Source: an uncultured Pseudomonadota bacterium | GTDB lineage: Bacteria; Oederibacteriota; Muellerivitia; Muellerivitales; Muellerivitaceae | Length of the DNA stretch: 64,000 nt | Assembly (NCBI GenBank): GCA_963843375.1 | Contig: CAWJKT010000011.1 | Span: 192,001 to 256,000, forward strand | Direction: 5' to 3' | Part shown: positions 1 to 64,000 of the stretch, in pieces | Layout: each line of letters starts with the position of its first letter | How positions within the stretch are numbered: the stretch's first letter is position 1 | Notes under the pieces: model-generated | Database searches by the model: none | Seen by the model: the letters and a program-made list of their open reading frames with translations, nothing else | What the model was told of the DNA's origin: nothing | Position numbers and translations under genes: made by a program

Positions 1-426
1 TATATATCGGATGCCTCCCATGTCCTTAAAGCTGACGAACCAAATGGGGCAGGAACTTGGGGGAGTCGATGAGCCAGTTGCCTTCCGAGTGCTGGATGAA
101 GTAACTATTGCCGCCAAAGGATTTGGGGGAATTAAAGCCACAATAAAAGACTTCCTCTTCAACGGGCAAGGGAAAATCACTCATGACCTCAGAGGAATGG
201 TTGGAATGAAAGTTCCGATGGAGCCAGTTGGGCAGGCGAGGAGGGCTTGGGTCGCGGCCCGGGTTTCTTCGGGCGTTTGGGGTTGGGATTGGACGAAGGA
301 AGTATTTCCGGCATCCTCAAAAATATTGGGAGCCAATTGACGGCAGGTATCGCAATCGATACAGGTGGAATCGACAAAGAACTCGCCATCCACATTTTCG
401 GAAATTCGTTTTTTGACGTCGGCCAT
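1..426 (-). CDS. Ferredoxin-domain / MBL-fold metallo-hydrolase, partial at window edge, two apparent frameshifts
   Basis: N-terminus VDSTCIDCDTCRQLAP...ACPTGSIG. After a shift near 205 the reading continues FPLPVEEEVFYCGFNSPKSFGGNSYFIQHSEGNWLIDSP, and after a second shift near 30 FKDMGGIRYI, as in this family. Confidence 0.7.
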
Positions 427-616
427 GGACTTCCTCGGTCAAACTAAATTTTTCGACGAATATTAAAAGCCGATCATTTTCACCATAAAATCCGGCCTCT
501 TTTAAGTTTGGGCTGGACTTGAAAGAAAAACAAGCCTCTGCTCAAATAAACAGCTAGAATAAATCCTCTTTCTAAAGCATAAAACAAAGCATCTAATTTT
601 TCGGGAGAGGTTTCCC

Positions 617-2153
617 ATGGCGACACCCATCCTTTTGGAAAATCCCCTGCGTCAAGGCTTGTCCTCCGATCGTGTTCCGGCTCCCTGTAGCCTTGTCATT
701 TACGGCGCCTCAGGAGACCTGACCCATCGTAAGCTGGTGCCGGCTCTTTTTGATCTTTACGAGAAACATCTTTTGCCCACTTCTTTCAGCCTGGTTGGCA
801 TTTCCCGCTCCAAGATGAGCGATGAGGAATTTAAGCAAAAACTAAAGGATTCCCTGAAGCAAGCCGAACCACAGTTGTCCGATTCCCTTTGGGACAGCTT
901 TTCCCAGAACTTCCATTACATTTCAGGCGGATATGATGACTTTAAGGCCTATCAAAGCCTTTCCGCCTTATTGGATGAGAAAGACAGGGATAATGGAACG
1001 TCCGGTAACCGCATTTTTTATCTTTCCACTCCGCCCAACGTTTTTGAGAACATCATTTCCAATCTGGGGGCGGCGGGTCTTGCTCGGGAGGATAAGGGAT
1101 ATTCGCGTATCGTCATTGAGAAACCCTTCGGCCACGACCTGGACTCGGCGAAGGAATTGAACCTTCGACGTGAAGGAAGTCTTCCGGGAACACCAGATTT
1201 ACCGAATCGACCATTACCTAGGCAAGGAAACAGTTCAAAATCTTTTGGTCATGCGATTCGCCAATTCCATTTTCGAGCCCATTTGGGATCGCCGACATGT
1301 TGACCATGTGCAAATCACCGCCTCAGAGGATTTGGGAGTCGGGAGCCGGGCCGGTTATTACGAAAGCTCCGGAATTTTGAGGGATATGTTCCAAAATCAC
1401 CTCTTCCAGGTCATGTGTCTGATTGCCATGGAGCCCCCAGTCAGTTATGAAGCCAATGCCATTCGGGACGAAAAATTGAAAATCCTAAAATCCATCCGTC
1501 CTTTCGATCAGCACACGCTGACCCAATGGACGGTGCGGGGGCAATATGGTCCCGGATACCTGGCGGGAGAAAGGGTCCCGGGTTACCGGCAGGAAGAGGG
1601 TGTTGACCCCAAGTCCATTACTCCTACCTATGCCGCCATCAAGATCTTCCTTGATACTTGGCGCTGGCACGGGGTGCCTTTCCTCCTTCGATCGGGCAAA
1701 CGCCTGCCGAAACGAACCACCGAAGTCGCTATCCAGTTCAAAGAGCCGCCGAACCTGTTATTTAAAAACAATGTGACCGACCTTTCCCCTAACGTATTAG
1801 TCGTTCGCATCCAGCCCGATGAAGGCATCACCCTGAAATTCGAGACCAAGGTGCCCGGCATGACCATGGAGGCCCGAACGGTCAATATGGATTTCCGCTA
1901 TGGGACGACTTTCGCTGAAGGCACTTCGGAAGCCTACGAAAGGTTGCTATTGGATTGCATGTTGGGGGACGCCACACTTTTTATCCGCGGCGACGAGACG
2001 GAAGCGGCTTGGGGCGCCCTGATGCCGGTTATCAAACACTGGGAAACCACCGAACCCGAGGAAGATTTTCCCAATTACGAGGCGGGAAGCTGGGGTCCGG
2101 CGGCGGCGGATCAAATGCTGGAAAAACCCTGGCGCAAGTGGCGGAGGTTGTAA
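617..2153 (+). CDS. zwf: Glucose-6-phosphate 1-dehydrogenase (frameshift near 1165-1170)
   Basis: GASGDL and IEKPFG in ORF 617..1303; RIDHYLGKETVQN and YERLLLD in ORF 1170..2153. The two halves join into one G6PDH. Confidence 0.95.
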
Positions 2154-2257
2154 CGTAGTTAACAGACCCTGGTCAAGATCGAATCGAGAGGTTTTAAAAA
2201 TCTCAATCTTTTTTGTCCACTGTCGGCCTTCAAGCCGGTTTTCATGAGGGGTCTCGA

Positions 2258-3370
2258 ATGACAATATCAGCCCAAACCATTGAAAAAGACGTGGCGGACC
2301 TTTGGAAAGACTCGTCCGAGGAAAAAGACAATGAATTAGGGCTCCAACGAGTTTATACCACTAACCTGGTGGCTTACGCTTCCGACCATCCCGAAGGATA
2401 TCGGGTGGAGCAGATTCTCAATGACCTGGCGGAAAAGCACCCGGGACGTTATATCCTGGTAAGACCTGCTGCCGACACCACCGAACCCCCCCTGCGTTAT
2501 TACGTTTCAGGCCATTGCCTATTCGGAGCAGGCCGTGAAAAGCGGGTCTGCTGCGATCTGATCAAGTTGGTGGCCCAGTCCGAGATCATCGAGAACTTAT
2601 ATGGCTTCACCTTCTCCCTGCTCATGCCCGATTTGCCGGTGGAATTCTGGTGGCCCGGTGATTTGCCCTATGAAAACCTCTATTTTGAAAAAATGGCTCA
2701 GGAATCCAACCGGGTATGGTTGGATTCCTCCAAGTTCAAGAAGCCCATACAGTCTTTCGCCCGACTTGCGGCCTTTTGGAACAGTCGGTATCCCCATACC
2801 CTTTTGGGGGACCTTAATTGGATTCGCATCCAAAGATGGCGGGCCCTGATCGCGGAAATGTTCGACGGGGAATGGTCCAGTTACCTCAAGGAAATCAGCC
2901 GGGTTACCATTGAGTACGGAGAGGGCACCCAGCCCACCCGGAGCTTTTTCCTGGCCTGTTGGTTGCCAGCCCGGTTGGGGTGGAAATACATAGGCCCCCG
3001 GCTTTCCGAGTTTACTCCCCAACTGGCTTTTGAAACGCCCCATGGAAAGGCGGAGGTGTTGCTGAAGGCCGTTCCTGTCCCGGATATCAAGCGGGACCGG
3101 ATTTTCGCCGTGGGCATCCAGACCGGAGAAGAAACCCCCGGTCTTTTTACCGTTGTCAGGGACGAAGATCCCCATTGCGTGATTGCCCGTTCGGAGGTCA
3201 ACCACAAAGTCGCATTTTCCCGCACTCTTTCCTTTGAGCACCTCCATTCCAATGAACTATTAAACCTGGGATTAAAGCATTTGGAAGAAGACTTGGTTTG
3301 GAAAAAGACCCTGCAATTCGCGGGGACGGTTTTGATGAAACCAAAATTAACACTCGAGGAAAAAGCATAG
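2258..3370 (+). CDS. opcA: G6PDH assembly protein OpcA
   Basis: LLMPDLPVEFWWPG and DLNWIRIQRWRALIA motifs; lies between zwf and pgl; ATG at 2258 after GAGGGG. Confidence 0.85.
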   Translation: MTISAQTIEKDVADLWKDSSEEKDNELGLQRVYTTNLVAYASDHPEGYRVEQILNDLAEKHPGRYILVRPAADTTEPPLRYYVSGHCLFGAGREKRVCCDLIKLVAQSEIIENLYGFTFSLLMPDLPVEFWWPGDLPYENLYFEKMAQESNRVWLDSSKFKKPIQSFARLAAFWNSRYPHTLLGDLNWIRIQRWRALIAEMFDGEWSSYLKEISRVTIEYGEGTQPTRSFFLACWLPARLGWKYIGPRLSEFTPQLAFETPHGKAEVLLKAVPVPDIKRDRIFAVGIQTGEETPGLFTVVRDEDPHCVIARSEVNHKVAFSRTLSFEHLHSNELLNLGLKHLEEDLVWKKTLQFAGTVLMKPKLTLEEKA

Positions 3371-3385
3371 GGGGTGGAGGAAGTC

Positions 3386-4247
3386 ATGGTCGTAAAGAAA
3401 AAGGCAGTTCATTCTGGATCCAAAGCAGCAAAAACCCCTCCGCGAAAGTTTCCACGAAAAAAGTTGTGCACTTAGTTTCAAAACCAGCAAAACTCCAAAC
3501 AATTAAAGTTCGAGCCCGAAATCCGCGTTTATTCCACTCCCGAGACTCTGGTCCAGGAGACGGCCCACCAGGTGATGCAACTCGCCCGGGAGGCGGTCAA
3601 CGAGCGTGGGCGTTTCGTAGCGGCTCTTTCCGGCGGCACGACCCCCAAGGGATTGTTCCAACAGTTGACTGAGGAACCCTACCAATCCCTGATTCCCTGG
3701 GACAAGACTTTTCTCTTCTTCGTAGATGAGCGTCATGTGCCGTTAACCGATGAGACAAGCAATTACCGCATGGCCCAGGAATACCTTCTTTCCAAAGCAC
3801 CCATACCCCCCGGCCAATATTTTTCCCATGACCGATGGTAGCCAATCGGTGGAAAGGGCGGCGTCTTCCTACGAAATCAAGATGGGAAAGTTTTTTGGGA
3901 CGAGTCTGCCACGCTTTGACCTGAGCCTCATGGGCATGGGTGATGATGGGCACACGGCCAGCCTCTTTCCCGGCATGCCCCAGGTGAACGAGCTGGAAAG
4001 ATGGGTGGTGGGCTATTTCGTGGATAAAGTCCGCAAAGAAAGGGTTTCCCTCACATTTCCTGTCCTTAACGCTTCGCGGTTCCTGTTGGTGCTATTGGAA
4101 GGGGAGAAAAAAGCCAAGATAGCCAAGGAAGTCCTGAAGGGCCCTTCGGATCCGCCCCGTTATCCGGTTCAATATTTGCGGCCTAAGGACGGGCGGTTGG
4201 TATTCGCATTGGACGAAGCGGCAGCCTCGTTACTTAAATCAAAATAG
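3386..4247 (+). CDS. pgl: 6-phosphogluconolactonase (several apparent frameshifts)
   Basis: ALSGGTTP and DERHVP in ORF 3572..3841; GMGDDGHTASLFP in ORF 3750..4247; GGAGG RBS before ATG 3386. Confidence 0.9.
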
Positions 4248-4348
4248 TGGCTCTGCGGGTTGGATTCTAAGCCTAGTCTCCCTTTGCTTCTAAAAGGCGG
4301 TTTAGCATCCTCATAAATAATATGATTCGTCTTGGTTTCATAGGTTGG

Positions 4349-4927
4349 TTACCATCGAACACTGCCGAATTCAAATAGTACCCAGAATCCCTGAAAAATA
4401 CCTATAAAAAGTAAAAGAGCCTGGACCCAGGGAGAAATATTCCTGCGCCAGAGAATTCCAATACAAATCAAAACGATCAACCATTCCAAAGGCGCTACGA
4501 TTTCGGCGTGGTATCTGGGATCTACATAGGAGATGGGGCTGTAAAACTGCCAGTTGCTGAAGGGTAAAAAATGCCGGTGAGGGGAATCGGAATGAACAGG
4601 AAGGTCTTCCAAGTCATGCAGCCCCATGGCCGTGAAGAAATAAAGCCCCCCTTTGCTTTGCAAGAAAAGACAGACGAGCATTCCTGCCATAGCCAAGGGA
4701 ATGGAATGGCCCCAATCCACCCAAAGTTGGCGGAAATGATATTCGCTTATAAAAGCTGATTTTCCGGGAGCTTGAAAGCGGCCACCCGTAAAAATCGTTA
4801 AGAGGGCGAATAAAATCATCGGAATATCAGGAACAATCGAACCCAATACGATGGGCCAGTTCCGTTCCGGGTTTTTTTTACGGCCCAAAAGAGCTGTATT
4901 CAAAATAGCGTGGGTAGTAGTAATCAT
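4349..4927 (-). CDS. Membrane-bound putative metal-dependent hydrolase (YdjM-like)
   Basis: TxxH near N-terminus, GSIVPD, HS and HxxxD motifs among hydrophobic segments. Confidence 0.55.
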   Translation of the reverse strand: MITTTHAILNTALLGRKKNPERNWPIVLGSIVPDIPMILFALLTIFTGGRFQAPGKSAFISEYHFRQLWVDWGHSIPLAMAGMLVCLFLQSKGGLYFFTAMGLHDLEDLPVHSDSPHRHFLPFSNWQFYSPISYVDPRYHAEIVAPLEWLIVLICIGILWRRNISPWVQALLLFIGIFQGFWVLFEFGSVRW

Positions 4928-4990
4928 GACCTATCCCTCAAAAAATTTTCAGAAATCACACCCTTAATAGAAGAGGGGTGTGGGGGATAG

Positions 4991-7000
4991 TTACTTAAGT
5001 GAAGAGATGCTTTCTTTCGCAGCCTTCACCACGTTTTCGGTTGTAAAACCCAGGTTTTTCAAGGCTACATTGCCGGGGGCACTTGCGCCAAAGCGTTCCA
5101 GGGTGACGAACCGGCCATGAGAACCCGCCCAGCGGTGCCAGCCGAAGGAAGTTGCCGCTTCCACGATCACCCGAGCCTTCACCGAAGGCGGAAGAATCTC
5201 GTCCTGGTAAGAAGCGGGTTGAGCGGCGAAAAGTTCCAATGAGGGAGCACTAACCACACGGGCGGAGACACCTTCTTTTTCCAGAGCTTCCTGAGCCTTT
5301 ACGCAAAGTTGCAACTCGGAACCGGTGCCAATGAGAATCACCTGGGGCTTAGCGCTCTTAGCCTCCGAGAGGGTATAGGCACCCTTCAGGGTCCCGGAAG
5401 CCGGGGCGAACTTGGTTCGATCGAAAGTCGGCATGGTCTGGCGGGAGAAGACCAGGGCAGTTGGGGCATTTTTACGCTGCAGGGCCATCAGCCAGGAATA
5501 GGTCACCTCGTTGGAATCTCCGGGGCGGATCACGCAGGCGTTCGGGGTTGCCCGCATAGCCGCCAGGGTCTCCACCGGCTGATGGGTAGGGCCGTCCTCG
5601 CCCTGGCCGATGGAATCGTGCGTGTAAACAAAGATGGATTGCACGCCCATCAGGTGGGCTAGGCGGTAGGCGGGTTTCATATAGTCGTTGAACATCAGGA
5701 AGGTGGCACCGAATGGAATGACGCCGCCATGAAGGGCCATGCCGTTTAGGGAAGCAGCCATGCCGTGCTCGCGGATACCGAAGTGGAAGACCCGGTTGGC
5801 ATAATGGCCCGCCTCGTAATCGCCGCCGCCTTCGATCAAGGTATCGTTGGAACCGGCCAAGTCCGCCGAACCACCGTAGAAGAAAGGTACTTCCTTCGCG
5901 ATGACGTTGATGGTCTTGCCCGAAGCCTGGCGGGTGGCCAGGCCCTTTTCGTCCGCCGGAAATACCGGCAGTTTATTTTCCAAGTCCGCGGGAAGTTCTT
6001 TAGACAAGGACTGCTGGAACTGCTTGTACTTGTCGGGGTTGGACTTGGCATAGGCGTCGCGTTTAGCATTCCAGTCCGCCTCAACTTTTTTGCCTTTTTC
6101 CACCGACTCCAAACAGCGCTTCTTGGCTTCCTCAGGAATATAGAAGGTTGGCTCCTGGGGCCATTTGAAGAATTCCTTGGTCTTCACGATCATGTCGGCC
6201 GGGATGGCGCTTCCATGCACCTTGGCGCTGTCCTGCAGAGGGCTACCGTAGCCGATGTGGGAGCGTACGGCGATGATTGTTGGTTTTTGGGTCTCAGCCC
6301 TGGCTTCGGCCATGGCCTTGTCCAGGGCTTCCAGGTCATTGGCGTCGGTGACCCGAATGGTATGCCACCCGTAAGCCTCGTAGCGTTTCAAGACGTCCTC
6401 GGTGAAGGCCAGGTTGGTGTCGCCCTCAATGGAAATATGGTTGTCATCGTAAATAACTTTGAGGTTGGCCAACTTCAAGTGACCGGCCAGGGAAGAGGCT
6501 TCGTGGGAGACGCCTTCTTGCAGGTCGCCGTCGGAGGCGATGACCCAGGTTTTATGGTTCACCAGTTCGTCCCCGAAGCGGGCGGCCATGATCCTTTCGC
6601 CCATGGCGAAACCCACGGCGGTGGCAATGCCCTGGCCTAGGGGGCCGGTGGTGGTTTCGACGCCCTCCGTGTGGCCGTATTCGGGATGGCCGGGAGTTTT
6701 GCTGCCCCATTGACGGAAGTTCTTCAGTTCTTCCAGGGAAAGGTTGTAGCCGTGCAGGTGCAGGAGGGAGTAAATGAGCATGGAACCGTGGCCTGCGGAA
6801 AGCACGAAACGGTCCCGGTCCGTCCAGTGAGGGTTGGAAGGCGAATGTTTCAGGTGGCGGCTCCAGAGGACGTGGGCGACGGCCGCCATGCCCATGGGCA
6901 TGCCGGGATGCCCCGAATTGGCCTTGGCGGTAGCGTCTACGGCCAGCATCCGGATGGTGTTGACGGCTAGGGTATCGGCTTGGTCAAAGGGTTTGGACAT
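4991..7000 (-). CDS. tkt: Transketolase
   Basis: [27 protein letters not shown] and GEDGPTHQP motifs; 669 aa. Confidence 0.98.
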
Positions 7001-7070
7001 GAAAGGCTCCTTTGTTCAGAAGATGGAAAGGCTCGCCAAAAGGACGAATAAGGTCCCTATCTTATGGGCA

Positions 7071-7421
7071 ATGGAGAATGAAAAAAAGTCCATTCCGGGG
7101 TGTTATTTTACGCTGGCGGAAGATATTTCCGGTATCTGCCAGGCTTTGGCGGAAGGTAAAGGCGATGTTGAAGAAATGGGAGCCGGGAAAGACCAACGAG
7201 CGGAAAACGGTGCCAATCTAATTGTTCGTATCGCACCCGACCGGCGATGGAAAAATTTCCATCAGGTATTGGAACTGGAATTGGAGCGAGTCCGAACCCT
7301 TAAACAGTCATTGGAGACTCTCCGAAGTTTTCCAGGCCTTTCATGGAACAAGGCAGGAAAAATGTCGTTCGAGAAACGCCTAGCGGAAAACATTAAACCC
7401 ACGGGTCACAAAAGACCTTGA
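7071..7421 (+). CDS. Hypothetical protein
   Basis: Non-overlapping 3' part of ORF 6834..7421, from ATG 7071; no recognised motif. Confidence 0.45.
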   Translation: MENEKKSIPGCYFTLAEDISGICQALAEGKGDVEEMGAGKDQRAENGANLIVRIAPDRRWKNFHQVLELELERVRTLKQSLETLRSFPGLSWNKAGKMSFEKRLAENIKPTGHKRP

Positions 7422-7441
7422 CGGCTGGGGGCTTAAAATGA

Positions 7442-7864
7442 TTAGAGGGGTTTGCGGGTTTGGAAGCCGCCCTGTAGGGTATGCCAATGACTTATTTCGG
7501 CTTCACCTTCCTTCCAACAAAGATAAACAATCTCTCGACCCCTGCGGTAGTAAAAATCCACCAATCCAGTATCCAAGTCCTTCAAATGGGCGCCCGATTG
7601 AAATAGTTGTTCCAATTTTTCCTCAAATTGGCGGGTTTGGCGGTGAAAAGCCTCCATTTGCTTCGTAACGGCGGCTTTACCCCTGGGGGAAAGTTCTCCA
7701 TCGGAAACGGTATTCGTCATTTCCTCGATCTCAATTTGGGCCTGGGTGCGTAAAATCACCGATCGCATTTCCCGAAGCAATTTTAATGTCAGGCGGACTT
7801 GGGGAAGCAGGGCGTTGGCCTCTTCCAGGGTCAGCATTTTAATTTGGGTGTCATCGTTGGGCAT
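7442..7864 (-). CDS. DUF2203 family protein
   Basis: TLEEANALLP...KDLDTGLVDF...YLCWKEGE...WH...GF..RKPL signature. Confidence 0.85.
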   Translation of the reverse strand: MPNDDTQIKMLTLEEANALLPQVRLTLKLLREMRSVILRTQAQIEIEEMTNTVSDGELSPRGKAAVTKQMEAFHRQTRQFEEKLEQLFQSGAHLKDLDTGLVDFYYRRGREIVYLCWKEGEAEISHWHTLQGGFQTRKPL

Positions 7865-7962
7865 TGGATTCCTTGTTCGTCTTGGTTTATTGTAACAGTC
7901 GGGGGAAAAAGTCCCAACCCCGACTTTTGACAGCCTTTAAAATCGCTTTGAATGGGTATTTG

Positions 7963-8973
7963 ATGAGCTATGACAAAATCGAACGGCGGCTCTTGGAATA
8001 TGCCGTTCTGGCGCCTTCTATTTATAACAGCCAGCCCTGGAAGTTCGCTCTTGCCCCCTCGGAGGGCTCGATTGAGATTTATCCGGATGAAGCGAGGGCT
8101 AGGCCCTTGGAATTAGACCCCGCCCAGAGGGATTTGTACCTGGCATTGGGCTCCTGCATTGAGAACTTGGCCCTAGCTGGGCCCGCCTTGGGATACTCGG
8201 TCCATGAAACGCTTTTTCCCCGAGGCTTATCAGAGAGAAAACTTTTTCCCGCCGCTCGTTTGGAATTGCGCCCCCTTTCGGAGGTGATGCCCGAGCCCCT
8301 CTTTTCCACTTTGTTGATCCGCCATTCCCACCCGGGAGCCTATAAGCCGGCATCAGTGGGAGATATACATTTGGAAAGGCTGCGGGTTATTCCGGCCTTT
8401 TCTGAACAGGAAAAAATTCATTTCATGACAGAGGAATCCAAACGAAATGAATTATCCCTGCTTTTGCACGATCTCTCCCACGAGGGTGCCCAAAAAACGG
8501 CAATGGTCCAAGAAGGAGCTCGATGGATCACCCCAAAATCCAATGGACAGGAAGGAATGCCGATGGCCCATATCGGATTACCAATGTCAGTGAAAGTCCG
8601 TTTCGCTTTTTTGAGGTACTTGGCCCTTGGAAAGGAAATCAAGGAAGTCGCCCGCCAGGCGCTTTTGCGCCAGGGGCACGGAATCGACGCCCCTGCTTTT
8701 TTACTGATGACCACCCGGAATCCGGGTTCCCTGGGATATTTAAAGGCGGGACGATGGGCGCAGAGGATTCTGCTCACTTTAAATGAAATGGAATTGGGTT
8801 TCCAAATCCTCCATCTTCCGATTTCACTCTCTTTCTGCCACGCTGATTTGCGGCAAAGGTTTGGGGCGGCGGAAGGGGAAGAGCCGGTTTTACTCGTTCG
8901 TTTTGGCCAGCCGGAAAGTAAGCGGTGGCCCCCGACCCATCGGAGGCCGATCGAAGAAGTTCTTCAAAAATAA
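7963..8973 (+). CDS. Acg-like nitroreductase family protein
   Basis: LAPSIYNSQPWKF, D..R.L..ALG..IEN and C-terminal VRFG...RRP. Start placed at ATG 7963. Confidence 0.8.
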   Translation: MSYDKIERRLLEYAVLAPSIYNSQPWKFALAPSEGSIEIYPDEARARPLELDPAQRDLYLALGSCIENLALAGPALGYSVHETLFPRGLSERKLFPAARLELRPLSEVMPEPLFSTLLIRHSHPGAYKPASVGDIHLERLRVIPAFSEQEKIHFMTEESKRNELSLLLHDLSHEGAQKTAMVQEGARWITPKSNGQEGMPMAHIGLPMSVKVRFAFLRYLALGKEIKEVARQALLRQGHGIDAPAFLLMTTRNPGSLGYLKAGRWAQRILLTLNEMELGFQILHLPISLSFCHADLRQRFGAAEGEEPVLLVRFGQPESKRWPPTHRRPIEEVLQK

Positions 8974-8985
8974 GCGTCATCCTTC

Positions 8986-9014
8986 TTGACATTAATTACC
9001 AGATGCAATAAATT
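8986..9014 (+). promoter_or_regulatory. Sigma70-type promoter for the Fur/PerR gene, probably leaderless
   Basis: TTGACA (8986-8991), 17 bp, TAAATT (9009-9014), then 7 nt to ATG 9022; overlapped by two copies of AATTACCA. Confidence 0.55.
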
Positions 9015-9021
9015 ACCATCT

Positions 9022-9516
9022 ATGAAAACTCTTCGGCTTAACTCGACTCACGAAAAAATGCAGACCTTCGAGAAACTCTGCCGGGAACAAGGATTGCCCC
9101 TGACGGTTCAGCGCCGGGTTATCCTGGAATCTCTGGTGGGAAGGCTGGACCATCCGACCGCCGACCAGGTTTTTGAAACCGCCGCCCACCGCCTGCCCGG
9201 CCTCTCCCGGACCACCGTTTATCGTGTTTTGGAAACACTCGTGGAATTGGGAATCATTCATAAGGCCAACCATCTGGGGTCGGCGGCGCGTTATGACCCC
9301 AATACCGACCGCCATCACCATTTGACCTGCTTTTCCTGCAACAAGGTTGTTGATATGGAAGAAGAGGCGGTGCGGGAATTAGCTATTCCTAAAGGAGCGA
9401 TGAAAGGGTTTGAAATCACCGATTATTCGGTTCACTTCAAGGGTTATTGCGGGGACTGCTCGAAAAGCATGAAAAGATCCCTTAATCCAGGCCGGAAGAT
9501 GGTGAAACCGAGGTAA
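9022..9516 (+). CDS. Fur-family transcriptional repressor (PerR-like)
   Basis: TVQRRVI, HPTAD, SRTTVYR, HHHLTCFSC and GYCGDC; directly upstream of a peroxiredoxin. Confidence 0.9.
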   Translation: MKTLRLNSTHEKMQTFEKLCREQGLPLTVQRRVILESLVGRLDHPTADQVFETAAHRLPGLSRTTVYRVLETLVELGIIHKANHLGSAARYDPNTDRHHHLTCFSCNKVVDMEEEAVRELAIPKGAMKGFEITDYSVHFKGYCGDCSKSMKRSLNPGRKMVKPR

Positions 9517-9631
9517 CCTGCGGTTCCAGGTTTAAATTTCACCCGAGGGCTTGAACCGGAGCCCTGGGGTTTGGATACTACCGCTCTCTTGATTGGGCGG
9601 TGGATTTTTTAAATGAAAAAGGAGGCGTGTG

Positions 9632-10153
9632 ATGCCAGTACAAGTGGGACAAAAAGCCCCTGACTTTCAGGGACAAGCGGTGATGCCGAATGGCGAGTTC
9701 AAGGAAGTGAAATTATCGGACTATAAGGGAAAGTGGGTAGTCTTGTTTTTTTACCCCCTGGACTTCACTTTCGTCTGCCCGACGGAAATCAAAGCCTTCA
9801 ATGAGAAGTATGAGGAGTTCAAAAAGATGGGAGCTGAAGTCATCACGGCCTCCACTGACAGTGTCTATAGCCATAAGGCTTGGCAGGAAGCCGGATTGGG
9901 CAAGTTGAAGTTCCCGCATTTGGCGGACACGGCCCACCACATTTCCCGCGCCTATGGCGTCTTGATCGAGGATAAGGGAATCGCCCTGCGCGGCACCTTC
10001 GTCATTGATCCCGAGGGAAATTTAAAACACGCCACCGTGAACGATACGGCGGTCGGCCGGAATGTGGAAGAAACCATCCGTACCTTAGCGGCTTTTGAAA
10101 CCGGTAAGTTGACAGGTTGCGGCTGGACACCGGGACAAAAGACGATTAATTAA
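9632..10153 (+). CDS. ahpC: Peroxiredoxin (AhpC/TSA)
   Basis: FYPLDFTFVCPTE, ALRGTF, VGRN and C-terminal CGW.PG. Confidence 0.93.
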   Translation: MPVQVGQKAPDFQGQAVMPNGEFKEVKLSDYKGKWVVLFFYPLDFTFVCPTEIKAFNEKYEEFKKMGAEVITASTDSVYSHKAWQEAGLGKLKFPHLADTAHHISRAYGVLIEDKGIALRGTFVIDPEGNLKHATVNDTAVGRNVEETIRTLAAFETGKLTGCGWTPGQKTIN

Positions 10154-10170
10154 GTTCTAGGATATGTTTT

Positions 10171-10202
10171 AAAGGGGAACCCCTGCCGGGTTCCCCTTTT
10201 TT
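10171..10202. terminator. Bidirectional intrinsic terminator
   Basis: AAAGGGGAACCC ctgcc GGGTTCCCCTTT plus T-run, between convergent genes. Confidence 0.8.
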
Positions 10203-10204
10203 AT

Positions 10205-11377
10205 TTATAAAGCAGGACGATTAAGGGTAACGTCGCCCGAAGGCGGTGGCGGCTCCGGTTTTTCTTCGGCATGAGTGACGATGATAGTTTTGCCTTTTAA
10301 CATCGGAAAAAAGAAGCGGTTGGAAAGACGGGGAGTATAAAGATAGTTCGACATACCTTTGCCCTGGAGGGTTTTATTTCCGTCGCTCCATTGAATCTGG
10401 TCCTCAAATATCAGCGAAACCGGGCCGTCCCCCAGGATTTGATGATGGTTGATACCCAAAGTTTGGGCGTCGGTGAACCCCAGGCTTTTTTGATAAGGAA
10501 GCCAGAAAAAATTCCGGCGGTTTTTTGAGAGTTCGAAGGCCGCCTGCCAGGTTTGAATCCCGGAGGGGCCCGCGGTCAGGAAAAATCCTTCCGTATTCTC
10601 TTCCCCTTCGGTTGGAATTTGTACCGAATAAACCAGGGTTTCATCGCCCAAAAAAGCCCGGCCCCAATGCCAGGCCTTCACGAAGCGGTCCAAGGGAACA
10701 GATCCAAAATGGTGGTCGTGATACCCTTTTCCTACAAATGGCTGTTCTTTTTCCGATTCTCCCTGAGCATCCACCCATTGCAGAGTCCCCTCCACGTGAC
10801 AAATAGGCGCAGCCAAGACCCAGCTATGAGTGGAATGAATTTCATTCGCAGGAAGAGAGGGAAATTGGGTCAAAAGCGGGGTGAAAAAGAGCCGGGCACG
10901 CAGGAGTTTTTTGCCCCCTTTTACCGGGGCCTGTACAGTTACGGTATAGGATGGGGGATCACCCCTTTCGTCCCAGTTAAAACGGTTAGGCCCCAGTAAA
11001 ACGGCGCCTTGTTTATCCGAAGCTTTCAGAAATGTACCGGAGAACTCCTGGAGACTCTCGCCTACCAAGTTGCCTTTATGGAAAATACGAAAAGTGACCC
11101 CGCAATAGTCCAAAGGATTCGGCTGGCTCACCCCAGATGGATTCGGCGCTTTTTCAGGGGGGGCCGAGTAAGCGACCGTCAGGGGTGATTTTGTTTTTTC
11201 CCAATAGGTTTTCAGGCTATCTTGGTAATAGGCGGAAAAAAGGTTGCCCGCGAAAAATTGGATAGAGAAAGAGTAGCCCGTTTTTTCGTCCGTGGCGTCG
11301 AAGTGCCACCATTCGTAGGCTCCTGGCGCCTTTTGGGGGCGGTGGAAATCCTGGTTCACTCCCGTTAAGAGGTTCAT
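10205..11377 (-). CDS. Carotenoid 1,2-hydratase (CrtC)-like / lipocalin-fold protein
   Basis: GAYEWWHFDA and GKGYHDHHFG...WHWGR motifs of the CrtC/AttH/tocopherol cyclase clan. Confidence 0.65.
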   Translation of the reverse strand: MNLLTGVNQDFHRPQKAPGAYEWWHFDATDEKTGYSFSIQFFAGNLFSAYYQDSLKTYWEKTKSPLTVAYSAPPEKAPNPSGVSQPNPLDYCGVTFRIFHKGNLVGESLQEFSGTFLKASDKQGAVLLGPNRFNWDERGDPPSYTVTVQAPVKGGKKLLRARLFFTPLLTQFPSLPANEIHSTHSWVLAAPICHVEGTLQWVDAQGESEKEQPFVGKGYHDHHFGSVPLDRFVKAWHWGRAFLGDETLVYSVQIPTEGEENTEGFFLTAGPSGIQTWQAAFELSKNRRNFFWLPYQKSLGFTDAQTLGINHHQILGDGPVSLIFEDQIQWSDGNKTLQGKGMSNYLYTPRLSNRFFFPMLKGKTIIVTHAEEKPEPPPPSGDVTLNRPAL

Positions 11378-12520
11378 GTGATCGTTCTCGTAATCTTTCT
11401 CGCAAGCTATTGGTTTTTATTTGCGACTTACATGCTTTATTGTGCGTGGGACAACACCCGGCTATTCGTAAAGCCGCCGCTTTCCGATCCCGCCCGAAAA
11501 AAGTGGCCTACAGTTTCCATCCTCATTCCAGCCCGCAATGAGGAAAGCCGAATAGAGCCTTGCATCTTGGGAATGATTAAGCAGGACTATCCTTCCTGCG
11601 AAATCCTAGTGCTCGATGACCGTTCCTCGGACCGGACGTTCAATGTAGTGCAGGCTTATGCCAAGCGCAATCCTCGTTTGAAGGTTTTAAGAGGCAAGGA
11701 ATTGCCAAGCGGATGGTTGGGGAAGCCCTGGGCCTGCTATCAGCTTTCCCGAAAGGCCAAGGGTAAGTGGCTTTTTTTCACTGACGCGGATACCTGGCAT
11801 TTGCCCGATATGTTGAAGCGTACCGTCCAAATGGCCGAAGAAAGGGAGGCCGACGTATTAACCCTTTTCACACGGCAAGTCACGAAAACTTGGATGGAAA
11901 TACTGGTGATTCCCGTGATGGTATACAGCCTTTTGGCCTTTCTGCCCGCGGGATGGTCTCTAAGGAAAAATAGCCGATTCAACCGTTTCGCCGGCGTTAG
12001 CGGCCAATTCGTTTTTATCCAGCGAAAGGTTTATAAAGCCTTGGGTGGACACGAGATGGTCAAGAATGAGATCGTTGAGGACCTGAATTTCGGTAAGCAG
12101 GTCGTTCGAAAAGGCTATCGTTTGGTTTATGGTGACGGGTCGGATTTTTCCTTTTGCCGCATGTACACCAATGCGGGGGAAGTTTGGGAGGGATTTTCCA
12201 AAAATTTCTTCCCGGCTGTCGCTTTTTCGCCGGTTTATTTCATGAACGCATTTGTGGTTTTGATTTTGGACGGTGTACTGCCCTTCATCCTGGTCGCATT
12301 AGGGCCTTCCCTTCCATTGTTTTGGCCTGGGTTGGTAATGGCTTTGGTGTCTTTAGGTGTACGATGGCTCCAGGCCGTCAGGTATAACTACCATAAAGGC
12401 TCGGTTTTCTTTCATCCGTTGGGATGCTTGTTATTCGCTTTAATCGGATTGAATTCCATACGATGGTTTTGGTTTGGAGTTGGGCATTGGAAGGGAAGAG
12501 CCTTAAAACAAAAGATTTAA
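11378..12520 (+). CDS. Family 2 glycosyltransferase, CruC/CrtQ-like
   Basis: IPARNEE, DDRSSD, GWLGKPWAC, FTDAD, GQF, IVED, RMY, and C-terminal WKGR after TM helices. Start could be ATG 11432. Confidence 0.85.
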   Translation: MIVLVIFLASYWFLFATYMLYCAWDNTRLFVKPPLSDPARKKWPTVSILIPARNEESRIEPCILGMIKQDYPSCEILVLDDRSSDRTFNVVQAYAKRNPRLKVLRGKELPSGWLGKPWACYQLSRKAKGKWLFFTDADTWHLPDMLKRTVQMAEEREADVLTLFTRQVTKTWMEILVIPVMVYSLLAFLPAGWSLRKNSRFNRFAGVSGQFVFIQRKVYKALGGHEMVKNEIVEDLNFGKQVVRKGYRLVYGDGSDFSFCRMYTNAGEVWEGFSKNFFPAVAFSPVYFMNAFVVLILDGVLPFILVALGPSLPLFWPGLVMALVSLGVRWLQAVRYNYHKGSVFFHPLGCLLFALIGLNSIRWFWFGVGHWKGRALKQKI

Positions 12521-12542
12521 CCGAGAATATGCCAATCCGAAG

Positions 12543-12980
12543 CTAAATCTTTGGGGGCGGGGTTTGCTTTTTTTTGGCGATTTCTTGTTGAACCAGTGAA
12601 ATCCATTCTTTTACGTCCTTCTTGGGTTGGGGCGGAGTGGGAATCAAGGGTCGAGGCGGGGTAGTCGGACCGGCGCCGGCCGTTCTCAACTTCTCCTTAG
12701 TTTTATCCACGTAGGTTTTTTGAAGATCTTCCAAAACTTCACGTAAAACTTTCTTTTCTTCGATGTTCAGGTTGCCTGACGTTTTTTTAATGAGTGAACC
12801 GATCATGTTGATCGTTATTCGGGCGCGGGGAAGGTTGAGATCCTTGTCCTTGTAATAGGGGTGCACCAATTCGCCTAAATCAATCTTGGCCGAAGAAGCC
12901 AGCGTGACGATCAGGTCGATAAAGTAATAATCGGTGGTTCCCCACTCGCGATTGTCTTTATATATTTGAGAATCTGCCAT
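12543..12980 (-). CDS. DUF1844 domain protein
   Basis: F..LI.TLA..A...LG...P...NL..AR..I....L..KT.GNL..EE...L...L..L...YV pattern. Confidence 0.75.
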   Translation of the reverse strand: MADSQIYKDNREWGTTDYYFIDLIVTLASSAKIDLGELVHPYYKDKDLNLPRARITINMIGSLIKKTSGNLNIEEKKVLREVLEDLQKTYVDKTKEKLRTAGAGPTTPPRPLIPTPPQPKKDVKEWISLVQQEIAKKKQTPPPKI

Positions 12981-12988
12981 GGTTTTAC

Positions 12989-13624
12989 CTAATCCCGTTC
13001 CCCGCTAATCATCCGCACCACGCGAATCCAAGCGTCCCATTCTGGCCCCAAGGATTCTTGAGAACGATGATAGTCTTGTTTATTCAGGAATTCATTTAAA
13101 TCTTGCAATAGGCAATCCAAGGCTTTTTTGCCTATTTCATGAAGTCTTTTCCTTTGAGAGGAATTCATTTTTTGGACGAGCGTCTTTTCTAAATGGGGGA
13201 GACAAAGAATGCCGTTCTCTCCAAATGCGATTCTTAGCTTTTCCGAACTTGACCAGCAAAGGGCGAATTCTTGGACGCAGGATCGATCCCGGTTTCTTTC
13301 TGACTCGCAAATGGGGCAGGGTTTGGACTTGTTTGATTTCCAGAAACGGGACGGGGTGGAAATTTCCTTCAAACCTTTTTCCAATAAACTTCCATAGATG
13401 ACGGCCATCCCCAGGGCTTGACGCTGGTGAACTCCCCACCAAGCGTGGCGGCGACAGAAACCCTTCGACTCGAAAAGGCGCCCCCGGGTGGAAGGATCGG
13501 TTACACATTCATCCAATAATGATTTCAGGTGTTCGTAAGCATAAGAGTGAACTAGAAAGCAAAGCGGACAACGATCAGGTTGGAGGATTTCGAGGTAGCG
13601 GTCCGGATCGGCGAAGGAGGGCAT
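12989..13624 (-). CDS. DUF6062-like cysteine-rich protein
   Basis: CPLC...GFCRRH...CPIC...LCLPH...F..K.DY pattern. Confidence 0.7.
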   Translation of the reverse strand: MPSFADPDRYLEILQPDRCPLCFLVHSYAYEHLKSLLDECVTDPSTRGRLFESKGFCRRHAWWGVHQRQALGMAVIYGSLLEKGLKEISTPSRFWKSNKSKPCPICESERNRDRSCVQEFALCWSSSEKLRIAFGENGILCLPHLEKTLVQKMNSSQRKRLHEIGKKALDCLLQDLNEFLNKQDYHRSQESLGPEWDAWIRVVRMISGERD

Positions 13625-13648
13625 GAAATGGTTAGGAGCCCGGGAAAA

Positions 13649-14185
13649 TCAGAAGATTTTTTTCGACCAAAAAGAGGGTTTGAGATCAGGCTCATCCTGA
13701 ATATGTTCTTTCAGCGCCGTGAAACCACTAACAGGTGAAAGGCCTCCCGAGGGAGGCATGGGCTGAGTTGGAGTATTAATTCTTTCCTGATTTTTGGACC
13801 AGAAATACCAACCAATTGCTCCTATTGCAAGAAGGACCAACAGCCACAAGAACCAATGGAAATGGCCTCTCGTTTGAACCGGAGTAGTTGTATCCATCGA
13901 AACTTGTGGAGTTGTTTGGGCGGCCATAGGTGAGGAAGAAGGGGTACCTACAATGACGGGGGTTTGGATACCGGGAACGGATTTAGCAATCTTTGCGGCG
14001 TGATGCACTCTGGAGCTTTTAGGTTTTTCGCCAGAGACGGTAGCCAAAGGTGTTTCTTCAGGATTTAAAACTGTCTCCGGAGCTTTTTCGCTTTTGACGT
14101 TATTTTTGCTGCCACAGGCAGGAAGGAAAGCCACGGCCATTGCCAAGAGAATTAAAAAAACCGCGTTTCGTTTGTAGGTGTTCAA
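13649..14185 (-). CDS. Hypothetical lipoprotein with C-terminal TM helix
   Basis: Signal peptide ending LPAC; low-complexity linker; hydrophobic WFLWLLVLLAIGAIGWYFW. Confidence 0.6.
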   Translation of the reverse strand: MNTYKRNAVFLILLAMAVAFLPACGSKNNVKSEKAPETVLNPEETPLATVSGEKPKSSRVHHAAKIAKSVPGIQTPVIVGTPSSSPMAAQTTPQVSMDTTTPVQTRGHFHWFLWLLVLLAIGAIGWYFWSKNQERINTPTQPMPPSGGLSPVSGFTALKEHIQDEPDLKPSFWSKKIF

Positions 14186-14345
14186 AGGTGTCTCCGGGAT
14201 TTAGGTTGCTTCCTCACCACTTATTTTACCTGAGCTTAGACGGTCTTGAAAGGAAAAGAGAGGAACAGCCGTAAAATGAGTCAAGTTTAATGCACAGAAC
14301 TATAACTAGTGGTAGAGGTTAGTCTTGCGATCACCACAAAATACA

Positions 14346-14437
14346 TGGCGGAGAGGGAGGGATTCGAACCCTCGAAAGGATGTTACTCCTTTAACGGTTT
14401 AGCAAACCGTCGCCTTCAGCCGCTCGGCCACCTCTCC
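14346..14437 (-). tRNA. tRNA-Ser(GCT)
   Basis: Minus strand GGAGAGG...ACGGT TT GCT AA ACCGT, long variable arm, GGTTCGAATCC, ends CCTCTCCGCCA. Confidence 0.96.
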
Positions 14438-14548
14438 ACGTATTCAGCGTGATTTGAAAGTTAAAAATTTTGAGTTGAGGCTATGCTTGATTTTCGTTCA
14501 ATAAAACGAAAATGCCCGGATCTTAAAATTTTTATTTGTTTTAGTAAT

Positions 14549-14635
14549 TGGCGGAGGGTGCAGGACTCGAACCTGCAAGGGGTTTCCCCCGGTGGATTTC
14601 AAGTCCACTGCCTTACCAATTAGGACTAACCCTCC
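14549..14635 (-). tRNA. tRNA-Ser(TGA), integration target
   Basis: Minus strand GGAGGGT...GTGGA CT TGA AA TCCAC, variable arm, GGTTCGAGTCC, ends ACCCTCCGCCA. Confidence 0.95.
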
Positions 14636-14636
14636 A
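14596..14636. repeat. att site (left copy, inside the intact tRNA)
   Basis: ATTTCAAGTCCACTGCCTTACCAATTAGGACTAACCCTCCA, identical to 33514-33554. Confidence 0.95.
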
Positions 14637-14671
14637 TCTCCATTAAAACCTACGAAAACCGCGCCTCCAAA

Positions 14672-15775
14672 CTACACACCGGCCATTTTGTTTTCCGGAA
14701 ATCGCTTCTTTGTCATAACCGTGTCATTGAACTGTCTGACACGCCTCAAGGCCTCTTTGCGGTCCTCCCGGTCGATCCTATCGTACCGGCGGAACACCGC
14801 GTGGGTCTTGTGGCCCGAAATGGACATAATGGTCGAGTCGCTTACTCCTGCCTTCCTGAAGTTCGTAACCGCGCAGTGCCGCAGATCATGGAAATGAAAG
14901 TCCGAGATATTAGCACGCTGGCACGCCCTGAGGAAAGCCGTTTTTGGATCTTTCAACCCGTGGCCCCGGAAGTTGAAGACGTAAGGACTGCCCAAAACCT
15001 TGGGCGTCCTCCTGAGAAGGTCGATTAAACCCTCGTCCAGGGGGATTTCCCGCGCTTCCTGGGTCTTCGTGTCCTCGGACTTCAAGGTGATGACGCCTTC
15101 CTTCAAGTCCACCTGGTCCCACTTGAGCCCCGTAATCTCGCCCCGCCTCATGCCGGTGAAATAAGCCAACTGCACGACGGGCCGGTAATGGGGAGAGCAG
15201 TTCTCCAAAAGCCTAAGGTATTCCTCCGGGGTCAGCGTCCGGTTCCGGCAATTTTCCCGGAACATCCTGACGCCATCCACAGGATTCCGGTCGATCTTCC
15301 TGTCCAGCACCGCCCTGCGGGCGATGGTTTTCAGGCAGGCAATCTCCCGGTTCAGGGAAGCGTTTTTCAAACTCTTTCCCTGTTCCTCGGCTTTCTTCCT
15401 CCGCTCCTTCAAAAAATCCTCGACCATGCTGGGGGTCAGGCTTGCCAGGGGCCGCCCTCCGAAATAGACCTTCAAGGCCTTCACGGAGAAAAAATCCCTT
15501 CGGTAGCTCTTCTTCCGGGACTCCGAAAAGGCCAGGAACGCGTCCGCCGCCTCGTCGAAAGTCACCTGTGGTTTCTCGCTGGGCAGGAACTCTCCCGCCA
15601 CGATTTCCTTGGTATGCTCGGCCAAAATCCTCTTGGCCTGGGCCGCCGGAATCTCGCCCAACCTCACCCTTTTGCGCTTCCTCAATCCTCCTTCCATAAT
15701 GAAGTAATCCAGGAAATACCCCTTCGCATCCTTGCGGAGATGTTGGGGCAACCCGTGAACATTAGGCTTGCTCAT
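14672..15775 (-). CDS. Tyrosine recombinase / phage-type integrase
   Basis: TGMRRGEI, HDLRH and SGHKT...Y catalytic motifs; ends 36 bp from the tRNA 5' end. Confidence 0.96.
   Translation of the reverse strand: MSKPNVHGLPQHLRKDAKGYFLDYFIMEGGLRKRKRVRLGEIPAAQAKRILAEHTKEIVAGEFLPSEKPQVTFDEAADAFLAFSESRKKSYRRDFFSVKALKVYFGGRPLASLTPSMVEDFLKERRKKAEEQGKSLKNASLNREIACLKTIARRAVLDRKIDRNPVDGVRMFRENCRNRTLTPEEYLRLLENCSPHYRPVVQLAYFTGMRRGEITGLKWDQVDLKEGVITLKSEDTKTQEAREIPLDEGLIDLLRRTPKVLGSPYVFNFRGHGLKDPKTAFLRACQRANISDFHFHDLRHCAVTNFRKAGVSDSTIMSISGHKTHAVFRRYDRIDREDRKEALRRVRQFNDTVMTKKRFPENKMAGV
14711..14728. repeat. Putative integrase arm-type site
   Basis: TGTCATAACCGTGTCATT; identical copy at 33341-33358 and inverted 17/18 copy at 33179-33196. 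Confidence 0.7.
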
Positions 15776-16029
15776 AACTGCCTCCTAATGTTGCTCTCAG
15801 CACTGGACATTGTATCAGCCGACAATGCCCCTTGGGAAAGGGGGTTTCTGAAAAGCCTCTCAAACTCCGAGTACCAAACCCTCGGATATTTGCCCATTCG
15901 TACGAAGGGCAAGACGCCGGTCTGTCGCCAATAACGGACGGTATTGACCGATACCTGGGCTTTCTCGGCCACCTCCTGGTCGGTCATTAAATGGTTCCGC
16001 CTTTCGCCGTTCTTCCTGCGCTCCGTCAT
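15772..16029 (-). CDS. Excisionase-like helix-turn-helix protein
   Basis: LMTDQEVAEKAQVSVNTVRYWRQTG.LP; stop overlaps the integrase start (ATGA). Confidence 0.8.
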   Translation of the reverse strand: MTERRKNGERRNHLMTDQEVAEKAQVSVNTVRYWRQTGVLPFVRMGKYPRVWYSEFERLFRNPLSQGALSADTMSSAESNIRRQL

Positions 16030-16412
16030 GGTTTACCTCCGCTTATAAGGTTTAAAAAATAACAGGCCCCAAAGGGGCCACCTTCGGGGAAAGGTGTGGA
16101 AAACCCCGCGTCCAAAACCTGTTTCATTACCAACAGGTGATTCGGGGGGTTTTCCACGGTGTTGGTTTTGCCGTTGCCTTTGACTTTGCCTTTCACCTTA
16201 ATCCTTAAATCCTTTAATCCTTCTTCCTTCGCGCCCGCGCCCACGGGGGTTCGATGGGTCAAGAGGCCAGACCCCACTACCGGTTTCCTGGTCATCATTA
16301 CTGATCCAGGGGGAGTGGGGTCTGGCGTCGCAGGCCAAGCGAACCCCCGTCTTTTGCGGGCGTTTCCATGTTTTTCCGCCATAAGCTGTTTATGGTTCCG
16401 GTTACGGTTCAT
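16026..16412 (-). CDS. Hypothetical basic protein overlapping a palindrome-rich tract (may be non-coding)
   Basis: ATG 16412 overlaps the relaxase stop and the stop overlaps the xis start, but the composition is low-complexity. Confidence 0.35.
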   Translation of the reverse strand: MNRNRNHKQLMAEKHGNARKRRGFAWPATPDPTPPGSVMMTRKPVVGSGLLTHRTPVGAGAKEEGLKDLRIKVKGKVKGNGKTNTVENPPNHLLVMKQVLDAGFSTPFPEGGPFGACYFLNLISGGKP

Positions 16413-17278
16413 GACGCCACCTCGCTTGGCTTTTCCCCGGCGGGGGCCGTCCTCAGGATGGGATCCTTCACGAAGGGAAGGTATTCCCATTCCAGGTTCA
16501 CCCAAGGCACCCGCCTAAAAGGCAGGCTTGCCGCCTTCTCGAAAAAGGTAAAAGCCCAAAGGGTCCGGTTCCGGGGGTCGTGTTTCAGGAAGGTCGAAAG
16601 CCCCTGCACCAGCCTTACGGCCTGGGCCTTGTTCTGGCTGACGATCAACCGGCAGGCCCCCGGGAAGTCCCGGTCCAGGTTCAGGACCAAGGCCGTCATT
16701 TGGTCCCGGTTGTAGGGGGAGTGTTCGTATTCCAGGACGAAGGCGTAACGTTGGCCTTCCAGAGCGGCCTGAAAGTACCCGTCCGGGGTCCGGCGGTTCA
16801 GCCTTTGAAGCTTGGTCCCGGCCAAGTCCCATCCCCGCCCTTCCTCCAAGGCCTTCTTCCACGACATCTTGAGGCCACACCGCATCTCGTAGTCGGAAAG
16901 CCAAACCAAGTCCTCCAAGGCCTTGTCCTCCTCCCAATGGATTCGCATTTGAAGCACCCGCTTGTCGTGCTCCCTCTCAAAGGGGTTGATATGGGGGGAG
17001 CGGATTTCCTTGGAGGTTAGGATTCGGGCAAGATCCGATAGGCTCTTCAAGGCGGGCCGGGACAGGTAATAGAAGGTGTCGTCGTTCGGGAGGTTTTGGG
17101 TTTTGAGGAGCCATCCCCGGCTGACCAAGCCCCGCAGGTGGACACAGGCGGTCGTATAGCATTGGGCAGGGTGGAACTTCCGGTGAAAGAGCCGGGTGGT
17201 GATGAACTTGTTGGAATGGGTGTAAGCCAGGATGTCCAGGTCCCTCGGTTCGAGGGCGGTCTCAGGCCGCATTTTCAT
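16409..17278 (-). CDS. Replication-relaxation (Replic_Relax-like) relaxase
   Basis: N-terminal wHTH-like RD..IL.......FIT; PDG.F...F.LEYE PD-(D/E)xK-like core; overlaps the T4CP gene. Confidence 0.7.
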   Translation of the reverse strand: MKMRPETALEPRDLDILAYTHSNKFITTRLFHRKFHPAQCYTTACVHLRGLVSRGWLLKTQNLPNDDTFYYLSRPALKSLSDLARILTSKEIRSPHINPFEREHDKRVLQMRIHWEEDKALEDLVWLSDYEMRCGLKMSWKKALEEGRGWDLAGTKLQRLNRRTPDGYFQAALEGQRYAFVLEYEHSPYNRDQMTALVLNLDRDFPGACRLIVSQNKAQAVRLVQGLSTFLKHDPRNRTLWAFTFFEKAASLPFRRVPWVNLEWEYLPFVKDPILRTAPAGEKPSEVAS

Positions 17279-19058
17279 CCCCCATGGGGCTTCCAGGGTT
17301 CTTGGGGCCCGGTTCCGGGCCGCCGCCGCTTTCTCCTACCAGCTCGGGGATTGAGCTTTCATTGGTTCCATTGCGCCGGGGCCGGTGGGCTACCCCGTTT
17401 TGGGTCGTAAAGTAGTCCCAAGGCGGGTCCGCCGGCCGCAGGGAGGTTTGGAAGACCTTGACGCCCGATTCGCCCACTACCTTGACGATGGCCTGGCCCA
17501 CCTTGAGTTCCTTGATGCGGTTGGGGTGGAAACGGAACTTCTCCACCGGAGGCTTGGAATAGCCGATCACATCCCCATTCGTCCCAAAGCTCTCCACCCG
17601 GTAATCCGGGTCCCGTTCGGTCCCGAATTGCCGGGCGAAGCCCTCCGCCGTGTCCGGGTCGTTCACCCGCAGGATGATCTTGTTGCTGGCCGTGTTCATC
17701 ACCTGTTCCAGGAATTCCTGGGAGACGCCCCTCAGGTCGCCCATGGACTGGTGGGCCAAGAAGAGGTTCACCTGGGCTTCCCGGCACTTGTTGATGAAGT
17801 CGATGAACTTGGGATAAGCCAGGTTGTAGAACTCGTCCAGGAAGACCCTAAAGGGCTTCTCCGGGACGGCCCGGTAGCGGTCGGCCAACTGCTCGGCCAG
17901 GTCCATCATGGCGAGGATGCAAAGGGGCTTGGCGTCCTCCGGGTAACGGGCGTAGTCCGGGGAGAAGAGGAAGATTTGCCCGTACCGGACGACCTCCGAC
18001 ATCTTGATATCGGGCTCCCGGACATTGAGCAGGTGGGACCACTCGCTGTTGCAGAACCTTTGGAGTTTGTTGATGAGCCCCGAAAGCTCCATGCGGCGGT
18101 CCTTGGGGGATTTGGAAAGCCACTGGTCGCGGAAATACCGGGCGTAATGGGTGTTGGGGTATTTCGCGCAAAACCAGGCGATGGTCCTAAAGGTTTCCAC
18201 TTCCTGGGTGGCCGTCAATAGGTCTTGGAAGGTGATGGTCTTGATCGCCAGTTTCAAAAGGCCGATCAGGTTGTGGAGGAAAACCTCGGCCAAATCCCGG
18301 TAGTAAGGTTCGGCGTTGTGCGAATCGTAATAGAGCGCGGCGAAAGCCCGGTTGGCAATGGCGTCCGGGTTGTCCCCGTAAAGGGAGTTGTAGGTGTGGG
18401 ACTTGAGGATGTCCACCAAGTTGAAATGGCGGACGAACCGGCCTGGGGCCTTAAAGGCGTAATAGGCCACATCCCGGAGCATGTTGGATTTGACGTCCAG
18501 GATGAAGCAACCCAAATCCTGCCGGATGGTTTGTTCGATGAAAGGCTTGATGACGAAATGGGTTTTCCCGGTGCCGGTCCCGCCGACGATCTGGACATTT
18601 TCGTGCAATGAGGCAGTAGGAATACCGACTTCTCCATAAGGGTCCAACACCAACGGGAATTTCCCATAGCTGGTTTTGGTTTTCTTGGTCGGCTTCCAAT
18701 AGAGGCCCCACATAGCCCCTCCGGTCAACAGAACCACTAGGAGAAGCCAGGGAAGGTTATAGGCGGGGAAAAATGGATTTAAAAAGGAAACCGCCGCCGA
18801 ATTGCAAACCGCCAGCTTGGTAGGGAGGAAGAGGTTGTTATTGTTCCGGTAAAGAAAGAGAACGGCGTAGGGGACAAGGAACAGCCACATCCACCAACCC
18901 CAAAAGTGATGGTTGGTGAAATCCGCGTCCGGAGTTGAACTCCCGATAAAATCCAGTGTCCAAAAAGGCATGGTGATATTGGCGAGGACAAGGATGTGAG
19001 GCATGAAGCTGGGATAAAAAATACACTTGTTCTGGTTATCTTGCGCTGATTCCGACAC
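17262..19058 (-). CDS. Type IV coupling protein (VirD4/TraD-like)
   Basis: N-terminal TM helices, Walker A IVGGTGTGKT, Walker B FLDEF, AHQS..DL and R.NDPDTAE. Confidence 0.88.
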   Translation of the reverse strand: MSESAQDNQNKCIFYPSFMPHILVLANITMPFWTLDFIGSSTPDADFTNHHFWGWWMWLFLVPYAVLFLYRNNNNLFLPTKLAVCNSAAVSFLNPFFPAYNLPWLLLVVLLTGGAMWGLYWKPTKKTKTSYGKFPLVLDPYGEVGIPTASLHENVQIVGGTGTGKTHFVIKPFIEQTIRQDLGCFILDVKSNMLRDVAYYAFKAPGRFVRHFNLVDILKSHTYNSLYGDNPDAIANRAFAALYYDSHNAEPYYRDLAEVFLHNLIGLLKLAIKTITFQDLLTATQEVETFRTIAWFCAKYPNTHYARYFRDQWLSKSPKDRRMELSGLINKLQRFCNSEWSHLLNVREPDIKMSEVVRYGQIFLFSPDYARYPEDAKPLCILAMMDLAEQLADRYRAVPEKPFRVFLDEFYNLAYPKFIDFINKCREAQVNLFLAHQSMGDLRGVSQEFLEQVMNTASNKIILRVNDPDTAEGFARQFGTERDPDYRVESFGTNGDVIGYSKPPVEKFRFHPNRIKELKVGQAIVKVVGESGVKVFQTSLRPADPPWDYFTTQNGVAHRPRRNGTNESSIPELVGESGGGPEPGPKNPGSPMGDENAA

Positions 19059-19118
19059 ACCGCACCTGGCTTTCCGGAGACCGCCTCCGAGAATAAGCCT
19101 TGCGGTTTTGCGCCGGGC

Positions 19119-19361
19119 TTATTGCTTGGGCGGTTCTCTTTTTGGATCGGATACCCGTCTCTTCCCCGGAGGGAAAAAATAGGCTCTGAGGGCGGCTCTT
19201 AAAACGTCCGCCCTTTTAGTCTTTGGCTTTTTTACCTGTTCTGCTTTCGTCTTTTCGTTTATGGCTTCCAATAATTCAGAGGTAACGTGAAGCATGAGTC
19301 TTATCCCGCCTTCTCCTTCGAGTATTGGACGCCCACGGCCTTGTTTCTTTTTCATGGTCAT
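19119..19361 (-). CDS. Ribbon-helix-helix (CopG-like) protein
   Basis: RGRP, beta strand RLMLHV, helices ending RADVLRAALRAY; GAGGA RBS; first gene of the mobilisation run. Confidence 0.6.
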   Translation of the reverse strand: MTMKKKQGRGRPILEGEGGIRLMLHVTSELLEAINEKTKAEQVKKPKTKRADVLRAALRAYFFPPGKRRVSDPKREPPKQ

Positions 19362-19525
19362 ATCTATATTCCTCTTCGAAAAAATCGTCAATTTTAATCA
19401 ACAGATTAAAGTGTGACGTTTATTCTAAAAGACATTATTTGGAATTTGGAAATTAATTGGGTTTAAAAGGCGGGGTTAATTAAAAGGCATACTTTAAAAA
19501 AATAATTTTTTTAAATAAATAAAAA

Positions 19526-20257
19526 TTAAGGTTTATAACTTTTTTGGATAACATCCTTTAGTTGTTGAATGGTCAACCAAGGTTTTTTTCTGTGTATCAT
19601 TCGATGACAGTTAGCGCAAACGATAGAAAGGTCGTCGATTTTTGGTTTTTGTTCCGATTTCAATTCAGATAAGGGAATGACATGGTGGCACTCTGCGAAG
19701 TATTTTCCTAAGTCTCCATATTTGTCTTCAAATACAAATGTACATACTTCGCATTCCAGTTTTCCACGTTTTTTAATTACGAAGCTTTTTTTCTTTTCTA
19801 CGTTTTCAGGTTTCCGTTCACGATATGAATGTATCCTTGTTAAAATCCTGCCTTCTGGTGCAGTATCCAGTTCTTCTAAGTCTGAAGGTGTTTCAACCTC
19901 CGGATTATCGGGTTTAGCAATGGAGTTTTTTATTGCAACGGCGGTTTTGTTAAGTTCTTCTGGTTTGTCCGAAAATTCCTTCCAGACATCTTTTTCAAGT
20001 TTACTTCCAGCAGTTAGACCCTTGCCTTCGTAAGTTGGGTCATACTTTAAAAAATTACACAACTTCATATAAACACCATTTGGGTTACGGTATTTTTCAT
20101 CGCGAGTGTTAAATTCTTGAAATGGCATCCGATTTAATATTTGACTCAACTCGGTAATCTTGGGATTATTTTTAGAAAAACTTTTCCACTTTTTTTCGGT
20201 AAAATAAAAATCAAGGGCCAGAATTAATTCGTCTCGCGACCAATTAGGATTACTCAC
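19526..20257 (-). CDS. HNH endonuclease, McrA-like
   Basis: WSRDELILALD.Y N-terminal domain; EG...H..RER, CEVC, ECHH..PL and VCANCHRMIH. Confidence 0.8.
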   Translation of the reverse strand: MSNPNWSRDELILALDFYFTEKKWKSFSKNNPKITELSQILNRMPFQEFNTRDEKYRNPNGVYMKLCNFLKYDPTYEGKGLTAGSKLEKDVWKEFSDKPEELNKTAVAIKNSIAKPDNPEVETPSDLEELDTAPEGRILTRIHSYRERKPENVEKKKSFVIKKRGKLECEVCTFVFEDKYGDLGKYFAECHHVIPLSELKSEQKPKIDDLSIVCANCHRMIHRKKPWLTIQQLKDVIQKSYKP

Positions 20258-20273
20258 AAAGTTCTTCTTTCAA

Positions 20274-20663
20274 TCAGAAGATTCCGATTTTCTTTTTAAC
20301 CGCTCCGGGGTTTTTTACAATTTGACATTCCCAAAGGGTAAGCACCCTCCAGCCTTTTTTACGGAGCAACCGTTTTGTTCTCATATCCCTTTTAACATTA
20401 TTTTCAAGTTTTGGTTTCCAGTAGCTAAGTTTTGTTTTTGGCATTCTTCCGTCTTTACAACCCTTATGTTGATGCCAAAAACAACCATGAACGAAAATAA
20501 TCATCTTCTGTGAATCAATGACAAAATCGGGTTTGCCAGGAAGTGCCTTAAGGTTCATTACAAATTTAACCCCTGCGTTTTTTAAAATTTTTTTAACGCT
20601 TCTTTCTGGAAACATACCCTTGGATTTTATGCGTCTCATATTTTCACTTCTGCTAATCAACAT
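20274..20663 (-). CDS. vsr: Very short patch repair endonuclease
   Basis: RS.NM..IKSK, LPGKPD, FVHGCFWHQH, N..RD and GWRVL..WEC. Confidence 0.92.
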   Translation of the reverse strand: MLISRSENMRRIKSKGMFPERSVKKILKNAGVKFVMNLKALPGKPDFVIDSQKMIIFVHGCFWHQHKGCKDGRMPKTKLSYWKPKLENNVKRDMRTKRLLRKKGWRVLTLWECQIVKNPGAVKKKIGIF

Positions 20664-21333
20664 AAACCTCCGATTTTAAACCACAATTAACAGCTTCCCA
20701 AAGGTATCTGCTGGCAAGTGTTCTATGAGGCTTCCATTTCAATCCGATTTTCATGACTTGATCTGGCGTGGGCTTCTTTTTTAAAGAGTAGGCAATTTGA
20801 ATACCGCGTTGTAAGCCAATATCAAAACAGGGTAAAACATCCGGTCTTTGCATGTGGAAAATTAAATACATCTCGGCCGTCCATCTTCCGATTCCATTTA
20901 TTCTTTGTAATTCTTCTAAAACAATATTATCAGGCTTGGAATTCAGTTCTTTAAGATTCAATTTTCTTTCTTTTACTGCTTTACATAGATCACGTAAAAA
21001 ACCAATTTTTTGTTTTGATATCCCAATTTTTCTTAGGACTCTAAATGGGGTCCTCAATACTTTGTTTGCTGTTGGATTTTTTCGGGAATATAAAGCGGCA
21101 AAACGTGAAAAGATAGTCCTTGCAGCAGCGCTACTTAATTGTTGCCCAATAATAGCTCTCAATAAAGCTTGCAATGCCGGACGAGGTACTGAACTGATTA
21201 ATGAAAGTTTATTATTTTGAATTGCCTTAACACGCTTAATTAATTTCCCAAGTTTGGGGTCTCTTTTTGATAAATGTTTTTCACCGATTCTTTTCAAAAT
21301 TATTTCCTGTCTAAGAATGTTCGGAATGGCCAT
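20653..21333 (-). CDS. DNA-3-methyladenine glycosylase II family (AlkA-like, HhH-GPD)
   Basis: AIIGQQLS, GIGRWTAEMYLIF...RPDVLP..D and W.P.R..A..YLW. Confidence 0.88.
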   Translation of the reverse strand: MAIPNILRQEIILKRIGEKHLSKRDPKLGKLIKRVKAIQNNKLSLISSVPRPALQALLRAIIGQQLSSAAARTIFSRFAALYSRKNPTANKVLRTPFRVLRKIGISKQKIGFLRDLCKAVKERKLNLKELNSKPDNIVLEELQRINGIGRWTAEMYLIFHMQRPDVLPCFDIGLQRGIQIAYSLKKKPTPDQVMKIGLKWKPHRTLASRYLWEAVNCGLKSEVYVD

Positions 21334-21435
21334 CAATTATCAAAACACCTGTTACAAAACAGGGCAACATATACACCCTAACAATACCATGTTAAACTTT
21401 CGCAATCACAGATTCCGTTCTAAAGGCATTTTTTA

Positions 21436-22095
21436 ATGACATTTAACGAATACAAAAAAATGCTTCCGAAAAACTTAAGCATCGTTAAAGAGAAAATTCT
21501 TAAACGTCTTTGGGAAGAGGGAGATAAATTTCCTAAAGGATGGGTTAAAAGTTCCGAATTGCTTTCGATTACAAAGCAAAAGTACTTTGACAGAAGAACT
21601 CGCGAATTGCGGGATGAAATGGGTTGCGATATCGAAACAAAGATTATTGAGGCCGAACACAGCTATCGATTAAATTCCCCAAAAATAAACATATCTAATC
21701 CACGACATTATTTACCAAATAATCAAAAAGAAATCCTATTTGAAAAAAATAATTTCACCTGTTCAGTTTGTGGAAAAAAATACAAAAAAGAAGAAAAAGG
21801 ACTCCAATCTGATCATAAGATTCCATTAATGCGTGGCGGAACCAACGAAGAAAGCAACTGGCAACCACTCTGTGTGGAATGCAACGTAATTAAAAGAAGG
21901 GCTTGCGCTGGTTGTAAATTGGATTGTAAAACTTGTTCCTGGGCTTTTCCTGAAAAAATCTCTGCAAGGACACTTATACAGTTGCCCCCTAAACTTAATC
22001 AGTATTTATATGAACATTGTAAAAACGAAAACCAAACTTTAAGTGAATTTGTAGCTGAGGCTATTGAACAATATAAAACTAAGAACGAAGATTAA
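21436..22095 (+). CDS. HNH endonuclease (KpnI-like type II REase candidate) with possible C-terminal RHH domain
   Basis: RRTRELRDEMG, CSVC, DHKIP..GG....N...LC..CN..K, extra CxxCxxxCxxC; convergent with the C5 MTase. Confidence 0.7.
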   Translation: MTFNEYKKMLPKNLSIVKEKILKRLWEEGDKFPKGWVKSSELLSITKQKYFDRRTRELRDEMGCDIETKIIEAEHSYRLNSPKINISNPRHYLPNNQKEILFEKNNFTCSVCGKKYKKEEKGLQSDHKIPLMRGGTNEESNWQPLCVECNVIKRRACAGCKLDCKTCSWAFPEKISARTLIQLPPKLNQYLYEHCKNENQTLSEFVAEAIEQYKTKNED

Positions 22096-22128
22096 AAATC
22101 CGAACAAATTCAATTCTCAAATTTGTTT

Positions 22129-23145
22129 TTAATAAGATGCTGCTCTTTCCATCATTTCCAATAATGGTTCTTTCAAACCCATATAAGCTGGAACAATCTT
22201 TCTATTACCACATAAGGCCCTATTAATTTCTTTTCCAACAGCCTTTGCAACTGGTGGAGGAAAGGCGTTACCAACTTGTCTATACGCAGCAGTTTTACCT
22301 CCAACAAATTTCCAGCTATCAGGAAACCCCTGTAAACGGGCAACCATTTGAACTGTCAATTTAGGACGTGCATTTTTGGGAAAATCTGAGGGAGGTGGGA
22401 AATTAGCAATTCCTAATCCATCAACACCAAGGTGTGACCATTGTTCTTTGGCTCTAGTAGGGCCAAGATCAGGTCCTCCATGTTTTTTTGATCCACCAAC
22501 TATTGTTGGAGCAATTCCATTTGCAACTTTTACCCATTTTTTAGCTCCGGCCCATCCATTCGAGGTCATCAAGTCTAGTAATTCATAGCCAACGGTTTTT
22601 TCACACTTTTTAGGCTTAGGCCATGTGAATTTATCGGCATCTTCTCTAAGTAACGCAACTAAAATGAATCGGGGTCTTAATTGTGGGACATTGTAATCTG
22701 ATGCATTAAGCATTCTCCAATCGGCTCGGTAACCCAGGTCATTTAGAGAATTTAAAATATTTTTTCGATAACTGACGAATTTTTGGCTGGCCAAACCTTT
22801 TACATTTTCCAACATGACCGCTCGGGGCCTAATCTCGGAAACTAAACGTAAAGCATCGGGAAATAAATCGCGTTCATCCTTAGCTCCAAGTTGTTTACCT
22901 GCGATTGAGAAGGGTGGGCAAGGGACTCCGCCGGCAAGGAGATCAATTCCTTTGTAAGGCTTCCCATTAAAATCATGCAAGTCACCTTCAATTACATTCC
23001 ATTCAGGTCTGTTTACCCGCAGAGTTTTACAAGCATGGGGATCAATTTCTACAACAGCGACATGGTTAAAACCCGATTGTTCCAACCCAAGTGCTTGGCC
23101 ACCGCCTCCGGCACATATTTCTAAAGAAGTTAACGAATGCTTCAA
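22129..23145 (-). CDS. DNA (cytosine-5)-methyltransferase, NgoMIV/NaeI-like (GCCGGC predicted)
   Basis: CAGGGG, GVPCPPFS, ENV, PQLRPR and YRQVGNA; TRD APTIVGGSKKHGGPDLGPTRA is characteristic of M.NgoMIV/M.NaeI. Confidence 0.92.
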   Translation of the reverse strand: MKHSLTSLEICAGGGGQALGLEQSGFNHVAVVEIDPHACKTLRVNRPEWNVIEGDLHDFNGKPYKGIDLLAGGVPCPPFSIAGKQLGAKDERDLFPDALRLVSEIRPRAVMLENVKGLASQKFVSYRKNILNSLNDLGYRADWRMLNASDYNVPQLRPRFILVALLREDADKFTWPKPKKCEKTVGYELLDLMTSNGWAGAKKWVKVANGIAPTIVGGSKKHGGPDLGPTRAKEQWSHLGVDGLGIANFPPPSDFPKNARPKLTVQMVARLQGFPDSWKFVGGKTAAYRQVGNAFPPPVAKAVGKEINRALCGNRKIVPAYMGLKEPLLEMMERAASY

Positions 23146-23215
23146 GTTAGTCCCTCTGAAAGGTATACACTTGTATTTATCCTACCAAAAATTTTATTTT
23201 TTTAAAACTTTTAAG

Positions 23216-24874
23216 TTATATAAAAGTTTTAAGCGCTAATTGCGCAAGATAAACACTCCTTTGATTAATCGACGTTTCATCCCAAGTTAAATATTTTCCA
23301 CCTATTTCCTTGGTTAATTCAATTTTCGAATCGTTGTAAATAACCACCTTTTCCTCAAAACTACTATTGGCCGCCTTTTGATTTTTTCTTGGGCCAAGCA
23401 AAGTGAGATTTCCTAAACGCCAAAGGAAAGGCTCCAAAACCGAACGATTTGACCAAGTTCCGCTTTTTGGATTTTGAGGAAAAATGTGCTCTAAATTTAC
23501 ATTGCCTTTTGCTGTTGTTTCAATTTTCTTCCCTTTTTCAATTCCGGATAAATATCGCAAGATCCATTTTGATGCGTTGGAATCAAAATCATTTTCTTGA
23601 ACACTAGAAAGAACTTGTTGATTGGTTGGCATCTTCTCTCTTAGCTTAGTACAAACAAATTGAGCTTTTTGTCCATCATTTATTGATTTTGCTTCCAAAT
23701 AAAAAGCATTCTCTAAATATTTTGTATCAATATTTCCGGCAAGCTTAAATCTTACCGAAAAAACAGCGACAGCTTTAACAATCTTTGAAAAATCAGAAAT
23801 ACCATATTTGTTAAGCGCACTCATAAGAAGCGGCATCGAATTAAAGTATTTAAAAGCGTTTAAAATCCCAGCCAAATAAATTTTTGTATTTTCATCAAAT
23901 TCCGCATCATGATCAAAATCCAATATTCTTGTGTATGCTTCGGCGCCCAATTCCAAATGTCGGGAATACTTAACACTATCTAATCCTTTTGTTTGAAGGC
24001 TTTTTTTGATTTTTCTATATAAACTCGATGCCTTTTCATCACCGTGCTGTGACACCCAAAAATGCCTTAAAAATCTTTGTACATCGATTGGACCAAGCGT
24101 GCGAAGCATATTATCCCATGTTCCTCGGACCCGATTGTGCTCACCTTTATTTGAACATTTTTGCATCAATAGATTTAGTAAAAGGTCCGGGGCAGATAAT
24201 CGCATTCCGCGATCATTCAATGATTCAAAAATCGCAAAAGAATCAGCGAAGTCACTTATTTTTATTCCAATTACTATTACACCATTCGCCAAACAATCCC
24301 GAATATCTTCTAATCGTTTTTCCCAACGACCACCCGTTTTCTTCGGCAATTCTTGTTTAATTCTTTCTAATATCTTTTCATAAGCATCTTTTAAAAGCTT
24401 ATGAGAACGGATTTTTGAAGTGCCAATAGTTGCTTCAAAATCTTGAATGTTATTTAAAAAAAAGATTTTATCGACTTCACCAAGAACTAATGAATATTGA
24501 GAATTTCTTTCGTTTTTTAAAATAAAATCTCTATGAATATCTCTCGCTAATTGATTTTCTTTGCTAAATTCCTTTGCCAAATTACGAAGAGCACAAAACA
24601 TTATGGTAGCGGTTGTAATACGTTGCTGACCATCCAAAAGGGAAATTTCATTGCTCTTTTCCTGAAGGACTAAGGGTCCAAGGAAATATTTGGATGCTAT
24701 AGATTTCTGTTTGTAAACTTTTTCAAATTCAAAAAAATCATTAAGAAATGCTTCGATTCTATCTTTATCCCAGCTAAAACCTCTTTGATAAACCGGTAAG
24801 AAGATAGAGCGAGTTTCATTTCTGCCTAAAAGTCTTCCAAATGAATAGTTTGCTGCCTCAAAGGTGCTTGGCAT
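23216..24874 (-). CDS. DUF262 + DUF1524 protein (GmrSD-like type IV restriction)
   Basis: P.YQRGFSW, LDGQQRITT, FESLNDRG, EHIFPQ and GNLTLL...N motifs. Confidence 0.88.
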   Translation of the reverse strand: MPSTFEAANYSFGRLLGRNETRSIFLPVYQRGFSWDKDRIEAFLNDFFEFEKVYKQKSIASKYFLGPLVLQEKSNEISLLDGQQRITTATIMFCALRNLAKEFSKENQLARDIHRDFILKNERNSQYSLVLGEVDKIFFLNNIQDFEATIGTSKIRSHKLLKDAYEKILERIKQELPKKTGGRWEKRLEDIRDCLANGVIVIGIKISDFADSFAIFESLNDRGMRLSAPDLLLNLLMQKCSNKGEHNRVRGTWDNMLRTLGPIDVQRFLRHFWVSQHGDEKASSLYRKIKKSLQTKGLDSVKYSRHLELGAEAYTRILDFDHDAEFDENTKIYLAGILNAFKYFNSMPLLMSALNKYGISDFSKIVKAVAVFSVRFKLAGNIDTKYLENAFYLEAKSINDGQKAQFVCTKLREKMPTNQQVLSSVQENDFDSNASKWILRYLSGIEKGKKIETTAKGNVNLEHIFPQNPKSGTWSNRSVLEPFLWRLGNLTLLGPRKNQKAANSSFEEKVVIYNDSKIELTKEIGGKYLTWDETSINQRSVYLAQLALKTFI

Positions 24875-24983
24875 TTTTGGTCCTAGTTTTAATTTGCACA
24901 ATCAATTTAGAAGGTAAATTCTAATCTAGCATTATTCTAATTTTTTTTATAAGAAAAAGGTTTTCTATTGGATACAAATTTCA

Positions 24984-25017
24984 AAAACCCAAAAGCCCAT
25001 AAGGGCTTTTGGGTTTT
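24984..25017. terminator. Perfect hairpin terminator downstream of radC
   Basis: AAAACCCAAAAGCCC ataa GGGCTTTTGGGTTTT. Confidence 0.75.
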
Positions 25018-25027
25018 AATTTTGGTC

Positions 25028-25519
25028 TTAAATTAAGAGTCCGGCTTGGCGGAAGGAAAAATGCCCTTCGTGGGTAACTATCAAGTGGTCATGGACCGTG
25101 ATGCCCAAAGCCCTGGCGGCGGTCAAAATCTGGCGGGTTAAAGCCTTGTCTCCTTCGGAAGGTTCCAAGCTTCCGGCAGGGTGGTTATGGCTGAAAATAA
25201 TCCCCGTTGCGTCCAATTCCAGGGCCTTCTTGAGGACTTCACGGGGATAAACGGCGGTATGGTCTACAGTCCCTTCCTGGTTTAAAACCACATCTAAAAC
25301 GTGGTTCCGATGGTCAACGTACATGGTCATAAATGCCTCGTTCCGCTTCCCTCCGATGTACTGTTTGAAATACGCCACTACATCCTCCGGGCCTGAAACA
25401 ACCGGCCCTCTTTTGTAGTCCGCCCTGGCCTCTGCCCAAGAAATCGGTGGAACGGTCGGCGGTGGCACCGCCTTAACGTCGAACTTCATCTCCTCTTCCT
25501 GCACTTTGCTTGTTTTCAT
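25028..25519 (-). CDS. RadC-like JAB domain protein
   Basis: E.F..., GTVD...VYPREV, HNHPAG...PS..D and DHLIV; stand-alone form typical of mobile elements. Confidence 0.9.
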   Translation of the reverse strand: MKTSKVQEEEMKFDVKAVPPPTVPPISWAEARADYKRGPVVSGPEDVVAYFKQYIGGKRNEAFMTMYVDHRNHVLDVVLNQEGTVDHTAVYPREVLKKALELDATGIIFSHNHPAGSLEPSEGDKALTRQILTAARALGITVHDHLIVTHEGHFSFRQAGLLI

Positions 25520-25892
25520 CTCCGTGGCTCCTTCTGATGGAGCGCGCTCCGGGCCGCCCCTTCACCAACCGGATGAGGGGCGGCCCGGAGAATTTGGCCG
25601 ATAGATAGTGGAGATCACTCTCTATCGGCGCTTAATTGTTTTCGAGTTTTCCGAGGGAGTGCGATAGCGAAGCGACAGCATCCCAGGCCTGGTGACCCGG
25701 ACACGCTTTAGGTGTCCGAGGGCAGGCGACCGGTCGCCAAGGCTGGTCGGAATCAGGAGAAAACAGCCAATCGTAGCCATTTCTCGCTCTTGTCCTGCAA
25801 AATATTTGTCTTATTGTTTGTAGCGTTACCTTTTGTGCCTTGGTCTCGCCTAATGAAGTGAGGGGAAACACGCCGGTCCAAAGAGGTTCATA

Positions 25893-26519
25893 GTGACGGG
25901 TGACGAAGAATCAAAATTATTGGCCGGGCTGAGGGAAAGCGACCCCAAGGCACAAAAACAATTTTGGTCAATTTATTACAACCAAATATTTGGACACGTT
26001 CAAACGTCCCTCGCCAAAGGGCATTCCAAGGAAGACTCCGAGGAAATAGTAAGCGAGGTATTTCGACGTATTTTTCGGGACATTAAATCGTTTCAGGGAA
26101 CCAGCACCCTGAAAACGTGGATATTTACGATTGTTAGACACGTCGCAGCAGAACATTACCGGCCCCAACGGAATGAATACACGGCCCACGCACCAGAAAA
26201 GTTCACTGAGTTTTCCGAAGAGACGGTTCCCAACAAGCTCGATGAAGGGAAGCCTATCGAGGCAGCCCTGGACGAATTGGAGAGGAAAGAGCAGTTTTCC
26301 AGTGTTCTTTCACTTTTGGACGAACTAGAAACGCAACAAATCCAAACAGTTTCTTATCGCATCCTCCAGGGAATGTCCGTCAAAGAGACCTCGGATGTCA
26401 TGGGCATTTCTGAGGGCGCGGTCAAAATGTCTTTTTATAGGGCGGTGCTCAAACTCAAGGATCTTGCAGCTTCGCGAAGAGACCTTGACGATTTCACCTC
26501 AACACAAGGAGGGAAATAA
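25893..26519 (+). CDS. ECF-type RNA polymerase sigma factor
   Basis: Region 2 DSEEIVSEVF...F.G.S.LKTWIFTI.R; region 4 GMSVKET..VMGISEGAVK..FYRA. Confidence 0.88.
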   Translation: MTGDEESKLLAGLRESDPKAQKQFWSIYYNQIFGHVQTSLAKGHSKEDSEEIVSEVFRRIFRDIKSFQGTSTLKTWIFTIVRHVAAEHYRPQRNEYTAHAPEKFTEFSEETVPNKLDEGKPIEAALDELERKEQFSSVLSLLDELETQQIQTVSYRILQGMSVKETSDVMGISEGAVKMSFYRAVLKLKDLAASRRDLDDFTSTQGGK

Positions 26520-27313
26520 TGAACAAGAAATATAACGATGCTGAAAAAGCGGAAATTGTTTCCCAGTTCATCGACCAAATGAACTTGTCTGGCTCTGCTT
26601 CAATTGAGATTTTTCTAGAAGAGTACCCTGAGCTTTCAAATGAGCTCGAACCTCTTTTAGGACTTTCATTGGATTTGAAAAAAGACTTTCAAAAAACGTA
26701 TTTGGCAAATGAAGAGGTTGAGAAGAAATTTTTAAAATTTTATGAAAAGCCGACCGCGAACCGGAATCAGGTTGTTGCGGTTGCCTTAGATCAGCGTCCC
26801 GATTTTATGTTGCTCTTACTTAAGATGATGGATGGCGTAAAAGGTGTTACTAGGTTAACGAAATTGTTGTTTTTGATGGGGAAAGAAGCCCGTTTCGATC
26901 AATACGTTAACAATTACTACGCCCATGCCGCCGATAATTTTGGACCGTTTGATGATGTTATTTTCCAAGATATCGAAGCCCTCAAGAAAGTCGGTTTCAT
27001 AACAGAAGAGAATCTTGTTTTAAAAAGCGACGATGAGGATTCGAAATACGAAGGCCAACTTTATCCAAATAAAGTGCAAAAGAATTATGAACTGACTGAT
27101 AGCGGCAAAAAATTCACGGAAGAACTATTCAAAAAGGTTGAGCAGACAAGGCCAGAAGTCATCAACGATCTAAAAAAGATAATTAGTAAATATGGGAAGC
27201 TGTCTTTAAAGAGTCTTTTGACCCGTGTTTATACAGATTATCCGGAATACACAGTCAAATCGAAAATAAAAGACCAAATATTGGGGAATAAGAAAGATGA
27301 AAAAAAGAATTAA
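26519..27313 (+). CDS. Fusion of anti-sigma-like N-terminus and SocA/YwgA (Panacea)-like winged-helix domain
   Basis: N-term FLEEYPELSNELEPLL; C-term G.TRL.KLLFL...FGPF...I..D...L...Y.LT..G...LL..VY..YPE. Confidence 0.55.
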   Translation: MNKKYNDAEKAEIVSQFIDQMNLSGSASIEIFLEEYPELSNELEPLLGLSLDLKKDFQKTYLANEEVEKKFLKFYEKPTANRNQVVAVALDQRPDFMLLLLKMMDGVKGVTRLTKLLFLMGKEARFDQYVNNYYAHAADNFGPFDDVIFQDIEALKKVGFITEENLVLKSDDEDSKYEGQLYPNKVQKNYELTDSGKKFTEELFKKVEQTRPEVINDLKKIISKYGKLSLKSLLTRVYTDYPEYTVKSKIKDQILGNKKDEKKN

Positions 27314-27731
27314 GGAAAGACAACTTTTGAAACCGGTGTGTCGGTTGTTTCCGAAACTTGTTCCTGTCACTGAGTTCCCGTTCAAAGGGAAGCTTATTGA
27401 TGTCTTGTTTATTAAAAGGAAAACAGGAAAAGGAAATTTAATAGCTATCGAATTGAAAATAAAAAAGTGGAAAAAGGCAATGCGGCAGGCTGCGGTATAT
27501 CAGTTGTTCGCGCATAAGGTTTACATAGCGCTCCCCAACGATCGATTAAACGACAGGGTGTTGGAAACTGTTACGAACCAAGGGATAGGAGTTATATCGA
27601 TCGACTTAGAAAAGAAATTACTGAAAGCCAAAATTGTGAGAAGACCAAAGCCCACAAACTTCTTAAACAAAAAGTACACAGAAGAAGTCTTGGATTTAAT
27701 TAAGAAATCCAAATATGTGGGGGTCGGATGA
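27297..27731 (+). CDS. Small PD-(D/E)xK nuclease-fold protein
   Basis: E...IDVL...IAIELK..W..A..QA..Y...A..VYIA...GIGVI. Confidence 0.65.
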   Translation: MKKRIKERQLLKPVCRLFPKLVPVTEFPFKGKLIDVLFIKRKTGKGNLIAIELKIKKWKKAMRQAAVYQLFAHKVYIALPNDRLNDRVLETVTNQGIGVISIDLEKKLLKAKIVRRPKPTNFLNKKYTEEVLDLIKKSKYVGVG

Positions 27732-29029
27732 AATTTCCAGCCAAACAGCCCATCGTTTATATTCGGCCTCGTCAGACCGATAAACAATTATTGGAAGATC
27801 CAAGGATTATTGGGCATTACCAGGGAATCCACATGCCGGCAACAGCTCCAGATGGAGTCAGAGAAATGATCCGTAATCTTGGCAAGCCAACCTTTATTGA
27901 TCCTGATACGTATTTTTACTCCTTGCCGCTTAAACGTTTATTTGCGGAAGAGAAAAAAACATTCAAACCAAGTATCGGAAGGTTGTTTGGGGAATATCAA
28001 AGCATCGGGGACGTTAGTGTTACCTCATCCCGTACGATTCCCGGAAATCCGTCCGAGATTCAGTTCTTTGTAAGGCGAGTCTTGGAATTTCAAAATAGCC
28101 GTTTGAACGGCCAAACAACTTTGGTGAATGCAAATTATTCCAAATATGCCGATTGGCAAAAAAGCTATGGAGAAGTTGTTAATTACGAGACCTCGACATC
28201 TGAACCAGAATTCCTAATACCGCCTTATTTTTACTTTGATAAACATGACAATGAAAAATACAAGTTGTCATTGGCATGCGCAAAAGCTGCCCTTCGTTCG
28301 AGACCAACGGGAAGTTCCATTTACCCGGTTATCTTTTTCTCAAAAGTCTTGCTTAAGAAGGGAGATGTAATACAAAAAATTGTTGATGACTATCTTGGAT
28401 TATCCGCGGACGGATTCATCCTTTGGATTAATGATTTCAAAGAAGAAAAAGAGCCGTTAGAAACTCTACTTGGGCTTTCTGCTTTAGTTAAGAATATTTC
28501 AGGGTCCAGAAAGCCGGTCCTGAAGTTGTTTGGCGGATATTTTTCACTTTTGCTTTCTCTAAATGGATTGACTGGTTTTTCATGTGGGTTGGGCTATGGG
28601 CAATCGAAAAATGCTTTCGCTTATGGTGCGAAGATGCGCGGGAAGTTTGAACCGAAGTATTACATCCAAGCTTTACATCGGGGTGTGGAGTTACCTGATG
28701 CCGAAAGATTAATACGATCTATTCCAGAATTGAGATGCTCCTGTGTTGTTTGCCAAAAGACTTTCGGTAGGAATTTTGACAATTTTTCAAAGATGAGCGA
28801 AGCCGGTATGTGCGAATGCCATTTTCTAAATGCGCGGCGACAGGAAATTAAAGAAATCATGGAAAAAGGCAAAGACTATATCTCCAGCTCAATCAAATTG
28901 ACAGCGAACTCATTCCAAATGAATTCATTAGTTGATGTTCGTGCTTTGAAAAATTGGGCCATGGTTTTGGATGAAATGGATCAAGCGGCAGGATCAAAAG
29001 TAATTAATATAAAAAGGTCCGGGGGGTGA
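27728..29029 (+). CDS. TGT-like TIM-barrel protein with CxCxxC-x22-H zinc motif, function unknown
   Basis: FIDP, YPVI, GYFSLLL...G..GFS.G.GYG and CSCVVC(22 aa)H. Confidence 0.55.
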   Translation: MKFPAKQPIVYIRPRQTDKQLLEDPRIIGHYQGIHMPATAPDGVREMIRNLGKPTFIDPDTYFYSLPLKRLFAEEKKTFKPSIGRLFGEYQSIGDVSVTSSRTIPGNPSEIQFFVRRVLEFQNSRLNGQTTLVNANYSKYADWQKSYGEVVNYETSTSEPEFLIPPYFYFDKHDNEKYKLSLACAKAALRSRPTGSSIYPVIFFSKVLLKKGDVIQKIVDDYLGLSADGFILWINDFKEEKEPLETLLGLSALVKNISGSRKPVLKLFGGYFSLLLSLNGLTGFSCGLGYGQSKNAFAYGAKMRGKFEPKYYIQALHRGVELPDAERLIRSIPELRCSCVVCQKTFGRNFDNFSKMSEAGMCECHFLNARRQEIKEIMEKGKDYISSSIKLTANSFQMNSLVDVRALKNWAMVLDEMDQAAGSKVINIKRSGG

Positions 29030-29034
29030 TATCA

Positions 29035-29166
29035 GTGGCAAATTTTTTAGCTTTCAGGCCAAAAACTAAAACTAAAAGACCTGTCGAGTTCAAAACATCG
29101 AACGGTCAAAAAGTCCAATTCAATGCGAAGAGAAAACCGTTGAGAAGGACTAGGGTGAAGTTTTAA
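29035..29166 (+). CDS. 43-aa highly basic peptide (below ORF-track cutoff)
   Basis: GGGGGTGAT RBS, GTG start, MANFLAFRPKTKTKRPVEFKTSNGQKVQFNAKRKPLRRTRVKF, TAA at 29164-29166. Confidence 0.5.
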   Translation: MANFLAFRPKTKTKRPVEFKTSNGQKVQFNAKRKPLRRTRVKF

Positions 29167-29218
29167 GAGGCAGGTTATTAATAAAAACCCGCTCTCCAAA
29201 AGTTGAAAGGAGTAAGCC

Positions 29219-29428
29219 ATGGGAAGGTTTCATTACAATCCGAAAGGATATCCCGTCTGGAATGACAGTGGAAAATTGGTTCATAGAACTGTGGCCAAAC
29301 CCAAAGGGAATCAAGTCACCCATCATATCGATGGGAATCCCAAGAACTTCAGAAGAGACAATCTGGTCAATATGAGCCCAAGTGAACATGCGAAACTTCA
29401 TGCGAGAGAAAGAAGGCGGCCTATGTGA
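29219..29428 (+). CDS. Minimal HNH (HNH_3-like) protein
   Basis: VHR.VA...HHIDGN..N...NL......EH..LH; AAGGAG RBS. Confidence 0.7.
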   Translation: MGRFHYNPKGYPVWNDSGKLVHRTVAKPKGNQVTHHIDGNPKNFRRDNLVNMSPSEHAKLHARERRRPM

Positions 29429-29529
29429 AGGCCTAGAAAGGGTTTGGGGCAAGGCCCCAGGAGAAGGGGGTGTGCCGAGGATCGGCAAAGCCAGCCGAGG
29501 CCAGGGGGAAGGCTTTCCCCCCAAAGAAA

Positions 29530-31158
29530 TTATTTTTTAGGATAAAGATTTCTAATTATTTTTGGGATATTTACTTGAGCTAGATATGTTTCGCAAAACT
29601 CAGCCGCTCTCGGATTCTCTTTTAAAACGTCTCTGGTGAATAAAATCAGTGATTCTTCCTTCAAATTACGAACCAAATCCGCGAAAACTTCACCTACATG
29701 CCAACGATTATGGGATAAAGCAAGTATGGGCAGGCGTTTTAATATTAGAAAATGGATTTCATTATCTGTGGTCCAGTTGAATATTTTTTTGTAAAGGTTG
29801 GCGATTACATCACAGTAATCAAACCCGACCTCATCGATGTAAGAATCGTAAGATTTTAAAACCTGTTTAAATATCGTTGGTTGTTTTTCAATCATACATT
29901 TAAAAATTGGTTCTGGAATTTTTGGAAATATTTGAATCATTGCATCGGAGTTATCTGTAACGTCCAAAATTGACTTAGCAAAATCTTCGATTTCTTTGTT
30001 AGATATACGCTCTTTGTCTTTGAGTTCTCTCGCAGTTTTCAAAATACTCTCTGCGGATTTTTCAAACTCGAAACCGTCTCCGAGTAGTAAATTTAAATCT
30101 TTTAAAAACACTTGAACACTTTGGTATCTCTGCTTCGGGTCACTGTGAGTTGCTTTATTAATTAAATAGAAAAATTTTCTTGGGATTAAATCAAAATCCA
30201 AAGTGGGGTATGGACTTTTACCAGAAAGTATTTGATACAGAAGTTTTCCTAAGGAATAAATATCAGCAGGTTCTCTGGCGCTTTTGGCGTCTTCCCATTG
30301 TTCAGGGGCGACGTATCCTATTGTTCCAATAGGAAAATTAGAAAGTGTTACGGAGGGAGAATCTCGATCAATAAATTTCCCTAAACCGAAATCCGAAATA
30401 GTCGGGAAAAGACCTTTGCCTTCCTGATTTGGAAAAAGCAATACGTTTAATGGTTTCAAATCCCTGTGAATAACGCCTTTGGAATGGGCAAATGAAACGC
30501 CCTCAGCTATTTGTAAAAAAAGAGGAATTTGTTTTTCTCCGTGGTTCTTTTTTAAATATTCCTCTAAGTTAAAGTATGCTTTTGGCATTACAAACCAGGG
30601 AAGTGAAGCTTCAAGGTCCATATCTAAAATGGGAACAATATTTTTGTGCTTTAATTGGGATTGAATTCTTACCTCTCTTTTAAATCGCCTAACATCTTCC
30701 TCTTCGTGATCCTCTTTTAAAAACTTCATTGCGTAAATAGTTCCGTCTTTTCCAACAGCTTCATATACTTCACCAAAGCCACCATTGCCAATTAAGCTCT
30801 TCAAGGAATATAGATTTCTTTTTGGGCTTGAGGGTTTTTGGGATTCTTTTTCTTTGTCCGAGTAGTTCTTCTGAACAACAAATTCGACTGAAACAACTTC
30901 TGGTTCATGATCTTGAAGAGGATATATGCCACGCACCATTTCAAGAATTAGTTTTTGGTCCTCAACGCTAATTTTTTTTGTTTTAACGTAATCTTTTGGA
31001 GGAAGGTAAATGATGAAATCTGAGATTAAGGAAAATAACCGGCTTCCATATTGGTTTGATACCCGTAATTCGCTTGAGGCATCTTCAAAGATTTCCGATA
31101 AATCTTCACGGCCTTCCGCGTTCAAAAGATCAATAAGAGTTTTTATATCTTCATCCAT
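29530..31158 (-). CDS. Hanks-type Ser/Thr protein kinase with extra N- and C-terminal domains
   Basis: GNGGFGEV, AMK, HRDLKPLN, DFG and GT.GY.APEQ; no TM segment. Confidence 0.92.
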   Translation of the reverse strand: MDEDIKTLIDLLNAEGREDLSEIFEDASSELRVSNQYGSRLFSLISDFIIYLPPKDYVKTKKISVEDQKLILEMVRGIYPLQDHEPEVVSVEFVVQKNYSDKEKESQKPSSPKRNLYSLKSLIGNGGFGEVYEAVGKDGTIYAMKFLKEDHEEEDVRRFKREVRIQSQLKHKNIVPILDMDLEASLPWFVMPKAYFNLEEYLKKNHGEKQIPLFLQIAEGVSFAHSKGVIHRDLKPLNVLLFPNQEGKGLFPTISDFGLGKFIDRDSPSVTLSNFPIGTIGYVAPEQWEDAKSAREPADIYSLGKLLYQILSGKSPYPTLDFDLIPRKFFYLINKATHSDPKQRYQSVQVFLKDLNLLLGDGFEFEKSAESILKTARELKDKERISNKEIEDFAKSILDVTDNSDAMIQIFPKIPEPIFKCMIEKQPTIFKQVLKSYDSYIDEVGFDYCDVIANLYKKIFNWTTDNEIHFLILKRLPILALSHNRWHVGEVFADLVRNLKEESLILFTRDVLKENPRAAEFCETYLAQVNIPKIIRNLYPKK

Positions 31159-31185
31159 AATTTTCTCTTTTTTATGAAAGGAGTT

Positions 31186-32100
31186 TTACAGGTCTAATAC
31201 TTTCCTTAAACGGGTGGATTGTTCTTGTCGCTTCTTAGCGGTCATTCGGCGGATATTTTCAAGCTTCCACCGCAAACCCGGCAATCGCTCGATGTCAGGC
31301 AAGCCTAAGAGGTTCCAATCTGGTTCTCCATCCTTGAGAGACAGCAAAAACTTCTTTTCCGAAACGGTCAAGCTTTTATGGATAAGGCGAAGTAATTCAT
31401 CCCTGGTTTCCACCAAATGTTTTAGGTCAATGGGTTCAAGGGTCATCCCTTTGAATTCTTTTTCAAAGGTGGGCTTCATGTCCTTCAATTTAGGCTTAAG
31501 CAGTTCATTCATGGGTCTGTCGTGGCTTGCTAGGTAAATAACAAACGCCCGACGGATTTCATCAGTCAATCCCTCGTTCTCCAATAGAAGTTTAATATCA
31601 AAAAAATCTCTTGGGTGTTGGCGGTCCAGGGCCGCGCAAATTTTTCCGCCGTAAAGATCGGCCAAAGATAAGAGCCGCGCGGATACCGAAAGCTCAAACA
31701 TTTCCTCGGCCTTATGGCAAAGGGTGGCTTGGACAGGGGGATAAATGGTCCCTCTTAGAACTAAGTTAGGCTCAACCTTAATCGTGGCTTCTTGGTGCCG
31801 GACGGTTAGTTTTACCGTGTGGTCGGTGCCTTTTAGTCGTTGTTCTTCGACTTGTGCACCCAAGACCCGTCTGACCTGGGTGGCGACTTCCTTGAGCGAC
31901 TTTGAAATATCAGCCAGGGCTTCTTCCCTGGTATTCAGCGGAAGATAGGTAAGGTCGATATCAACCGAAAGCCTCGGCATATCCCGGACGAAAAGATTGA
32001 TGGCCGTGCCGCCCTTTAAGGCAAAGTGGCCTGACTTTTCAACGTAGGGTAATACCTGTAAAAGAAGCTTCGCTTGCTTGAAGTAACCCGTGTCTTTCAT
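31186..32100 (-). CDS. AbiEii/AbiGii nucleotidyltransferase toxin (type IV TA)
   Basis: LKGGTAINLF...PRLSVDIDL and GKICAALDRQHPRD.FD. Confidence 0.92.
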   Translation of the reverse strand: MKDTGYFKQAKLLLQVLPYVEKSGHFALKGGTAINLFVRDMPRLSVDIDLTYLPLNTREEALADISKSLKEVATQVRRVLGAQVEEQRLKGTDHTVKLTVRHQEATIKVEPNLVLRGTIYPPVQATLCHKAEEMFELSVSARLLSLADLYGGKICAALDRQHPRDFFDIKLLLENEGLTDEIRRAFVIYLASHDRPMNELLKPKLKDMKPTFEKEFKGMTLEPIDLKHLVETRDELLRLIHKSLTVSEKKFLLSLKDGEPDWNLLGLPDIERLPGLRWKLENIRRMTAKKRQEQSTRLRKVLDL

Positions 32101-32882
32101 GTGGCACTCACAAGGGATTTGGCGGGAACGGTGATTTTGTATTTGGGGTCGAACGTGCCGCCCGGCACCACAACCCTTTTGCCTTTCCCTAAGTCCACTT
32201 TTGAAAGGTTAAGACGTTGGAACCAAGAGTGGTTGCTTGCTCGGCCATATAAAGGAAACACCGCTTCACTTTGACGGATTGGCAGGCTTTTAAGAGGGTC
32301 GTCACCAAGTCCGGCCTTAAAGTGGAAAGGCCTTCCATCAAATGGGCCGCGCCTTCAAAAGTTGTTTGTTGGGGCATTAACAGCAGGGTTTCGAGCATGG
32401 CCCTTTCGGGGGAGGAGAGGGTTATACCGGCTTGCTCGTCCTCGGTAAAACCGAATTCCTTTTTGTAGGGGAGAAAATCCGTTGTTTGGTATTGGATCTT
32501 ATTGGCCCAATTAAATTTGAGAAACCAGGAGGGTGGTTTTACCCCTTGGGGGCCAAAGAGATAGACGGGACGGTATGGAATTCATGGGAGCGGTATGGCC
32601 GTAACCATGCCACCGCAAGGCGGTTTCACCCCCGGCATGGATAGGGAGGTTAAGCTGTTGTTGGAGGGTGTAGAGGCCACCCGGCCAAAGGGGCTTAACC
32701 CCTCCTTCGGTTTTGTAAAAGGCTCCGCCACCGGCTGACTTTAGCCAACCGCCTTTTACATATTCCCGGGCTAAAAACCGACTAACGCCTTTTTGGGTTA
32801 GCCACTTTTGAGTGACCATGCCACCATGGCGGGGCCATTCGGTGAGAATTTGGTTTATTTTGCTTTTGTTTTGTGTAGTCAT
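32097..32882 (-). CDS. AbiEi-family antitoxin, interrupted by two apparent frameshifts
   Basis: K.N.....WP...GGETAL..HG (32511..32882); then SSPERAMLE...GLSTLRP...SVKVKR; then DLGKGKR...G..D.KY.ITVP ending in an ATGA overlap with abiEii. Confidence 0.8.
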
Positions 32883-33378
32883 ACTGCACATATTAGCATA
32901 ATATTAAACTTTTGACGGACTTTGGTTTATTTAAGCCTTAAAATGTGAGGTTAATATACACAAAATAGAATATTTCTAAACCATTTTCCTATTTTGTGTC
33001 ATTTTCTTGATTAGGAAAATAGCTGTTTTTAGGAAAGTTATCAAACCTTTAAAAAATGGTGACCACGGAACAACTAGGCTTTGTAAGAAAAACTACTATG
33101 TTTTTCTTACATGAAAACCAGTCGAAAAAAGAAGAAAGGCATTTCACAAACAGTCCACGGGCTACTTCTAACTCATTGAATGACACCGTTATGACAAGGG
33201 AAGAATTTTAATTGTGGTTTAAGGGTCAGACTCCGACCACAAGAGCACATCGACACCCCCGAAAATAAGGCTTTAAAAGTTCAGTGGACTTTTTGTCCAG
33301 TGGGCTTGTGTACAAGTCAAAATTGCCAAAGCCTTTAGAGTGTCATAACCGTGTCATTCATGACCATCATTTCGAGGT

Positions 33379-33412
33379 CTTGACCGTCAGGTGGGGAACT
33401 TGACCGTCAGGT
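33379..33412. repeat. 14-bp direct repeat pair with 20-bp period near the right att site
   Basis: CTTGACCGTCAGGT at 33379-33392 and 33399-33412. Confidence 0.8.
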
Positions 33413-33414
33413 AC

Positions 33415-33458
33415 AAAAAAAGCCCTTGCCGTAAGGTCATTACTGGCAAAGGCTTTTA
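33415..33458 (-). terminator. Hairpin plus T-run on the minus strand, just inside the element
   Basis: Minus strand AAAAGCCTTTGCCAGTAA tgacc TTACGGCAAGGGCTTTTTT. Confidence 0.55.
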
Positions 33459-33513
33459 AAACGCGCTGAGAGCAACGAAATTTTTTGGAAAATGTCGGGA
33501 GTGCCCGGACCAA

Positions 33514-33554
33514 ATTTCAAGTCCACTGCCTTACCAATTAGGACTAACCCTCCA
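33514..33554. repeat. att site (right copy; displaced 5' half of tRNA-Ser(TGA))
   Basis: 41/41 match to 14596-14636; identity ends just past the anticodon loop. Confidence 0.95.
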
Positions 33555-33723
33555 ACCGGCCCAATTGTACCTTTTTTCCGCCAGCCAAGTCAGGGGGCCA
33601 TATTGTACCCAAATTTCCAGGAGGAACAACCAATTTGACATTAAAGCTCTGTTTAACAATGGAAAAGGGTTTGGGCCAAAGTTCCCTAAAGAGGGGACAG
33701 GCAGGGGTACCAAAATTAACCCG

Positions 33724-34698
33724 CTATTCTATTTTTTTACCATCAGGGGAAAAATCATCGCTCTTGGACATATCGAAGCTGTAAATCCCAATAAATAAAC
33801 CGGATCGCCTCACCACTCGAATTCGGTCCAATTGATCTAACCGGGGGTAAACGGCTCTGACCGTCTGAATAACCTTTTGGTCCTCCGCCTGGCAATAATC
33901 CGTATCCTCAAATTTCTTTTTTTCCAGGAAACCGCTAACAATGAGTGTTTTCACCGTGTTGCCAGAATTTTTCCCAATGTTGAGCTTAATCTGGACGGAA
34001 GTTAAGTCGGTTGAGCGGGCGACAGCTTGCTGAGTTTTGAGAAGATCTACAAAGGACATCCCCATGTTTTTCAAGAAAGTATGAGAAGTAATAAAAATCA
34101 CCCCCAATGCGATCAAGGAACTCAGTATCCAAAGAAGGTAAGCGTTACGAACTCCTTCCGGGTTCCGTTCTTCTACGTTCATCAGTTCTTTCGTATAAGA
34201 TCCTTTTCGAACCACAATTGAACCTGCGATTAAATCATGGAGCCCCCTCTTCAAGGGATGGAACGGAATCATGAAAATGCAACCGAATAAAAGAATAATA
34301 ATGAAAGCCAAAAAAATGTAATCAACAATCTCTGAATCAGGAAATAACAAGCCGAGGACCGTTCCAAAGGAACTGTTGTACGCAATCAAAGCGATGAGGG
34401 TGTAACGCAAAAACGATTTGGGAAGACTCAAGTAACCTCCATCGAGCCTAAGAACTTGTATTTTAAGAATTTTTTTTGCCAAGCTTTGACCCTCTCCCAA
34501 AGAACTCTGAAGAAGACCTGTATAAAAAAAGGAAACAACCAACCCAACCCATAAACCATTTTGCCCCATAGCGTAAAAAATGCCCGAAAAGGGTAGACAT
34601 AAGACCGCCCCGAAAATAGCCAGGAAAAATGCGTCTATTATGTCCGAGAGCAATCTTTTCCAAAAGCCGACAACCACAGGCGTATCCAGCCTTTTCAT
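33724..34698 (-). CDS. RDD family membrane protein
   Basis: GFWKRLLS.IID, GQSLAK..LKI.V, ..R. and RGLHDLIAGS.VV. Confidence 0.88.
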   Translation of the reverse strand: MKRLDTPVVVGFWKRLLSDIIDAFFLAIFGAVLCLPFSGIFYAMGQNGLWVGLVVSFFYTGLLQSSLGEGQSLAKKILKIQVLRLDGGYLSLPKSFLRYTLIALIAYNSSFGTVLGLLFPDSEIVDYIFLAFIIILLFGCIFMIPFHPLKRGLHDLIAGSIVVRKGSYTKELMNVEERNPEGVRNAYLLWILSSLIALGVIFITSHTFLKNMGMSFVDLLKTQQAVARSTDLTSVQIKLNIGKNSGNTVKTLIVSGFLEKKKFEDTDYCQAEDQKVIQTVRAVYPRLDQLDRIRVVRRSGLFIGIYSFDMSKSDDFSPDGKKIE

Positions 34699-35060
34699 TT
34701 TTTTCCTTAATTTTGGTTTAGAAGTTCATCCTGCAAAAGCGCCAACTTGCTTTTGGTTTATGTGATTGTAACCTTCGATCCAATTATCAGCTAACAATGC
34801 CCAACTTTCAGCCACTTCTTTCACGGGGTTTTATAGAAGTTTGGGGCAAAGCCCAAGGAGAAGGAAATGTGTCGAAGATGACGGAAGGTAGCCGGGGCTG
34901 GGGGAAGGTTGATAAAGGAAAGTTTGTTAGGAACCCCAATTGGGGGACCAATATTTAAGCCGGCTTAATTGGTAGCTATAAAATATTTTTCCGTCATAAA
35001 AGGGAAGCTCAAGCCAGGATCATCCGGGGGCGGCCCATCCGCCCCCGGATAGGACCTTTC

Positions 35061-35315
35061 TTACGGTCGATGGTCGTGGTAGTGATGATGGTAGGGGTGC
35101 CTGCGACAATAACGGCCCCAGGCCGCCCGGCTGTAATAATGCCCACCGTACCAGCAGTAGATGCCGGGACGGCCGGAAATCACCCGGAATCCCGGGAAGG
35201 CCACTGTGGCGGCCACCGGTGGGCCGTCAACGGCCACGACGACCTCCACGGCGGAGGCTGTACCGATAGTGCCAAATAAAACCAACAATCCCAAAACCAA
35301 AGTAAGCTTTTTCAT
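35061..35315 (-). CDS. Small secreted hypothetical protein
   Basis: GAGGAGG RBS, signal peptide MKKL...ASA, Tyr/His/Arg-rich tail. Confidence 0.6.
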   Translation of the reverse strand: MKKLTLVLGLLVLFGTIGTASAVEVVVAVDGPPVAATVAFPGFRVISGRPGIYCWYGGHYYSRAAWGRYCRRHPYHHHYHDHRP

Positions 35316-35684
35316 TGTTTCCTCCTCGAAGGCTTATTTTGTCCTTCACTAGTTGAGACGAAAGAAGGGGCCCGAAGGGTTTCATGGGAAAATAAGGGTT
35401 TTTTATAAAATATTTCGGACCTATGCACTTGGCGAACCTTGTTCTAATGACGTATCTAGGCATTAGGCCGTTTCTTAATTACACAATAAGGCGATATCGT
35501 GTAATTAAGAATTTACTTAATAGAAGTTGATGCTTTAGATTTTTATGACATCCTTTAATAAGCGGGTTCGTTATTAAAGGATCAGGTTTTAACCTTTAAT
35601 AATATCCCTCGAAATAGAGGTGGGAAGCGGTTAGTAAATGATCAAGGCCGATCCAAGTTTGAAATCCAAAACGAGGTGGTGGAA

Positions 35685-36083
35685 ATGAAAACCATTATTC
35701 ACAAGGTTAAATTTAAGGCTTCACCACAAGAAGTATTCAATTTATTCCTGGATTCAAAAAAACATTCCGAGGCAACGGGCGCTAAAGCCACCGCTAACCG
35801 CAAGATTGGCGGATCTTTTACGGCCTGGGACGGATATATCCGGGGGAAAAACCTGGCAATCATTCCCGGCCGTATGATCACCCAAGCCTGGAGGACCAGC
35901 GAGTTCAAAAATAGCGACCACGATTCGGTTTTGGTGCTGACTTTTGAGAAGGCACCCGGTGGAACCCTCATGACTATGACGCACACCGCCGTTCCAGATC
36001 ATCGGGCACCTCATTTCAACAAAGGCTGGCGCGACCACTATTGGAAGCCCATTCATAAATATCTGAAATTGAAGAAAAAATAA
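35685..36083 (+). CDS. SRPBCC / AHSA1-like domain protein
   Basis: GG.F..WDG.I.G....I.Q.WR and GW..HYW.P. Confidence 0.85.
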   Translation: MKTIIHKVKFKASPQEVFNLFLDSKKHSEATGAKATANRKIGGSFTAWDGYIRGKNLAIIPGRMITQAWRTSEFKNSDHDSVLVLTFEKAPGGTLMTMTHTAVPDHRAPHFNKGWRDHYWKPIHKYLKLKKK

Positions 36084-36182
36084 ATTCCCTCTTCCCTGAC
36101 ACTTACGGATCCTCAAGATTCATTAAAAACAGGTGCGAGTTTTTCCTTTCAATCCCAGAACTTTTTTACCAAGGAGATTTAA

Positions 36183-36644
36183 ATGCCTCACATCCACGAC
36201 AAAATTGATTTCACTGTTTCGATTTTTATCGTCAAGAACCAAAAAGTCCTCTTCGTTTTCCATAAACAATTGAACCGTTGGCTTCCCATTGGAGGACATA
36301 TTGAACTGGATGAGAATCCCGAAGAGGCGGCAATCCGGGAATCCCGGGAGGAAAGCGGCTTGGAGGTGGAACTGGTTGGCGACCGCCCTTCCATAGAAAA
36401 GGAAGAGGGATTTATTCCTCTCTTAAATACCCAATACCTGGACATCCATCTAATCAAAAAACCGCACTGGCATATCGGAATGGTTTATTTCGCCCGGGTG
36501 AAATCCGGTGAGGTGAAATTAAACGTTGAGGAACACAAAGATATCCAGTGGTTGGGGGAGAAGGATTTGGAAGATCCAAAGTGGGACTTATCAAAGCCGC
36601 TCAAATTCTATGCTCAACAAGCGATCAAAAAGGTTTCCGCCTGA
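36183..36644 (+). CDS. NUDIX hydrolase
   Basis: GGHIE..E.PEEAAIRESREESGL Nudix box. Confidence 0.9.
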   Translation: MPHIHDKIDFTVSIFIVKNQKVLFVFHKQLNRWLPIGGHIELDENPEEAAIRESREESGLEVELVGDRPSIEKEEGFIPLLNTQYLDIHLIKKPHWHIGMVYFARVKSGEVKLNVEEHKDIQWLGEKDLEDPKWDLSKPLKFYAQQAIKKVSA

Positions 36645-36647
36645 ATT

Positions 36648-37190
36648 TTAATGGATCTTGTGAACCTTGATCTGGCTGACCAGCATTTTCAGTTGTTTGG
36701 CCGCGTCGAAGATGCGATCATCCCGGTAAAACTCCCCGTAATATATATTCTTGATCCCCGCGTTGGCCACGATCTTGAAGCAGTTCCAACAAGGCGACGC
36801 GGTGATGTAAATGTCGGCGCCATCCACCCTAACCCCATTTTTGGCAGCTTGGATGATGGCATTGGCCTCGGCATGAATGGTTGCGACGCAATGACCATCC
36901 TCCATCATATGCCCCAAATCGTCACAATGGGGTAGACCCCGCACGCTTCCGTTATAGCCGGTGGAGAGAATGGTCTTGTCACGAACAATGACGGCTCCCA
37001 CGTGTTTTCGGTCACAGGTGGAACGAGTCGCCACTTCCGCGGCGATATTCATGAAATACTGGTGCCAATCCACACGAGTGCGTTTGGAAGTTTTGTTTGT
37101 GGTTTTTTTCAAGCGAGAAACGGGAGTTTTGCGGTTTTTTAGGCGATGGAAGTGATCTCTCTTAAATTTGATATTCATTCGTGAAGCCAT
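36648..37190 (-). CDS. dCMP deaminase / ComEB family
   Basis: RSTC.R..VGA, TGYNG, HAEANA and PC..C. Confidence 0.9.
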   Translation of the reverse strand: MASRMNIKFKRDHFHRLKNRKTPVSRLKKTTNKTSKRTRVDWHQYFMNIAAEVATRSTCDRKHVGAVIVRDKTILSTGYNGSVRGLPHCDDLGHMMEDGHCVATIHAEANAIIQAAKNGVRVDGADIYITASPCWNCFKIVANAGIKNIYYGEFYRDDRIFDAAKQLKMLVSQIKVHKIH

Positions 37191-37201
37191 GAAGCTCCTT
37201 C

Positions 37202-38044
37202 TTACCTGGGGTCTACCGCGTAAATTTGAATTTTTCGGTTTGGATGCCAGTGTTCCTTAGAATCGGCCAACCGGGGGAGCCCTTCGGCGTCTCCGGTGTT
37301 TATCCAGGTGTGAGTTTCCAACTGGCGGCAAATATTGGTAAATATATAAGCGGACAAGCCTTTGACCGTCAAGTCCGTAACTTCAAGGTAGATCCCATAA
37401 GTTTCCAAGCCCAAGGAAGCCCCAAGGGAGTATGCGGCCAAGCGGTTTTCCAGCATGACCACCCAGGCATCCATGCCCCAATTATCGCCTTGCATGAGGG
37501 CGCGATAGTGTGCCTTTTGGGCAGAAAGCAACATAGTTTCTCCTATTTCCCCTTTGAGGCCGGGTAAGCGTTGCTTTTTCCAAATTTCAAACAAGTTTCG
37601 GCAAGATTCAAGATCGCTTATTCGGTAAGGTCTTAGGACTACCGAGTGTTCCTTTAATAAATAATTTATCTCAGCCCTTTTGGCTCGGTACGAATCACCA
37701 TGAAGGCCAGCTAATAGACTTCGGTCATAAAGATATTCCGCGCAGACAGGTCGAGTAGAAAATCCCCATTCCTCAGCTTGCTTTTTTTGTTCTTCGGTCA
37801 AACCTTCAATACGAGAAATACCCGGGCCCGGGCCATTCAACTTTTTCATGTAGGCAAATGCAGTTTTTAGATTATCCACCGTGAAGGGTTTTGGCGGAAT
37901 TGGAAAGTAAACATACTTATCATAGAAAGCGAGGATGGAATTAAAGCCGCTTTTGGTAGCCAAGGCATAAGCGAACTCATCCTGCCACATAAGAAACGAA
38001 GGAAGGGAAGAAGACAAGGCGGGAGCGGGGGAAAAAACGGCCAA
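37202..38044 (-). CDS. DUF2156 / phosphatidylglycerol lysyltransferase-like GNAT-fold protein (N-terminus uncertain)
   Basis: EYLY....L..L.G..Y..KR..IN and IN..DA.G...L...K....P. Confidence 0.7.
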   Translation of the reverse strand: MAVFSPAPALSSSLPSFLMWQDEFAYALATKSGFNSILAFYDKYVYFPIPPKPFTVDNLKTAFAYMKKLNGPGPGISRIEGLTEEQKKQAEEWGFSTRPVCAEYLYDRSLLAGLHGDSYRAKRAEINYLLKEHSVVLRPYRISDLESCRNLFEIWKKQRLPGLKGEIGETMLLSAQKAHYRALMQGDNWGMDAWVVMLENRLAAYSLGASLGLETYGIYLEVTDLTVKGLSAYIFTNICRQLETHTWINTGDAEGLPRLADSKEHWHPNRKIQIYAVDPR

Positions 38045-38140
38045 AGCCTGTTCCAGGCTAGCGTTCAGCGGTTCCAGCGAATCAAAAAAACTGGCATGAG
38101 ACTTGAGAAATTAAGGGCAAGGGTTTATCCGTAAAATAAA

Positions 38141-38170
38141 AATCCCAGGCGGTTTAGGCCGCCTGGGAAT
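38141..38170 (-). terminator. Intrinsic terminator after the NERD gene
   Basis: TCCCAGGCGG ttagg-type loop CCGCCTGGGA, with an A-run on the left (T-run on the minus strand). Confidence 0.6.
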
Positions 38171-38179
38171 CAACTTGAG

Positions 38180-38933
38180 TTATTGGCCGGTTAAAACCCG
38201 CGCGATCTCACGACGTAAACCATAACTCAACCGGTGGGCCCTGGAAGGCGGCCGGTAATTGGCCAGAAACTGTGGCAGGCTGTTTAAGTCCACGACACCG
38301 CGCTCATGGCTGATAACAGCGGAAGCATCGCCCTGAGGATGGGCGAAAACCACGACGCCCTGGATCCAAATTTGGGAACATTCCTGGGCCCAACGGGGAG
38401 CCAGGTTAGATTCCAAATGACTGCGCAAATGGTAAATCTGCGTCGCCACTTGTTTGAGAGGGTTGTAAAAGCCCCGTTTATAACGGGAACGGGTTTTATG
38501 GGCCCGCTTATGAAGGGTCCATTCCCGGTCTAAAGCCTCTCCGGCGATCCTGCCCCGCAGATACTTGGTCTCAATAACAAACATGGTGTTGTGGGTGATC
38601 AGCAAGTGGTCCAGTTCCCTCGGCTTTTCACCGGATTCGAACTGGACGGAATGAAGCACCCGCGCATCCATCGGTAAGTTATCCAGGACCTTGGCGACCA
38701 TGGCTTCGCCCTGAGATCCTTCGCCCACAATGCGTCCGCGATGCCTATAGACCGTAAAGGCCCAGTAACCAACCCCTAAAAAGATCGGCAGCCAGGACAA
38801 AACGCAAAGCCCAATGTTCAAAATGAATGGCCACGCCCACGGCCACGGCCACCAAAACAATCGTTATCCATTTCCAACGAGTCACCCACCGCATCGCCCG
38901 AGGCGGTTGCAGCTTTTGTAAAGTGGCGACCAT
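38180..38933 (-). CDS. Membrane-anchored NERD nuclease-related protein (apparent frameshift near 38810)
   Basis: G..GE..V, ELDHLLI, VIETK...G and NPLKQ. The N-terminal TM part lies in the frame starting at ATG 38933. Confidence 0.75.
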
Positions 38934-38937
38934 AAAT

Positions 38938-39462
38938 CTAAGCCTTTCCCAGCGACAGCTCTCGCACCTCCACAACCTCTTCCTGAAATTCGCTAATAAA
39001 TCGAGGATATTTTCGAATGAGGGACGACAGGGTTGTGCTTTCCAAGTATCGCTGAATCGAATCTAAATAGTTCTTCAACTTCGCGGCCACTTGAGGCCGC
39101 TTCAGGGCCGGACACTTCGTGTCCGCCCCCACCAGCACTTTCCGGTGATCTTCACTATGCATGATCACCGCGGGGTACATCGAACAATCCAGGGGACGGG
39201 CCTCATAAACCTGGCACGTATGATCCTCAGGATTGAAAAACGAACAGGCAAACCCATGCCCGCATTTCACGAGTTCGGCCTTGGAGGCTTGGCCCTGGGC
39301 CGCCTCCCTGAATGAACCTCTTGATTTGATGAATTCGGCCTGGCTTCTTTCCTCCGGGAAAAAGAAAGGGGAAAGGGTTGCCTGCTTTTCGGGGAAGCGG
39401 CAGCATACCGGGCATTCAAGGCAAATTTCACTGGGAATAAGTTGGGGCAACTGGGGATGCAT
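38938..39462 (-). CDS. YkgJ-family CxxCxxCC cysteine-cluster protein
   Basis: CLECPVCC...C.FF...C..YE.RP..C..YP. Confidence 0.85.
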   Translation of the reverse strand: MHPQLPQLIPSEICLECPVCCRFPEKQATLSPFFFPEERSQAEFIKSRGSFREAAQGQASKAELVKCGHGFACSFFNPEDHTCQVYEARPLDCSMYPAVIMHSEDHRKVLVGADTKCPALKRPQVAAKLKNYLDSIQRYLESTTLSSLIRKYPRFISEFQEEVVEVRELSLGKA

Positions 39463-39474
39463 GAAGTCCTTGGG

Positions 39475-39666
39475 TTAGAGGTTGTAAATACCCACGCCGA
39501 CGGTGACTAGGCCCCCAATAATCAATAAAGGGGCGAGGGTCATGGATCCGGTGGCCAAAAACATATAACCCGCGACCAGAATGCCGACTCCAGCGCCCAA
39601 GGTGATTTTGCCTTCTTTGCTCATTTTGGGTTCAACGGTTTGCGGTTTAATGATTTTTTCGACCAC
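39475..39666 (-). CDS. Small two-TM membrane protein
   Basis: GGAG RBS; two hydrophobic helices. Confidence 0.6.
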   Translation of the reverse strand: MVEKIIKPQTVEPKMSKEGKITLGAGVGILVAGYMFLATGSMTLAPLLIIGGLVTVGVGIYNL

Positions 39667-39745
39667 GAAGTTTCCTCCGATTGTGGATTGATCGTTAATT
39701 ATTGTACCAGAGGCCTTAGAAAAAGTTATAGGAAGGAATCGCCAA

Positions 39746-41026
39746 TTAAGCTGGTTTGGAGGGTCTTAGAATATCCAAACCGCCCATATAAGGGCGCAAA
39801 ACTTCCGGGATAACTATGGACCCGTCGGCTTGTTGGTAATTTTCCAGGATGGCCAACCAAGTACGGCCCACCGCTAGGCCCGATCCATTCAGGGTATGGA
39901 CCAGTTCAGGCTTACCACCCCCCTCTTTCTTGACCTTAATGCCGCCCCGGCGGGCCTGAAAATCGGTACAGTTCGAACAGCTGGATATTTCCCGGAAAGT
40001 GCCTTGACTGGGTAGCCAAACTTCCAAATCATAAGTTTTTACTGAGGAAAAACTCTTGTCGCCGGTGGCTAAGACGACTACCCGGTAAGGAAGACCCAAT
40101 TTTTTGAGGATTTCTTCGGCATCGGAAGTCAAAGCTTCCAAGGCTTCCATACTTTTGTCCGGCTCCACATATTGAAACAACTCAACCTTGTTGAACTGGT
40201 GTAGGCGAATGAGACCTTTGGTGTCCTTGCCGTAGCTTCCGGCTTCCCGGCGGTAGCAGGGAGTGAATGCCATGTACTTCTTTGGAAGGGAACCAATGGG
40301 AAAGGTCTCCCCCCGGTGGAGATTGGCCAGGGATACTTCCGAAGTTGGGATCAGATAAAAGCCGTCCTTCTCAATGGCAAAGGCTTGCTCAATGAACTTA
40401 GGAAATTGGCCGGACATCTCCATGGACTGGTAATTGACCAAGTGGGGAACCACCATTTCCTGATAGCCCTTGGCTGTGTGATGATCCAGCATGAAATTAA
40501 CCAGCGCCCGTTCGAGTTTGGCGCCCATACCCCAAAGGCTGAAGAACCGCGCCCCGGATACTTTGGCGGCTTTCTCGAAATCCAGAATTCCTAATGCCAC
40601 ACCCAATTCGTCATGGGACTTGGGCTTGAAGTCAACCTTGTAGGGTTCGCCTACCCGTCGGATTTCTTGATTAGCTTCTTCGCCGCCGATAGGCACACTC
40701 TCGTGGGGAAGATTACAAACCTGGAGTTCGATCTCGTGGAAGTCTTTTTCCACTGCCGCAATTTCCCCGTCCATTTGCTTGATCTCGTCCGAGAGCTCCT
40801 TGAGCTTTGATTGAAATGGGGTAATGTCCTTTCCCTCTTTCCTCAACATGGCCATTTCCTCGGAAGCTTGATTCAATCGAGCTTTTCGTTTGTCAACGGA
40901 AATGGTTAGGTCGCGGCGTCGGCGCTCCAAATCCAAGTAAAGGGAAAGATCCACCTTGGATTTGCAATTTTCCAAGGATTTGCGGACTTCAGGTTCGTGT
41001 TCACGGACGTATTTCGGATCAAGCAT
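39746..41026 (-). CDS. serS: Serine--tRNA ligase
   Basis: MLD...coiled coil, PTSE, RREAGSYG.DT.GLIRLHQF.KVE, EISSCSNC.DFQARR and HTLNGSGLA.GR. Confidence 0.98.
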   Translation of the reverse strand: MLDPKYVREHEPEVRKSLENCKSKVDLSLYLDLERRRRDLTISVDKRKARLNQASEEMAMLRKEGKDITPFQSKLKELSDEIKQMDGEIAAVEKDFHEIELQVCNLPHESVPIGGEEANQEIRRVGEPYKVDFKPKSHDELGVALGILDFEKAAKVSGARFFSLWGMGAKLERALVNFMLDHHTAKGYQEMVVPHLVNYQSMEMSGQFPKFIEQAFAIEKDGFYLIPTSEVSLANLHRGETFPIGSLPKKYMAFTPCYRREAGSYGKDTKGLIRLHQFNKVELFQYVEPDKSMEALEALTSDAEEILKKLGLPYRVVVLATGDKSFSSVKTYDLEVWLPSQGTFREISSCSNCTDFQARRGGIKVKKEGGGKPELVHTLNGSGLAVGRTWLAILENYQQADGSIVIPEVLRPYMGGLDILRPSKPA

Positions 41027-41105
41027 GGAATACCTCAATAAAATTTAACTACAGGAGGGAGCACAAACTAAACTTTTTTATAACTCGATATCTCGGTGGG
41101 CGATT

Positions 41106-41405
41106 TTAGAGCTTCTTAAGGACGGAGTCTACTTTGTCGATGGGGTTTTGGTTTTTGTCCTTGCGTTCGTCCAACTTAATGACGGTGTAAACCCGCTTGG
41201 CGCCTTTGGAAAAAGGGATTTTGTGCATGGCGACGGCCAGTTTTAAAAGCTGTTCGGTCTTTCCCGTTATAGTGGTACCCATGCCGTTGAGTTCGAAATG
41301 GACGCCCTTTTGTTTTTGAAGGTATTTAAAGATTTCGGCCACATAAGGGCTGACCGAGACCTTGCCCGTTCCCAGGGGTATTACACTGATTTCCATCATA
41401 GCCAT
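41106..41405 (-). CDS. MTH1187 family thiamine-binding protein
   Basis: EISVIPLGT...SVS.YVA...MGT.I.G and RV.T.IK.D.R.DK. Confidence 0.88.
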   Translation of the reverse strand: MAMMEISVIPLGTGKVSVSPYVAEIFKYLQKQKGVHFELNGMGTTITGKTEQLLKLAVAMHKIPFSKGAKRVYTVIKLDERKDKNQNPIDKVDSVLKKL

Positions 41406-41672
41406 GATCGATCTCCTTCGTTTCATGAGAAACTTTGCAATATTTCAAAAGTATATCCAAAGAGAAAGGGATTTAATAGAAGGCTCAATAATCCTTTAAA
41501 AGGTTGTCCCTGGACTTAAAGAAGGAATATACTTTTACTCTCATTTCCTCTAAGAGCATCGGGCAAGTCCGATCAAGGTGATGAGGATTATGCGGTTTTC
41601 ATTTACCGAGGGTCCCAGGGCCTAAAGAAGTAAAAACCGCGCAAGGCATCATATCCCCGTTGGGAGGTCACA

Positions 41673-42401
41673 ATGCGAACCCTGAACCCGAAATGGATTT
41701 TTTCGGCGTTGATTTTATTGGCCATGCCTCTTTGGGCCGAGGAAAGGAATGGGGGTTTGCTAACCGACGACAATTTAAAAGTCACCCAAGAACAGAAAGA
41801 AATCAAAAAAGAGCAGGATGACTCGATGAAGTTGCTCATTGAGGGAAACAAACGGCACGTAAAGCACATGGTGCACGGCAATGTTCCGCGGATCATGATC
41901 GTCAGTTGCGCCGATGCCCATGTTCCCCCGGAGGCGGTGTTTAATACAAAACCCGGGGAACTTTACACGAACCGGGCTTGGGGTAATATCGTGGACCAAG
42001 CCCTCTTGGGAAGCTTGGAGTACGGTGCCGAACAGCTCAATTGCCGGTTGCTAGTGGTGATGGGGCACTCGGATTGCACCGCCTTAAGAGAGGCTATCGC
42101 AGAATATGAGCATCCCCGTCTCGAATGGCGTTCCCTCAATCAAAAGGCCCTTTACAAGCGATTGGAACCCGGAGTGGCTGAAATGGTTGAAGCTCAAACC
42201 CAAACCGAGGCCCAAACGGGGAAAAGATTGGAAGGACAGGATCTGCTGGATGCTGTCGTGAAGAACAATGTTTTGAATACGATGCATGATATCCGGGAGC
42301 AAAGCACGATCCTGTGGCACTTGGAACAATCGGATATGCTCAAGATCGTCGGCTGCATTTATCACAAGGATACCGGTGTCGTGGAGTGGATCAAGGAATA
42401 A
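41673..42401 (+). CDS. Secreted beta-carbonic anhydrase-like protein with altered active-site motif
   Basis: Signal peptide, L..GN.R, SCADAHV.PE.VF...GE, GSLEYG and GHSDC. Confidence 0.8.
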   Translation: MRTLNPKWIFSALILLAMPLWAEERNGGLLTDDNLKVTQEQKEIKKEQDDSMKLLIEGNKRHVKHMVHGNVPRIMIVSCADAHVPPEAVFNTKPGELYTNRAWGNIVDQALLGSLEYGAEQLNCRLLVVMGHSDCTALREAIAEYEHPRLEWRSLNQKALYKRLEPGVAEMVEAQTQTEAQTGKRLEGQDLLDAVVKNNVLNTMHDIREQSTILWHLEQSDMLKIVGCIYHKDTGVVEWIKE

Positions 42402-42485
42402 CGGAAAGTTTAAATTTTTTGGGTTGAATTTTAAATCGACCAAGGGCGGCCTTAGGGCCGCCCTTGGTATTTGAGGAGACTTTCG

Positions 42486-43586
42486 TTGATCATCGGCGTT
42501 CCAAAAGAAATTAAGGATAACGAGTATCGGGCAGGGATTGTTCCGGGCGGGGTGGAAGAACTAACGGCAGCCGGGCACTTGGTCCTCATTGAAAAAGGCG
42601 CCGGGCAGGGAAGCGGAATTTCCGACGGGGAATTCAAAGACGCAGGAGCTGAAATCTTGGTCGGCAAAGAGGAACTTTTCCGCCGGGCTCAGATGATCCT
42701 TAAAGTCAAGGAACCCCAGATCACCGAATATCCCCTGATTCGCCCCGGCCAAATTCTCTTCTGCTATTTTCATTTTGCCGCTTCCCAAACATTGACAAAG
42801 GCTATCCTCAAAACCAAATCCGTAGCCATCGCTTATGAGACGATCCGATTGGCTTCGGGGGAACATCCTTTGTTGACTCCCATGAGCGAGGTCGCGGGCA
42901 AAATGGCCATCCAGGAAGGGGCGAAGTACTTAGAACGTTCCATGGGTGGCAAGGGTATTTTATTAGGCGGGGTAGCGGGTGTGAGGCCAGCCAAGGTGGT
43001 AGTCCTTGGGGGAGGCGTGGTAGGCACCAACGCTGCCAAGACCGCGGCGGGACTTGGAGCCAGAGTAACGGTGGTGGATATTAATCCCGGCCGCTTAAGG
43101 TATTTGGAGGATATCCTTCCTAAAAACGTGATCACCCTTGTTTCCAACCGCCGAGTAATACGTGAGGAAGTGAAAGATGCGGACCTTCTGGTTGGGGCGA
43201 TTTACATTGAAGGGGCGAAAGCGCCCCGGTTGGTAACGGAAGAGATGGTGAAAGGAATGAAACCGGGTTCGGTTATCGTGGATGTGGCCATTGACCAGGG
43301 AGGTTGCGTGGAAACGGCAAAACCGACCACTCACAGCCAGCCGGTTTATACGAAACATGGAGTGGTTCATTATTGCGTTACCAATATCCCTGGCGCAGTG
43401 GGGATGACCTCCACTTACGCGCTCACCAATTCCACGCTTCCCTTTGTCCTGGAAATCGCAGGAAGGGGTTATCAACAGGCTGTCAAAAATAATCCCGCCA
43501 TTCAGCATGGCCTCAACCTGGATCATGGAAAAATAGTTCATCCGGCTGTGAAGCCGCCTTCAAAAAAGCTTTTAAGACGAGGTTAA
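42486..43586 (+). CDS. ald: Alanine dehydrogenase
   Basis: IGVPKEIK..E.R, KVKEP, PMSEVAG and DVAIDQGGC.ET; GAGGAG RBS before TTG 42486. Confidence 0.95.
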   Translation: MIIGVPKEIKDNEYRAGIVPGGVEELTAAGHLVLIEKGAGQGSGISDGEFKDAGAEILVGKEELFRRAQMILKVKEPQITEYPLIRPGQILFCYFHFAASQTLTKAILKTKSVAIAYETIRLASGEHPLLTPMSEVAGKMAIQEGAKYLERSMGGKGILLGGVAGVRPAKVVVLGGGVVGTNAAKTAAGLGARVTVVDINPGRLRYLEDILPKNVITLVSNRRVIREEVKDADLLVGAIYIEGAKAPRLVTEEMVKGMKPGSVIVDVAIDQGGCVETAKPTTHSQPVYTKHGVVHYCVTNIPGAVGMTSTYALTNSTLPFVLEIAGRGYQQAVKNNPAIQHGLNLDHGKIVHPAVKPPSKKLLRRG

Positions 43587-43676
43587 ATTCTAAGTTTTAA
43601 CTAGAATCTCAAGGACATCCACTCAAAACTGCCTATCGTTTTTGCCAGCGTCAGCGTTACGATCATTCTTTTTTAT

Positions 43677-44342
43677 TTGGCCACCTTGGTTATGGCTTAC
43701 CTTCACCTATTGCCTGTGGGCCTTCATATGCTTTGGGGATGTTTTACCGCGCTTCTTATTATTTTCCTTCAGTGCCTTGTCTTTGGTTTTTTCATTAATA
43801 GCGGAAAATCTATCAAAAAGGTCGTGAAGGATAACGGTCTTAGTCCAGAATGGATCCAAAAGACAAAGGATTACAAAAACCGTTGTTACCCCATGCTAAT
43901 GCTGGCTCTATTAGTTTCCGTGACGGCGGCAATAGTGGGTGGGGGAGTGTCAGTGGGGGCGGTTCCGGTTTGGATCCATCAAGTTTTAGTTTGGGCCGCT
44001 TTGGGAATTAATATATATTCTCTTTCTATATCCTACCGGGTGGTTGTCGAGAATGTTAAAGCCATCCACAGGATTAATGAAGAAGTCCGCCTTTTAAAGA
44101 TAGACGGGTTGCCCATAGAGCCGGTTTTTGAACCGGAGGTGAAGTCGGGACCATTGCCTCCCCCTAATACGGCGGATGCGTCATCAAAATTTTATTTCTT
44201 AGCCATTACGATTTGGGTTCCGTATCTCTATATGAAATTTTCTTTAGGCAGCAGGACCTTTCCTTTTTGGCCCTTTTTGGCCTTAAGCGGTCTTTGCCTT
44301 TTGATGGCTTGGTGGGGTTCGCGTAAAAGGTTCCAGGCCTGA
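43677..44342 (+). CDS. Hypothetical multi-pass membrane protein
   Basis: Several hydrophobic helices; start uncertain. Confidence 0.6.
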   Translation: MATLVMAYLHLLPVGLHMLWGCFTALLIIFLQCLVFGFFINSGKSIKKVVKDNGLSPEWIQKTKDYKNRCYPMLMLALLVSVTAAIVGGGVSVGAVPVWIHQVLVWAALGINIYSLSISYRVVVENVKAIHRINEEVRLLKIDGLPIEPVFEPEVKSGPLPPPNTADASSKFYFLAITIWVPYLYMKFSLGSRTFPFWPFLALSGLCLLMAWWGSRKRFQA

Positions 44343-44487
44343 TTTAGAACAAGAAAATGCTTCTTATGTGGGGTAAATCGGCTAAAATGACGCCCTTGTC
44401 AAACCCGTCCTTTCTTCGTATCAAATCAGGCGGATGTTTCGTCCAAAGAAAGCCACGGCCTAATCGCAAACGAGGTCTGAAAGATTA

Positions 44488-45249
44488 ATGAAGCTTGTCC
44501 GAAACGCATCAATCCTCCCAGCCGTGATTCTATTGCTGGCCCTTTTTTTCAACTCGAATGTCCGTGCGGACAGCCCCAGCGATTACCTTCATACCCGAAC
44601 TTATTTTGGGGTCGTGCTCAACTCCGTGAGTGTTGATAATTCGGGTGAATTCAGCGGGTTAAATTATTCTCGCGTTGATAACCCGGCATATGAAGTCGAT
44701 CTGATGCCGGCGATCTCGCAGAGTTTTGGTTATGGCGTGCTTATAGGCCATCGGGAGGAGGCATGGGCGGGAGAACTTAGTTTTTGGCAGTCTAATCATA
44801 ACGCCACTTTCGGGCCCGGGTCGTTTGTTTCCCCTTCCGGTCAATCCACAACCTTCACTCAGCAATACCAAAGCACCGCCGTTTATTATTCGGTAAACAT
44901 CGACTTTAAAAGATATTTTTTTACCGAACAACAACTTCAACCGTTCCTTAACTTGGGGGTTAGCTTTCCCTGGATCGTGGTCAATAACGCGGCCATTGAT
45001 GGCTATGGGAATATCGGTAATTTAACTCTGGCGGGCCTTGGCTTTAACCTTGGAGTGGGTGCGGAATTTTATTTGACTCCCAACGTGTCCTTTGTGGGCG
45101 ATGTCTGCCAAAGATGGGCTAGCTTTGATGAGTTCAGGGGACTTCAAAGCGAATATAACCAAATAAACCAGTTTGGAAACGGGAACCCGACGAGTGATGA
45201 AGGAAGCGGATTGATTTTTGCCATAGGCACAACTTTAGGTTTCGAGTGA
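44488..45249 (+). CDS. Outer-membrane beta-barrel protein (OmpW/OmpA-like), paralogue 1
   Basis: Signal peptide, amphipathic strands (QPFLNLGVSF, GFNLGVGAEFY), C-terminal TTLGFE. Confidence 0.75.
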   Translation: MKLVRNASILPAVILLLALFFNSNVRADSPSDYLHTRTYFGVVLNSVSVDNSGEFSGLNYSRVDNPAYEVDLMPAISQSFGYGVLIGHREEAWAGELSFWQSNHNATFGPGSFVSPSGQSTTFTQQYQSTAVYYSVNIDFKRYFFTEQQLQPFLNLGVSFPWIVVNNAAIDGYGNIGNLTLAGLGFNLGVGAEFYLTPNVSFVGDVCQRWASFDEFRGLQSEYNQINQFGNGNPTSDEGSGLIFAIGTTLGFE

Positions 45250-45289
45250 TTATTTAGCCCCTGGGGGCATTTTTTTGGGGAAGGGTTGA

Positions 45290-46321
45290 ATGAAAAAGTA
45301 TTTGGTTTTATTACTTCTTTTTGTGGCGGGATTTGGCGCCTTTTGCCTCAGCCTTTCCTGTTCGCCAAAAAACCCATCCTCCCCCAATAACTTTCAAACA
45401 CCCGTGGTTGGAATTTCGGGTATTAACCCCTCTCTTACCTTTACCCCGACATTCACCTTCACTCCGACTTTCACTTTTACGTCAACTTTCACCTTTACGC
45501 CTACCACAACGCCTTACATCACCTCCACAGTTGTTCCCTGGACAGGATTGAATGCTCCAACCGGCATAGCGGTGGACAGCCTTGGTTTTGTTTACGTCGC
45601 CGATACCGGAAACAATCGGGTTGGGAAATATAATTCCAACGGTGCCTTGGTGGCCAATTGGGGAAGCGGGGGAGTCAAGGGAAAGGTTGCTGTTACTGAT
45701 CCCGTGGGTGTGGCGGTGGATAATAATTTCAATCTTTATGTGGCTGGAAATTCCACTAATGCCGTCAGTAAATACACCAGCATCGGCGGTTATGTCACCC
45801 AATATACTTCTGCAAATAGTGTCGATTTTTCGAATCTCCAGGGCGTTGCGGTTGATCAAAGCGGTAATCTTTATATTAGTGATACAGGAAATCAAAGGTT
45901 GGTGGAATTGAGTTCTGGCGGAAGTCTTGTTACAACCTTTTCGACGGTTACCAGTAGTTCCGCACCTGTTTCCATTTTCGGCATTGCCTTGGACTCCACT
46001 GGGGATATTTTTGGGGCCGCCGGCAATAATACGGTGATCGAATATACCGGGGGAACTCCGGTTCTAACCATTCCAGGTTTCTTGAATCCCACAGGCGTTG
46101 CGGTTGATTCTGTCGGCGACGTTTGGGTTGCGGACACGGGCAATAAACAAATCGAAGAATTCGGCGCTGGAAATCTTCTCCAAGTGCCACTTGTGATTTT
46201 TAATGGCGGTGGTTTATTGCAAAGCCCCAAGGGAGTTGCCGTTTATTCCGTAAATAACGCCGTCAATAATATTTATGTGACGGATTCAGTGACCAACCAG
46301 GTTTATGGGTTCACGCCCTAA
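45290..46321 (+). CDS. NHL-repeat beta-propeller lipoprotein
   Basis: Lipobox-like LSC, TFTP repeats, repeated P.G.AVD...YVADTGN. Confidence 0.85.
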   Translation: MKKYLVLLLLFVAGFGAFCLSLSCSPKNPSSPNNFQTPVVGISGINPSLTFTPTFTFTPTFTFTSTFTFTPTTTPYITSTVVPWTGLNAPTGIAVDSLGFVYVADTGNNRVGKYNSNGALVANWGSGGVKGKVAVTDPVGVAVDNNFNLYVAGNSTNAVSKYTSIGGYVTQYTSANSVDFSNLQGVAVDQSGNLYISDTGNQRLVELSSGGSLVTTFSTVTSSSAPVSIFGIALDSTGDIFGAAGNNTVIEYTGGTPVLTIPGFLNPTGVAVDSVGDVWVADTGNKQIEEFGAGNLLQVPLVIFNGGGLLQSPKGVAVYSVNNAVNNIYVTDSVTNQVYGFTP

Positions 46322-46377
46322 AGGGCTGTATTAAAGCTGATGAGGAATAAATTCCTTTTCAGCGGAGGAAAATCAGG

Positions 46378-47562
46378 ATGAAGAGCTTTTTAACCTTAAT
46401 GATTTTGATGGGAATAGCCATTCCTTGGGCTTGTTCCAAAAACAACAATCCGATCAGCCCGGTTCTAACGGCAACGCCTGTTCCGACTGCAACGAATTGG
46501 GCGAACTACACTGCCACGAATACCCCGACCTTCACCCCGACATTAACCGCAACTGCAACTAATATCACCGCCACCTTTACGCCATCCGCAACTATTACCA
46601 ACACTACAAATCCCAGCTTCACCTTTACCGTCACTTATACTTTTTCAGCCACCCCAAGCAACACCCCCACGCCTACCGGAACCCCCACGGTTTATAATGG
46701 CGCCAACAGCACAGATACCCCCGCTTATATCACAACGGGGCCTTCGGTTATCCAATATCCCAACGGCTTAGCCTCGGGTAGCAATGGAAATATCTATGTA
46801 GTTCAGGGGGATGGGACTTCAAACGGTAATGTCCAAATTTTGAACTCATCTTTGACTTCATTAGGTTCCATCAACAGTTATGGAGTTACCGATTTCGGAA
46901 ATCCTAGTGGGGTCGCAACCAATGCCGCAGGGACCACCATATATGTTGTTGATTCCGTCAATAACGCTGTTTACGAATTAACTTCCGGTGGAGCCACCGT
47001 TACTTCTTGGTCCAGTTATAATTCCACTTCATTTGCAAACCCGGAAGGGATCGCGATAGATAGCCTTGGAAACATTTATGTGGCCGATACTTACAATAAT
47101 GAGGTTGAAGAATTCACTTCATCAGGTACTCCCGAGACGGAATGGACTGGGGGTACAATGGCTTTTAGTAATCCCAGCGCCGTGGCCCTCGATGGAGCTA
47201 ATAATCTTTATGTTGCGGATTCAGCCAATCAATTGGTTCAAATATTGAACGGCGGCACTTGGACTAGTTGGTCAACAAATATCCCTGCTTTAAACTCACC
47301 GCCTGATGTTTATAGCGATGTATATGGCATAGCGGTGGCTGGGAGTGGAAGCAGCGCAAACATTTATGTAGCGGATTCCGGCTATGCCCTCGTGGAGGAA
47401 TACTCCTACGGCGGTTCGCTTGAAACGGCATGGAACGGGCAGAACAGCGATTTCATTAGTCCCGATGGAGTTATCATTCTGCCGGGTGGCAATATCCTCG
47501 TTACGGATTTCCAAGGTCCGGATCCTCCCGAAACGGGTTCATTGCAAGAATTTGGTCCCTGA
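46378..47562 (+). CDS. NHL-repeat beta-propeller lipoprotein with Thr/Pro linker
   Basis: Lipobox-like WAC, long Thr-rich linker, NHL repeats. Confidence 0.85.
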   Translation: MKSFLTLMILMGIAIPWACSKNNNPISPVLTATPVPTATNWANYTATNTPTFTPTLTATATNITATFTPSATITNTTNPSFTFTVTYTFSATPSNTPTPTGTPTVYNGANSTDTPAYITTGPSVIQYPNGLASGSNGNIYVVQGDGTSNGNVQILNSSLTSLGSINSYGVTDFGNPSGVATNAAGTTIYVVDSVNNAVYELTSGGATVTSWSSYNSTSFANPEGIAIDSLGNIYVADTYNNEVEEFTSSGTPETEWTGGTMAFSNPSAVALDGANNLYVADSANQLVQILNGGTWTSWSTNIPALNSPPDVYSDVYGIAVAGSGSSANIYVADSGYALVEEYSYGGSLETAWNGQNSDFISPDGVIILPGGNILVTDFQGPDPPETGSLQEFGP

Positions 47563-47776
47563 TCTTTCATACCATTTCCTTATCATTTCTATTTCACAAA
47601 AGACCCAAATCGGGTCAAAATCCGAATTTTTCCTTGTCCATTTCGCATAAGATTTAACCGTTTTTAAAGTTTTCTTTCTTATTCCGAAAACCTTAGGTAA
47701 AATAAGCCTAATACCAGGGCAAATCACTAATTTGACCTGCTTCCGTCAAACTTCAGATCGGGGGATGGCGCAACGA

Positions 47777-48586
47777 ATGAAATTCCATAAAACCGCCTTT
47801 TTCGCAATGCTCTTTACATCCATTTTTTTAAGCGGGTTTATCTTTAAAGCTTTTGCCGGGGGCGATGAAGATTACGTGGGTGATTTTTTTGGCGCCAAAC
47901 CTAGCGATTTCATTAAATCCCGAAGCTATATAGGATTTGTAGGAACCTCCTCCACCATTGACCAATGGGGTGATTTCAATGGTACCAATGGTTTTACTTC
48001 AATCAATACCAGTGGGAGCTCGACCACCGATTCCGAAGTTGATTTTATACCTGCCATCACCCGTAATTATGGCTGGGGCGCCTTGGTGGGGCACCGGGAG
48101 GGGCCTTGGGCGGCGGAGGTAAGCTTTTGGAGGAACGACACCAACGGGTCCTATTATAGCGGGGGAGTCACCACGACCAATCCCGCCAGCCTGCAAGCCA
48201 TCAACATTGATTTTAAGCGTTACTTTTTAACCCAGTTGCCCACTCAACCCTTTGTCAGCCTTGGAGTCAGTTTCCCCTGGCTCTGGGTCCGTAATTTTTC
48301 ATACCTAGTAAATGAAAATACTTCTCCACCCACGCTTGTAAGTGTTAACGATGAAACCATTTCGGGTATTGGCTTGAACTTGGGTGCCGGGTTAGAAATT
48401 TACTTGGACAATAATTTTTCAATAATAGGCGGGGCTTACCAAAGATGGGGATCCTTTGACCAAATCAGCGGGGCCGCCAAAGTACCTTTCGATTCACTCA
48501 CTTTTGATGGTAACACCTCCAATGTTGGGGCCTTGGAAGGGGATGGTCTCAACCTTTACGTCGGCGCAACATTGGGATATGAGTAA
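47777..48586 (+). CDS. Outer-membrane beta-barrel protein, paralogue 2
   Basis: Shares GHRE..WA.E.SFW, INIDFKRYF.T...QPF..LGVSFPW and QRW.SFD with 44488..45249; ends ATLGYE. Confidence 0.78.
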   Translation: MKFHKTAFFAMLFTSIFLSGFIFKAFAGGDEDYVGDFFGAKPSDFIKSRSYIGFVGTSSTIDQWGDFNGTNGFTSINTSGSSTTDSEVDFIPAITRNYGWGALVGHREGPWAAEVSFWRNDTNGSYYSGGVTTTNPASLQAINIDFKRYFLTQLPTQPFVSLGVSFPWLWVRNFSYLVNENTSPPTLVSVNDETISGIGLNLGAGLEIYLDNNFSIIGGAYQRWGSFDQISGAAKVPFDSLTFDGNTSNVGALEGDGLNLYVGATLGYE

Positions 48587-48847
48587 TAGCCCTTTAGATT
48601 CTTTTGAAGAAAATCTTGGGTGAATCTATTTGATCTTTGGTAATCCGGGATTTTTATCCTTCCTAGTTCAGAATTCCGGCGTTTTATTTCATTTAAAACC
48701 TAATAACCAGAAACAACTTCTCCGAAATGTGGATAAAAGTCGTTATTTAATAAGCCTATAAAGAGGATTTTGAGTAGTTTGTGAAAAAAGCGTCTAAGTG
48801 GGGTAAAATTAGTCGTGGCTAGCAGTTAAAAATCATTGAGGCGAAAA

Positions 48848-50032
48848 ATGAAAAAACTTCTAGTTCTTTTGATTCTCTTGTTGGGGCTCATAGTCCCATT
48901 GGCTTGTAGCGATAATAATTCCAACAAAGGAACCGGGCCAACCTTGCCAGGTGGAAGCGGAAGTGGAGGCGGGAGCGCAAGCGCCACACCCACATCGATT
49001 ATCGTATCAACTCCTGGAACGACGACTCCAATTCCGACAATGGCAATTAATACTCCAACTTTTTTACATAATTACGTAACTACTGCTGCTCCCAATGCGA
49101 TGGTTAATGTTGGAGGCAATATTACCGTTGTCGAAGGTGAAACTAAAGACGGCGGTGATGCAACGGCGTTTGGATCTTATACCGTTGGTGGGGGTGGAAG
49201 CCTTACCGGAGGTTATAATGGTAATGCGGTGGTTATTGGTATACCGACTCCTGGTTTACCCCCGCCCGGCTGGGCGGGTGTTACCCTTGCGATAACAATG
49301 CCTTTAGGAGTTGCTTATTCTTCTTATACCGGCACCTACGATATTCTGGATACTGTTCCGGGAAGCAGTGCGGCAACTTTTTATGAGGAAAACCCAAATG
49401 GTTGGCCTGGAGTTTATACAAACTATACAAGTAGTTATGAAAGTATCGTTCTCAATTCTCCAAAAGGTTTAGCCGCAGATCAACTTGGTAACCACTATGT
49501 TTCGGATACAACCAATGGATATATTGATGTTTTTGGCCCTCCTTGCGGTTGTGGTCCTCCTGTTGGTCCGCCGGTTTACCATCGGTGGAATGGATCCTCC
49601 TCAAAGTTTCCGTTCGTGCAACCCTATGCCCTTTTTTGCGACTCGAATAATAATTTGTGGGTAACAGACACTGGATATAAACCTTCAGTGGTTGAGGAGT
49701 TTCAACCCATTGGGCCGCTGGGAGATGGTGGCGCAACATTCATTGGGTCTTTCAGTGGATATCCCAATTGCGTTGCTGTTGCTGTAGCGGTGGACCAAAG
49801 CGCCAGTTGTAACGGTGTTGCGGGCCCATGTGTTTACGTTGCGGATTCGGGAAACAAGCAGGTTGAGGAATATACATCCACGGGTGTACTGCTGCGATAT
49901 TGGACGATTCCCACTAGTATGCACGAATTCCAAAACTTTAGTCCCGCTTCAATAGCTCTGATTGGAAATCCTGTTTCGAATATCATTGTGGGTGATGTGG
50001 GTAATGATGAACTTCAAGTCTTTGGGCCTTAA
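48848..50032 (+). CDS. NHL-repeat lipoprotein
   Basis: Lipobox-like LAC, Gly/Thr linker, NHL-like repeats. Confidence 0.8.
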   Translation: MKKLLVLLILLLGLIVPLACSDNNSNKGTGPTLPGGSGSGGGSASATPTSIIVSTPGTTTPIPTMAINTPTFLHNYVTTAAPNAMVNVGGNITVVEGETKDGGDATAFGSYTVGGGGSLTGGYNGNAVVIGIPTPGLPPPGWAGVTLAITMPLGVAYSSYTGTYDILDTVPGSSAATFYEENPNGWPGVYTNYTSSYESIVLNSPKGLAADQLGNHYVSDTTNGYIDVFGPPCGCGPPVGPPVYHRWNGSSSKFPFVQPYALFCDSNNNLWVTDTGYKPSVVEEFQPIGPLGDGGATFIGSFSGYPNCVAVAVAVDQSASCNGVAGPCVYVADSGNKQVEEYTSTGVLLRYWTIPTSMHEFQNFSPASIALIGNPVSNIIVGDVGNDELQVFGP

Positions 50033-50059
50033 CAGATTTGATAGAAATATTTTTTTCTT

Positions 50060-50092
50060 AAAGCCCGGGGTTGAAAAACTCTGGGCTTTTTT
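50060..50092 (+). terminator. Intrinsic terminator
   Basis: AAAGCCCGGGGTT gaaa AACTCTGGGCTTTTTT. Confidence 0.65.
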
Positions 50093-50104
50093 AATTGTGT
50101 GAGC

Positions 50105-50644
50105 ATGAAAAAAAGATTTTTCTCTCATGAGGTGGCTATGGAAACGAATGACATTCCACTGGATGGACGGGAAAAGCAAGCTAAGGCCCTGTCGCTTTGG
50201 ATGAAGGGCTATCAGGCTCAAGTTGACGGGCAGGTTACCCAAGCCATCCAACTTTACAAAGAATCTTTAGGGTTTTTCCCGACCGCCGAAGCCCATACAT
50301 TCCTAGGTTGGGCTTATTCCCATCAGGGCGACTTCAACGAAGCCATCGAACAATGCCTGAGAGCCATTGATACGGACCCTTCTTTCGGTAACCCCTATAA
50401 CGACATTGGGGCTTATTTCATTGAACAAGGAAAATGGGAAGAAGCCATCCCCTGGCTGGAGAAAGCCGTGGAATCCCAGCGCTACGAACCCCGCCATTAT
50501 CCCCATTTCAATCTGGGTCGGGTTTACCTTCAGATGAGAAAAACAGATGAAGCGCTGGAGGAATTTAATAAAGCACTTGAGATACTTCCTGATTACACTC
50601 CCGCTCGCCGGATGATTTCTCAAATCAATAGTCGTTACAATTGA
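50105..50644 (+). CDS. Tetratricopeptide repeat protein
   Basis: PTAEAHTFLGW.Y, GNPYNDIG.Y and PH.NLGR.Y; start uncertain (50105 or 50138). Confidence 0.85.
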   Translation: MKKRFFSHEVAMETNDIPLDGREKQAKALSLWMKGYQAQVDGQVTQAIQLYKESLGFFPTAEAHTFLGWAYSHQGDFNEAIEQCLRAIDTDPSFGNPYNDIGAYFIEQGKWEEAIPWLEKAVESQRYEPRHYPHFNLGRVYLQMRKTDEALEEFNKALEILPDYTPARRMISQINSRYN

Positions 50645-51019
50645 AGAGAACCGCGCCGAAATTCAAAAGTCATGGTTCGAGGTGTTTTTTCTGAAAATCC
50701 CCCGATGGGCTGGGATTTTTCATGATCTCGTTAATGCCTTATTCTGAGGCCGCAAAACAAAGTGGTTATTGAAGAATACTTAATTTTACAAGTGGACATT
50801 GACGCCACTGGTGCGGTAAAAAGGTGGACTTAGTCGGGAGCTTGGGTTACGGTTGTGACAAATCAGCTATCGCGGTTTAGGGCAATTCGGCTTTAGGCCC
50901 GCCATAGTCGATGATGAACCCTTATCGGCAGTAAACAAAGTTGTACCCATTTAATTTTGGCGAGGACAATCCCGAAGGGATGAACGGTCCTCCCGCGGAA
51001 TGAAACGAAAGGGACTTTC

Positions 51020-51766
51020 ATGAAGACTTCCTTGAAATGTTTTTCGGCCTTTCTTCTGCTATTCACCCTTTGGGCGTCCATAGCCCGAGCGGGCCAACAA
51101 GTTTACCTCTCGACTTCCCCCAACGACCGGTACCGTGTTTATGTAGAGCAGGTGATTGACCGCCGGGTCGGCGACCGTATTTTTTTCCGTTATCCCATGA
51201 TGTTGGTCAACGTCAGGCGCCCCGACCATCATTTTAAAATTATGGACGCCGGAACTCCCTTGATCCAGGAAACCGACCGCGGAACTTTTAAGGTGAAATG
51301 GAATGGGTCGGATCCCGCCCAGCCCACCTCGATTCATTTCGACTGGGCAGATGACAGCCTGAAGTTTTTCATCCGTTTGGAGGCCATTGAGGGTATTTGG
51401 AAAACCTATTTCGTGGACATCAACAGCGGGAAAACCACCGAGATCACCGCCGACCTGGAAAAAGCCCTGGTGGATGAAATCAAGGATGAGGACTGCCAGC
51501 AACCCAAGGTGGAATTGATCCAATGGACCAAACCCTACCTGGCCTTCATTAAATTGACCAGCATTTGCGGCGCGGAAAAGGACCAGCTCAACTCCAAGCT
51601 TTTCTACGAAAAAGCTTCCGTTCTTTTCGACACGGATAAGGGGCAGGTGGTTTCCAACTGCGTGAATTGCAAGGATTCCAAAACCCTCAAAGTATTCGAT
51701 CAGTATTACATTGGCACAATCCCCACCCCAACGCCTACTCCGGAAGAAACCCCAGTCGCCCAATAA
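51020..51766 (+). CDS. Secreted hypothetical protein
   Basis: Signal peptide ending ARA; C-terminal PTPTP. Confidence 0.65.
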   Translation: MKTSLKCFSAFLLLFTLWASIARAGQQVYLSTSPNDRYRVYVEQVIDRRVGDRIFFRYPMMLVNVRRPDHHFKIMDAGTPLIQETDRGTFKVKWNGSDPAQPTSIHFDWADDSLKFFIRLEAIEGIWKTYFVDINSGKTTEITADLEKALVDEIKDEDCQQPKVELIQWTKPYLAFIKLTSICGAEKDQLNSKLFYEKASVLFDTDKGQVVSNCVNCKDSKTLKVFDQYYIGTIPTPTPTPEETPVAQ

Positions 51767-51870
51767 TACTCCAGGGTCAAAAAGACCCTTTCGCCCGGAG
51801 TGAATTGTTTTTTCAAACCAACCGGCCTATCCTTCCTTTTGTGAAATTCTTCTACAGGCCCAAACCCTCC

Positions 51871-54228
51871 ATGAAGAACTTATTTTTTCTCGTTAAGGAT
51901 TTTTTTACCATGGGGTTGATTCCTTCCGTGGCCTTCGGCTTTACATTGTCGGGAAAGATCCTGGAAAAAGGGACCAAAGTCCCAATTCCCGGAGCTAGCC
52001 TGTATCTGGAATCGGTTGAGAATAGTCCACAAACAACCACCCCGATTCCAACTCCCCTGAACTTTTTTTTGCCAACACCCACGGGATCGGTGACATCTTT
52101 GGTTTCTCCTGTTAGCAGGGGTGCGGCTTCTCCTCCTTTTTTTTCCGCTGACGCGGATTTAAAAGGGAACTACGGCATATCCGTTCCCCCGGGAGCTTAC
52201 CGGTTGGTGGTGGCGGGAGAGGGTTATGTGAAAATTTCTCTTCCTTCCTTCGGGGTTCATGGGGATATTCGAAAGAATTTTTACCTCCAGCGGGAGGGCT
52301 TCACCCTGCCGGAAGTGGTGGTATCCGCCTCCAAGGAATCGAATAGTGAAGTGAGCCATGAGGTTTTATCCAAGGAAGAGCTAACATCGGTGGCCGGAAG
52401 CGTGGGGGACGTGATGCGGGCTGTCCAAGCTCTTCCGGGTGTCATCAACGCGGGCGTAGAGTACGGAGGGCTTTTGGTACGGGGCACCGGCCCTGACGAC
52501 AGCCTATACCTGGTAGACCGCATTCCGATCCCCTTTCCTTTTCATTTCGGTGGCGCCATTTCCACCTTGGACTCCTCCCTGATCAAAGATCTGGATTTTA
52601 TGGCAGGCGGATTCGGCCCCCAATATGGCAATGTCATGGGAGGTGTGGTGGACACGGATGAAAGAGACCCCCGGTCGGACCGTTGGGGTATCCGGGCGGA
52701 TGTCAATCTGCTCATGTCGGAGGCCGAAATCGAGGGACCGGTTACTTCCGATAGTTCGCTGGTCATTGCTGGGAGGCGAAGCTATCTGGATCTCCTCATT
52801 GGTAGTCTCAGCAACAACAGTTTCACAGCTGTTCCGGTTTTCGGCGATTACCAGGTGAAATACAGTTATAACCCATCCCCCACCGTTCATTGGGACTTCG
52901 ATGCCTTCGGAAGCACGGATAAAGTCGGCGTCAACGTCAACGGGGACAACGCCGAGCAAGATCCAGTTTTAGGCGGGAACTTTAACTTCCAAGACGGCTA
53001 CGCCGGCCAGGGGATCAACTTCCGGGACGTCACCGGCTCCCAAGACCGCTTTTGGAACACCCTTTACCATTTCAATTCCTTCCTGAATGAAAGCTTTGGG
53101 AGTGGCCTTTACTTGGATACCACCCTAGAGGATTTCGGGGACTGGTTCACCTGGAAGCATGATTTTGACCCGGAGTCCCAACTCGAAGCTGGATTTCAAT
53201 CCGACATCCTCATCAACGGGACCAACGCCTATTTCGTGATCTTTCCAACCGAGTACGACCCGAACTTCACCGCGACAGCCGCCAACAAGGTCAGCGCCAA
53301 TGATTCCAACACTTCCGGCGACTTGGGGGCTTACTTCAACGAGAAGTTCAAATGGTTCGATCGCAAGTTGGAGCTATCCATCGGAGCCCGGATGGATTAT
53401 CTCACGACCGATTCCAAGACCGCCTTGGCCCCCCGGGTTTCAGCGGCTTACTTTTTATCCGGCCAGACGACGCTTACGGCCTCTTATGGCTATTACGACG
53501 AGGCCCCCAGTCGTATCGAGGGTAACACTTATCTGGATCCAAGCCTGGGGAACCCCCATTTGGGTCCCGAACAATCCATCTCGACGGTCCTGGGCATTGA
53601 ACAGAAATTGGAGAAGGGCTTGGACTTTCGCGTGGAAGGTTATGAAAAAGACTTTTCCCAATTGATCGTCTATGATCCATCCTTGAACTACAGCAATGCG
53701 GGGACGGGCACCGCGCGGGGAATGGAGATATTCATAAGAAAGGAGCCGACCGACCGGTTTTTTGGCTGGATATCCTATTCGCTCAGTCAATCGCTTCGGC
53801 AAGATGGGGCCGGACTTCCCACTTATGTTTACGACTTCGATGAGCCCGATGTCCTGACAGTGGTGGCCAATTACAAATTGAACCCAGGCTGGGACGCTGG
53901 GTTTAAATGGCTTTATTCCTCGGGTTTGCCCTACACTCCCGTGATCTTGGGCAATGCCGCCGTCACCACCATCGGAGCGGATACCTATTACATTCCCTCG
54001 ACCGGTTCGGTTAATTCGGCCAGGCTGCCGGACTATGGGCGCCTGGATATTTCCACCTCCTTCAAGACGGTTTACGACACTTGGGAATGGCGCGTGTATT
54101 TTGACATCATCAACGTTCTCAACAGTAAAGACGTTTTGGGGTACCAGTACAACAGTGACTATACACAGGAAAGCGAGGTTCTGGACCTACCTTTCCTGCC
54201 TTATATCGGTTTCGAGGCGAAGTACTAA
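51871..54228 (+). CDS. TonB-dependent receptor
   Basis: N-terminal carboxypeptidase-regulatory-like domain, plug (LPGV...VRG...GG....YG...GG), barrel ending RLPDY.RLD...IGFEAKY. Confidence 0.9.
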   Translation: MKNLFFLVKDFFTMGLIPSVAFGFTLSGKILEKGTKVPIPGASLYLESVENSPQTTTPIPTPLNFFLPTPTGSVTSLVSPVSRGAASPPFFSADADLKGNYGISVPPGAYRLVVAGEGYVKISLPSFGVHGDIRKNFYLQREGFTLPEVVVSASKESNSEVSHEVLSKEELTSVAGSVGDVMRAVQALPGVINAGVEYGGLLVRGTGPDDSLYLVDRIPIPFPFHFGGAISTLDSSLIKDLDFMAGGFGPQYGNVMGGVVDTDERDPRSDRWGIRADVNLLMSEAEIEGPVTSDSSLVIAGRRSYLDLLIGSLSNNSFTAVPVFGDYQVKYSYNPSPTVHWDFDAFGSTDKVGVNVNGDNAEQDPVLGGNFNFQDGYAGQGINFRDVTGSQDRFWNTLYHFNSFLNESFGSGLYLDTTLEDFGDWFTWKHDFDPESQLEAGFQSDILINGTNAYFVIFPTEYDPNFTATAANKVSANDSNTSGDLGAYFNEKFKWFDRKLELSIGARMDYLTTDSKTALAPRVSAAYFLSGQTTLTASYGYYDEAPSRIEGNTYLDPSLGNPHLGPEQSISTVLGIEQKLEKGLDFRVEGYEKDFSQLIVYDPSLNYSNAGTGTARGMEIFIRKEPTDRFFGWISYSLSQSLRQDGAGLPTYVYDFDEPDVLTVVANYKLNPGWDAGFKWLYSSGLPYTPVILGNAAVTTIGADTYYIPSTGSVNSARLPDYGRLDISTSFKTVYDTWEWRVYFDIINVLNSKDVLGYQYNSDYTQESEVLDLPFLPYIGFEAKY

Positions 54229-54435
54229 AGGCATACCTAATAGGGATTTTGGTCCATTCAGGAAATCCAATTTCTTCCGTTAGGTTATCCAAAGGTGAAG
54301 GATGCGGACGGAATTTCCCCCATCCAACTTTTGGTCTTAAAAATCCTTTCGATAGGGCATTAGGGCGCGATACCCGGCGGCCAACCCCGGGTTCCGCGCC
54401 TTTCTTTTTTGGGTGAGGGCTTTTAAAATAGCCCC

Positions 54436-56127
54436 GTGACATCCCCCTCATATTCCAAGCCGTTTTTTCTGTTTCTTTTTTTTGCAGCACTCTTTTCATT
54501 CCAAGTCATTCCGCCATTAATCAACGATTCGTTGACCAACGACGAACCCACGGATATCGCCAATGGCTATTATTATTGGACGCAGGGGGACGTGGTGACG
54601 CCCCATAACCACCCGCCCCTGGGGTGCGCCTTTCAGGCATTTCCGCTTCTTTTGATGGGCTTGAAGACCCTGCCTTACTCGGGCGATGTCATCGACCGGG
54701 GACATTTTTTCATCTTCCAATGGAACCTGAACCGATTGGAAACCCTCACCCTGGCCGCCCGTTCGGTCAGCTGGCTGCTGGGTTTAGCCGTTGGACTGGC
54801 GCTTTGGCGTGTCACTCGGGAAAAAATGGTTTTATGCGCGGCGGTTCTCTTCTTTTGGGCCTTGGATCCCGCCTTTTGCGCACTCTCGGGGCTGGCCAAA
54901 ACGGACATTGCCCCCACCCTTTTCTTTTTCCTGGCAGTAATGGCCTTTGAACAGGCCCAAAGAAAGCCTTCCCCGTTTCATTCCATCGCCGCAGGAGCCC
55001 TCGTCGGGCTCGCGGTTAATGCAAAATTTTACTGCCTGGTTTTGTTACCGGTATTCCTCATCCTGGAAATTTTGTTTTATTACCGGAAAGAGAACCTGCT
55101 GTTTTTAAAAGAGCGAAGAATGGAAATCAGGGACCGGTGGATAAATGGGACGGGCTGTTTTTTCACGGTCACTTTCCTGGTCTTCCTTCCTGCCAGCCTG
55201 CTCTTACCCGACCATCACCAGCCTTTTTATTATGTCATACAAAAGTTCAAGGAAGACTTGGCTTTCGCTCGAAATCCCTTTCCGGTATTCTTCCTGGGGA
55301 ACAGCGGGTTAGACAGCCATTGGTATTATCTGCCGGTGGCTTTTATATTGAAGGAGCCCTTGTCCTTTCTTTTCTTTTTGGCGGCCGCTTCTGGGTTGGC
55401 ATTCAGGGGCAGGATTCAATTTCCATCCTGGATATGGGTCCCGCCCTTGGTGTTTTTTCTGGCCCTTTTGCCCTCCTTGAACCTGGGAGTGCGTTATCTA
55501 CTTCCGGCATTTCCTTTTTTATTCCTGATTGCCGGGGAAGGAGCGGTTTGGTCATGGAGTAACGTCTCAGGAAAAGGCTGCGGAAAACTTTGGCGTGTGG
55601 TGACAATTTTTTTGGCTTTTTGGCAAATCGGAAGCGTGGCTTGGAATGATCCCCACTTGATCAGCTATTTCAATGAATTGGTTCCAACCGATAAAAAAAT
55701 CCATTACCTGGCGGATTCCAATTTGGATTGGGGGCAGGATCAAAAAAGGCTTGCTGAAACCGCCCGACAGAGGAGTTGGCCAAAAGTCCATCTGGCCTAT
55801 TTTGGGGGCATCGATCCCCAGGTTTACGGATTGGACTGGCAGCCTTGGATGGCAAGTGATTTGGAAGGGCCTCAACCCGGAACGGTTTACGCCATTAACG
55901 CCAGTTTTCTGCAATTGGCACCCATGGCTTATCCTTCCGCCCGCCCCATCGCCACCGGTTGGATCGCGGAGAGGGCCCCGACGGGGAAAGTGGGGGACAG
56001 CTGGTATTATTTCGAAATTCCCGGAAAGTCCCTCAAAAAAGCGAATGACCGGATGCTGGCCTCGGTTCCTTTCTTGCAGTATCGGGGCTATACATCCTAT
56101 CCTCCGGATTTCGTCTCAACCCATTAG
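54436..56127 (+). CDS. GT-C glycosyltransferase (family 39, PMT/ArnT-like)
   Basis: T.DEP, HPPL, many TM helices, RYLLP and DSNLDWGQD. Confidence 0.8.
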   Translation: MTSPSYSKPFFLFLFFAALFSFQVIPPLINDSLTNDEPTDIANGYYYWTQGDVVTPHNHPPLGCAFQAFPLLLMGLKTLPYSGDVIDRGHFFIFQWNLNRLETLTLAARSVSWLLGLAVGLALWRVTREKMVLCAAVLFFWALDPAFCALSGLAKTDIAPTLFFFLAVMAFEQAQRKPSPFHSIAAGALVGLAVNAKFYCLVLLPVFLILEILFYYRKENLLFLKERRMEIRDRWINGTGCFFTVTFLVFLPASLLLPDHHQPFYYVIQKFKEDLAFARNPFPVFFLGNSGLDSHWYYLPVAFILKEPLSFLFFLAAASGLAFRGRIQFPSWIWVPPLVFFLALLPSLNLGVRYLLPAFPFLFLIAGEGAVWSWSNVSGKGCGKLWRVVTIFLAFWQIGSVAWNDPHLISYFNELVPTDKKIHYLADSNLDWGQDQKRLAETARQRSWPKVHLAYFGGIDPQVYGLDWQPWMASDLEGPQPGTVYAINASFLQLAPMAYPSARPIATGWIAERAPTGKVGDSWYYFEIPGKSLKKANDRMLASVPFLQYRGYTSYPPDFVSTH

Positions 56128-56136
56128 AAGTCCCAT

Positions 56137-56991
56137 TTATTTTTGTTTGATGAGGTTATTCCAGGCAAAATGTCCATTCTTGTCCAGAAATGGAATTTTG
56201 AAAAGTTCCCACAAAGCCAAATATTTTGAGTCGCGAAATAATTCCAGGCCTAATTTCATTTTTTCTTGCCCGTCCTGGGGATGGGGACGGTAAGTCAAAA
56301 AGAGCCTGTCCCAAAAAGAAAAAATGAACCCAAAATCGCTGTTGGTTTCCACAGGAAGGGTTGAATGGTGGATACGGTGCATTTCGGGGGTCACGAAAAC
56401 CAGCCGGATCGATTTTTCCAAAAGCGCCGGGAGCCGAGTATTGGAATGGTTAAAGAGGTTGGAAGCGTTCAAAATTAGCTCATACATTAGAATTCCCGCG
56501 GCCGGTGCGCCCAATAACAAAACAACCAATGTTTTAATAAAGTGCATAATCAATATTTCCAGGGTGTGAAAGCGGGTTCCGGTGGTGACATCCACCTCCA
56601 AGTCGGCGTGGTGCATCCGGTGTATTTTCCAAAGCAAGGGAACGTAATGAAGAAGGCGATGCTGGTAATAAATCATCCAGTCCACCACGATCACCGTAAA
56701 GCAAACGGAAAAGCCAGGAGGCACTTCCACCCATTGAAAAAGGCCGAAACGGCTTCGAATGGCGGCTTGGGTTACCCCGAGGACAGCTCCGGAGAAAAAG
56801 ACCCGGATAAAAAAATGGTTAAAACATCCCAAGCCCAGGTTATTGGGCCACCGCAGGACGGTGGGAATGGATTCCTTCCGGCGCGGCCCCCATTGTTCCC
56901 ATAAAGCCAGCAGAATAAAGACGGCAAAAAAACAATAAAGCCGGACATTTTGTTCATAATTGACCAGGTTCATCAAATTTAAATGGAACAT
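56137..56991 (-). CDS. Sterol desaturase / fatty acid hydroxylase family
   Basis: Y.QHR..H, HRMHH, F.HSN, HRIHHS and WDRLF.T. Confidence 0.9.
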   Translation of the reverse strand: MFHLNLMNLVNYEQNVRLYCFFAVFILLALWEQWGPRRKESIPTVLRWPNNLGLGCFNHFFIRVFFSGAVLGVTQAAIRSRFGLFQWVEVPPGFSVCFTVIVVDWMIYYQHRLLHYVPLLWKIHRMHHADLEVDVTTGTRFHTLEILIMHFIKTLVVLLLGAPAAGILMYELILNASNLFNHSNTRLPALLEKSIRLVFVTPEMHRIHHSTLPVETNSDFGFIFSFWDRLFLTYRPHPQDGQEKMKLGLELFRDSKYLALWELFKIPFLDKNGHFAWNNLIKQK

Positions 56992-57147
56992 TACCTCACC
57001 CCTGCAGACTCGAGTTTCCCGAGTATATCGTAATTCCTTGGTTTAGGAACCTGATCCTTTCGAGTGGAAAAAAAACCAGGAAAACATCAGAATGGAAACA
57101 TATTCCCGGATTCGAAAACTTAAAAAAATTAAAAAGATGAGGGCCCA

Positions 57148-57792
57148 TTGTTTCAAAAAGAATACTGGGAAAGAAAAGCGCTGGATCATCGACGGCCCCC
57201 CGACCATCCGGTTGTACGGCAATATGTGGTCCCCAAGATTGAATTTATTAGCCAGACCGTTCCCTTGACCCCTTCCACGCGACTTTTGGACGTGGGTTGC
57301 GGCAACGGTTTTTTTTCTTATTATTTCAATCAAACCTGTGAAGTCGTGGGAGTGGATTTTTCCCAAAAGATGCTGGCTATGAACCCGATTACGCGGAAAT
57401 TGGTAATGGACGCGTCTCATTTGACCTTCCAGGATTTTGCCTTCCAGGTGGTCTTCTGCCACGCCCTATTGCACCATGTGGAGAATATCGACGCCGTGCT
57501 CAGGGAAATGCGCCGGGTTTCGAGTAAGTATGTGGTGGTTCTTGAACCGAACCGGAACAATCCCTTGATGTACCTTTTTTCCTCCCTGGTGAAGGAAGAA
57601 CGCAAGGCCCTGGAGTTTTCCATGGATTATTTAAAAAAGAAAATGTCCTCCCACGGCCTGAAGGTTGTGGCTTCCGGCTCCCATGGAATGACGGTGCCGA
57701 ACAAGACACCTGCTTTTTTATTGCCCCTCGTCAGGCTTCTCGATTTCAACCAACCCCTTGGAATGACGAACATCCTCGTCGCAGAAAGATAA
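57148..57792 (+). CDS. Class I SAM-dependent methyltransferase
   Basis: LLDVGCGNG, GVDFS..ML and LHH. Confidence 0.85.
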   Translation: MFQKEYWERKALDHRRPPDHPVVRQYVVPKIEFISQTVPLTPSTRLLDVGCGNGFFSYYFNQTCEVVGVDFSQKMLAMNPITRKLVMDASHLTFQDFAFQVVFCHALLHHVENIDAVLREMRRVSSKYVVVLEPNRNNPLMYLFSSLVKEERKALEFSMDYLKKKMSSHGLKVVASGSHGMTVPNKTPAFLLPLVRLLDFNQPLGMTNILVAER

Positions 57793-57820
57793 AAACCTTT
57801 TTTATCGAAAGGCTCGGGAA

Positions 57821-58492
57821 CTAAGTCCGGGGGTGTTTGGTTTCGATGCGATGGAGGAGTTCCCTCAAGGTGATATCCCCCATGGACTCGATCCGTTCGT
57901 TGGCGTGGTCCAAGGGAAGGGTTCTTGTCACGGGGTTAGGCACAGCCACGCAATAAACCCCCGCAGCCCGGGCGGCTGTGACCCCGTTGGGGGAATCCTC
58001 AAAGGCGAGGGCCCGGCCGGGGTCGACCCCCATAAAGGTCAGGGTGAGTTCATATAATTCTGGATGGGGTTTGACGTTTTGGACGTCGTCGGCAGTTCGG
58101 ATGGAATGAAAGCACTCCGCCAGGTTCAATCGGGAAAGGTGCTCCATCACCCATTTCTGGTCGGAACTGGAAGCCAGGGCGAGGGCAATCCTTTGGCGCT
58201 GGGCTTCCTTGAGATATTCGATGACGCCTTCGCGGGGTTTCAAATCTTTGATCAGTTCCCGCTCCCGCTCCTTGTATACCCGCTTCAGTTGCTGACGGTC
58301 CAGTTTGAGCCCCACCTGGGTTTCCAGATGTTCGTAAACGTCGAAAGCATGGTGGGAGGTGCCGATACAGCGCGCCCAAATTTCCAAAGGAAGTTCCGCC
58401 CCAAAGGAATGGTAAATTTCTGTCCAGTTTTGGAAGGCGGAACTCTCCGTATCGAGGATGAGTCCGTCAAAATCGAAAATAAGAAGGTCCAT
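57821..58492 (-). CDS. HAD-family phosphatase
   Basis: FDFDGLILDTE, ASSS, KP.P and FEDS.NG. Confidence 0.92.
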   Translation of the reverse strand: MDLLIFDFDGLILDTESSAFQNWTEIYHSFGAELPLEIWARCIGTSHHAFDVYEHLETQVGLKLDRQQLKRVYKERERELIKDLKPREGVIEYLKEAQRQRIALALASSSDQKWVMEHLSRLNLAECFHSIRTADDVQNVKPHPELYELTLTFMGVDPGRALAFEDSPNGVTAARAAGVYCVAVPNPVTRTLPLDHANERIESMGDITLRELLHRIETKHPRT

Positions 58493-58659
58493 TCGAACCT
58501 CAGGTTTAAGTTCTAGATTTTTAATTTGAAGTTAAAGAAGTTTTCCATTGTTTCTTTAAAACACGGGAAAACGGTCCATAACTTAACACTCAAAATTCAA
58601 AACTCAAAACTTTTCTTTAGGTTTGGTTTACACTATTAACGAATAAGCGAGGTCTTGGG

Positions 58660-59451
58660 GTGGATCAAAAGAAAGTCAACTCGGTCGTTTTGGACGTGGA
58701 AAATGTCACCATTTCCTTTGGAGGATTGGTGGCGGTCGATGATTTTTCCCTGGTTCTGCGAGAAGGCGAATTGGCGGGGCTCATTGGACCCAACGGGGCG
58801 GGAAAAACCACCGTCTTCAACATCCTTTCGGGTATTTATCGGCCCCAGAGGGGGGACGTGCGGGTTTTGGGAAAATCAATCCTCGGCTTAAGGCCCAACC
58901 GGATCACCCATTTGGGACTGGTGCGTACCTTCCAAAATATCCGCCTCTTCAAGGACTTGACGGTCGAAACCAATATCAAGGTGGCTTTCCATCATTCCCA
59001 TCCCTATGGTGTTGGCGCGGCTCTGGCTCAAACCCAAAGGTTCGGGGATGTGGAAAAGGCTTTTTCCGAAGAGGCCGACCGCCTGATGCAGGTATTGGAA
59101 TTAACCCATCGCAAAGGAACCTTGGCCGGCGCATTGCCTTATGGAGACCAAAAAAAACTGGAAATCGCCCGGGCCCTGGCGACCGGAGCCCAAATCCTTC
59201 TTTTGGATGAGCCCGCTGCGGGCATGAATCCCCAGGAGTCCCAGTGGCTCATGCAGGTAATCCAGCGGCTGCGCAAGGACTTTAATCTTTCCATTCTTTT
59301 GATCGAGCACGATATGAAGGTGGTCATGGGCATTTGCGAGAAGATTTATGTGATGGACCACGGTATCAAGATCGCCGAAGGAACGCCCAAAGAAGTGCAA
59401 GAGGACCCCAAAGTGATCGAAGCCTATTTGGGAATAAAAAAGAAAAAATGA
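58660..59451 (+). CDS. livG: Branched-chain amino acid ABC ATP-binding protein
   Basis: GPNGAGKTT, RTFQNIRLF, LPYG.Q..LEIARALA and LDEPAAG. Confidence 0.88.
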   Translation: MDQKKVNSVVLDVENVTISFGGLVAVDDFSLVLREGELAGLIGPNGAGKTTVFNILSGIYRPQRGDVRVLGKSILGLRPNRITHLGLVRTFQNIRLFKDLTVETNIKVAFHHSHPYGVGAALAQTQRFGDVEKAFSEEADRLMQVLELTHRKGTLAGALPYGDQKKLEIARALATGAQILLLDEPAAGMNPQESQWLMQVIQRLRKDFNLSILLIEHDMKVVMGICEKIYVMDHGIKIAEGTPKEVQEDPKVIEAYLGIKKKK

Positions 59452-60176
59452 CCCAGCCCCTTTTGGAAGTTAAAAATCTATCGGTTTTTTACGATGCTAT
59501 CCAGGCATTGAAGGGAATCAATTTAAGTGTCCCTAAGGGCTCGATCGTTTGTTTGATCGGCGCGAATGGGGCGGGGAAGTCCACAGTTCTTCGGGCCATC
59601 TCAGGAATTAAACGGCCCACCCAAGGGGAGATTCTTTTGAACGGCCTAAACATCACCGCTTTTGCTCCCCACGAACTGGTGAAAAAGGGAATTGTCCAAT
59701 GCCCCGAAGGTCGGGGGGTATTTCCCAACCTGACAGTTGAAGAGAACCTGGATTTGGGTGCCTATCCTTTCCATGACCGGCTTGAAATCCGTAAAGATCT
59801 GGAAAGGGTCTATGCCCTTTTTTCGCGGCTGAAAGAACGCCATGACCAAATGGCAGGCACCTTGTCGGGCGGGGAACAACAAATGCTGGCCATCGGCCGA
59901 GCGCTTATGGCCCGGCCCCTGTTATTGCTATTGGACGAGCCTTCCCTGGGTCTGGCTCCGCAGGTAACTGATCTTATTTTTGAAACCATTGAGAAAATCA
60001 ACCGGGCGGGGACAACGATTCTTTTGGTGGAACAAAACGCCCAATTGGCCCTGGAGGCTTCACGCACCGCCTATGTTCTTGAAACCGGGGAAATTCTTTT
60101 GGAGGGGGAAGCGGGGCAGATCCTTCAAAATCCAAAAGTCAAACAGGCTTATTTAGGCGAGTCCCTTTCCAAATAA
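59448..60176 (+). CDS. livF: Branched-chain amino acid ABC ATP-binding protein
   Basis: GANGAGKST, PEGR..F, LSGGEQQMLAIGRALM and DEPSLGLAP; ATGA overlap with livG. Confidence 0.88.
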   Translation: MTQPLLEVKNLSVFYDAIQALKGINLSVPKGSIVCLIGANGAGKSTVLRAISGIKRPTQGEILLNGLNITAFAPHELVKKGIVQCPEGRGVFPNLTVEENLDLGAYPFHDRLEIRKDLERVYALFSRLKERHDQMAGTLSGGEQQMLAIGRALMARPLLLLLDEPSLGLAPQVTDLIFETIEKINRAGTTILLVEQNAQLALEASRTAYVLETGEILLEGEAGQILQNPKVKQAYLGESLSK

Positions 60177-60269
60177 ACCCTTCAACGAACTTAACCTTAA
60201 TACGACAACCTGACGGATGACCCACTTCGAATATTTTGTTGATATAATTCAAACATTAAAAGGACGGGT

Positions 60270-60704
60270 ATGAATACTAAATTATGGTTGGGCTTTTTTT
60301 TATATTTATTCCTGGTTGTTAACGGAATCGCTTCCGCGCAAAACGATCATTTTCCTCAGTTCATGGAAAAGGGAAATCGAGCCTATAACGACCAAAAATA
60401 CGACTTGGCCATCGACTATTACCAATCCGCCATCGATGATAAGGAAGATTGCTGGCAAGCTTATGTGGGACTGGGTAACTGCGCTTTTTACCTGAAAAAA
60501 TACAAGGACGCCTTAAACTATTACGAGAAGGCTTATAAGCTGAACCCGGATAACGGCGAATTGTCGAAATTCGTTTATTACTTGCGGAACAAATTGGCAG
60601 TCGCCCCCACGCCTACCCCAATCCCTCGATGGGCACCCGCGCCCCTTCCCGGTTTAGCTCCGCTTCCACCTTTGGGCCCCGTAACGCCGCTAACAAGGCC
60701 CTAA
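60270..60704 (+). CDS. Secreted TPR protein with Pro-rich tail
   Basis: Signal peptide; YDLAI.YYQ...WQAY.GLGNC TPR. Confidence 0.8.
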   Translation: MNTKLWLGFFLYLFLVVNGIASAQNDHFPQFMEKGNRAYNDQKYDLAIDYYQSAIDDKEDCWQAYVGLGNCAFYLKKYKDALNYYEKAYKLNPDNGELSKFVYYLRNKLAVAPTPTPIPRWAPAPLPGLAPLPPLGPVTPLTRP

Positions 60705-60901
60705 AATCCCCCTAATTCTCTTTAACGGTCATTATTTGTTGATATAATTACCCGGCTTAGCTTCAGGCCTGTGATTCGCCATTATGAGTGCGGCTTTCAA
60801 CTTTTTTAACCGAATTTGGATTCACTAGGTTCCCGCGGCATTTCCAAAATCAAAAGTTGAGCCGTTCCATAACAATATTTAAATGGAAAAGGTGACTCAA
60901 A

Positions 60902-61939
60902 ATGAGAAAAACTAGATTGGCAGTGGCTTTGTTGATCGTTTTGATGGGATTGGCCTCAACGAACTGGGCCCAGCAGGACCCCGCGGCTCAAAATTTGATC
61001 GCCGCCAACGCGGCCTATGGGGCTAGAAATTACGACTTGGCCATCACCGATTACCAGGCTGCTTTGCAAAGCAATCCTAATTCCTGGCAAGCTTACATGG
61101 GAATAGGCAATTGTTATTACGTGAAGGGCGATAGCAACAACGCTTTGATGAATTACCAAAAGTCCTTGGCCCTTAATCCCAACAATCCCCACCTAGCCAG
61201 TTTGGCTCAAAGCATGCAGGCGACCGTCGCCGCTCCTAGCGCGGCTTCCACCCCAGCCATGACTTCTCCTGCCGCAACCACCGCTTCACCCGCCATCACC
61301 ACTGCGGCTCCCGCTGCTACTCCCCTTGCCACTGTGGTTTCTACTCCCGTTGCCGCTGTTGCTTTCAAACCGGCTGCCGCCTCCGTCAGTTCGGATAACG
61401 GAAAAGTGGTCCTCCAGGTCCAAGGCGGGTTGACGATCCCGACCAGCAGTGGTTTGTCGGATAATACCTCGGCCGGACCGGCCATTGAAGGTTTGATCGG
61501 CTACGCTTTTTCCAAGAATTTCACCTTGGGCTTGGAATGCGGGGTTGATGAATGGACCACACCGTCCACGAACAAAGCTTGGGGCGGGGTCGGGGGCCTC
61601 AATCACGTTCCCGTGGAAATGGTCGGCCAATTAAACATGGACACGGGTGGTTCGGTAACTCCCTTCGTGCTTCTGGGTGCCGGTGTTGCCTTTGACTATT
61701 CCTACAACAATCCCTTCTCCAACGACGAAAGTTGGGTGAATTTTGAACTGGATCCAGGGCTCGGCGTGGCCTTCAATCTCGCTAAGGACTTCAACCTCTT
61801 CGTTCAAGGCAAATTGGCTCTGGACTTCGCCTCCACCTCCGGGTTGACCGGCGAACTGATTCACGGCCCCAACAGTGCCGCATCGGACAGCCCGATTATT
61901 TCGATCCCCGTCCAATTGGGAGTGAATGTGTCCCTTTAA
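60902..61939 (+). CDS. TPR + linker + outer-membrane beta-barrel protein
   Basis: Signal peptide, TPR, Ala/Thr/Pro linker, barrel strands ending IPVQLGVNVSL. Confidence 0.78.
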   Translation: MRKTRLAVALLIVLMGLASTNWAQQDPAAQNLIAANAAYGARNYDLAITDYQAALQSNPNSWQAYMGIGNCYYVKGDSNNALMNYQKSLALNPNNPHLASLAQSMQATVAAPSAASTPAMTSPAATTASPAITTAAPAATPLATVVSTPVAAVAFKPAAASVSSDNGKVVLQVQGGLTIPTSSGLSDNTSAGPAIEGLIGYAFSKNFTLGLECGVDEWTTPSTNKAWGGVGGLNHVPVEMVGQLNMDTGGSVTPFVLLGAGVAFDYSYNNPFSNDESWVNFELDPGLGVAFNLAKDFNLFVQGKLALDFASTSGLTGELIHGPNSAASDSPIISIPVQLGVNVSL

Positions 61940-61961
61940 TCTTTATTCTTTCTTTGTTTTC

Positions 61962-61998
61962 AACCCCGCTTTCCTTTGGGAGGGCGGGGTTTTGTTTT
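61962..61998 (+). terminator. Intrinsic terminator
   Basis: AACCCCGCTTTCC...GGAGGGCGGGGTT followed by T-rich tail. Confidence 0.7.
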
Positions 61999-62252
61999 CT
62001 ACGGTTTTTTCGTCTAAAAATAAAAGGCCTAATAATGTCCATTTCATAACCCTTGACAGCCTTTATTTAACATTGACGTCCCTATTTTGTTGATATAATT
62101 ACGCCGCTTGTCTTACGGTTCATCGTTTGCCGACATGAATCCGCCATTCAATTCACTTTTGATGATTCCATTTGGATACCCCGGTTGCCACCGGTTCTTT
62201 CGAATCCAAAGGTTTAGCTGTTCCATTACTAAAATATGAAAAGGTGAGCGAT

Positions 62253-63233
62253 ATGAAAAAATTGAAATTCGCCGTGGCTGTGTTAATAGCTGTCATCGGG
62301 TTGGCCGCATCCGCCCGAAGCCAGGACCTGTCGGCGCAATATATGCAAGCGGGTAATACGGTTTATTCGCAAAAGAATTACGATCTGGCCATCCGTTATT
62401 ACCAGGGTGTCGTCCAAATCAATCCCAATTATTGGCAGGCCTACCAGGGAATGGGAAATTCCTATTACGGTAAGGGCGATACCGCCAATGCTTTGACGAA
62501 TTACCAAAAAGCGCTGGCCATCAATCCCAACAATCCCCAACTGGCGAGTTTTGTGCAAAGCCTGCAGGCCAGCGCCCCCGCTCCCGGCCCGGCTTCCAAC
62601 CCCTCTTCTTCCCCGGCACCGGCTTCAAGACCCATGAACAGCGCTTCGGCCGCAGCCAAGACTTTTGAAATCGATCCTATGGCAGGGATTGCGATCTCCA
62701 CCTCGGGCGGGTATAGCGTTGGATTTGGCGGCGGGGTAGCGGGTTATTTTCCCGCAGGCGGTGGTTTATTTCTCGGAGGATCACTGGGCTTTTATACTTT
62801 CAGCGCCTCCTCCTCCTCGGTGGATGAAGTTCCTCCCTATGGCAGCATCACCTCAGGGACCAGCAGCAATTGGACCAATATCGAAATTCTGGCCTCTGGA
62901 AAATACCGTTTGGAAGGCGGTAATGGCCTAACGCCCTACCTTTTGGGTGGAGCGGGTCTTTCATTGTTTGGTGTATCCAGCACAAGTTCAACCACGTACA
63001 ACTTCAATCCCCCTTACAACACCCCTGAATATGAAGATGAATTTCCAAATACAACTACTTCCGTTCCGGGCAGTTCCAGCATTTATCCCACGATTCAAGT
63101 GGGCGGTGGCGCGGAGATTTCATTGGGCCCCGACATGAATGCATTTGGGGAAGCCAAATATACTTTGATCATCGGCCAGGGCGGTACCGCTGGGTACATT
63201 CCCGTCGAAGTCGGTTTAAATATCAAAATTTAA
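62253..63233 (+). CDS. TPR + linker + outer-membrane beta-barrel protein (paralogue)
   Basis: TPR closely resembles that of 60902; ends IPVEVGLNIKI; AAGGTGA RBS before ATG 62253. Confidence 0.78.
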   Translation: MKKLKFAVAVLIAVIGLAASARSQDLSAQYMQAGNTVYSQKNYDLAIRYYQGVVQINPNYWQAYQGMGNSYYGKGDTANALTNYQKALAINPNNPQLASFVQSLQASAPAPGPASNPSSSPAPASRPMNSASAAAKTFEIDPMAGIAISTSGGYSVGFGGGVAGYFPAGGGLFLGGSLGFYTFSASSSSVDEVPPYGSITSGTSSNWTNIEILASGKYRLEGGNGLTPYLLGGAGLSLFGVSSTSSTTYNFNPPYNTPEYEDEFPNTTTSVPGSSSIYPTIQVGGGAEISLGPDMNAFGEAKYTLIIGQGGTAGYIPVEVGLNIKI

Positions 63234-63256
63234 CCCGGTTGATTTCCGTTTTAACC

Positions 63257-63289
63257 CCCGTTCCAACTTCTTGGAACGGGATTTTTTTT
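63257..63289 (+). terminator. Intrinsic terminator
   Basis: CCCGTTCCAA cttc TTGGAACGGG ATTTTTTTT. Confidence 0.75.
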
Positions 63290-63362
63290 ATGGCTTCCTG
63301 TCACTTGTGTTGCCCCTCTACCCCGCTTAAGATACTCCCCGCTTTGATCAAGGGAGTAGCTA

Positions 63363-64000
63363 TTGAATCCGTTTAAAGAAAACCGAATCCTCCGATTCTT
63401 GGGCTCCGTCCAGTTGGCCCTGCCCATGATTCTCATCCTGGCGGTCCTACTGGCTACGGGCACCATCGTGGAATCCCGATTTTCCACGCCTATCGCTAAA
63501 AGGTTCGTCTACGGCACTTGGTGGTTCGGGGGGTTCCTGGTACTGCTGGCCGTCAACCTCTTCTGTTCGGCCTTTTCCCGCTTTCCCTGGAAGAAATATC
63601 AAACCGGTTTCGTGATCACCCACTTGGGCATCATCTGCGTCCTGGCCGGCTCCCTGGTGACCCAGCAATTAGGAGTGGACGGCCAAATTGCCCTGAAGGA
63701 AGGGGAGCAAGGCCATGTTTTCCAGCAGGACAAGCCAAACCTCTATTATCAGTTCGGCGACGGGGCCATCGAAAAGCTGCCAGCTTCCTTTCCCATCCGG
63801 GCACCCAATCCCGACCATCCCCTTCTCGTCACCATGCCGGAAGGCGGGCTATTGATGGTGGACCAGTTTTACCTCAACGCCGAAAAGAGGGTCCGGGGCC
63901 GCGAGGCGGAACAAGGGGAGAAAGGCTATCCCTCCGTCCATTTGATCCTGAACAGCTCCTTCGTGAAAGAGAACCAATGGCTTTTCCTGGGGCATCCCGA
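63363..64000 (+). CDS. Cytochrome c biogenesis protein ResB/Ccs1-like, partial (runs off window)
   Basis: Manual translation from TTG 63363: ...LGSVQLA...GTIVES...VYGTWWF...NL.C...GFVITHLG...G.....EG; AGGGAG RBS. Confidence 0.75.
   Translation, partial: MNPFKENRILRFLGSVQLALPMILILAVLLATGTIVESRFSTPIAKRFVYGTWWFGGFLVLLAVNLFCSAFSRFPWKKYQTGFVITHLGIICVLAGSLVTQQLGVDGQIALKEGEQGHVFQQDKPNLYYQFGDGAIEKLPASFPIRAPNPDHPLLVTMPEGGLLMVDQFYLNAEKRVRGREAEQGEKGYPSVHLILNSSFVKENQWLFLGHP

What the first reader, a model, noticed from the sequence alone, without database searches (positions are those of the whole stretch)
14549..33600. Element integrates by replacing the 5' half of tRNA-Ser(TGA), separating the tRNA from its native promoter
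Seen: the 41-bp repeat covers the tRNA 5' end through the anticodon loop, and the element lies upstream of the intact gene. Known: most tRNA-targeting bacterial integrases restore the 3' part and leave the promoter in place. Seen: a likely native promoter (minus strand CTGACT-18-TACAAT, about 33564-33593, with a GC-rich discriminator) now precedes only the tRNA fragment, with a terminator at 33415-33458. A candidate replacement promoter (TTGGAG-17-TTTAAT, about 14642-14670) sits between the integrase stop and the tRNA. Inference: host tRNA-Ser expression now depends on the element.
Basis: partly seen in the sequence, partly recalled or inferred. Interest (0 to 1): 0.75.

Follow-up and report, generated by a model that had tools for sequence, protein, structure and literature searches.

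The report
Backwards-inserted mobile island at serine tRNA
A 19-kb mobile island entered a serine tRNA gene of an uncultured soil bacterium the rare "backwards" way, leaving the gene's own promoter stranded on a half-gene; this layout is real but already catalogued, and how the rebuilt tRNA is now switched on remains unproven.

Summary
Observation confirmed. An exact 41-bp direct repeat (14596-14636, 33514-33554) is T plus nt 1-40 of tRNA-Ser(TGA). It brackets an 18.9-kb island with a tyrosine integrase, Xis-like HTH, coupling protein and defence cargo. The island lies upstream of the intact tRNA.

Four island-free relatives have the conserved ~80-nt upstream block, with two promoter-like boxes, directly on the intact tRNA. 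In the window that block precedes only the fragment, which is followed by a strong terminator hairpin. Sister islands sit in the same site with the same polarity in 5 of 5 relatives checked and 7 of 8 close database loci.

The layout is a known minority class: Islander lists 159 of 3919 islands with a 5' fragment, and Zhao & Williams 2002 is cited as the prototype. This scan has noted it before on other DNA.

The proposed replacement promoter (TTGGAG-17-TTTAAT) is weak. It has no A at position 2 of the -10, is not listed by the scan tool, and is kept in similar form only in the nearest relative.

The only promoter-like element conserved across the integrase clade is an extended -10 (TGnTAmAAT) about 34 nt before the integrase start. 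My leading but untested model is read-through from the integrase promoter into the tRNA.

In this genome, six paralogous integrases use three att layouts, three of them reversed.

Verdict: a new member of a known kind, of moderate-low interest.

The parts
14549..14635 (-). Rebuilt, intact tRNA-Ser(TGA). By the flanks, nt 1-40 are island-derived and nt 41-87 host-derived.
   Evidence: 100% identical to the tRNA of island-free relatives
14346..14437 (-). tRNA-Ser(GCT), 111 nt downstream. This pairing is conserved in relatives with and without an island.
14596..14636 (-). att repeat copy on the integrase side (T plus tRNA nt 1-40)
14642..14670 (-). It is weak and poorly conserved.
14672..15775 (-). 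Tyrosine integrase, 367 aa, reading towards the tRNA
14711..14728 (-). 18-mer AATGACACGGTTATGACA inside the integrase 3' coding end. It is repeated at the far end of the island and is a candidate arm-type site (inference).
   Evidence: 3 matches, 0 expected by chance
15809..15838 (-). Promoter-like TTCCCA-18-TG-A-TACAAT, whose -10 ends 33 nt before the integrase ATG. Its extended -10 and the leader that follows are conserved across paralogous islands.
15772..16029 (-). Xis-like HTH_17/MerR protein whose stop overlaps the integrase start
16026..19391 (-). Conserved backbone: orf159, orf289, VirD4/TraD-like coupling protein (17262-19058), orf90
19526..32891 (.). Variable cargo: two HNH proteins, Vsr, HhH-GPD, C5 methylase, GmrSD, RadC, ECF sigma, Ser/Thr kinase, AbiEii, and AbiEi split into two ORFs
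33179..33411 (-). Far-end repeat block: CCTGACGGTCAAG twice (33411-33399, 33391-33379), the 18-mer at 33341-33358(-), and an inverted copy at 33179-33196(+)
33415..33457 (-). Intrinsic-terminator hairpin with an A-tract before it and U7 after it. It is conserved at the far end of sister and paralogous islands.
33514..33554 (-). Displaced 5' fragment of tRNA-Ser(TGA): the att repeat copy on the host-promoter side
33564..33593 (-). Native promoter-like box P2, CTGACT-18-TACAAT. Its -10 ends 10 nt before the fragment.
33602..33629 (-). Native promoter-like box P1, TTGTTC-16-TACAAT

Best explanation
This is an 18.9-kb integrative, probably mobilisable, island of an integrase clade found in candidate division FCPU426.

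Its attP carries tRNA-Ser(UGA) nt 1-40 next to the 3' end of the integrase gene. Recombination in the anticodon-loop region put the island upstream of the tRNA. The host's two tandem promoters and the original 5' half were pushed 18.9 kb away, where their transcripts stop at the island's far-end terminator. These anatomical points are shown.

The rebuilt tRNA starts 36 nt after the integrase stop codon, with no recognisable terminator between them. Bacterial tRNA genes have no internal promoter, so this tRNA must be transcribed from island DNA (inferred).

The most likely source is read-through from the conserved extended -10 promoter about 34 nt upstream of the integrase start codon. A weak spacer promoter may help (inferred; sub-claim about 0.45).

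In the excised circle, the same integrase transcript would instead end at the far-end terminator (inferred).
For: - **Repeat and tRNA:**
- **Native attB rebuilt:** the ~80-nt upstream block matches in 9 of 40 relatives searched. It abuts an intact tRNA-Ser(TGA) plus tRNA-Ser(GCT) in 4 of them: G006, G024, G022, G012. P1 and P2 sit at conserved positions in 5 of 5 native sequences.
- **Downstream synteny:** the 178-aa protein and the DUF6062 protein are kept in island-bearing and island-free relatives.
- **Sister islands:** integrase followed by a co-oriented tRNA-Ser(TGA), plus a separate 40-44-nt 5' fragment, in 5 of 5 genomes checked. The same integrase-to-tRNA arrangement is in 7 of 8 close database loci and 4 of 4 metagenome contigs.
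- **Far end:** the fragment followed by the conserved terminator end is seen in G000, G001 and G004, 3 of 3 printed.
- **Terminator fold:**
- **Integrase promoter:** the strict TGnTA[AC]AAT motif is in 12 of 14 aligned islands, followed by a nearly invariant ACATTAGGAGG leader. In the ungapped rows the other two islands carry looser TGnTAnnnT forms (my reading of the letters).
- **Spacer:** no promoter-like site of at least 8/12 with A2 and T6 lies in the last 450 nt before the tRNA in 7 of 9 Ser-TGA islands scanned.
Against:
- The extended -10 lies inside the Xis-like coding region, so part of its conservation could be due to coding.
- One sister island (G005) has a 6-bp hairpin plus T-run at the integrase stop. 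That could block read-through there.
- Ser-CGA islands have a palindrome 8 nt before their tRNA.
- Integrase genes are usually expressed at low levels (general knowledge), which may be too little for a tRNA.
- A second, different tRNA-Ser(tga) gene lies on contig C18 of this 80%-complete, 4%-contaminated assembly.
Confidence: 0.85

Rival explanations
1. One reading: a dedicated island promoter in the 36-nt spacer (TTGGAG-17-TTTAAT, 14670-14642) drives the tRNA. Transcription would start at or next to tRNA +1.
For: The string is present. It scores 8 of 12 consensus matches with a 17-nt spacer. The closest relative, L060, has TTGAAA-17-TTAAAT at the same place. The six bases before the tRNA (GGAGAT) are conserved in most sister islands, which suggests some constraint there.
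Against: - The A at position 2 of the -10 is missing. By established knowledge of sigma-70 promoters this is one of the most critical bases.
- The scan tool does not list the site.
- Aligned hexamers in other sister islands are TTTCAC, TTTGAC, TTTCAT, TTTAGT and TTTGAG.
- The -10 would end only 6 nt before tRNA +1, leaving almost no leader for RNase P.
Confidence: 0.25
2. The rebuilt tRNA is poorly expressed or silent and is tolerated because another tRNA-Ser(UGA) gene (contig C18:62502-62591) covers UCA decoding.
For: ARAGORN finds a second tRNA-Ser(tga) of different sequence on C18. An integrase-like ORF lies just upstream of it.
Against: - The C18 tRNA and its flank have no counterpart in the 99%-complete same-genus genome G001. 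G001 nevertheless carries a sister island in the same site.
- The island-adjacent tRNA is 100% identical to that of island-free relatives in all 6 island-bearing genomes printed, so it shows no decay.
- C18 may be misbinned or mobile DNA, since the assembly has 4% contamination.
Confidence: 0.07
3. Assembly artefact or chance repeat: the two junctions are not real.
For: The genome is a metagenome-assembled draft (32 contigs, 80% complete).
Against: - A 41-nt exact repeat that coincides with a tRNA 5' end is not chance.
- Both junction types recur in independently assembled genomes and contigs.
- Five runs hold 71-89% of the sampled words of 12500-20500, which spans the integrase-tRNA junction. 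The best holders may be the source sample.
Confidence: 0.02

Closest known systems
tRNA-gene genomic islands with a displaced 5' tDNA fragment (reversed target orientation). Prototype: Zhao & Williams 2002, J Bacteriol 184:859. Counted in the Islander database.
   Same: A tyrosine integrase lies inside, with an intact tDNA at one end and a co-oriented 5' fragment upstream. The att site is centred on the anticodon loop, and the island must replace the tRNA's upstream region. Islander Table 1 lists 159 islands with a 5' fragment against 3760 with a 3' fragment (passages of PMC4383910). Krupovic et al. 2019'-distal recombination 'considerably less frequent' (passages of PMC6563490).
   Different: I could not read the prototype paper. 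It is not held, and I know it only from citations and recall. Here the integrase stop is only 36 nt from tRNA +1, with no convincing promoter between them. The host is an uncultured candidate phylum. One integrase clade in one genome uses reversed and conventional layouts side by side.
ICEKp1, ICEclc and ICEEc1: state-dependent promoter switching (PMC13023037; abstract read)
   Same: A tRNA gene and an adjacent integrase gene share transcription. The 3' or 5' context of the integrase transcript changes between the integrated and excised states.
   Different: There the host tRNA promoter drives the integrase (conventional polarity), and this was shown by experiment. Here the proposed direction is the mirror image, with the integrase promoter driving the tRNA, and it is only inferred.
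dusA-specific integrases (Farrugia et al. 2015, PMC4482086; passages read)
   Same: The island replaces the 5' end of its target gene with its own sequence. Putative -10/-35 boxes were reported upstream of the rebuilt gene.
   Different: The target there is a protein-coding gene rather than a tRNA, and the integrase family is different.
Integrase-less islands stacked at tRNA-Val in this same genome
   Same: Same genome and the same anticodon-region type of att site. I saw 7 displaced fragments of tRNA-Val(cac) on contig C4.
   Different: That stack has conventional 3' fragments, and its integrase is only 30% identical to this one.

Membership tests
tDNA-integrating genomic island (Islander criteria, PMC4383910) | Tyrosine-recombinase integrase gene inside the interval | tested here: met
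   PF00589, E 1.8e-26, covering 2-169 of 172 profile positions. The translation shows the motifs GMRRGE, HDLRH, GHKTH and RRY (the motif reading is my own).
tDNA-integrating genomic island (Islander criteria, PMC4383910) | Intact tDNA plus a cognate end fragment in the same orientation, 2-200 kb apart | tested here: met
   tRNA at 14549-14635(-), fragment at 33514-33554(-), spacing 18,918 nt
Reversed-orientation class (5' tDNA fragment) | The fragment is the 5' end and lies upstream of the intact tDNA | tested here: met
   The fragment is nt 1-40 and lies upstream in tRNA orientation
Reversed-orientation class (5' tDNA fragment) | Island-free relatives join the fragment-side flank directly to the intact tDNA | tested here: met
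   G006, G024, G022 and G012
Anticodon-centred att sublocation (Williams 2002 classes; recalled, paper not held) | The identity block ends in or next to the anticodon loop | tested here: met
   The block ends at nt 40, one base past the loop CTTGAAA. The exact crossover point is inferred.
Active integrative element | Excised circle (attP) and empty site (attB) detectable in the same population | not testable with these tools
Both genomes of this genus that were searched are occupied.
Integrative conjugative or mobilisable element | Relaxase plus coupling protein, with a type IV secretion system for an ICE | tested here: inconclusive
   A VirD4/TraD-like coupling protein is present. No relaxase or secretion genes were recognised. 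orf159 and orf289 have no Pfam, PHROG or NCBIfam match, and orf289 has no PDB match.
Sigma-70-type promoter in the integrase-tRNA spacer | Two hexamers with at least 9 of 12 matches, A at position 2 and T at position 6 of the -10 | tested here: not met
   Not listed. At a relaxed 8 of 12, none is found in the last 450 nt of 7 of 9 Ser-TGA islands.

The most novel reading that the evidence does not exclude
In this integrase clade the rebuilt tRNA has no promoter of its own. It is made as the 3' passenger of the integrase mRNA, from a conserved extended -10 promoter. This is the mirror image of the tRNA-to-integrase co-transcription shown for ICEKp1. Host selection for an essential tRNA would then keep the island's integrase promoter switched on. 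The far-end terminator would change jobs with the state: it ends stranded host-promoter transcripts when the island is integrated, and ends the integrase mRNA when the island is excised.
Probability: 0.35. Interest if true: 0.55.

Novelty: new member of a known kind. Interest (0 to 1): 0.3.

Why it matters
Reversed-polarity tRNA islands are a small, little-studied class. Every one of them must solve the same problem, which is how to re-express an often essential tRNA after removing its promoter.

This locus offers a clean natural series for that question. It has a strongly conserved native promoter pair, at least 11 distinct sister islands at one site, and paralogous integrases that use reversed and conventional layouts in the same genome.

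If the tRNA rides on the integrase transcript, host selection would directly maintain integrase expression. That bears on island stability and domestication.

On its own, however, the layout is catalogued. This scan has also met it several times on other DNA.

Tried and rejected
- **RNA evidence:** no RNA holder was listed.
- **Read laying:** I did not resend.
- **Prototype papers:** Zhao & Williams 2002 (PMC139527) and Williams 2002 (PMC100330) are not held. I know them from reference lists and recall.
- **Other literature:** PMC9897764 had nothing relevant. The FCPU426 search gave only ecology papers (listing only).
- **Backbone ORFs:** orf159 and orf289 had no Pfam, PHROG or NCBIfam match, and orf289 had no PDB match.
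- **Simple terminator scans**: they found only chance-level 5-7-bp hairpins between the integrase promoter and the tRNA. They also miss the far-end terminator, which served as the positive control, so their negative result is weak.
- **ECF or sigma-54 promoter in the spacer:** rejected by eye only. The island's ECF sigma gene has no tblastn match in the G001 or G018 sister islands.
- **Target-site duplication by a transposon:** rejected. The repeat is 41 bp, an integrase is present, and many sister islands share the boundaries.
- **RDD gene as conserved neighbour:** not found within 1.5 kb in any of the 18 relative loci searched.
- **Earlier notes near this place:** none.
Full report
**1. Observation**

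ARAGORN finds tRNA-Ser(tga) at 14549-14635(-) and tRNA-Ser(gct) at 14346-14437(-). Rfam confirms both and reports no other known RNA in 13500-35500.

An exact 41-nt direct repeat lies at 14596-14636 and 33514-33554. The whole assembly holds only these two copies.

On the minus strand the repeat is T(-1) plus tRNA nt 1-40. It ends one base past the anticodon loop CTTGAAA.

A 367-aa tyrosine integrase (14672-15775, minus; PF00589, E 1.8e-26) reads towards the tRNA and stops 36 nt before tRNA +1.

In tRNA orientation the order is:
- host flank
- conserved upstream block
- 5' fragment
- 18.9-kb island, with the integrase gene last
- intact tRNA-Ser(TGA)
- tRNA-Ser(GCT)

**2. The island**

The backbone next to the integrase holds:
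- a Xis-like HTH_17 protein whose stop overlaps the integrase start
- two ORFs with no family match
- a VirD4/TraD-like coupling protein
- a 90-aa ORF

The rest is cargo:
- two HNH proteins
- Vsr
- HhH-GPD
- a C5 methylase
- GmrSD
- RadC
- an ECF sigma factor
- a Ser/Thr kinase
- AbiEii
- a split AbiEi

GC content falls from 0.53-0.61 in the backbone to 0.33-0.40 in 19-25 kb.

The backbone (integrase, Xis-like protein, orf159, orf289, coupling protein, orf90) and the AbiEi end are shared with the sister islands of G001 and G018. Most cargo is not shared.

No relaxase was recognised. I therefore call it a candidate integrative mobilisable element.

**3. Is the stranded flank the native one?**

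I searched 41 genomes (G000 and 40 relatives) with 33555-34900.

- The last ~80 nt before the fragment (33555-33634) matched in 9 relatives at 82-90% identity for the best ones.
- In G006, G024, G022 and G012 this block abuts an intact tRNA-Ser(TGA) followed by tRNA-Ser(GCT).
- The block holds two promoter-like boxes at fixed positions in 5 of 5 native sequences. P1 is TTGTyC-16-TACAAT. P2 is CTGAyw-17/18-TAmAAT, with its -10 ending 10-13 nt before tRNA +1.
- Downstream synteny (the 178-aa protein and the DUF6062 protein) is kept with and without an island.
- The RDD gene is not a conserved neighbour. It had no match within 1.5 kb in any of the 18 loci searched. Only the promoter block is native in the strict sense.

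The assembly is a draft metagenome-assembled genome. Record titles of close homologues name candidate division FCPU426.

**4. Sister islands**

- All 5 relatives I checked (G001, G002, G004, G005, G018) have an integrase homologue at 74-85% nucleotide identity, followed by the co-oriented tRNA-Ser(TGA). Each also has a separate 40-44-nt copy of the tRNA 5' end elsewhere.
- G005 has two such copies.
- In G001, of the same genus, the promoter block is followed by the fragment and a clearly related island end.
- Of 8 close database loci (60-88% amino-acid identity), 7 show the same integrase-to-tRNA-Ser(TGA) arrangement, and L034 shows no tRNA. Several of these loci duplicate the G genomes.
- All 4 metagenome contigs hit by the junction pattern show the arrangement.
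- Counting distinct spacers, I have about 11 sister islands.
- The tRNA is 100% identical in all sequences printed.

Misassembly is therefore very unlikely, although I could not lay reads.

**5. The far end**

About 55 nt after the fragment lies a hairpin with a 13+4-bp stem, an A-tract before it and U7 after it. The 126-nt stretch folded around it has a minimum free energy of -37.6 kcal/mol (z -2.7).

The same end architecture is present in G001 and G004 and in paralogous islands of this genome. It consists of the motif ..CAGCrCrTTTTAAAAGCCTTTGCC.., the hairpin, and then TGACGGTCAAG-type repeats.

The 18-mer AATGACACGGTTATGACA occurs three times, with 0 expected by chance:
- inside the integrase 3' coding end
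- at the far end
- once more, inverted

These are candidate arm-type sites (inference).

**6. What drives the rebuilt tRNA?**

- The proposed TTGGAG-17-TTTAAT exists, but the tool does not list it.
- Its -10 lacks A at position 2.
- The aligned hexamers in sister islands are not -10-like. Only L060 keeps a similar TTGAAA-17-TTAAAT.
- At a relaxed threshold (at least 8 of 12 matches, with A2 and T6), 7 of 9 Ser-TGA islands have no hit in the last 450 nt before the tRNA.
- G002 and G018 have a weak hit in that scan. By eye they also carry TGATAGAAT at the integrase stop.

In contrast, an extended -10 (TGnTA[AC]AAT) about 34 nt before the integrase ATG is present in 12 of 14 aligned islands of the clade. 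The other two carry looser TGnTAnnnT forms (read by eye from the rows). A nearly invariant ACATTAGGAGG leader follows it.

Between it and the tRNA, my simple scan found only chance-level hairpins. That scan also misses the far-end terminator, so it is not sensitive. G005 has a small hairpin plus T-run at the integrase stop.

I conclude three things:
- Island-dependent transcription is forced by the anatomy.
- Read-through from the integrase promoter is the best-supported source (about 0.45).
- A weak spacer promoter remains possible (about 0.25).

None of this is shown at the RNA level.

**7. The integrase clade uses several layouts**

A census of the laid genome finds six paralogous integrases, 58-64% identical.

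| Target | Location in G000 | Fragment | Layout |
|---|---|---|---|
| Ser-TGA | this island | 5', nt 1-40 | reversed |
| Ser-CGA | C11:49798 | 5', nt 1-41 | reversed |
| Arg-TCG | C8:180499 | 5', nt 1-43 | reversed |
| Asp-GTC | C6 (tRNA 227169-227246) | 3' | conventional; integrase convergent with the intact tRNA |
| Thr-TGT | C9 | 3' | conventional; integrase co-oriented with the fragment |
| a CAT-anticodon tRNA | C8 | 3' | conventional; integrase co-oriented with the fragment |

In a 24-row tree, the reversed label needs 2 changes. The reversed Ser and Arg islands group with the co-oriented conventional ones (support 91/88; the branches inside that group are unresolved).

Among 12 distant homologues:
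- 1 is co-oriented with an intact tRNA
- 6 are convergent with it
- 3 have the tRNA upstream
- 2 show no tRNA

Polarity is thus labile in this family, as expected for a site centred on a symmetric stem-loop. That reasoning is recalled from Williams 2002, which I could not read.

**8. What is known**

- Islander's Table 1 counts 3760 islands with a 3' fragment and 159 with a 5' fragment, out of 3919 (passages).
- Krupovic et al. 2019 state that 5'-distal recombination is considerably less frequent, and cite Zhao & Williams 2002 (passages).
- dusA islands replace a gene's 5' end and show putative promoters (passages).
- ICEKp1 uses the host tRNA promoter for its integrase gene (abstract).
- Earlier notes of this scan describe the same reversed class on other DNA. 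They also describe the tRNA-Val stack in this genome, whose 7 fragments I also saw.

**9. Caveat on essentiality**

A second, different tRNA-Ser(tga) sits on contig C18, behind an integrase-like ORF. Neither that tRNA nor its flank matches the 99%-complete same-genus genome G001. It may be mobile or misbinned DNA.

**10. Verdict**

The named replacement promoter is not supported. The layout is a new member of a catalogued minority class.

The integrase-promoter read-through idea and the multi-layout integrase clade are the parts worth a follow-up.

Noticed in passing
window 29437-29469, 33664-33696, 34834-34866: A ~33-nt repeat family (AAAGGGTTTGGGGCAAGGCCCC...). Longer matches of the same region (about 60-120 nt) occur many times in relatives' genomes, so it looks like a REP- or MITE-like dispersed element of this family.
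   Followed up: no
window 32189-32398 and 32511-32891 (minus): The AbiEi antitoxin next to AbiEii is split into two ORFs (N-terminal and C-terminal domains) with a gap of about 110 nt. It may be a broken gene. Both parts have homologues at the far end of the G001 and G018 sister islands.
   Followed up: partly
G000 contig C18:62502-62591 (L047 4503-4592): A second tRNA-Ser(tga) of different sequence lies about 35-60 nt after a 516-aa ORF with a tyrosine-recombinase-like C-terminus reading towards it. It has no counterpart in the same-genus genome G001. Its best matches are in other families of the phylum, so it is possibly another upstream-inserted element or a misbinned contig.
   Followed up: partly
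L002 1578-1600 (G001) and about 24 nt in G018 C82:54863-54886: An extra stretch of about 23 nt (G001: gggttcgatggactcaccacaag) sits between the native promoter block and the tRNA 5' fragment. It is absent in G000 and G004 and is unexplained. It may be a scar of an earlier integration.
   Followed up: no
window 14711-14728 versus L017/L018/L019 integrase 3' ends: The repeat embedded in the integrase 3' coding end differs between subclades of sister islands: AATGACACGGTTATGACA-type versus AAGGACTCCAAGGACTCC-type. This is as expected if arm-type binding sites lie inside the coding sequence and co-vary with the integrase.
   Followed up: no
G005 contig C69:11393-11432 and 35577-35616: There are two copies of the tRNA-Ser(TGA) 5' fragment upstream of one integrase-tRNA junction. 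This suggests a tandem array of reversed-polarity islands.
   Followed up: no
G000 C11:49798-56450 (L052) and C8:171778-180575 (L053): Two further reversed-polarity islands lie in the same genome, at tRNA-Ser(CGA) (about 6.6 kb) and tRNA-Arg(TCG) (about 8.7 kb). Each has a paralogous integrase ending 35-46 nt before the rebuilt tRNA.
   Followed up: partly
L052, L055, L056 and L020, between the integrase stop and the att site: A conserved palindrome (AAACCCTTTT-loop-AAAAGGGTTT) lies between the integrase stop and the att site in the Ser-CGA, Thr and CAT islands, but not in the Ser-TGA or Arg-TCG islands. It has only a 3-bp GC core and no free U-tract, so it is probably a protein-binding site rather than a terminator.
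   Followed up: no
window 19000-25000: A low-GC (0.33-0.40) block carries a dense set of DNA-modification and restriction genes: two HNH proteins, Vsr, an HhH-GPD glycosylase, a C5 methylase and GmrSD. It is compositionally distinct from the island backbone.
   Followed up: no

Follow-up and report, generated by a model that had tools for sequence, protein, structure and literature searches.

What does a protein with the fold and the zinc site of a tRNA-guanine transglycosylase (TGT) do next to a nuclease gene, if the aspartate nucleophile of its superfamily appears to be missing? This question is raised by a gene located in a stretch of 64,000 nucleotides of bacterial DNA, in the following called the window. 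The initial annotation had described the product as a TGT-fold protein with an arcTGT/DpdA-type zinc site that apparently lacks the catalytic motifs, and had related it to the adjacent nuclease or, alternatively, to the phage P4 beta and sce7725-type proteins. In the available parts of the literature examined, only two roles of the TGT fold in conflict systems were found, i.e., DpdA, which brings preQ0 into DNA, and Cap10, which handles a deazaguanine-tagged protein. If the reading favoured below holds true, the family of the protein studied here, P0001, would represent the third co-option of this fold, and the first with the zinc site kept and the nucleophile missing. The features of the gene are as follows.

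27728..29029, + strand: P0001, 433 aa, predicted TGT-superfamily protein apparently without the Asp nucleophile (AF2 model, VIA, Foldseek)
27899..27901, + strand: codon of D58, a conserved Asp ending the third barrel strand (strand order, description of DpdA)
28580..28582, + strand: codon of S285, which is aligned with the nucleophile Asp of TGT (weak hhalign profile alignment, strand order)
28736..28822, + strand: candidate structural zinc-site motif C337-x-C339-xx-C342-x22-H365 (translation, conservation, arcTGT/DpdA spacing)

Fold, zinc site and pocket of P0001

The AF2 model of P0001 (pLDDT 84.5, pTM 0.85) is a (beta/alpha)8 TIM barrel. In the VIA comparison the highest Z score was obtained with arcTGT (21.0), followed by bacterial TGT (19.3), QTRT2 (17.5), DpdA (16.5), and Cap10 (14.9), whereas other TIM barrels did not exceed 12.6 among the matches listed. 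Likewise, all 50 Foldseek matches listed belong to the TGT family (best E 3.9e-5). The TGT fold named in the initial annotation is in agreement with these values, and at the level of the modelled fold P0001 belongs, as a divergent member, to the superfamily of tRNA/DNA-guanine transglycosylases. No match to P0001 was observed in the copies of Pfam (to E <=1, including PF01702), NCBIfam, and PADLOC used, and only one out of 24 distant relatives matched PF01702, at 0.0024 and 17.5 bits, i.e., under the cut-off of 26.3. The family comprises 681 clusters at 50% identity (E <=0.001) from bacteria and archaea. Matches in the ESM Atlas were restricted to clusters without names.

The best structural match, arcTGT 1iq8 (Z 21.0, rmsd 3.5, 300 residues aligned), shares the zinc spacing with P0001, but the identity is 12%, and P0001 differs by the missing Pfam TGT match and by an aligned nucleophile position that is not Asp. 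Furthermore, the match stops at approximately chain residue 354 of 577, and no counterpart of the C-terminal domains of arcTGT was seen in P0001.

With respect to the zinc site, the translation reads C337-S-C339-V-V-C342, followed by exactly 22 residues and H365, just as the initial annotation had noted. When the 64-kb window is translated in all six frames, the pattern C.C..C-x22-H turns up only once (nt 28736), compared to a mean of 0.08 and a maximum of 2 in 100 mononucleotide shuffles of the window. Each of the 28 close relatives retains all four ligands, and among 123 wider relatives C337 is found in 119, C339 in 121, C342 in 122, and H365 in all 123. Due to this conservation among homologues, the motif is not a product of chance. 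That it is the zinc motif of arcTGT and DpdA was confirmed by the alignment to 1iq8, where C279-x-C281-xx-C284 is followed by 22 residues and H307, as well as by passages of PMC10164549, which describe the structural zinc site of DpdA as CXCX2CX22H, its three Cys residues following strand 8 and its His being carried by the terminal helix. The P0001 model has a similar placement, with the Cys triad within an insertion after strand 8 and the His on a long terminal helix (361-396). 1iq8 was also the only sequence-profile match of P0001 in the PDB (E 0.061), covering the zinc segment only. In case of the ordinary bacterial TGT of the host, 25 residues are situated between the last Cys, C312, and H338. 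Judged by sequence and model, P0001 carries a candidate structural zinc site of the arcTGT/DpdA type.

The catalytic positions present a mixed picture. P0001 contains FIDPDT at residues 56-61 and TGFSCG at residues 282-287 and is devoid of DSGG, the motif of the general acid/base Asp. In an hhalign comparison of the P0001 family with the TGT family of the host, GFS285C is placed opposite MFD269C; this assignment is based on strand order and on a weak alignment of the two profiles (E 0.0078, probability 5%, 137 columns). Column 285 contains S in 67, C in 25, V in 12, A in 10, T in four, and G in two of the 123 relatives, Asp being absent from these six commonest residues, which account for 120 of the 123. 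According to passages of PMC10164549, the three active-site Asp residues are invariant in TGT and DpdA, namely, in DpdA, the general acid/base D95 at the end of strand 3, the base-recognising D130 after strand 4, and the nucleophile D256 at the end of strand 8, and the substitutions D95A and D256A abolish the exchange. As far as the weak alignment goes, with no Asp at the aligned position, P0001 has lost the aspartate nucleophile of the superfamily, and due to this loss we propose that it does not perform the classical base exchange.

A different observation was made for D58, which is located on model strand E55-58 and is Asp in 28 of 28 close and 118 of 123 wider relatives. D58 is a candidate equivalent of the general acid/base Asp of TGT and DpdA; this assignment was made by strand order only, since the N-terminal part of the hhalign alignment is unreliable. 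Due to the conservation of D58, the earlier statement that the catalytic motifs are lacking applies to the nucleophile position (S285) and probably not to the first Asp. At the region of the base-recognising Asp, a low-confidence alignment places an invariant PPYF (P166 in 123 of 123) with no conserved Asp. Besides D58 and P166, conservation among the 123 relatives was observed for Y312 (119), K/R294 (118), Y167 (116), Q122 (111), and E239 (101), and K294 is aligned to a conserved Arg within the PTRIARN stretch of TGT in the same weak hhalign comparison. This conserved pocket suggests that ligand or nucleic-acid binding is retained in P0001, but D58, Q122, E239, and Y312 could equally form a new catalytic centre.

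The nuclease gene and the regulated cassette

P0001 is encoded by the last gene of a tightly overlapping four-gene cassette in the order ECF sigma factor, regulator, nuclease, and TGT-like protein. The features upstream of P0001 are as follows.

25824..25850, + strand: promoter-like motif of two boxes, CGTTACCT-N15/16-CG[C/A]C, located 43 nt ahead of the start codon of the sigma-like gene
25893..26519, + strand: P0002, 208 aa, GTG start, ECF-type sigma-70 family protein (Pfam, NCBIfam)
26519..27313, + strand: P0003, 264 aa, two-domain regulator (PADLOC, hhalign, AF2 model)
27297..27731, + strand: P0004, 144 aa, small PD-(D/E)xK-type nuclease candidate (invariant motif, sub-threshold Pfam matches)

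In P0004, the residues E7, D35, E52, K54, and Q64 are invariant in 11 out of 11 family members. All sub-threshold Pfam matches of these 11 members belong to the PD-(D/E)xK group, i.e., MTES_1575 (four members), YhcG_C (three members), and HSDR_N, SfsA, NERD, and Hjc (one member each), and a match to NucS was obtained in the PDB at E 0.69. By its core motif E...D...(D/E)xK...Q, P0004 is assigned at the sequence level to the PD-(D/E)xK nuclease superfamily.

The genes of P0004 and P0001 overlap by 4 nt, and for 10 of the 15 distinct loci with enough upstream sequence a nuclease gene is situated directly upstream of the TGT-like gene. Exceptions are given by L001/L012, L013, L008/L010, L016, and L017/L018, which account for the remaining five, and also by L064. 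Due to these loci without an adjoining nuclease gene, the TGT-like protein must be able to work without the nuclease. On the other side, the nuclease and the TGT-like protein are fused in P0080 and P0091, which match the nuclease HMM at E 1.4e-31 and 2.5e-28 and the TGT-like HMM at 7.5e-77 and 9.1e-75, respectively. Matches to 21 clusters of 506-567 aa extend over 90-100% of the length of the fusion query, with identities of 40-100%, the nuclease domain being confirmed by HMM in the two clusters P0080 and P0091. The link to the adjacent nuclease, which had been suggested from the position of the genes, hence gains from synteny and fusions, and a functional tie between P0001 and the PD-(D/E)xK nuclease is supported at the sequence level. 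Through this tie, P0001 becomes a candidate for a domain, new in this role, by which nucleic acids are read.

The regulator P0003, whose start codon overlaps the stop codon of the sigma gene, is composed of a helical domain at its N-terminus (approximately residues 7-76), which is a candidate anti-sigma domain, and of a Panacea/DarG-C-terminal-like domain in its C-terminal part (approximately residues 90-258). It matches the PADLOC model PDC-M19A at 2.3e-14; no mention of PDC-M19 was found in the literature. P0003 itself remains below the cut-off of Pfam SocA_Panacea (PF13274), which was matched by three of 14 family members (best 4.6e-6, 28 bits versus a cut-off of 25.7). An hhalign comparison of the P0003 family with 17 Panacea proteins yielded E 4.8e-4 over 140 columns at a probability of 32%. 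For the AF2 model (pLDDT 80.6), the best PDB match is 7yk3_D, a chain of the DarTG complex (Z 10.8, 148 residues aligned), and passages of PMC13621843 describe DUF4065 as homologous to the C-terminal domain of DarG, with PDB 7YK3 cited. Nothing significant was obtained for P0003 in a PDB profile search and in a BFVD fold search. Its homologue search returned four relatives without names, and the Panacea profile matched HTH domains only when compared to the PDB. For 21 of 25 loci, a Panacea-like gene is located upstream of the TGT-like gene, and each of the other four is truncated by a contig end.

P0002 matches Sigma70_ECF (PF07638, 4.1e-11), Sigma70_r2 (PF04542), and Sigma70_r4_2 (PF08281) of Pfam as well as TIGR02937 of NCBIfam (73.2 bits, cut-off 42.9), and contains sigma-70 regions 2 and 4 only, as is typical of the ECF class. 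By tblastn, 11 of 25 loci were found to have a sigma homologue in this position, to which L008/L010 (blastp, Pfam) and L064 are added.

The motif CGTTACCT-N15/16-CG[C/A]C in front of the sigma gene has a single match in the window, compared to 0.02 expected. In nine related loci with a sigma-like gene it was found once per locus, and in 54 other loci examined it has no match. Both boxes are invariant in seven of seven aligned upstream regions, with varying flanks, and a stricter form of the motif occurs once in the 4.05-Mb assembly (reversed control 0). It is a candidate ECF-type autoregulated promoter of the cassette, as judged from these patterns. In a scan of the operon for sigma-70-type promoters, sites were no commoner than in shuffles. 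Due to the presence of a sigma factor, a Panacea-like regulator, and a conserved promoter, we presume a regulated four-gene module and not the two-gene pair that the initial annotation had in view.

Distribution and genomic surroundings

The cassette was seen in unrelated metagenomes, and its gene context is based on 26 loci. Due to the fact that the cassette genes are the only ones common to different loci, the module can be regarded as autonomous. It resembles an anti-phage or toxin-antitoxin system of a kind not described before. In the window, the cassette is surrounded by a low-GC stretch (0.36-0.43) with HNH, Vsr, HhH-GPD, Dcm, GmrSD, RadC, kinase, and AbiEii/AbiEi genes; P0001 has its context in a defence island, and not in tRNA modification as arcTGT. 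The region 18.6-32.1 kb of the window is absent from G001, the only genome of the same genus used for comparison, which is 99% complete. The P0001 family is present in one of 99 genomes of the phylum and missing from G001.

Integrases or recombinases adjoin the TGT-like gene in L015, L016, and L024. A tblastn search with P0001 gave no match in 50,697 phage and 72,556 plasmid records, and among viral contigs one locus of the family was found, L064, located at a contig end. Since no phage or plasmid member was found, mobility is deduced from the patchy occurrence only.

The only PF01702 match of the assembly is a canonical TGT on contig C15 (5.5e-159). QueD/PTPS was observed on contig C4, and in case of QueC the matches obtained in this 80%-complete assembly, on C1 and C9, were no more than weak and partial. 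Among the 13 ORFs scanned at 19.5-34.7 kb no que or dpd gene was detected, in line with what had been noted before, and PADLOC gave no match to a Dpd system.

Proposed working of the cassette and competing readings

Taking these observations together, we assign a probability of roughly one half to the reading that P0001, as a disarmed TGT fold, recognises nucleic acid on behalf of the nuclease, and that the two together are the effector of a defence or toxin-antitoxin-like module which regulates itself. P0001 would keep its grip on nucleic acid, accommodate a flipped-out base in the pocket of the barrel, and act as the recognition subunit for the PD-(D/E)xK nuclease encoded just upstream. Both would form the effector of a horizontally mobile four-gene conflict module. 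The ECF sigma factor of the cassette would direct transcription of the operon from its conserved cognate promoter, a putative sigma/anti-sigma pairing being presumed, and the anti-sigma-like and Panacea/DarG-like domains of P0003 would keep the system inactive as long as no trigger is sensed. If so, the combination of a Panacea-like domain, a sigma factor, and a private promoter would open a rare way to learn what Panacea domains sense, and also how a defence effector is licensed at the level of transcription.

It is tempting to speculate further that P0001 is a disarmed descendant of DpdA, by means of which phages place 7-deazaguanines in their DNA, and that it flips out such a base (preQ0, ADG, G+, or a relative) and passes the modified DNA to the nuclease, being silenced by the Panacea-type anti-sigma protein and switched on by the private ECF sigma factor and promoter. 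The cassette would then be a modification-dependent restriction system that employs the fold of the modifying enzyme itself. We consider this narrower version unlikely. In the available parts of the literature on modification-dependent restriction of 7-deazaguanines, no TGT-fold reader was found.

A competing reading, which we regard as possible but doubtful, holds that the TGT-like protein is itself a toxin or enzyme, acting as N-glycosidase or by base exchange with a changed chemistry, and is neutralised by the Panacea-like protein in the manner of PanAT systems, with the nuclease being optional. Water activated by D58 or E239, or Ser/Cys at position 285, would then serve to damage tRNA or DNA. 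The minimal conserved pair, a Panacea-like gene followed by the TGT-like gene at a distance of 16-17 nt, occurs in L001/L012 and L013, which have no nuclease gene or sigma match in the available sequence (L013 begins at the Panacea-like gene), and loci without a nuclease fit a toxin or enzyme better. This antitoxin-first order of two genes is the common layout of PanAT systems according to passages of PMC8832971, and Panacea is paired with dozens of unrelated toxin folds according to passages of PMC8832971 and PMC10440598, the latter of which propose Panacea as a sensor where other domains neutralise. Consistent with an enzyme are also the well-conserved polar residues at strand ends (D58, Q122, E239, Y312) and the occurrence of S or C at position 285 in 92 of 123 relatives. 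However, due to V, A, or G at this position in 24 of the 123, residue 285 is not a universal nucleophile, and the Asp residues of TGT and DpdA are invariant, with D95 and D256 required for the exchange in the passages of PMC10164549. The nuclease fusions, present in at least two and probably in 21 clusters, speak for a joint effector, and the TGT fold is mentioned neither in main-text passages nor in three supplement files of the Panacea survey (PMC8832971). In the literature, a Panacea antitoxin and a transglycosylase were not found together, and nothing on the P0001 family was found in the literature on TGT-like, DpdA-like, or tgtA5 proteins in defence. Apart from the shared Panacea-like partner gene, antitoxin-first order, and tight spacing, the cassette differs from PanAT by its four genes, its sigma factor and promoter, and a P0003 under the Pfam cut-off.

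Far less probable is a Dpd-like self-marking, in which the TGT-like protein would mark the DNA of the host with a modified base and the nuclease would restrict unmodified DNA. DpdA (7ui4, a preQ0 insertase) has the TGT barrel (Z 16.5, 271 residues), the same CXCX2CX22H site at the same place, a use in a conflict system, and nuclease-type partners, and a nuclease is adjacent to P0001 as well. But DpdA keeps D95, D130, and D256 and requires DpdB and preQ0 synthesis (passages of PMC10164549), whereas P0001 has no Asp at the aligned nucleophile position. Furthermore, no DpdB-like or preQ0-synthesis genes are situated in the cassette or its 13 neighbouring ORFs, QueD is located elsewhere, and no clear QueC was found. 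The partners of P0001, namely the sigma factor, the Panacea-like protein, and the PD-(D/E)xK protein, likewise depart from DpdA, the former two not being Dpd parts, and PADLOC reported no Dpd match. Kinship with the P4 beta or sce7725-type proteins, the alternative of the initial annotation, was rejected and appears barely credible. These are TIM-barrel-like proteins of mobile elements too, and a low-confidence hhalign match covers one beta-alpha unit. Against this, PF14350 was matched neither by P0001 (E <=1) nor by 24 distant relatives (E <=0.1) nor in the genome, and no NCBIfam match was obtained for P0001; with four Beta_protein sequences, the hhalign comparison reached E 0.26 across 38 columns at a probability of 0.2%, compared to 0.0078 for TGT, and the consensus of these four sequences is devoid of CxCxxC...H. 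The chance that P0001 is an ordinary tRNA-modifying TGT paralogue of the host is practically negligible. Fold and zinc site would be as expected, but the canonical TGT on contig C15 already exists, the family is confined to a single one of the 99 phylum genomes and is missing from the almost complete same-genus genome, the gene is situated in a low-GC island, and the aligned nucleophile position is not Asp.

The preferred reading, a recognition partner of the nuclease, can be compared to further systems. Cap10 of type IV CBASS (9ntn, Z 14.9 to P0001) is another case of a TGT fold remodelled for an anti-phage function other than tRNA modification. According to passages of bioRxiv 10.1101/2025.04.06.647259, it has no zinc site and keeps the catalytic D248 and the base-reading D73/S74/D122/K154. 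P0001 is the reverse, with the zinc site kept and the nucleophile apparently lost. Among the neighbours scanned, neither a CD-NTase nor a QueC-like Cap9 was detected. The HhH DNA glycosylases Dag1/Dag2 defend against 7-deazaguanine-modified phages (bioRxiv 10.1101/2025.10.29.685425, in the available passages, which contain no mention of TGT); they differ from P0001 by the HhH fold and as single-gene glycosylases.

The reader fold of P0001 would be new among type IV modification-dependent restriction enzymes, and its modification dependence is hypothetical. Such enzymes combine a base-flipping reader with a PD-(D/E)xK or HNH nuclease (MspJI and SRA-HNH types) and are normally devoid of a sigma factor or an antitoxin-like regulator. 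Similar to them, the fusion relatives of P0001 join a small nuclease domain to a domain that descends from base-flipping enzymes. In the island, the gene of P0001 is located beside that of a type IV enzyme, GmrSD.

Gene order and predicted folds of the cassette

Four closely spaced genes on the forward strand make up the cassette, the TGT-like protein P0001 being encoded by the last one:

25893-26519, +, P0002, sigma factor of the ECF type (Pfam matches to regions 2 and 4; TIGR02937 at 73.2 bits, cut-off 42.9)
26519-27313, +, P0003, Panacea-like protein, starting on the stop of the sigma factor gene
27297-27731, +, P0004, small PD-(D/E)xK nuclease candidate, 17 nt overlap with P0003
27728-29029, +, P0001, stop-free translation of 433 residues, 4 nt overlap with P0004

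For P0001 itself, no match at E-values up to 1 was found in Pfam, PADLOC, and NCBIfam. Its AlphaFold2 model (28-sequence alignment, mean pLDDT 84.5, pTM 0.85) comprises eight strands in alternation with helices. Among 48,161 PDB representatives compared by Z-score, the archaeosine TGT (arcTGT) 1iq8 (Z 21.0, rmsd 3.5, 300 residues aligned), a bacterial TGT (Z 19.3, 299 residues aligned), QTRT2 (Z 17.5), the DNA preQ0 insertase DpdA (Z 16.5), and Cap10, the TGT fold of type IV CBASS (Z 14.9), all scored above the first unrelated TIM barrel (Z 12.6), in agreement with the TGT fold proposed in the initial annotation. TGT-family entries also made up all 50 matches listed by Foldseek (best E 3.9e-5, TM approximately 0.5). 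The model, these structure matches and a sub-threshold match to Pfam TGT in one of 24 distant relatives (0.0024) assign P0001 to the TGT superfamily as a genuine, though highly divergent, member. Overall its family is not small, comprising 681 clusters at 50% identity (E up to 0.001), 456 of them with E up to 1e-10, and its Atlas clusters are of bacterial and archaeal origin and without a Pfam family.

P0003 matches the PADLOC candidate model PDC-M19A (2.3e-14), and in its structural model (pLDDT 80.6) a low-confidence linker joins a helical N-terminal part (residues 7-76) to a C-terminal domain (90-258). For this C-terminal domain, the top PDB match is chain D of 7yk3, a DarTG complex (Z 10.8, 148 residues aligned), with generic winged-helix proteins below it at approximately Z 8. 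A 2026 article citing PDB 7YK3 describes DUF4065 (Panacea) proteins as homologues of DarG's C-terminal domain, the part that inhibits DarT (PMC13621843). Pfam SocA_Panacea was reached by three of 14 P0003 family members (best 4.6e-6), and hhalign against 17 Panacea proteins drawn from the phylum's genomes reached E 4.8e-4 across 140 columns. Since P0003 itself remains below the cut-off of the Pfam Panacea model, its C-terminal domain is named Panacea-like. In case of P0004, residues E7, D35, E52-x-K54, and Q64 are kept in 11 out of 11 relatives, and weak family matches are to PD-(D/E)xK families only.

Zinc motif and catalytic positions of P0001

As initially annotated, P0001 contains C337-S-C339-V-V-C342, followed by exactly 22 residues and H365. 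Translating the 64-kb window in all six frames gives a single C.C..C-x22-H match, compared with 0.08 on average in 100 shuffled versions. All four ligands are invariant in 28 out of 28 close homologues, and of 123 distant homologues, 119, 121, 122, and 123 retain C337, C339, C342, and H365, respectively. The sole PDB sequence-profile match of the family is arcTGT 1iq8 (E 0.061, zinc segment only), aligned with C279, C281, C284, 22 residues, and H307. According to PMC10164549, DpdA carries a Cys triad in the insertion that follows strand 8 and a His in the terminal helix, forming a structural CXCX2CX22H site. The assignment of this motif to arcTGT and DpdA is borne out. In the TGT of the source genome and its relatives, the corresponding gap is 25 residues.

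The same paper names three aspartates that do not vary among TGTs and DpdAs, in DpdA D95 (acid/base, end of strand 3), D130 (base recognition), and D256 (nucleophile, end of strand 8); exchange is abolished by D95A and by D256A (PMC10164549). DSGG was not found in the P0001 translation; FIDPDT and TGFSCG occupy residues 56-61 and 282-287. In a weak but structurally sensible profile-profile alignment between 123 members of the family and eight bacterial TGTs (E 0.0078, probability 5%, 137 columns), the CxCxxC motifs coincide, and KPVLKLFGGYFS is aligned with KPRYLMGVG, GFS285C with MFD269C, E239 with E224, and K294 with the conserved Arg of PTRIARN. D is not among the six commonest residues of column 285 (S 67, C 25, V 12, A 10, T 4, and G 2; 120 out of 123), so the nucleophile appears to be missing throughout the family, at a position that is not always even polar. 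D58, located at the end of the third strand of the model (55-58), is Asp in 118 of 123 relatives; judged by strand order alone, alignments of the N-terminal half (global and relaxed) being unreliable, it probably corresponds to the Asp of DSGG. The presumed lack of TGT catalytic motifs therefore holds for DSGG and the aligned nucleophile position, but probably not for this aspartate. Near-invariant residues, namely P166 (123/123), W410 (122/123), Y312 (119/123), K/R294 (118/123), E373 (117/123), Y167 (116/123), F168 (115/123), and Q122 (111/123), suggest a pocket on which selection continues to act.

Microsynteny, gene fusions, and genomic setting

Scans of species genomes and metagenomes yielded 25 loci with a TGT-like gene, several of them near-duplicates; 26 loci were inspected overall. 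A Panacea-like gene is situated upstream in 21 out of 25, and the four exceptions (L009, L019, L021, and L025) are all cut by contig ends. A nuclease gene is located directly upstream of the TGT-like gene in 13 out of 25 loci, or in 10 when only the 15 distinct loci of sufficient length are counted, and is absent from L001/L012, L013, L008/L010, L016, and L017/L018. A sigma factor gene was detected in 11 out of 25 loci by tblastn and, additionally, in L008/L010 by blastp and Pfam.

Two relatives among the 50%-identity cluster representatives, P0080 (560 aa) and P0091 (557 aa), combine an N-terminal P0004-type domain (HMM E 1.4e-31 and 2.5e-28, respectively; D, ExK, and Q motifs intact) with a C-terminal TGT-like domain (7.5e-77 and 9.1e-75; zinc motif present). 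A search with P0080 gave 21 clusters of 506-567 aa (coverage 90-100%, identity down to 40%), one of them from a Bathyarchaeia MAG; the nuclease domain was HMM-confirmed in two fusions. By this Rosetta-stone evidence, the nuclease and the TGT-like protein would act as one unit, and the pairing with the adjacent nuclease noted at the outset is supported by gene order and fusions alike.

All-against-all comparison of flanking ORFs revealed no further gene common to independent loci, so the cassette is autonomous. P0001 relatives were not found in phage and plasmid records. Sigma, Panacea-like, and TGT-like genes occur together in one of 2.9 million viral contigs, at the contig end.

The sigma factor genes share a bipartite motif, CGTTACCT, 15-16 nt, CG[C/A]C, within the 220 nt that precede them:

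25824-25850, bipartite promoter-like motif, single match in the window (0.02 expected)

Nine loci that have a sigma factor gene and sufficient upstream DNA contain one copy each. The motif has no match in 54 other loci scanned and is invariant in seven out of seven aligned upstream regions, the flanks of which are not conserved. A stricter form gave one match in the 4.05-Mb assembly (reversed control 0). We infer a putative cognate, autoregulated ECF promoter.

Several loci deviate from this arrangement. In L022-L024, a membrane protein is encoded between a bare Panacea-like gene and the nuclease gene, which the TGT-like gene follows, and L025, the start of which is cut, has a membrane-protein fragment, nuclease, and TGT-like gene; this variant lacks a sigma factor gene, and its membrane protein of approximately 210 aa has weak DUF3902 matches. 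In L001/L012/L013, without a sigma factor gene detected in the available upstream sequence, an H-x3-C-x2-C motif in the N-domain (first approximately 130 residues) precedes the Panacea-like domain and recalls zinc-binding anti-sigma or Panacea-associated zinc-binding domains. The related, nuclease-less cassettes of L016 and L017 have a second sigma/HTH-like gene downstream of the TGT-like gene (7909-8520 and 3810-4412, respectively) and share further genes there. Prok-E2_E and ThiF (E1-like) genes, a ubiquitin-like conjugation pair such as occurs in defence islands, directly follow the cassette of L007 (5035-6960).

The GC content at 20-32 kb is 0.36-0.43 compared to approximately 0.50 around, and collinearity with a same-genus genome extends over 10.2-18.6 kb and over 35.7-45 kb but is lost across 18.6-32.1 kb. 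This low-GC variable island (18600-32100) is packed with defence-type genes:

19526-20257, HNH
20274-20663, Vsr
20653-21336, -, HhH-GPD glycosylase
21436-22095, second HNH
22129-23145, C5 DNA methyltransferase
23216-24901, GmrSD
25028-25519, RadC
29150-31158, -, Ser/Thr kinase and following ORF (candidate defence module)
31186-32100 and 32511-32891, AbiEii/AbiEi

Approximately 4 kb left of the island boundary are two genes for tRNA-Ser (anticodons GCT and TGA; 14346-14635, -), and GC content is unusually high (0.594) in the 16-18 kb bin.

Possible function of the cassette

If the alignment is right, classical exchange by P0001 would be excluded by the missing nucleophile; the retained zinc subdomain, conserved basic residue 294, and the aromatic-rich conserved pocket fit a protein still engaging nucleic acid. 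Synteny and fusions tie P0001 to the PD-(D/E)xK nuclease, and the Panacea-like partner and the island tie it to toxin-antitoxin or defence biology (PMC8832971 and PMC10440598). On these grounds we favour, at a probability of roughly one half, a joint effector in which P0001 would be the nucleic-acid reader and P0004 the nuclease, kept under sigma (P0002)/anti-sigma-Panacea (P0003) control. The loci without a nuclease gene fit the main rival, a TGT-like protein that would itself be a toxic enzyme neutralised by the Panacea-like protein, a reading we consider less likely.

A Dpd-like modifying role is disfavoured by the missing PADLOC match of P0001 and by the source assembly (80% complete), in which QueD/PTPS is encoded on contig C4 but a clear QueC was not found, the only two matches being weak, partial and located within ORFs longer than 630 aa (contigs C1 and C9). 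A housekeeping role is likewise disfavoured, as an ordinary, canonical TGT is encoded on contig C15 (5.5e-159) and the TGT-like family occurs in one of 99 genomes of the phylum, the source genome only. The relationship to P4 beta/sce7725-type proteins, offered initially as an alternative, is disfavoured given the lack of a Pfam or NCBIfam match at E up to 1.

The boldest, speculative reading would be that P0001 recognises 7-deazaguanine-modified phage DNA. Defences against such phages are known, but those described in one paper are HhH glycosylases (10.1101/2025.10.29.685425).

Due to that report, the HhH-GPD glycosylase of the island, the gene of which overlaps that of a Vsr-like endonuclease and is situated between two HNH genes and the Dcm methyltransferase, may be a defence glycosylase instead of a repair enzyme. 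The kinase of 542 aa (Pkinase domain, residues 117-390) and the subsequent 124-aa ORF without family match, convergent with the cassette, may constitute another defence module.
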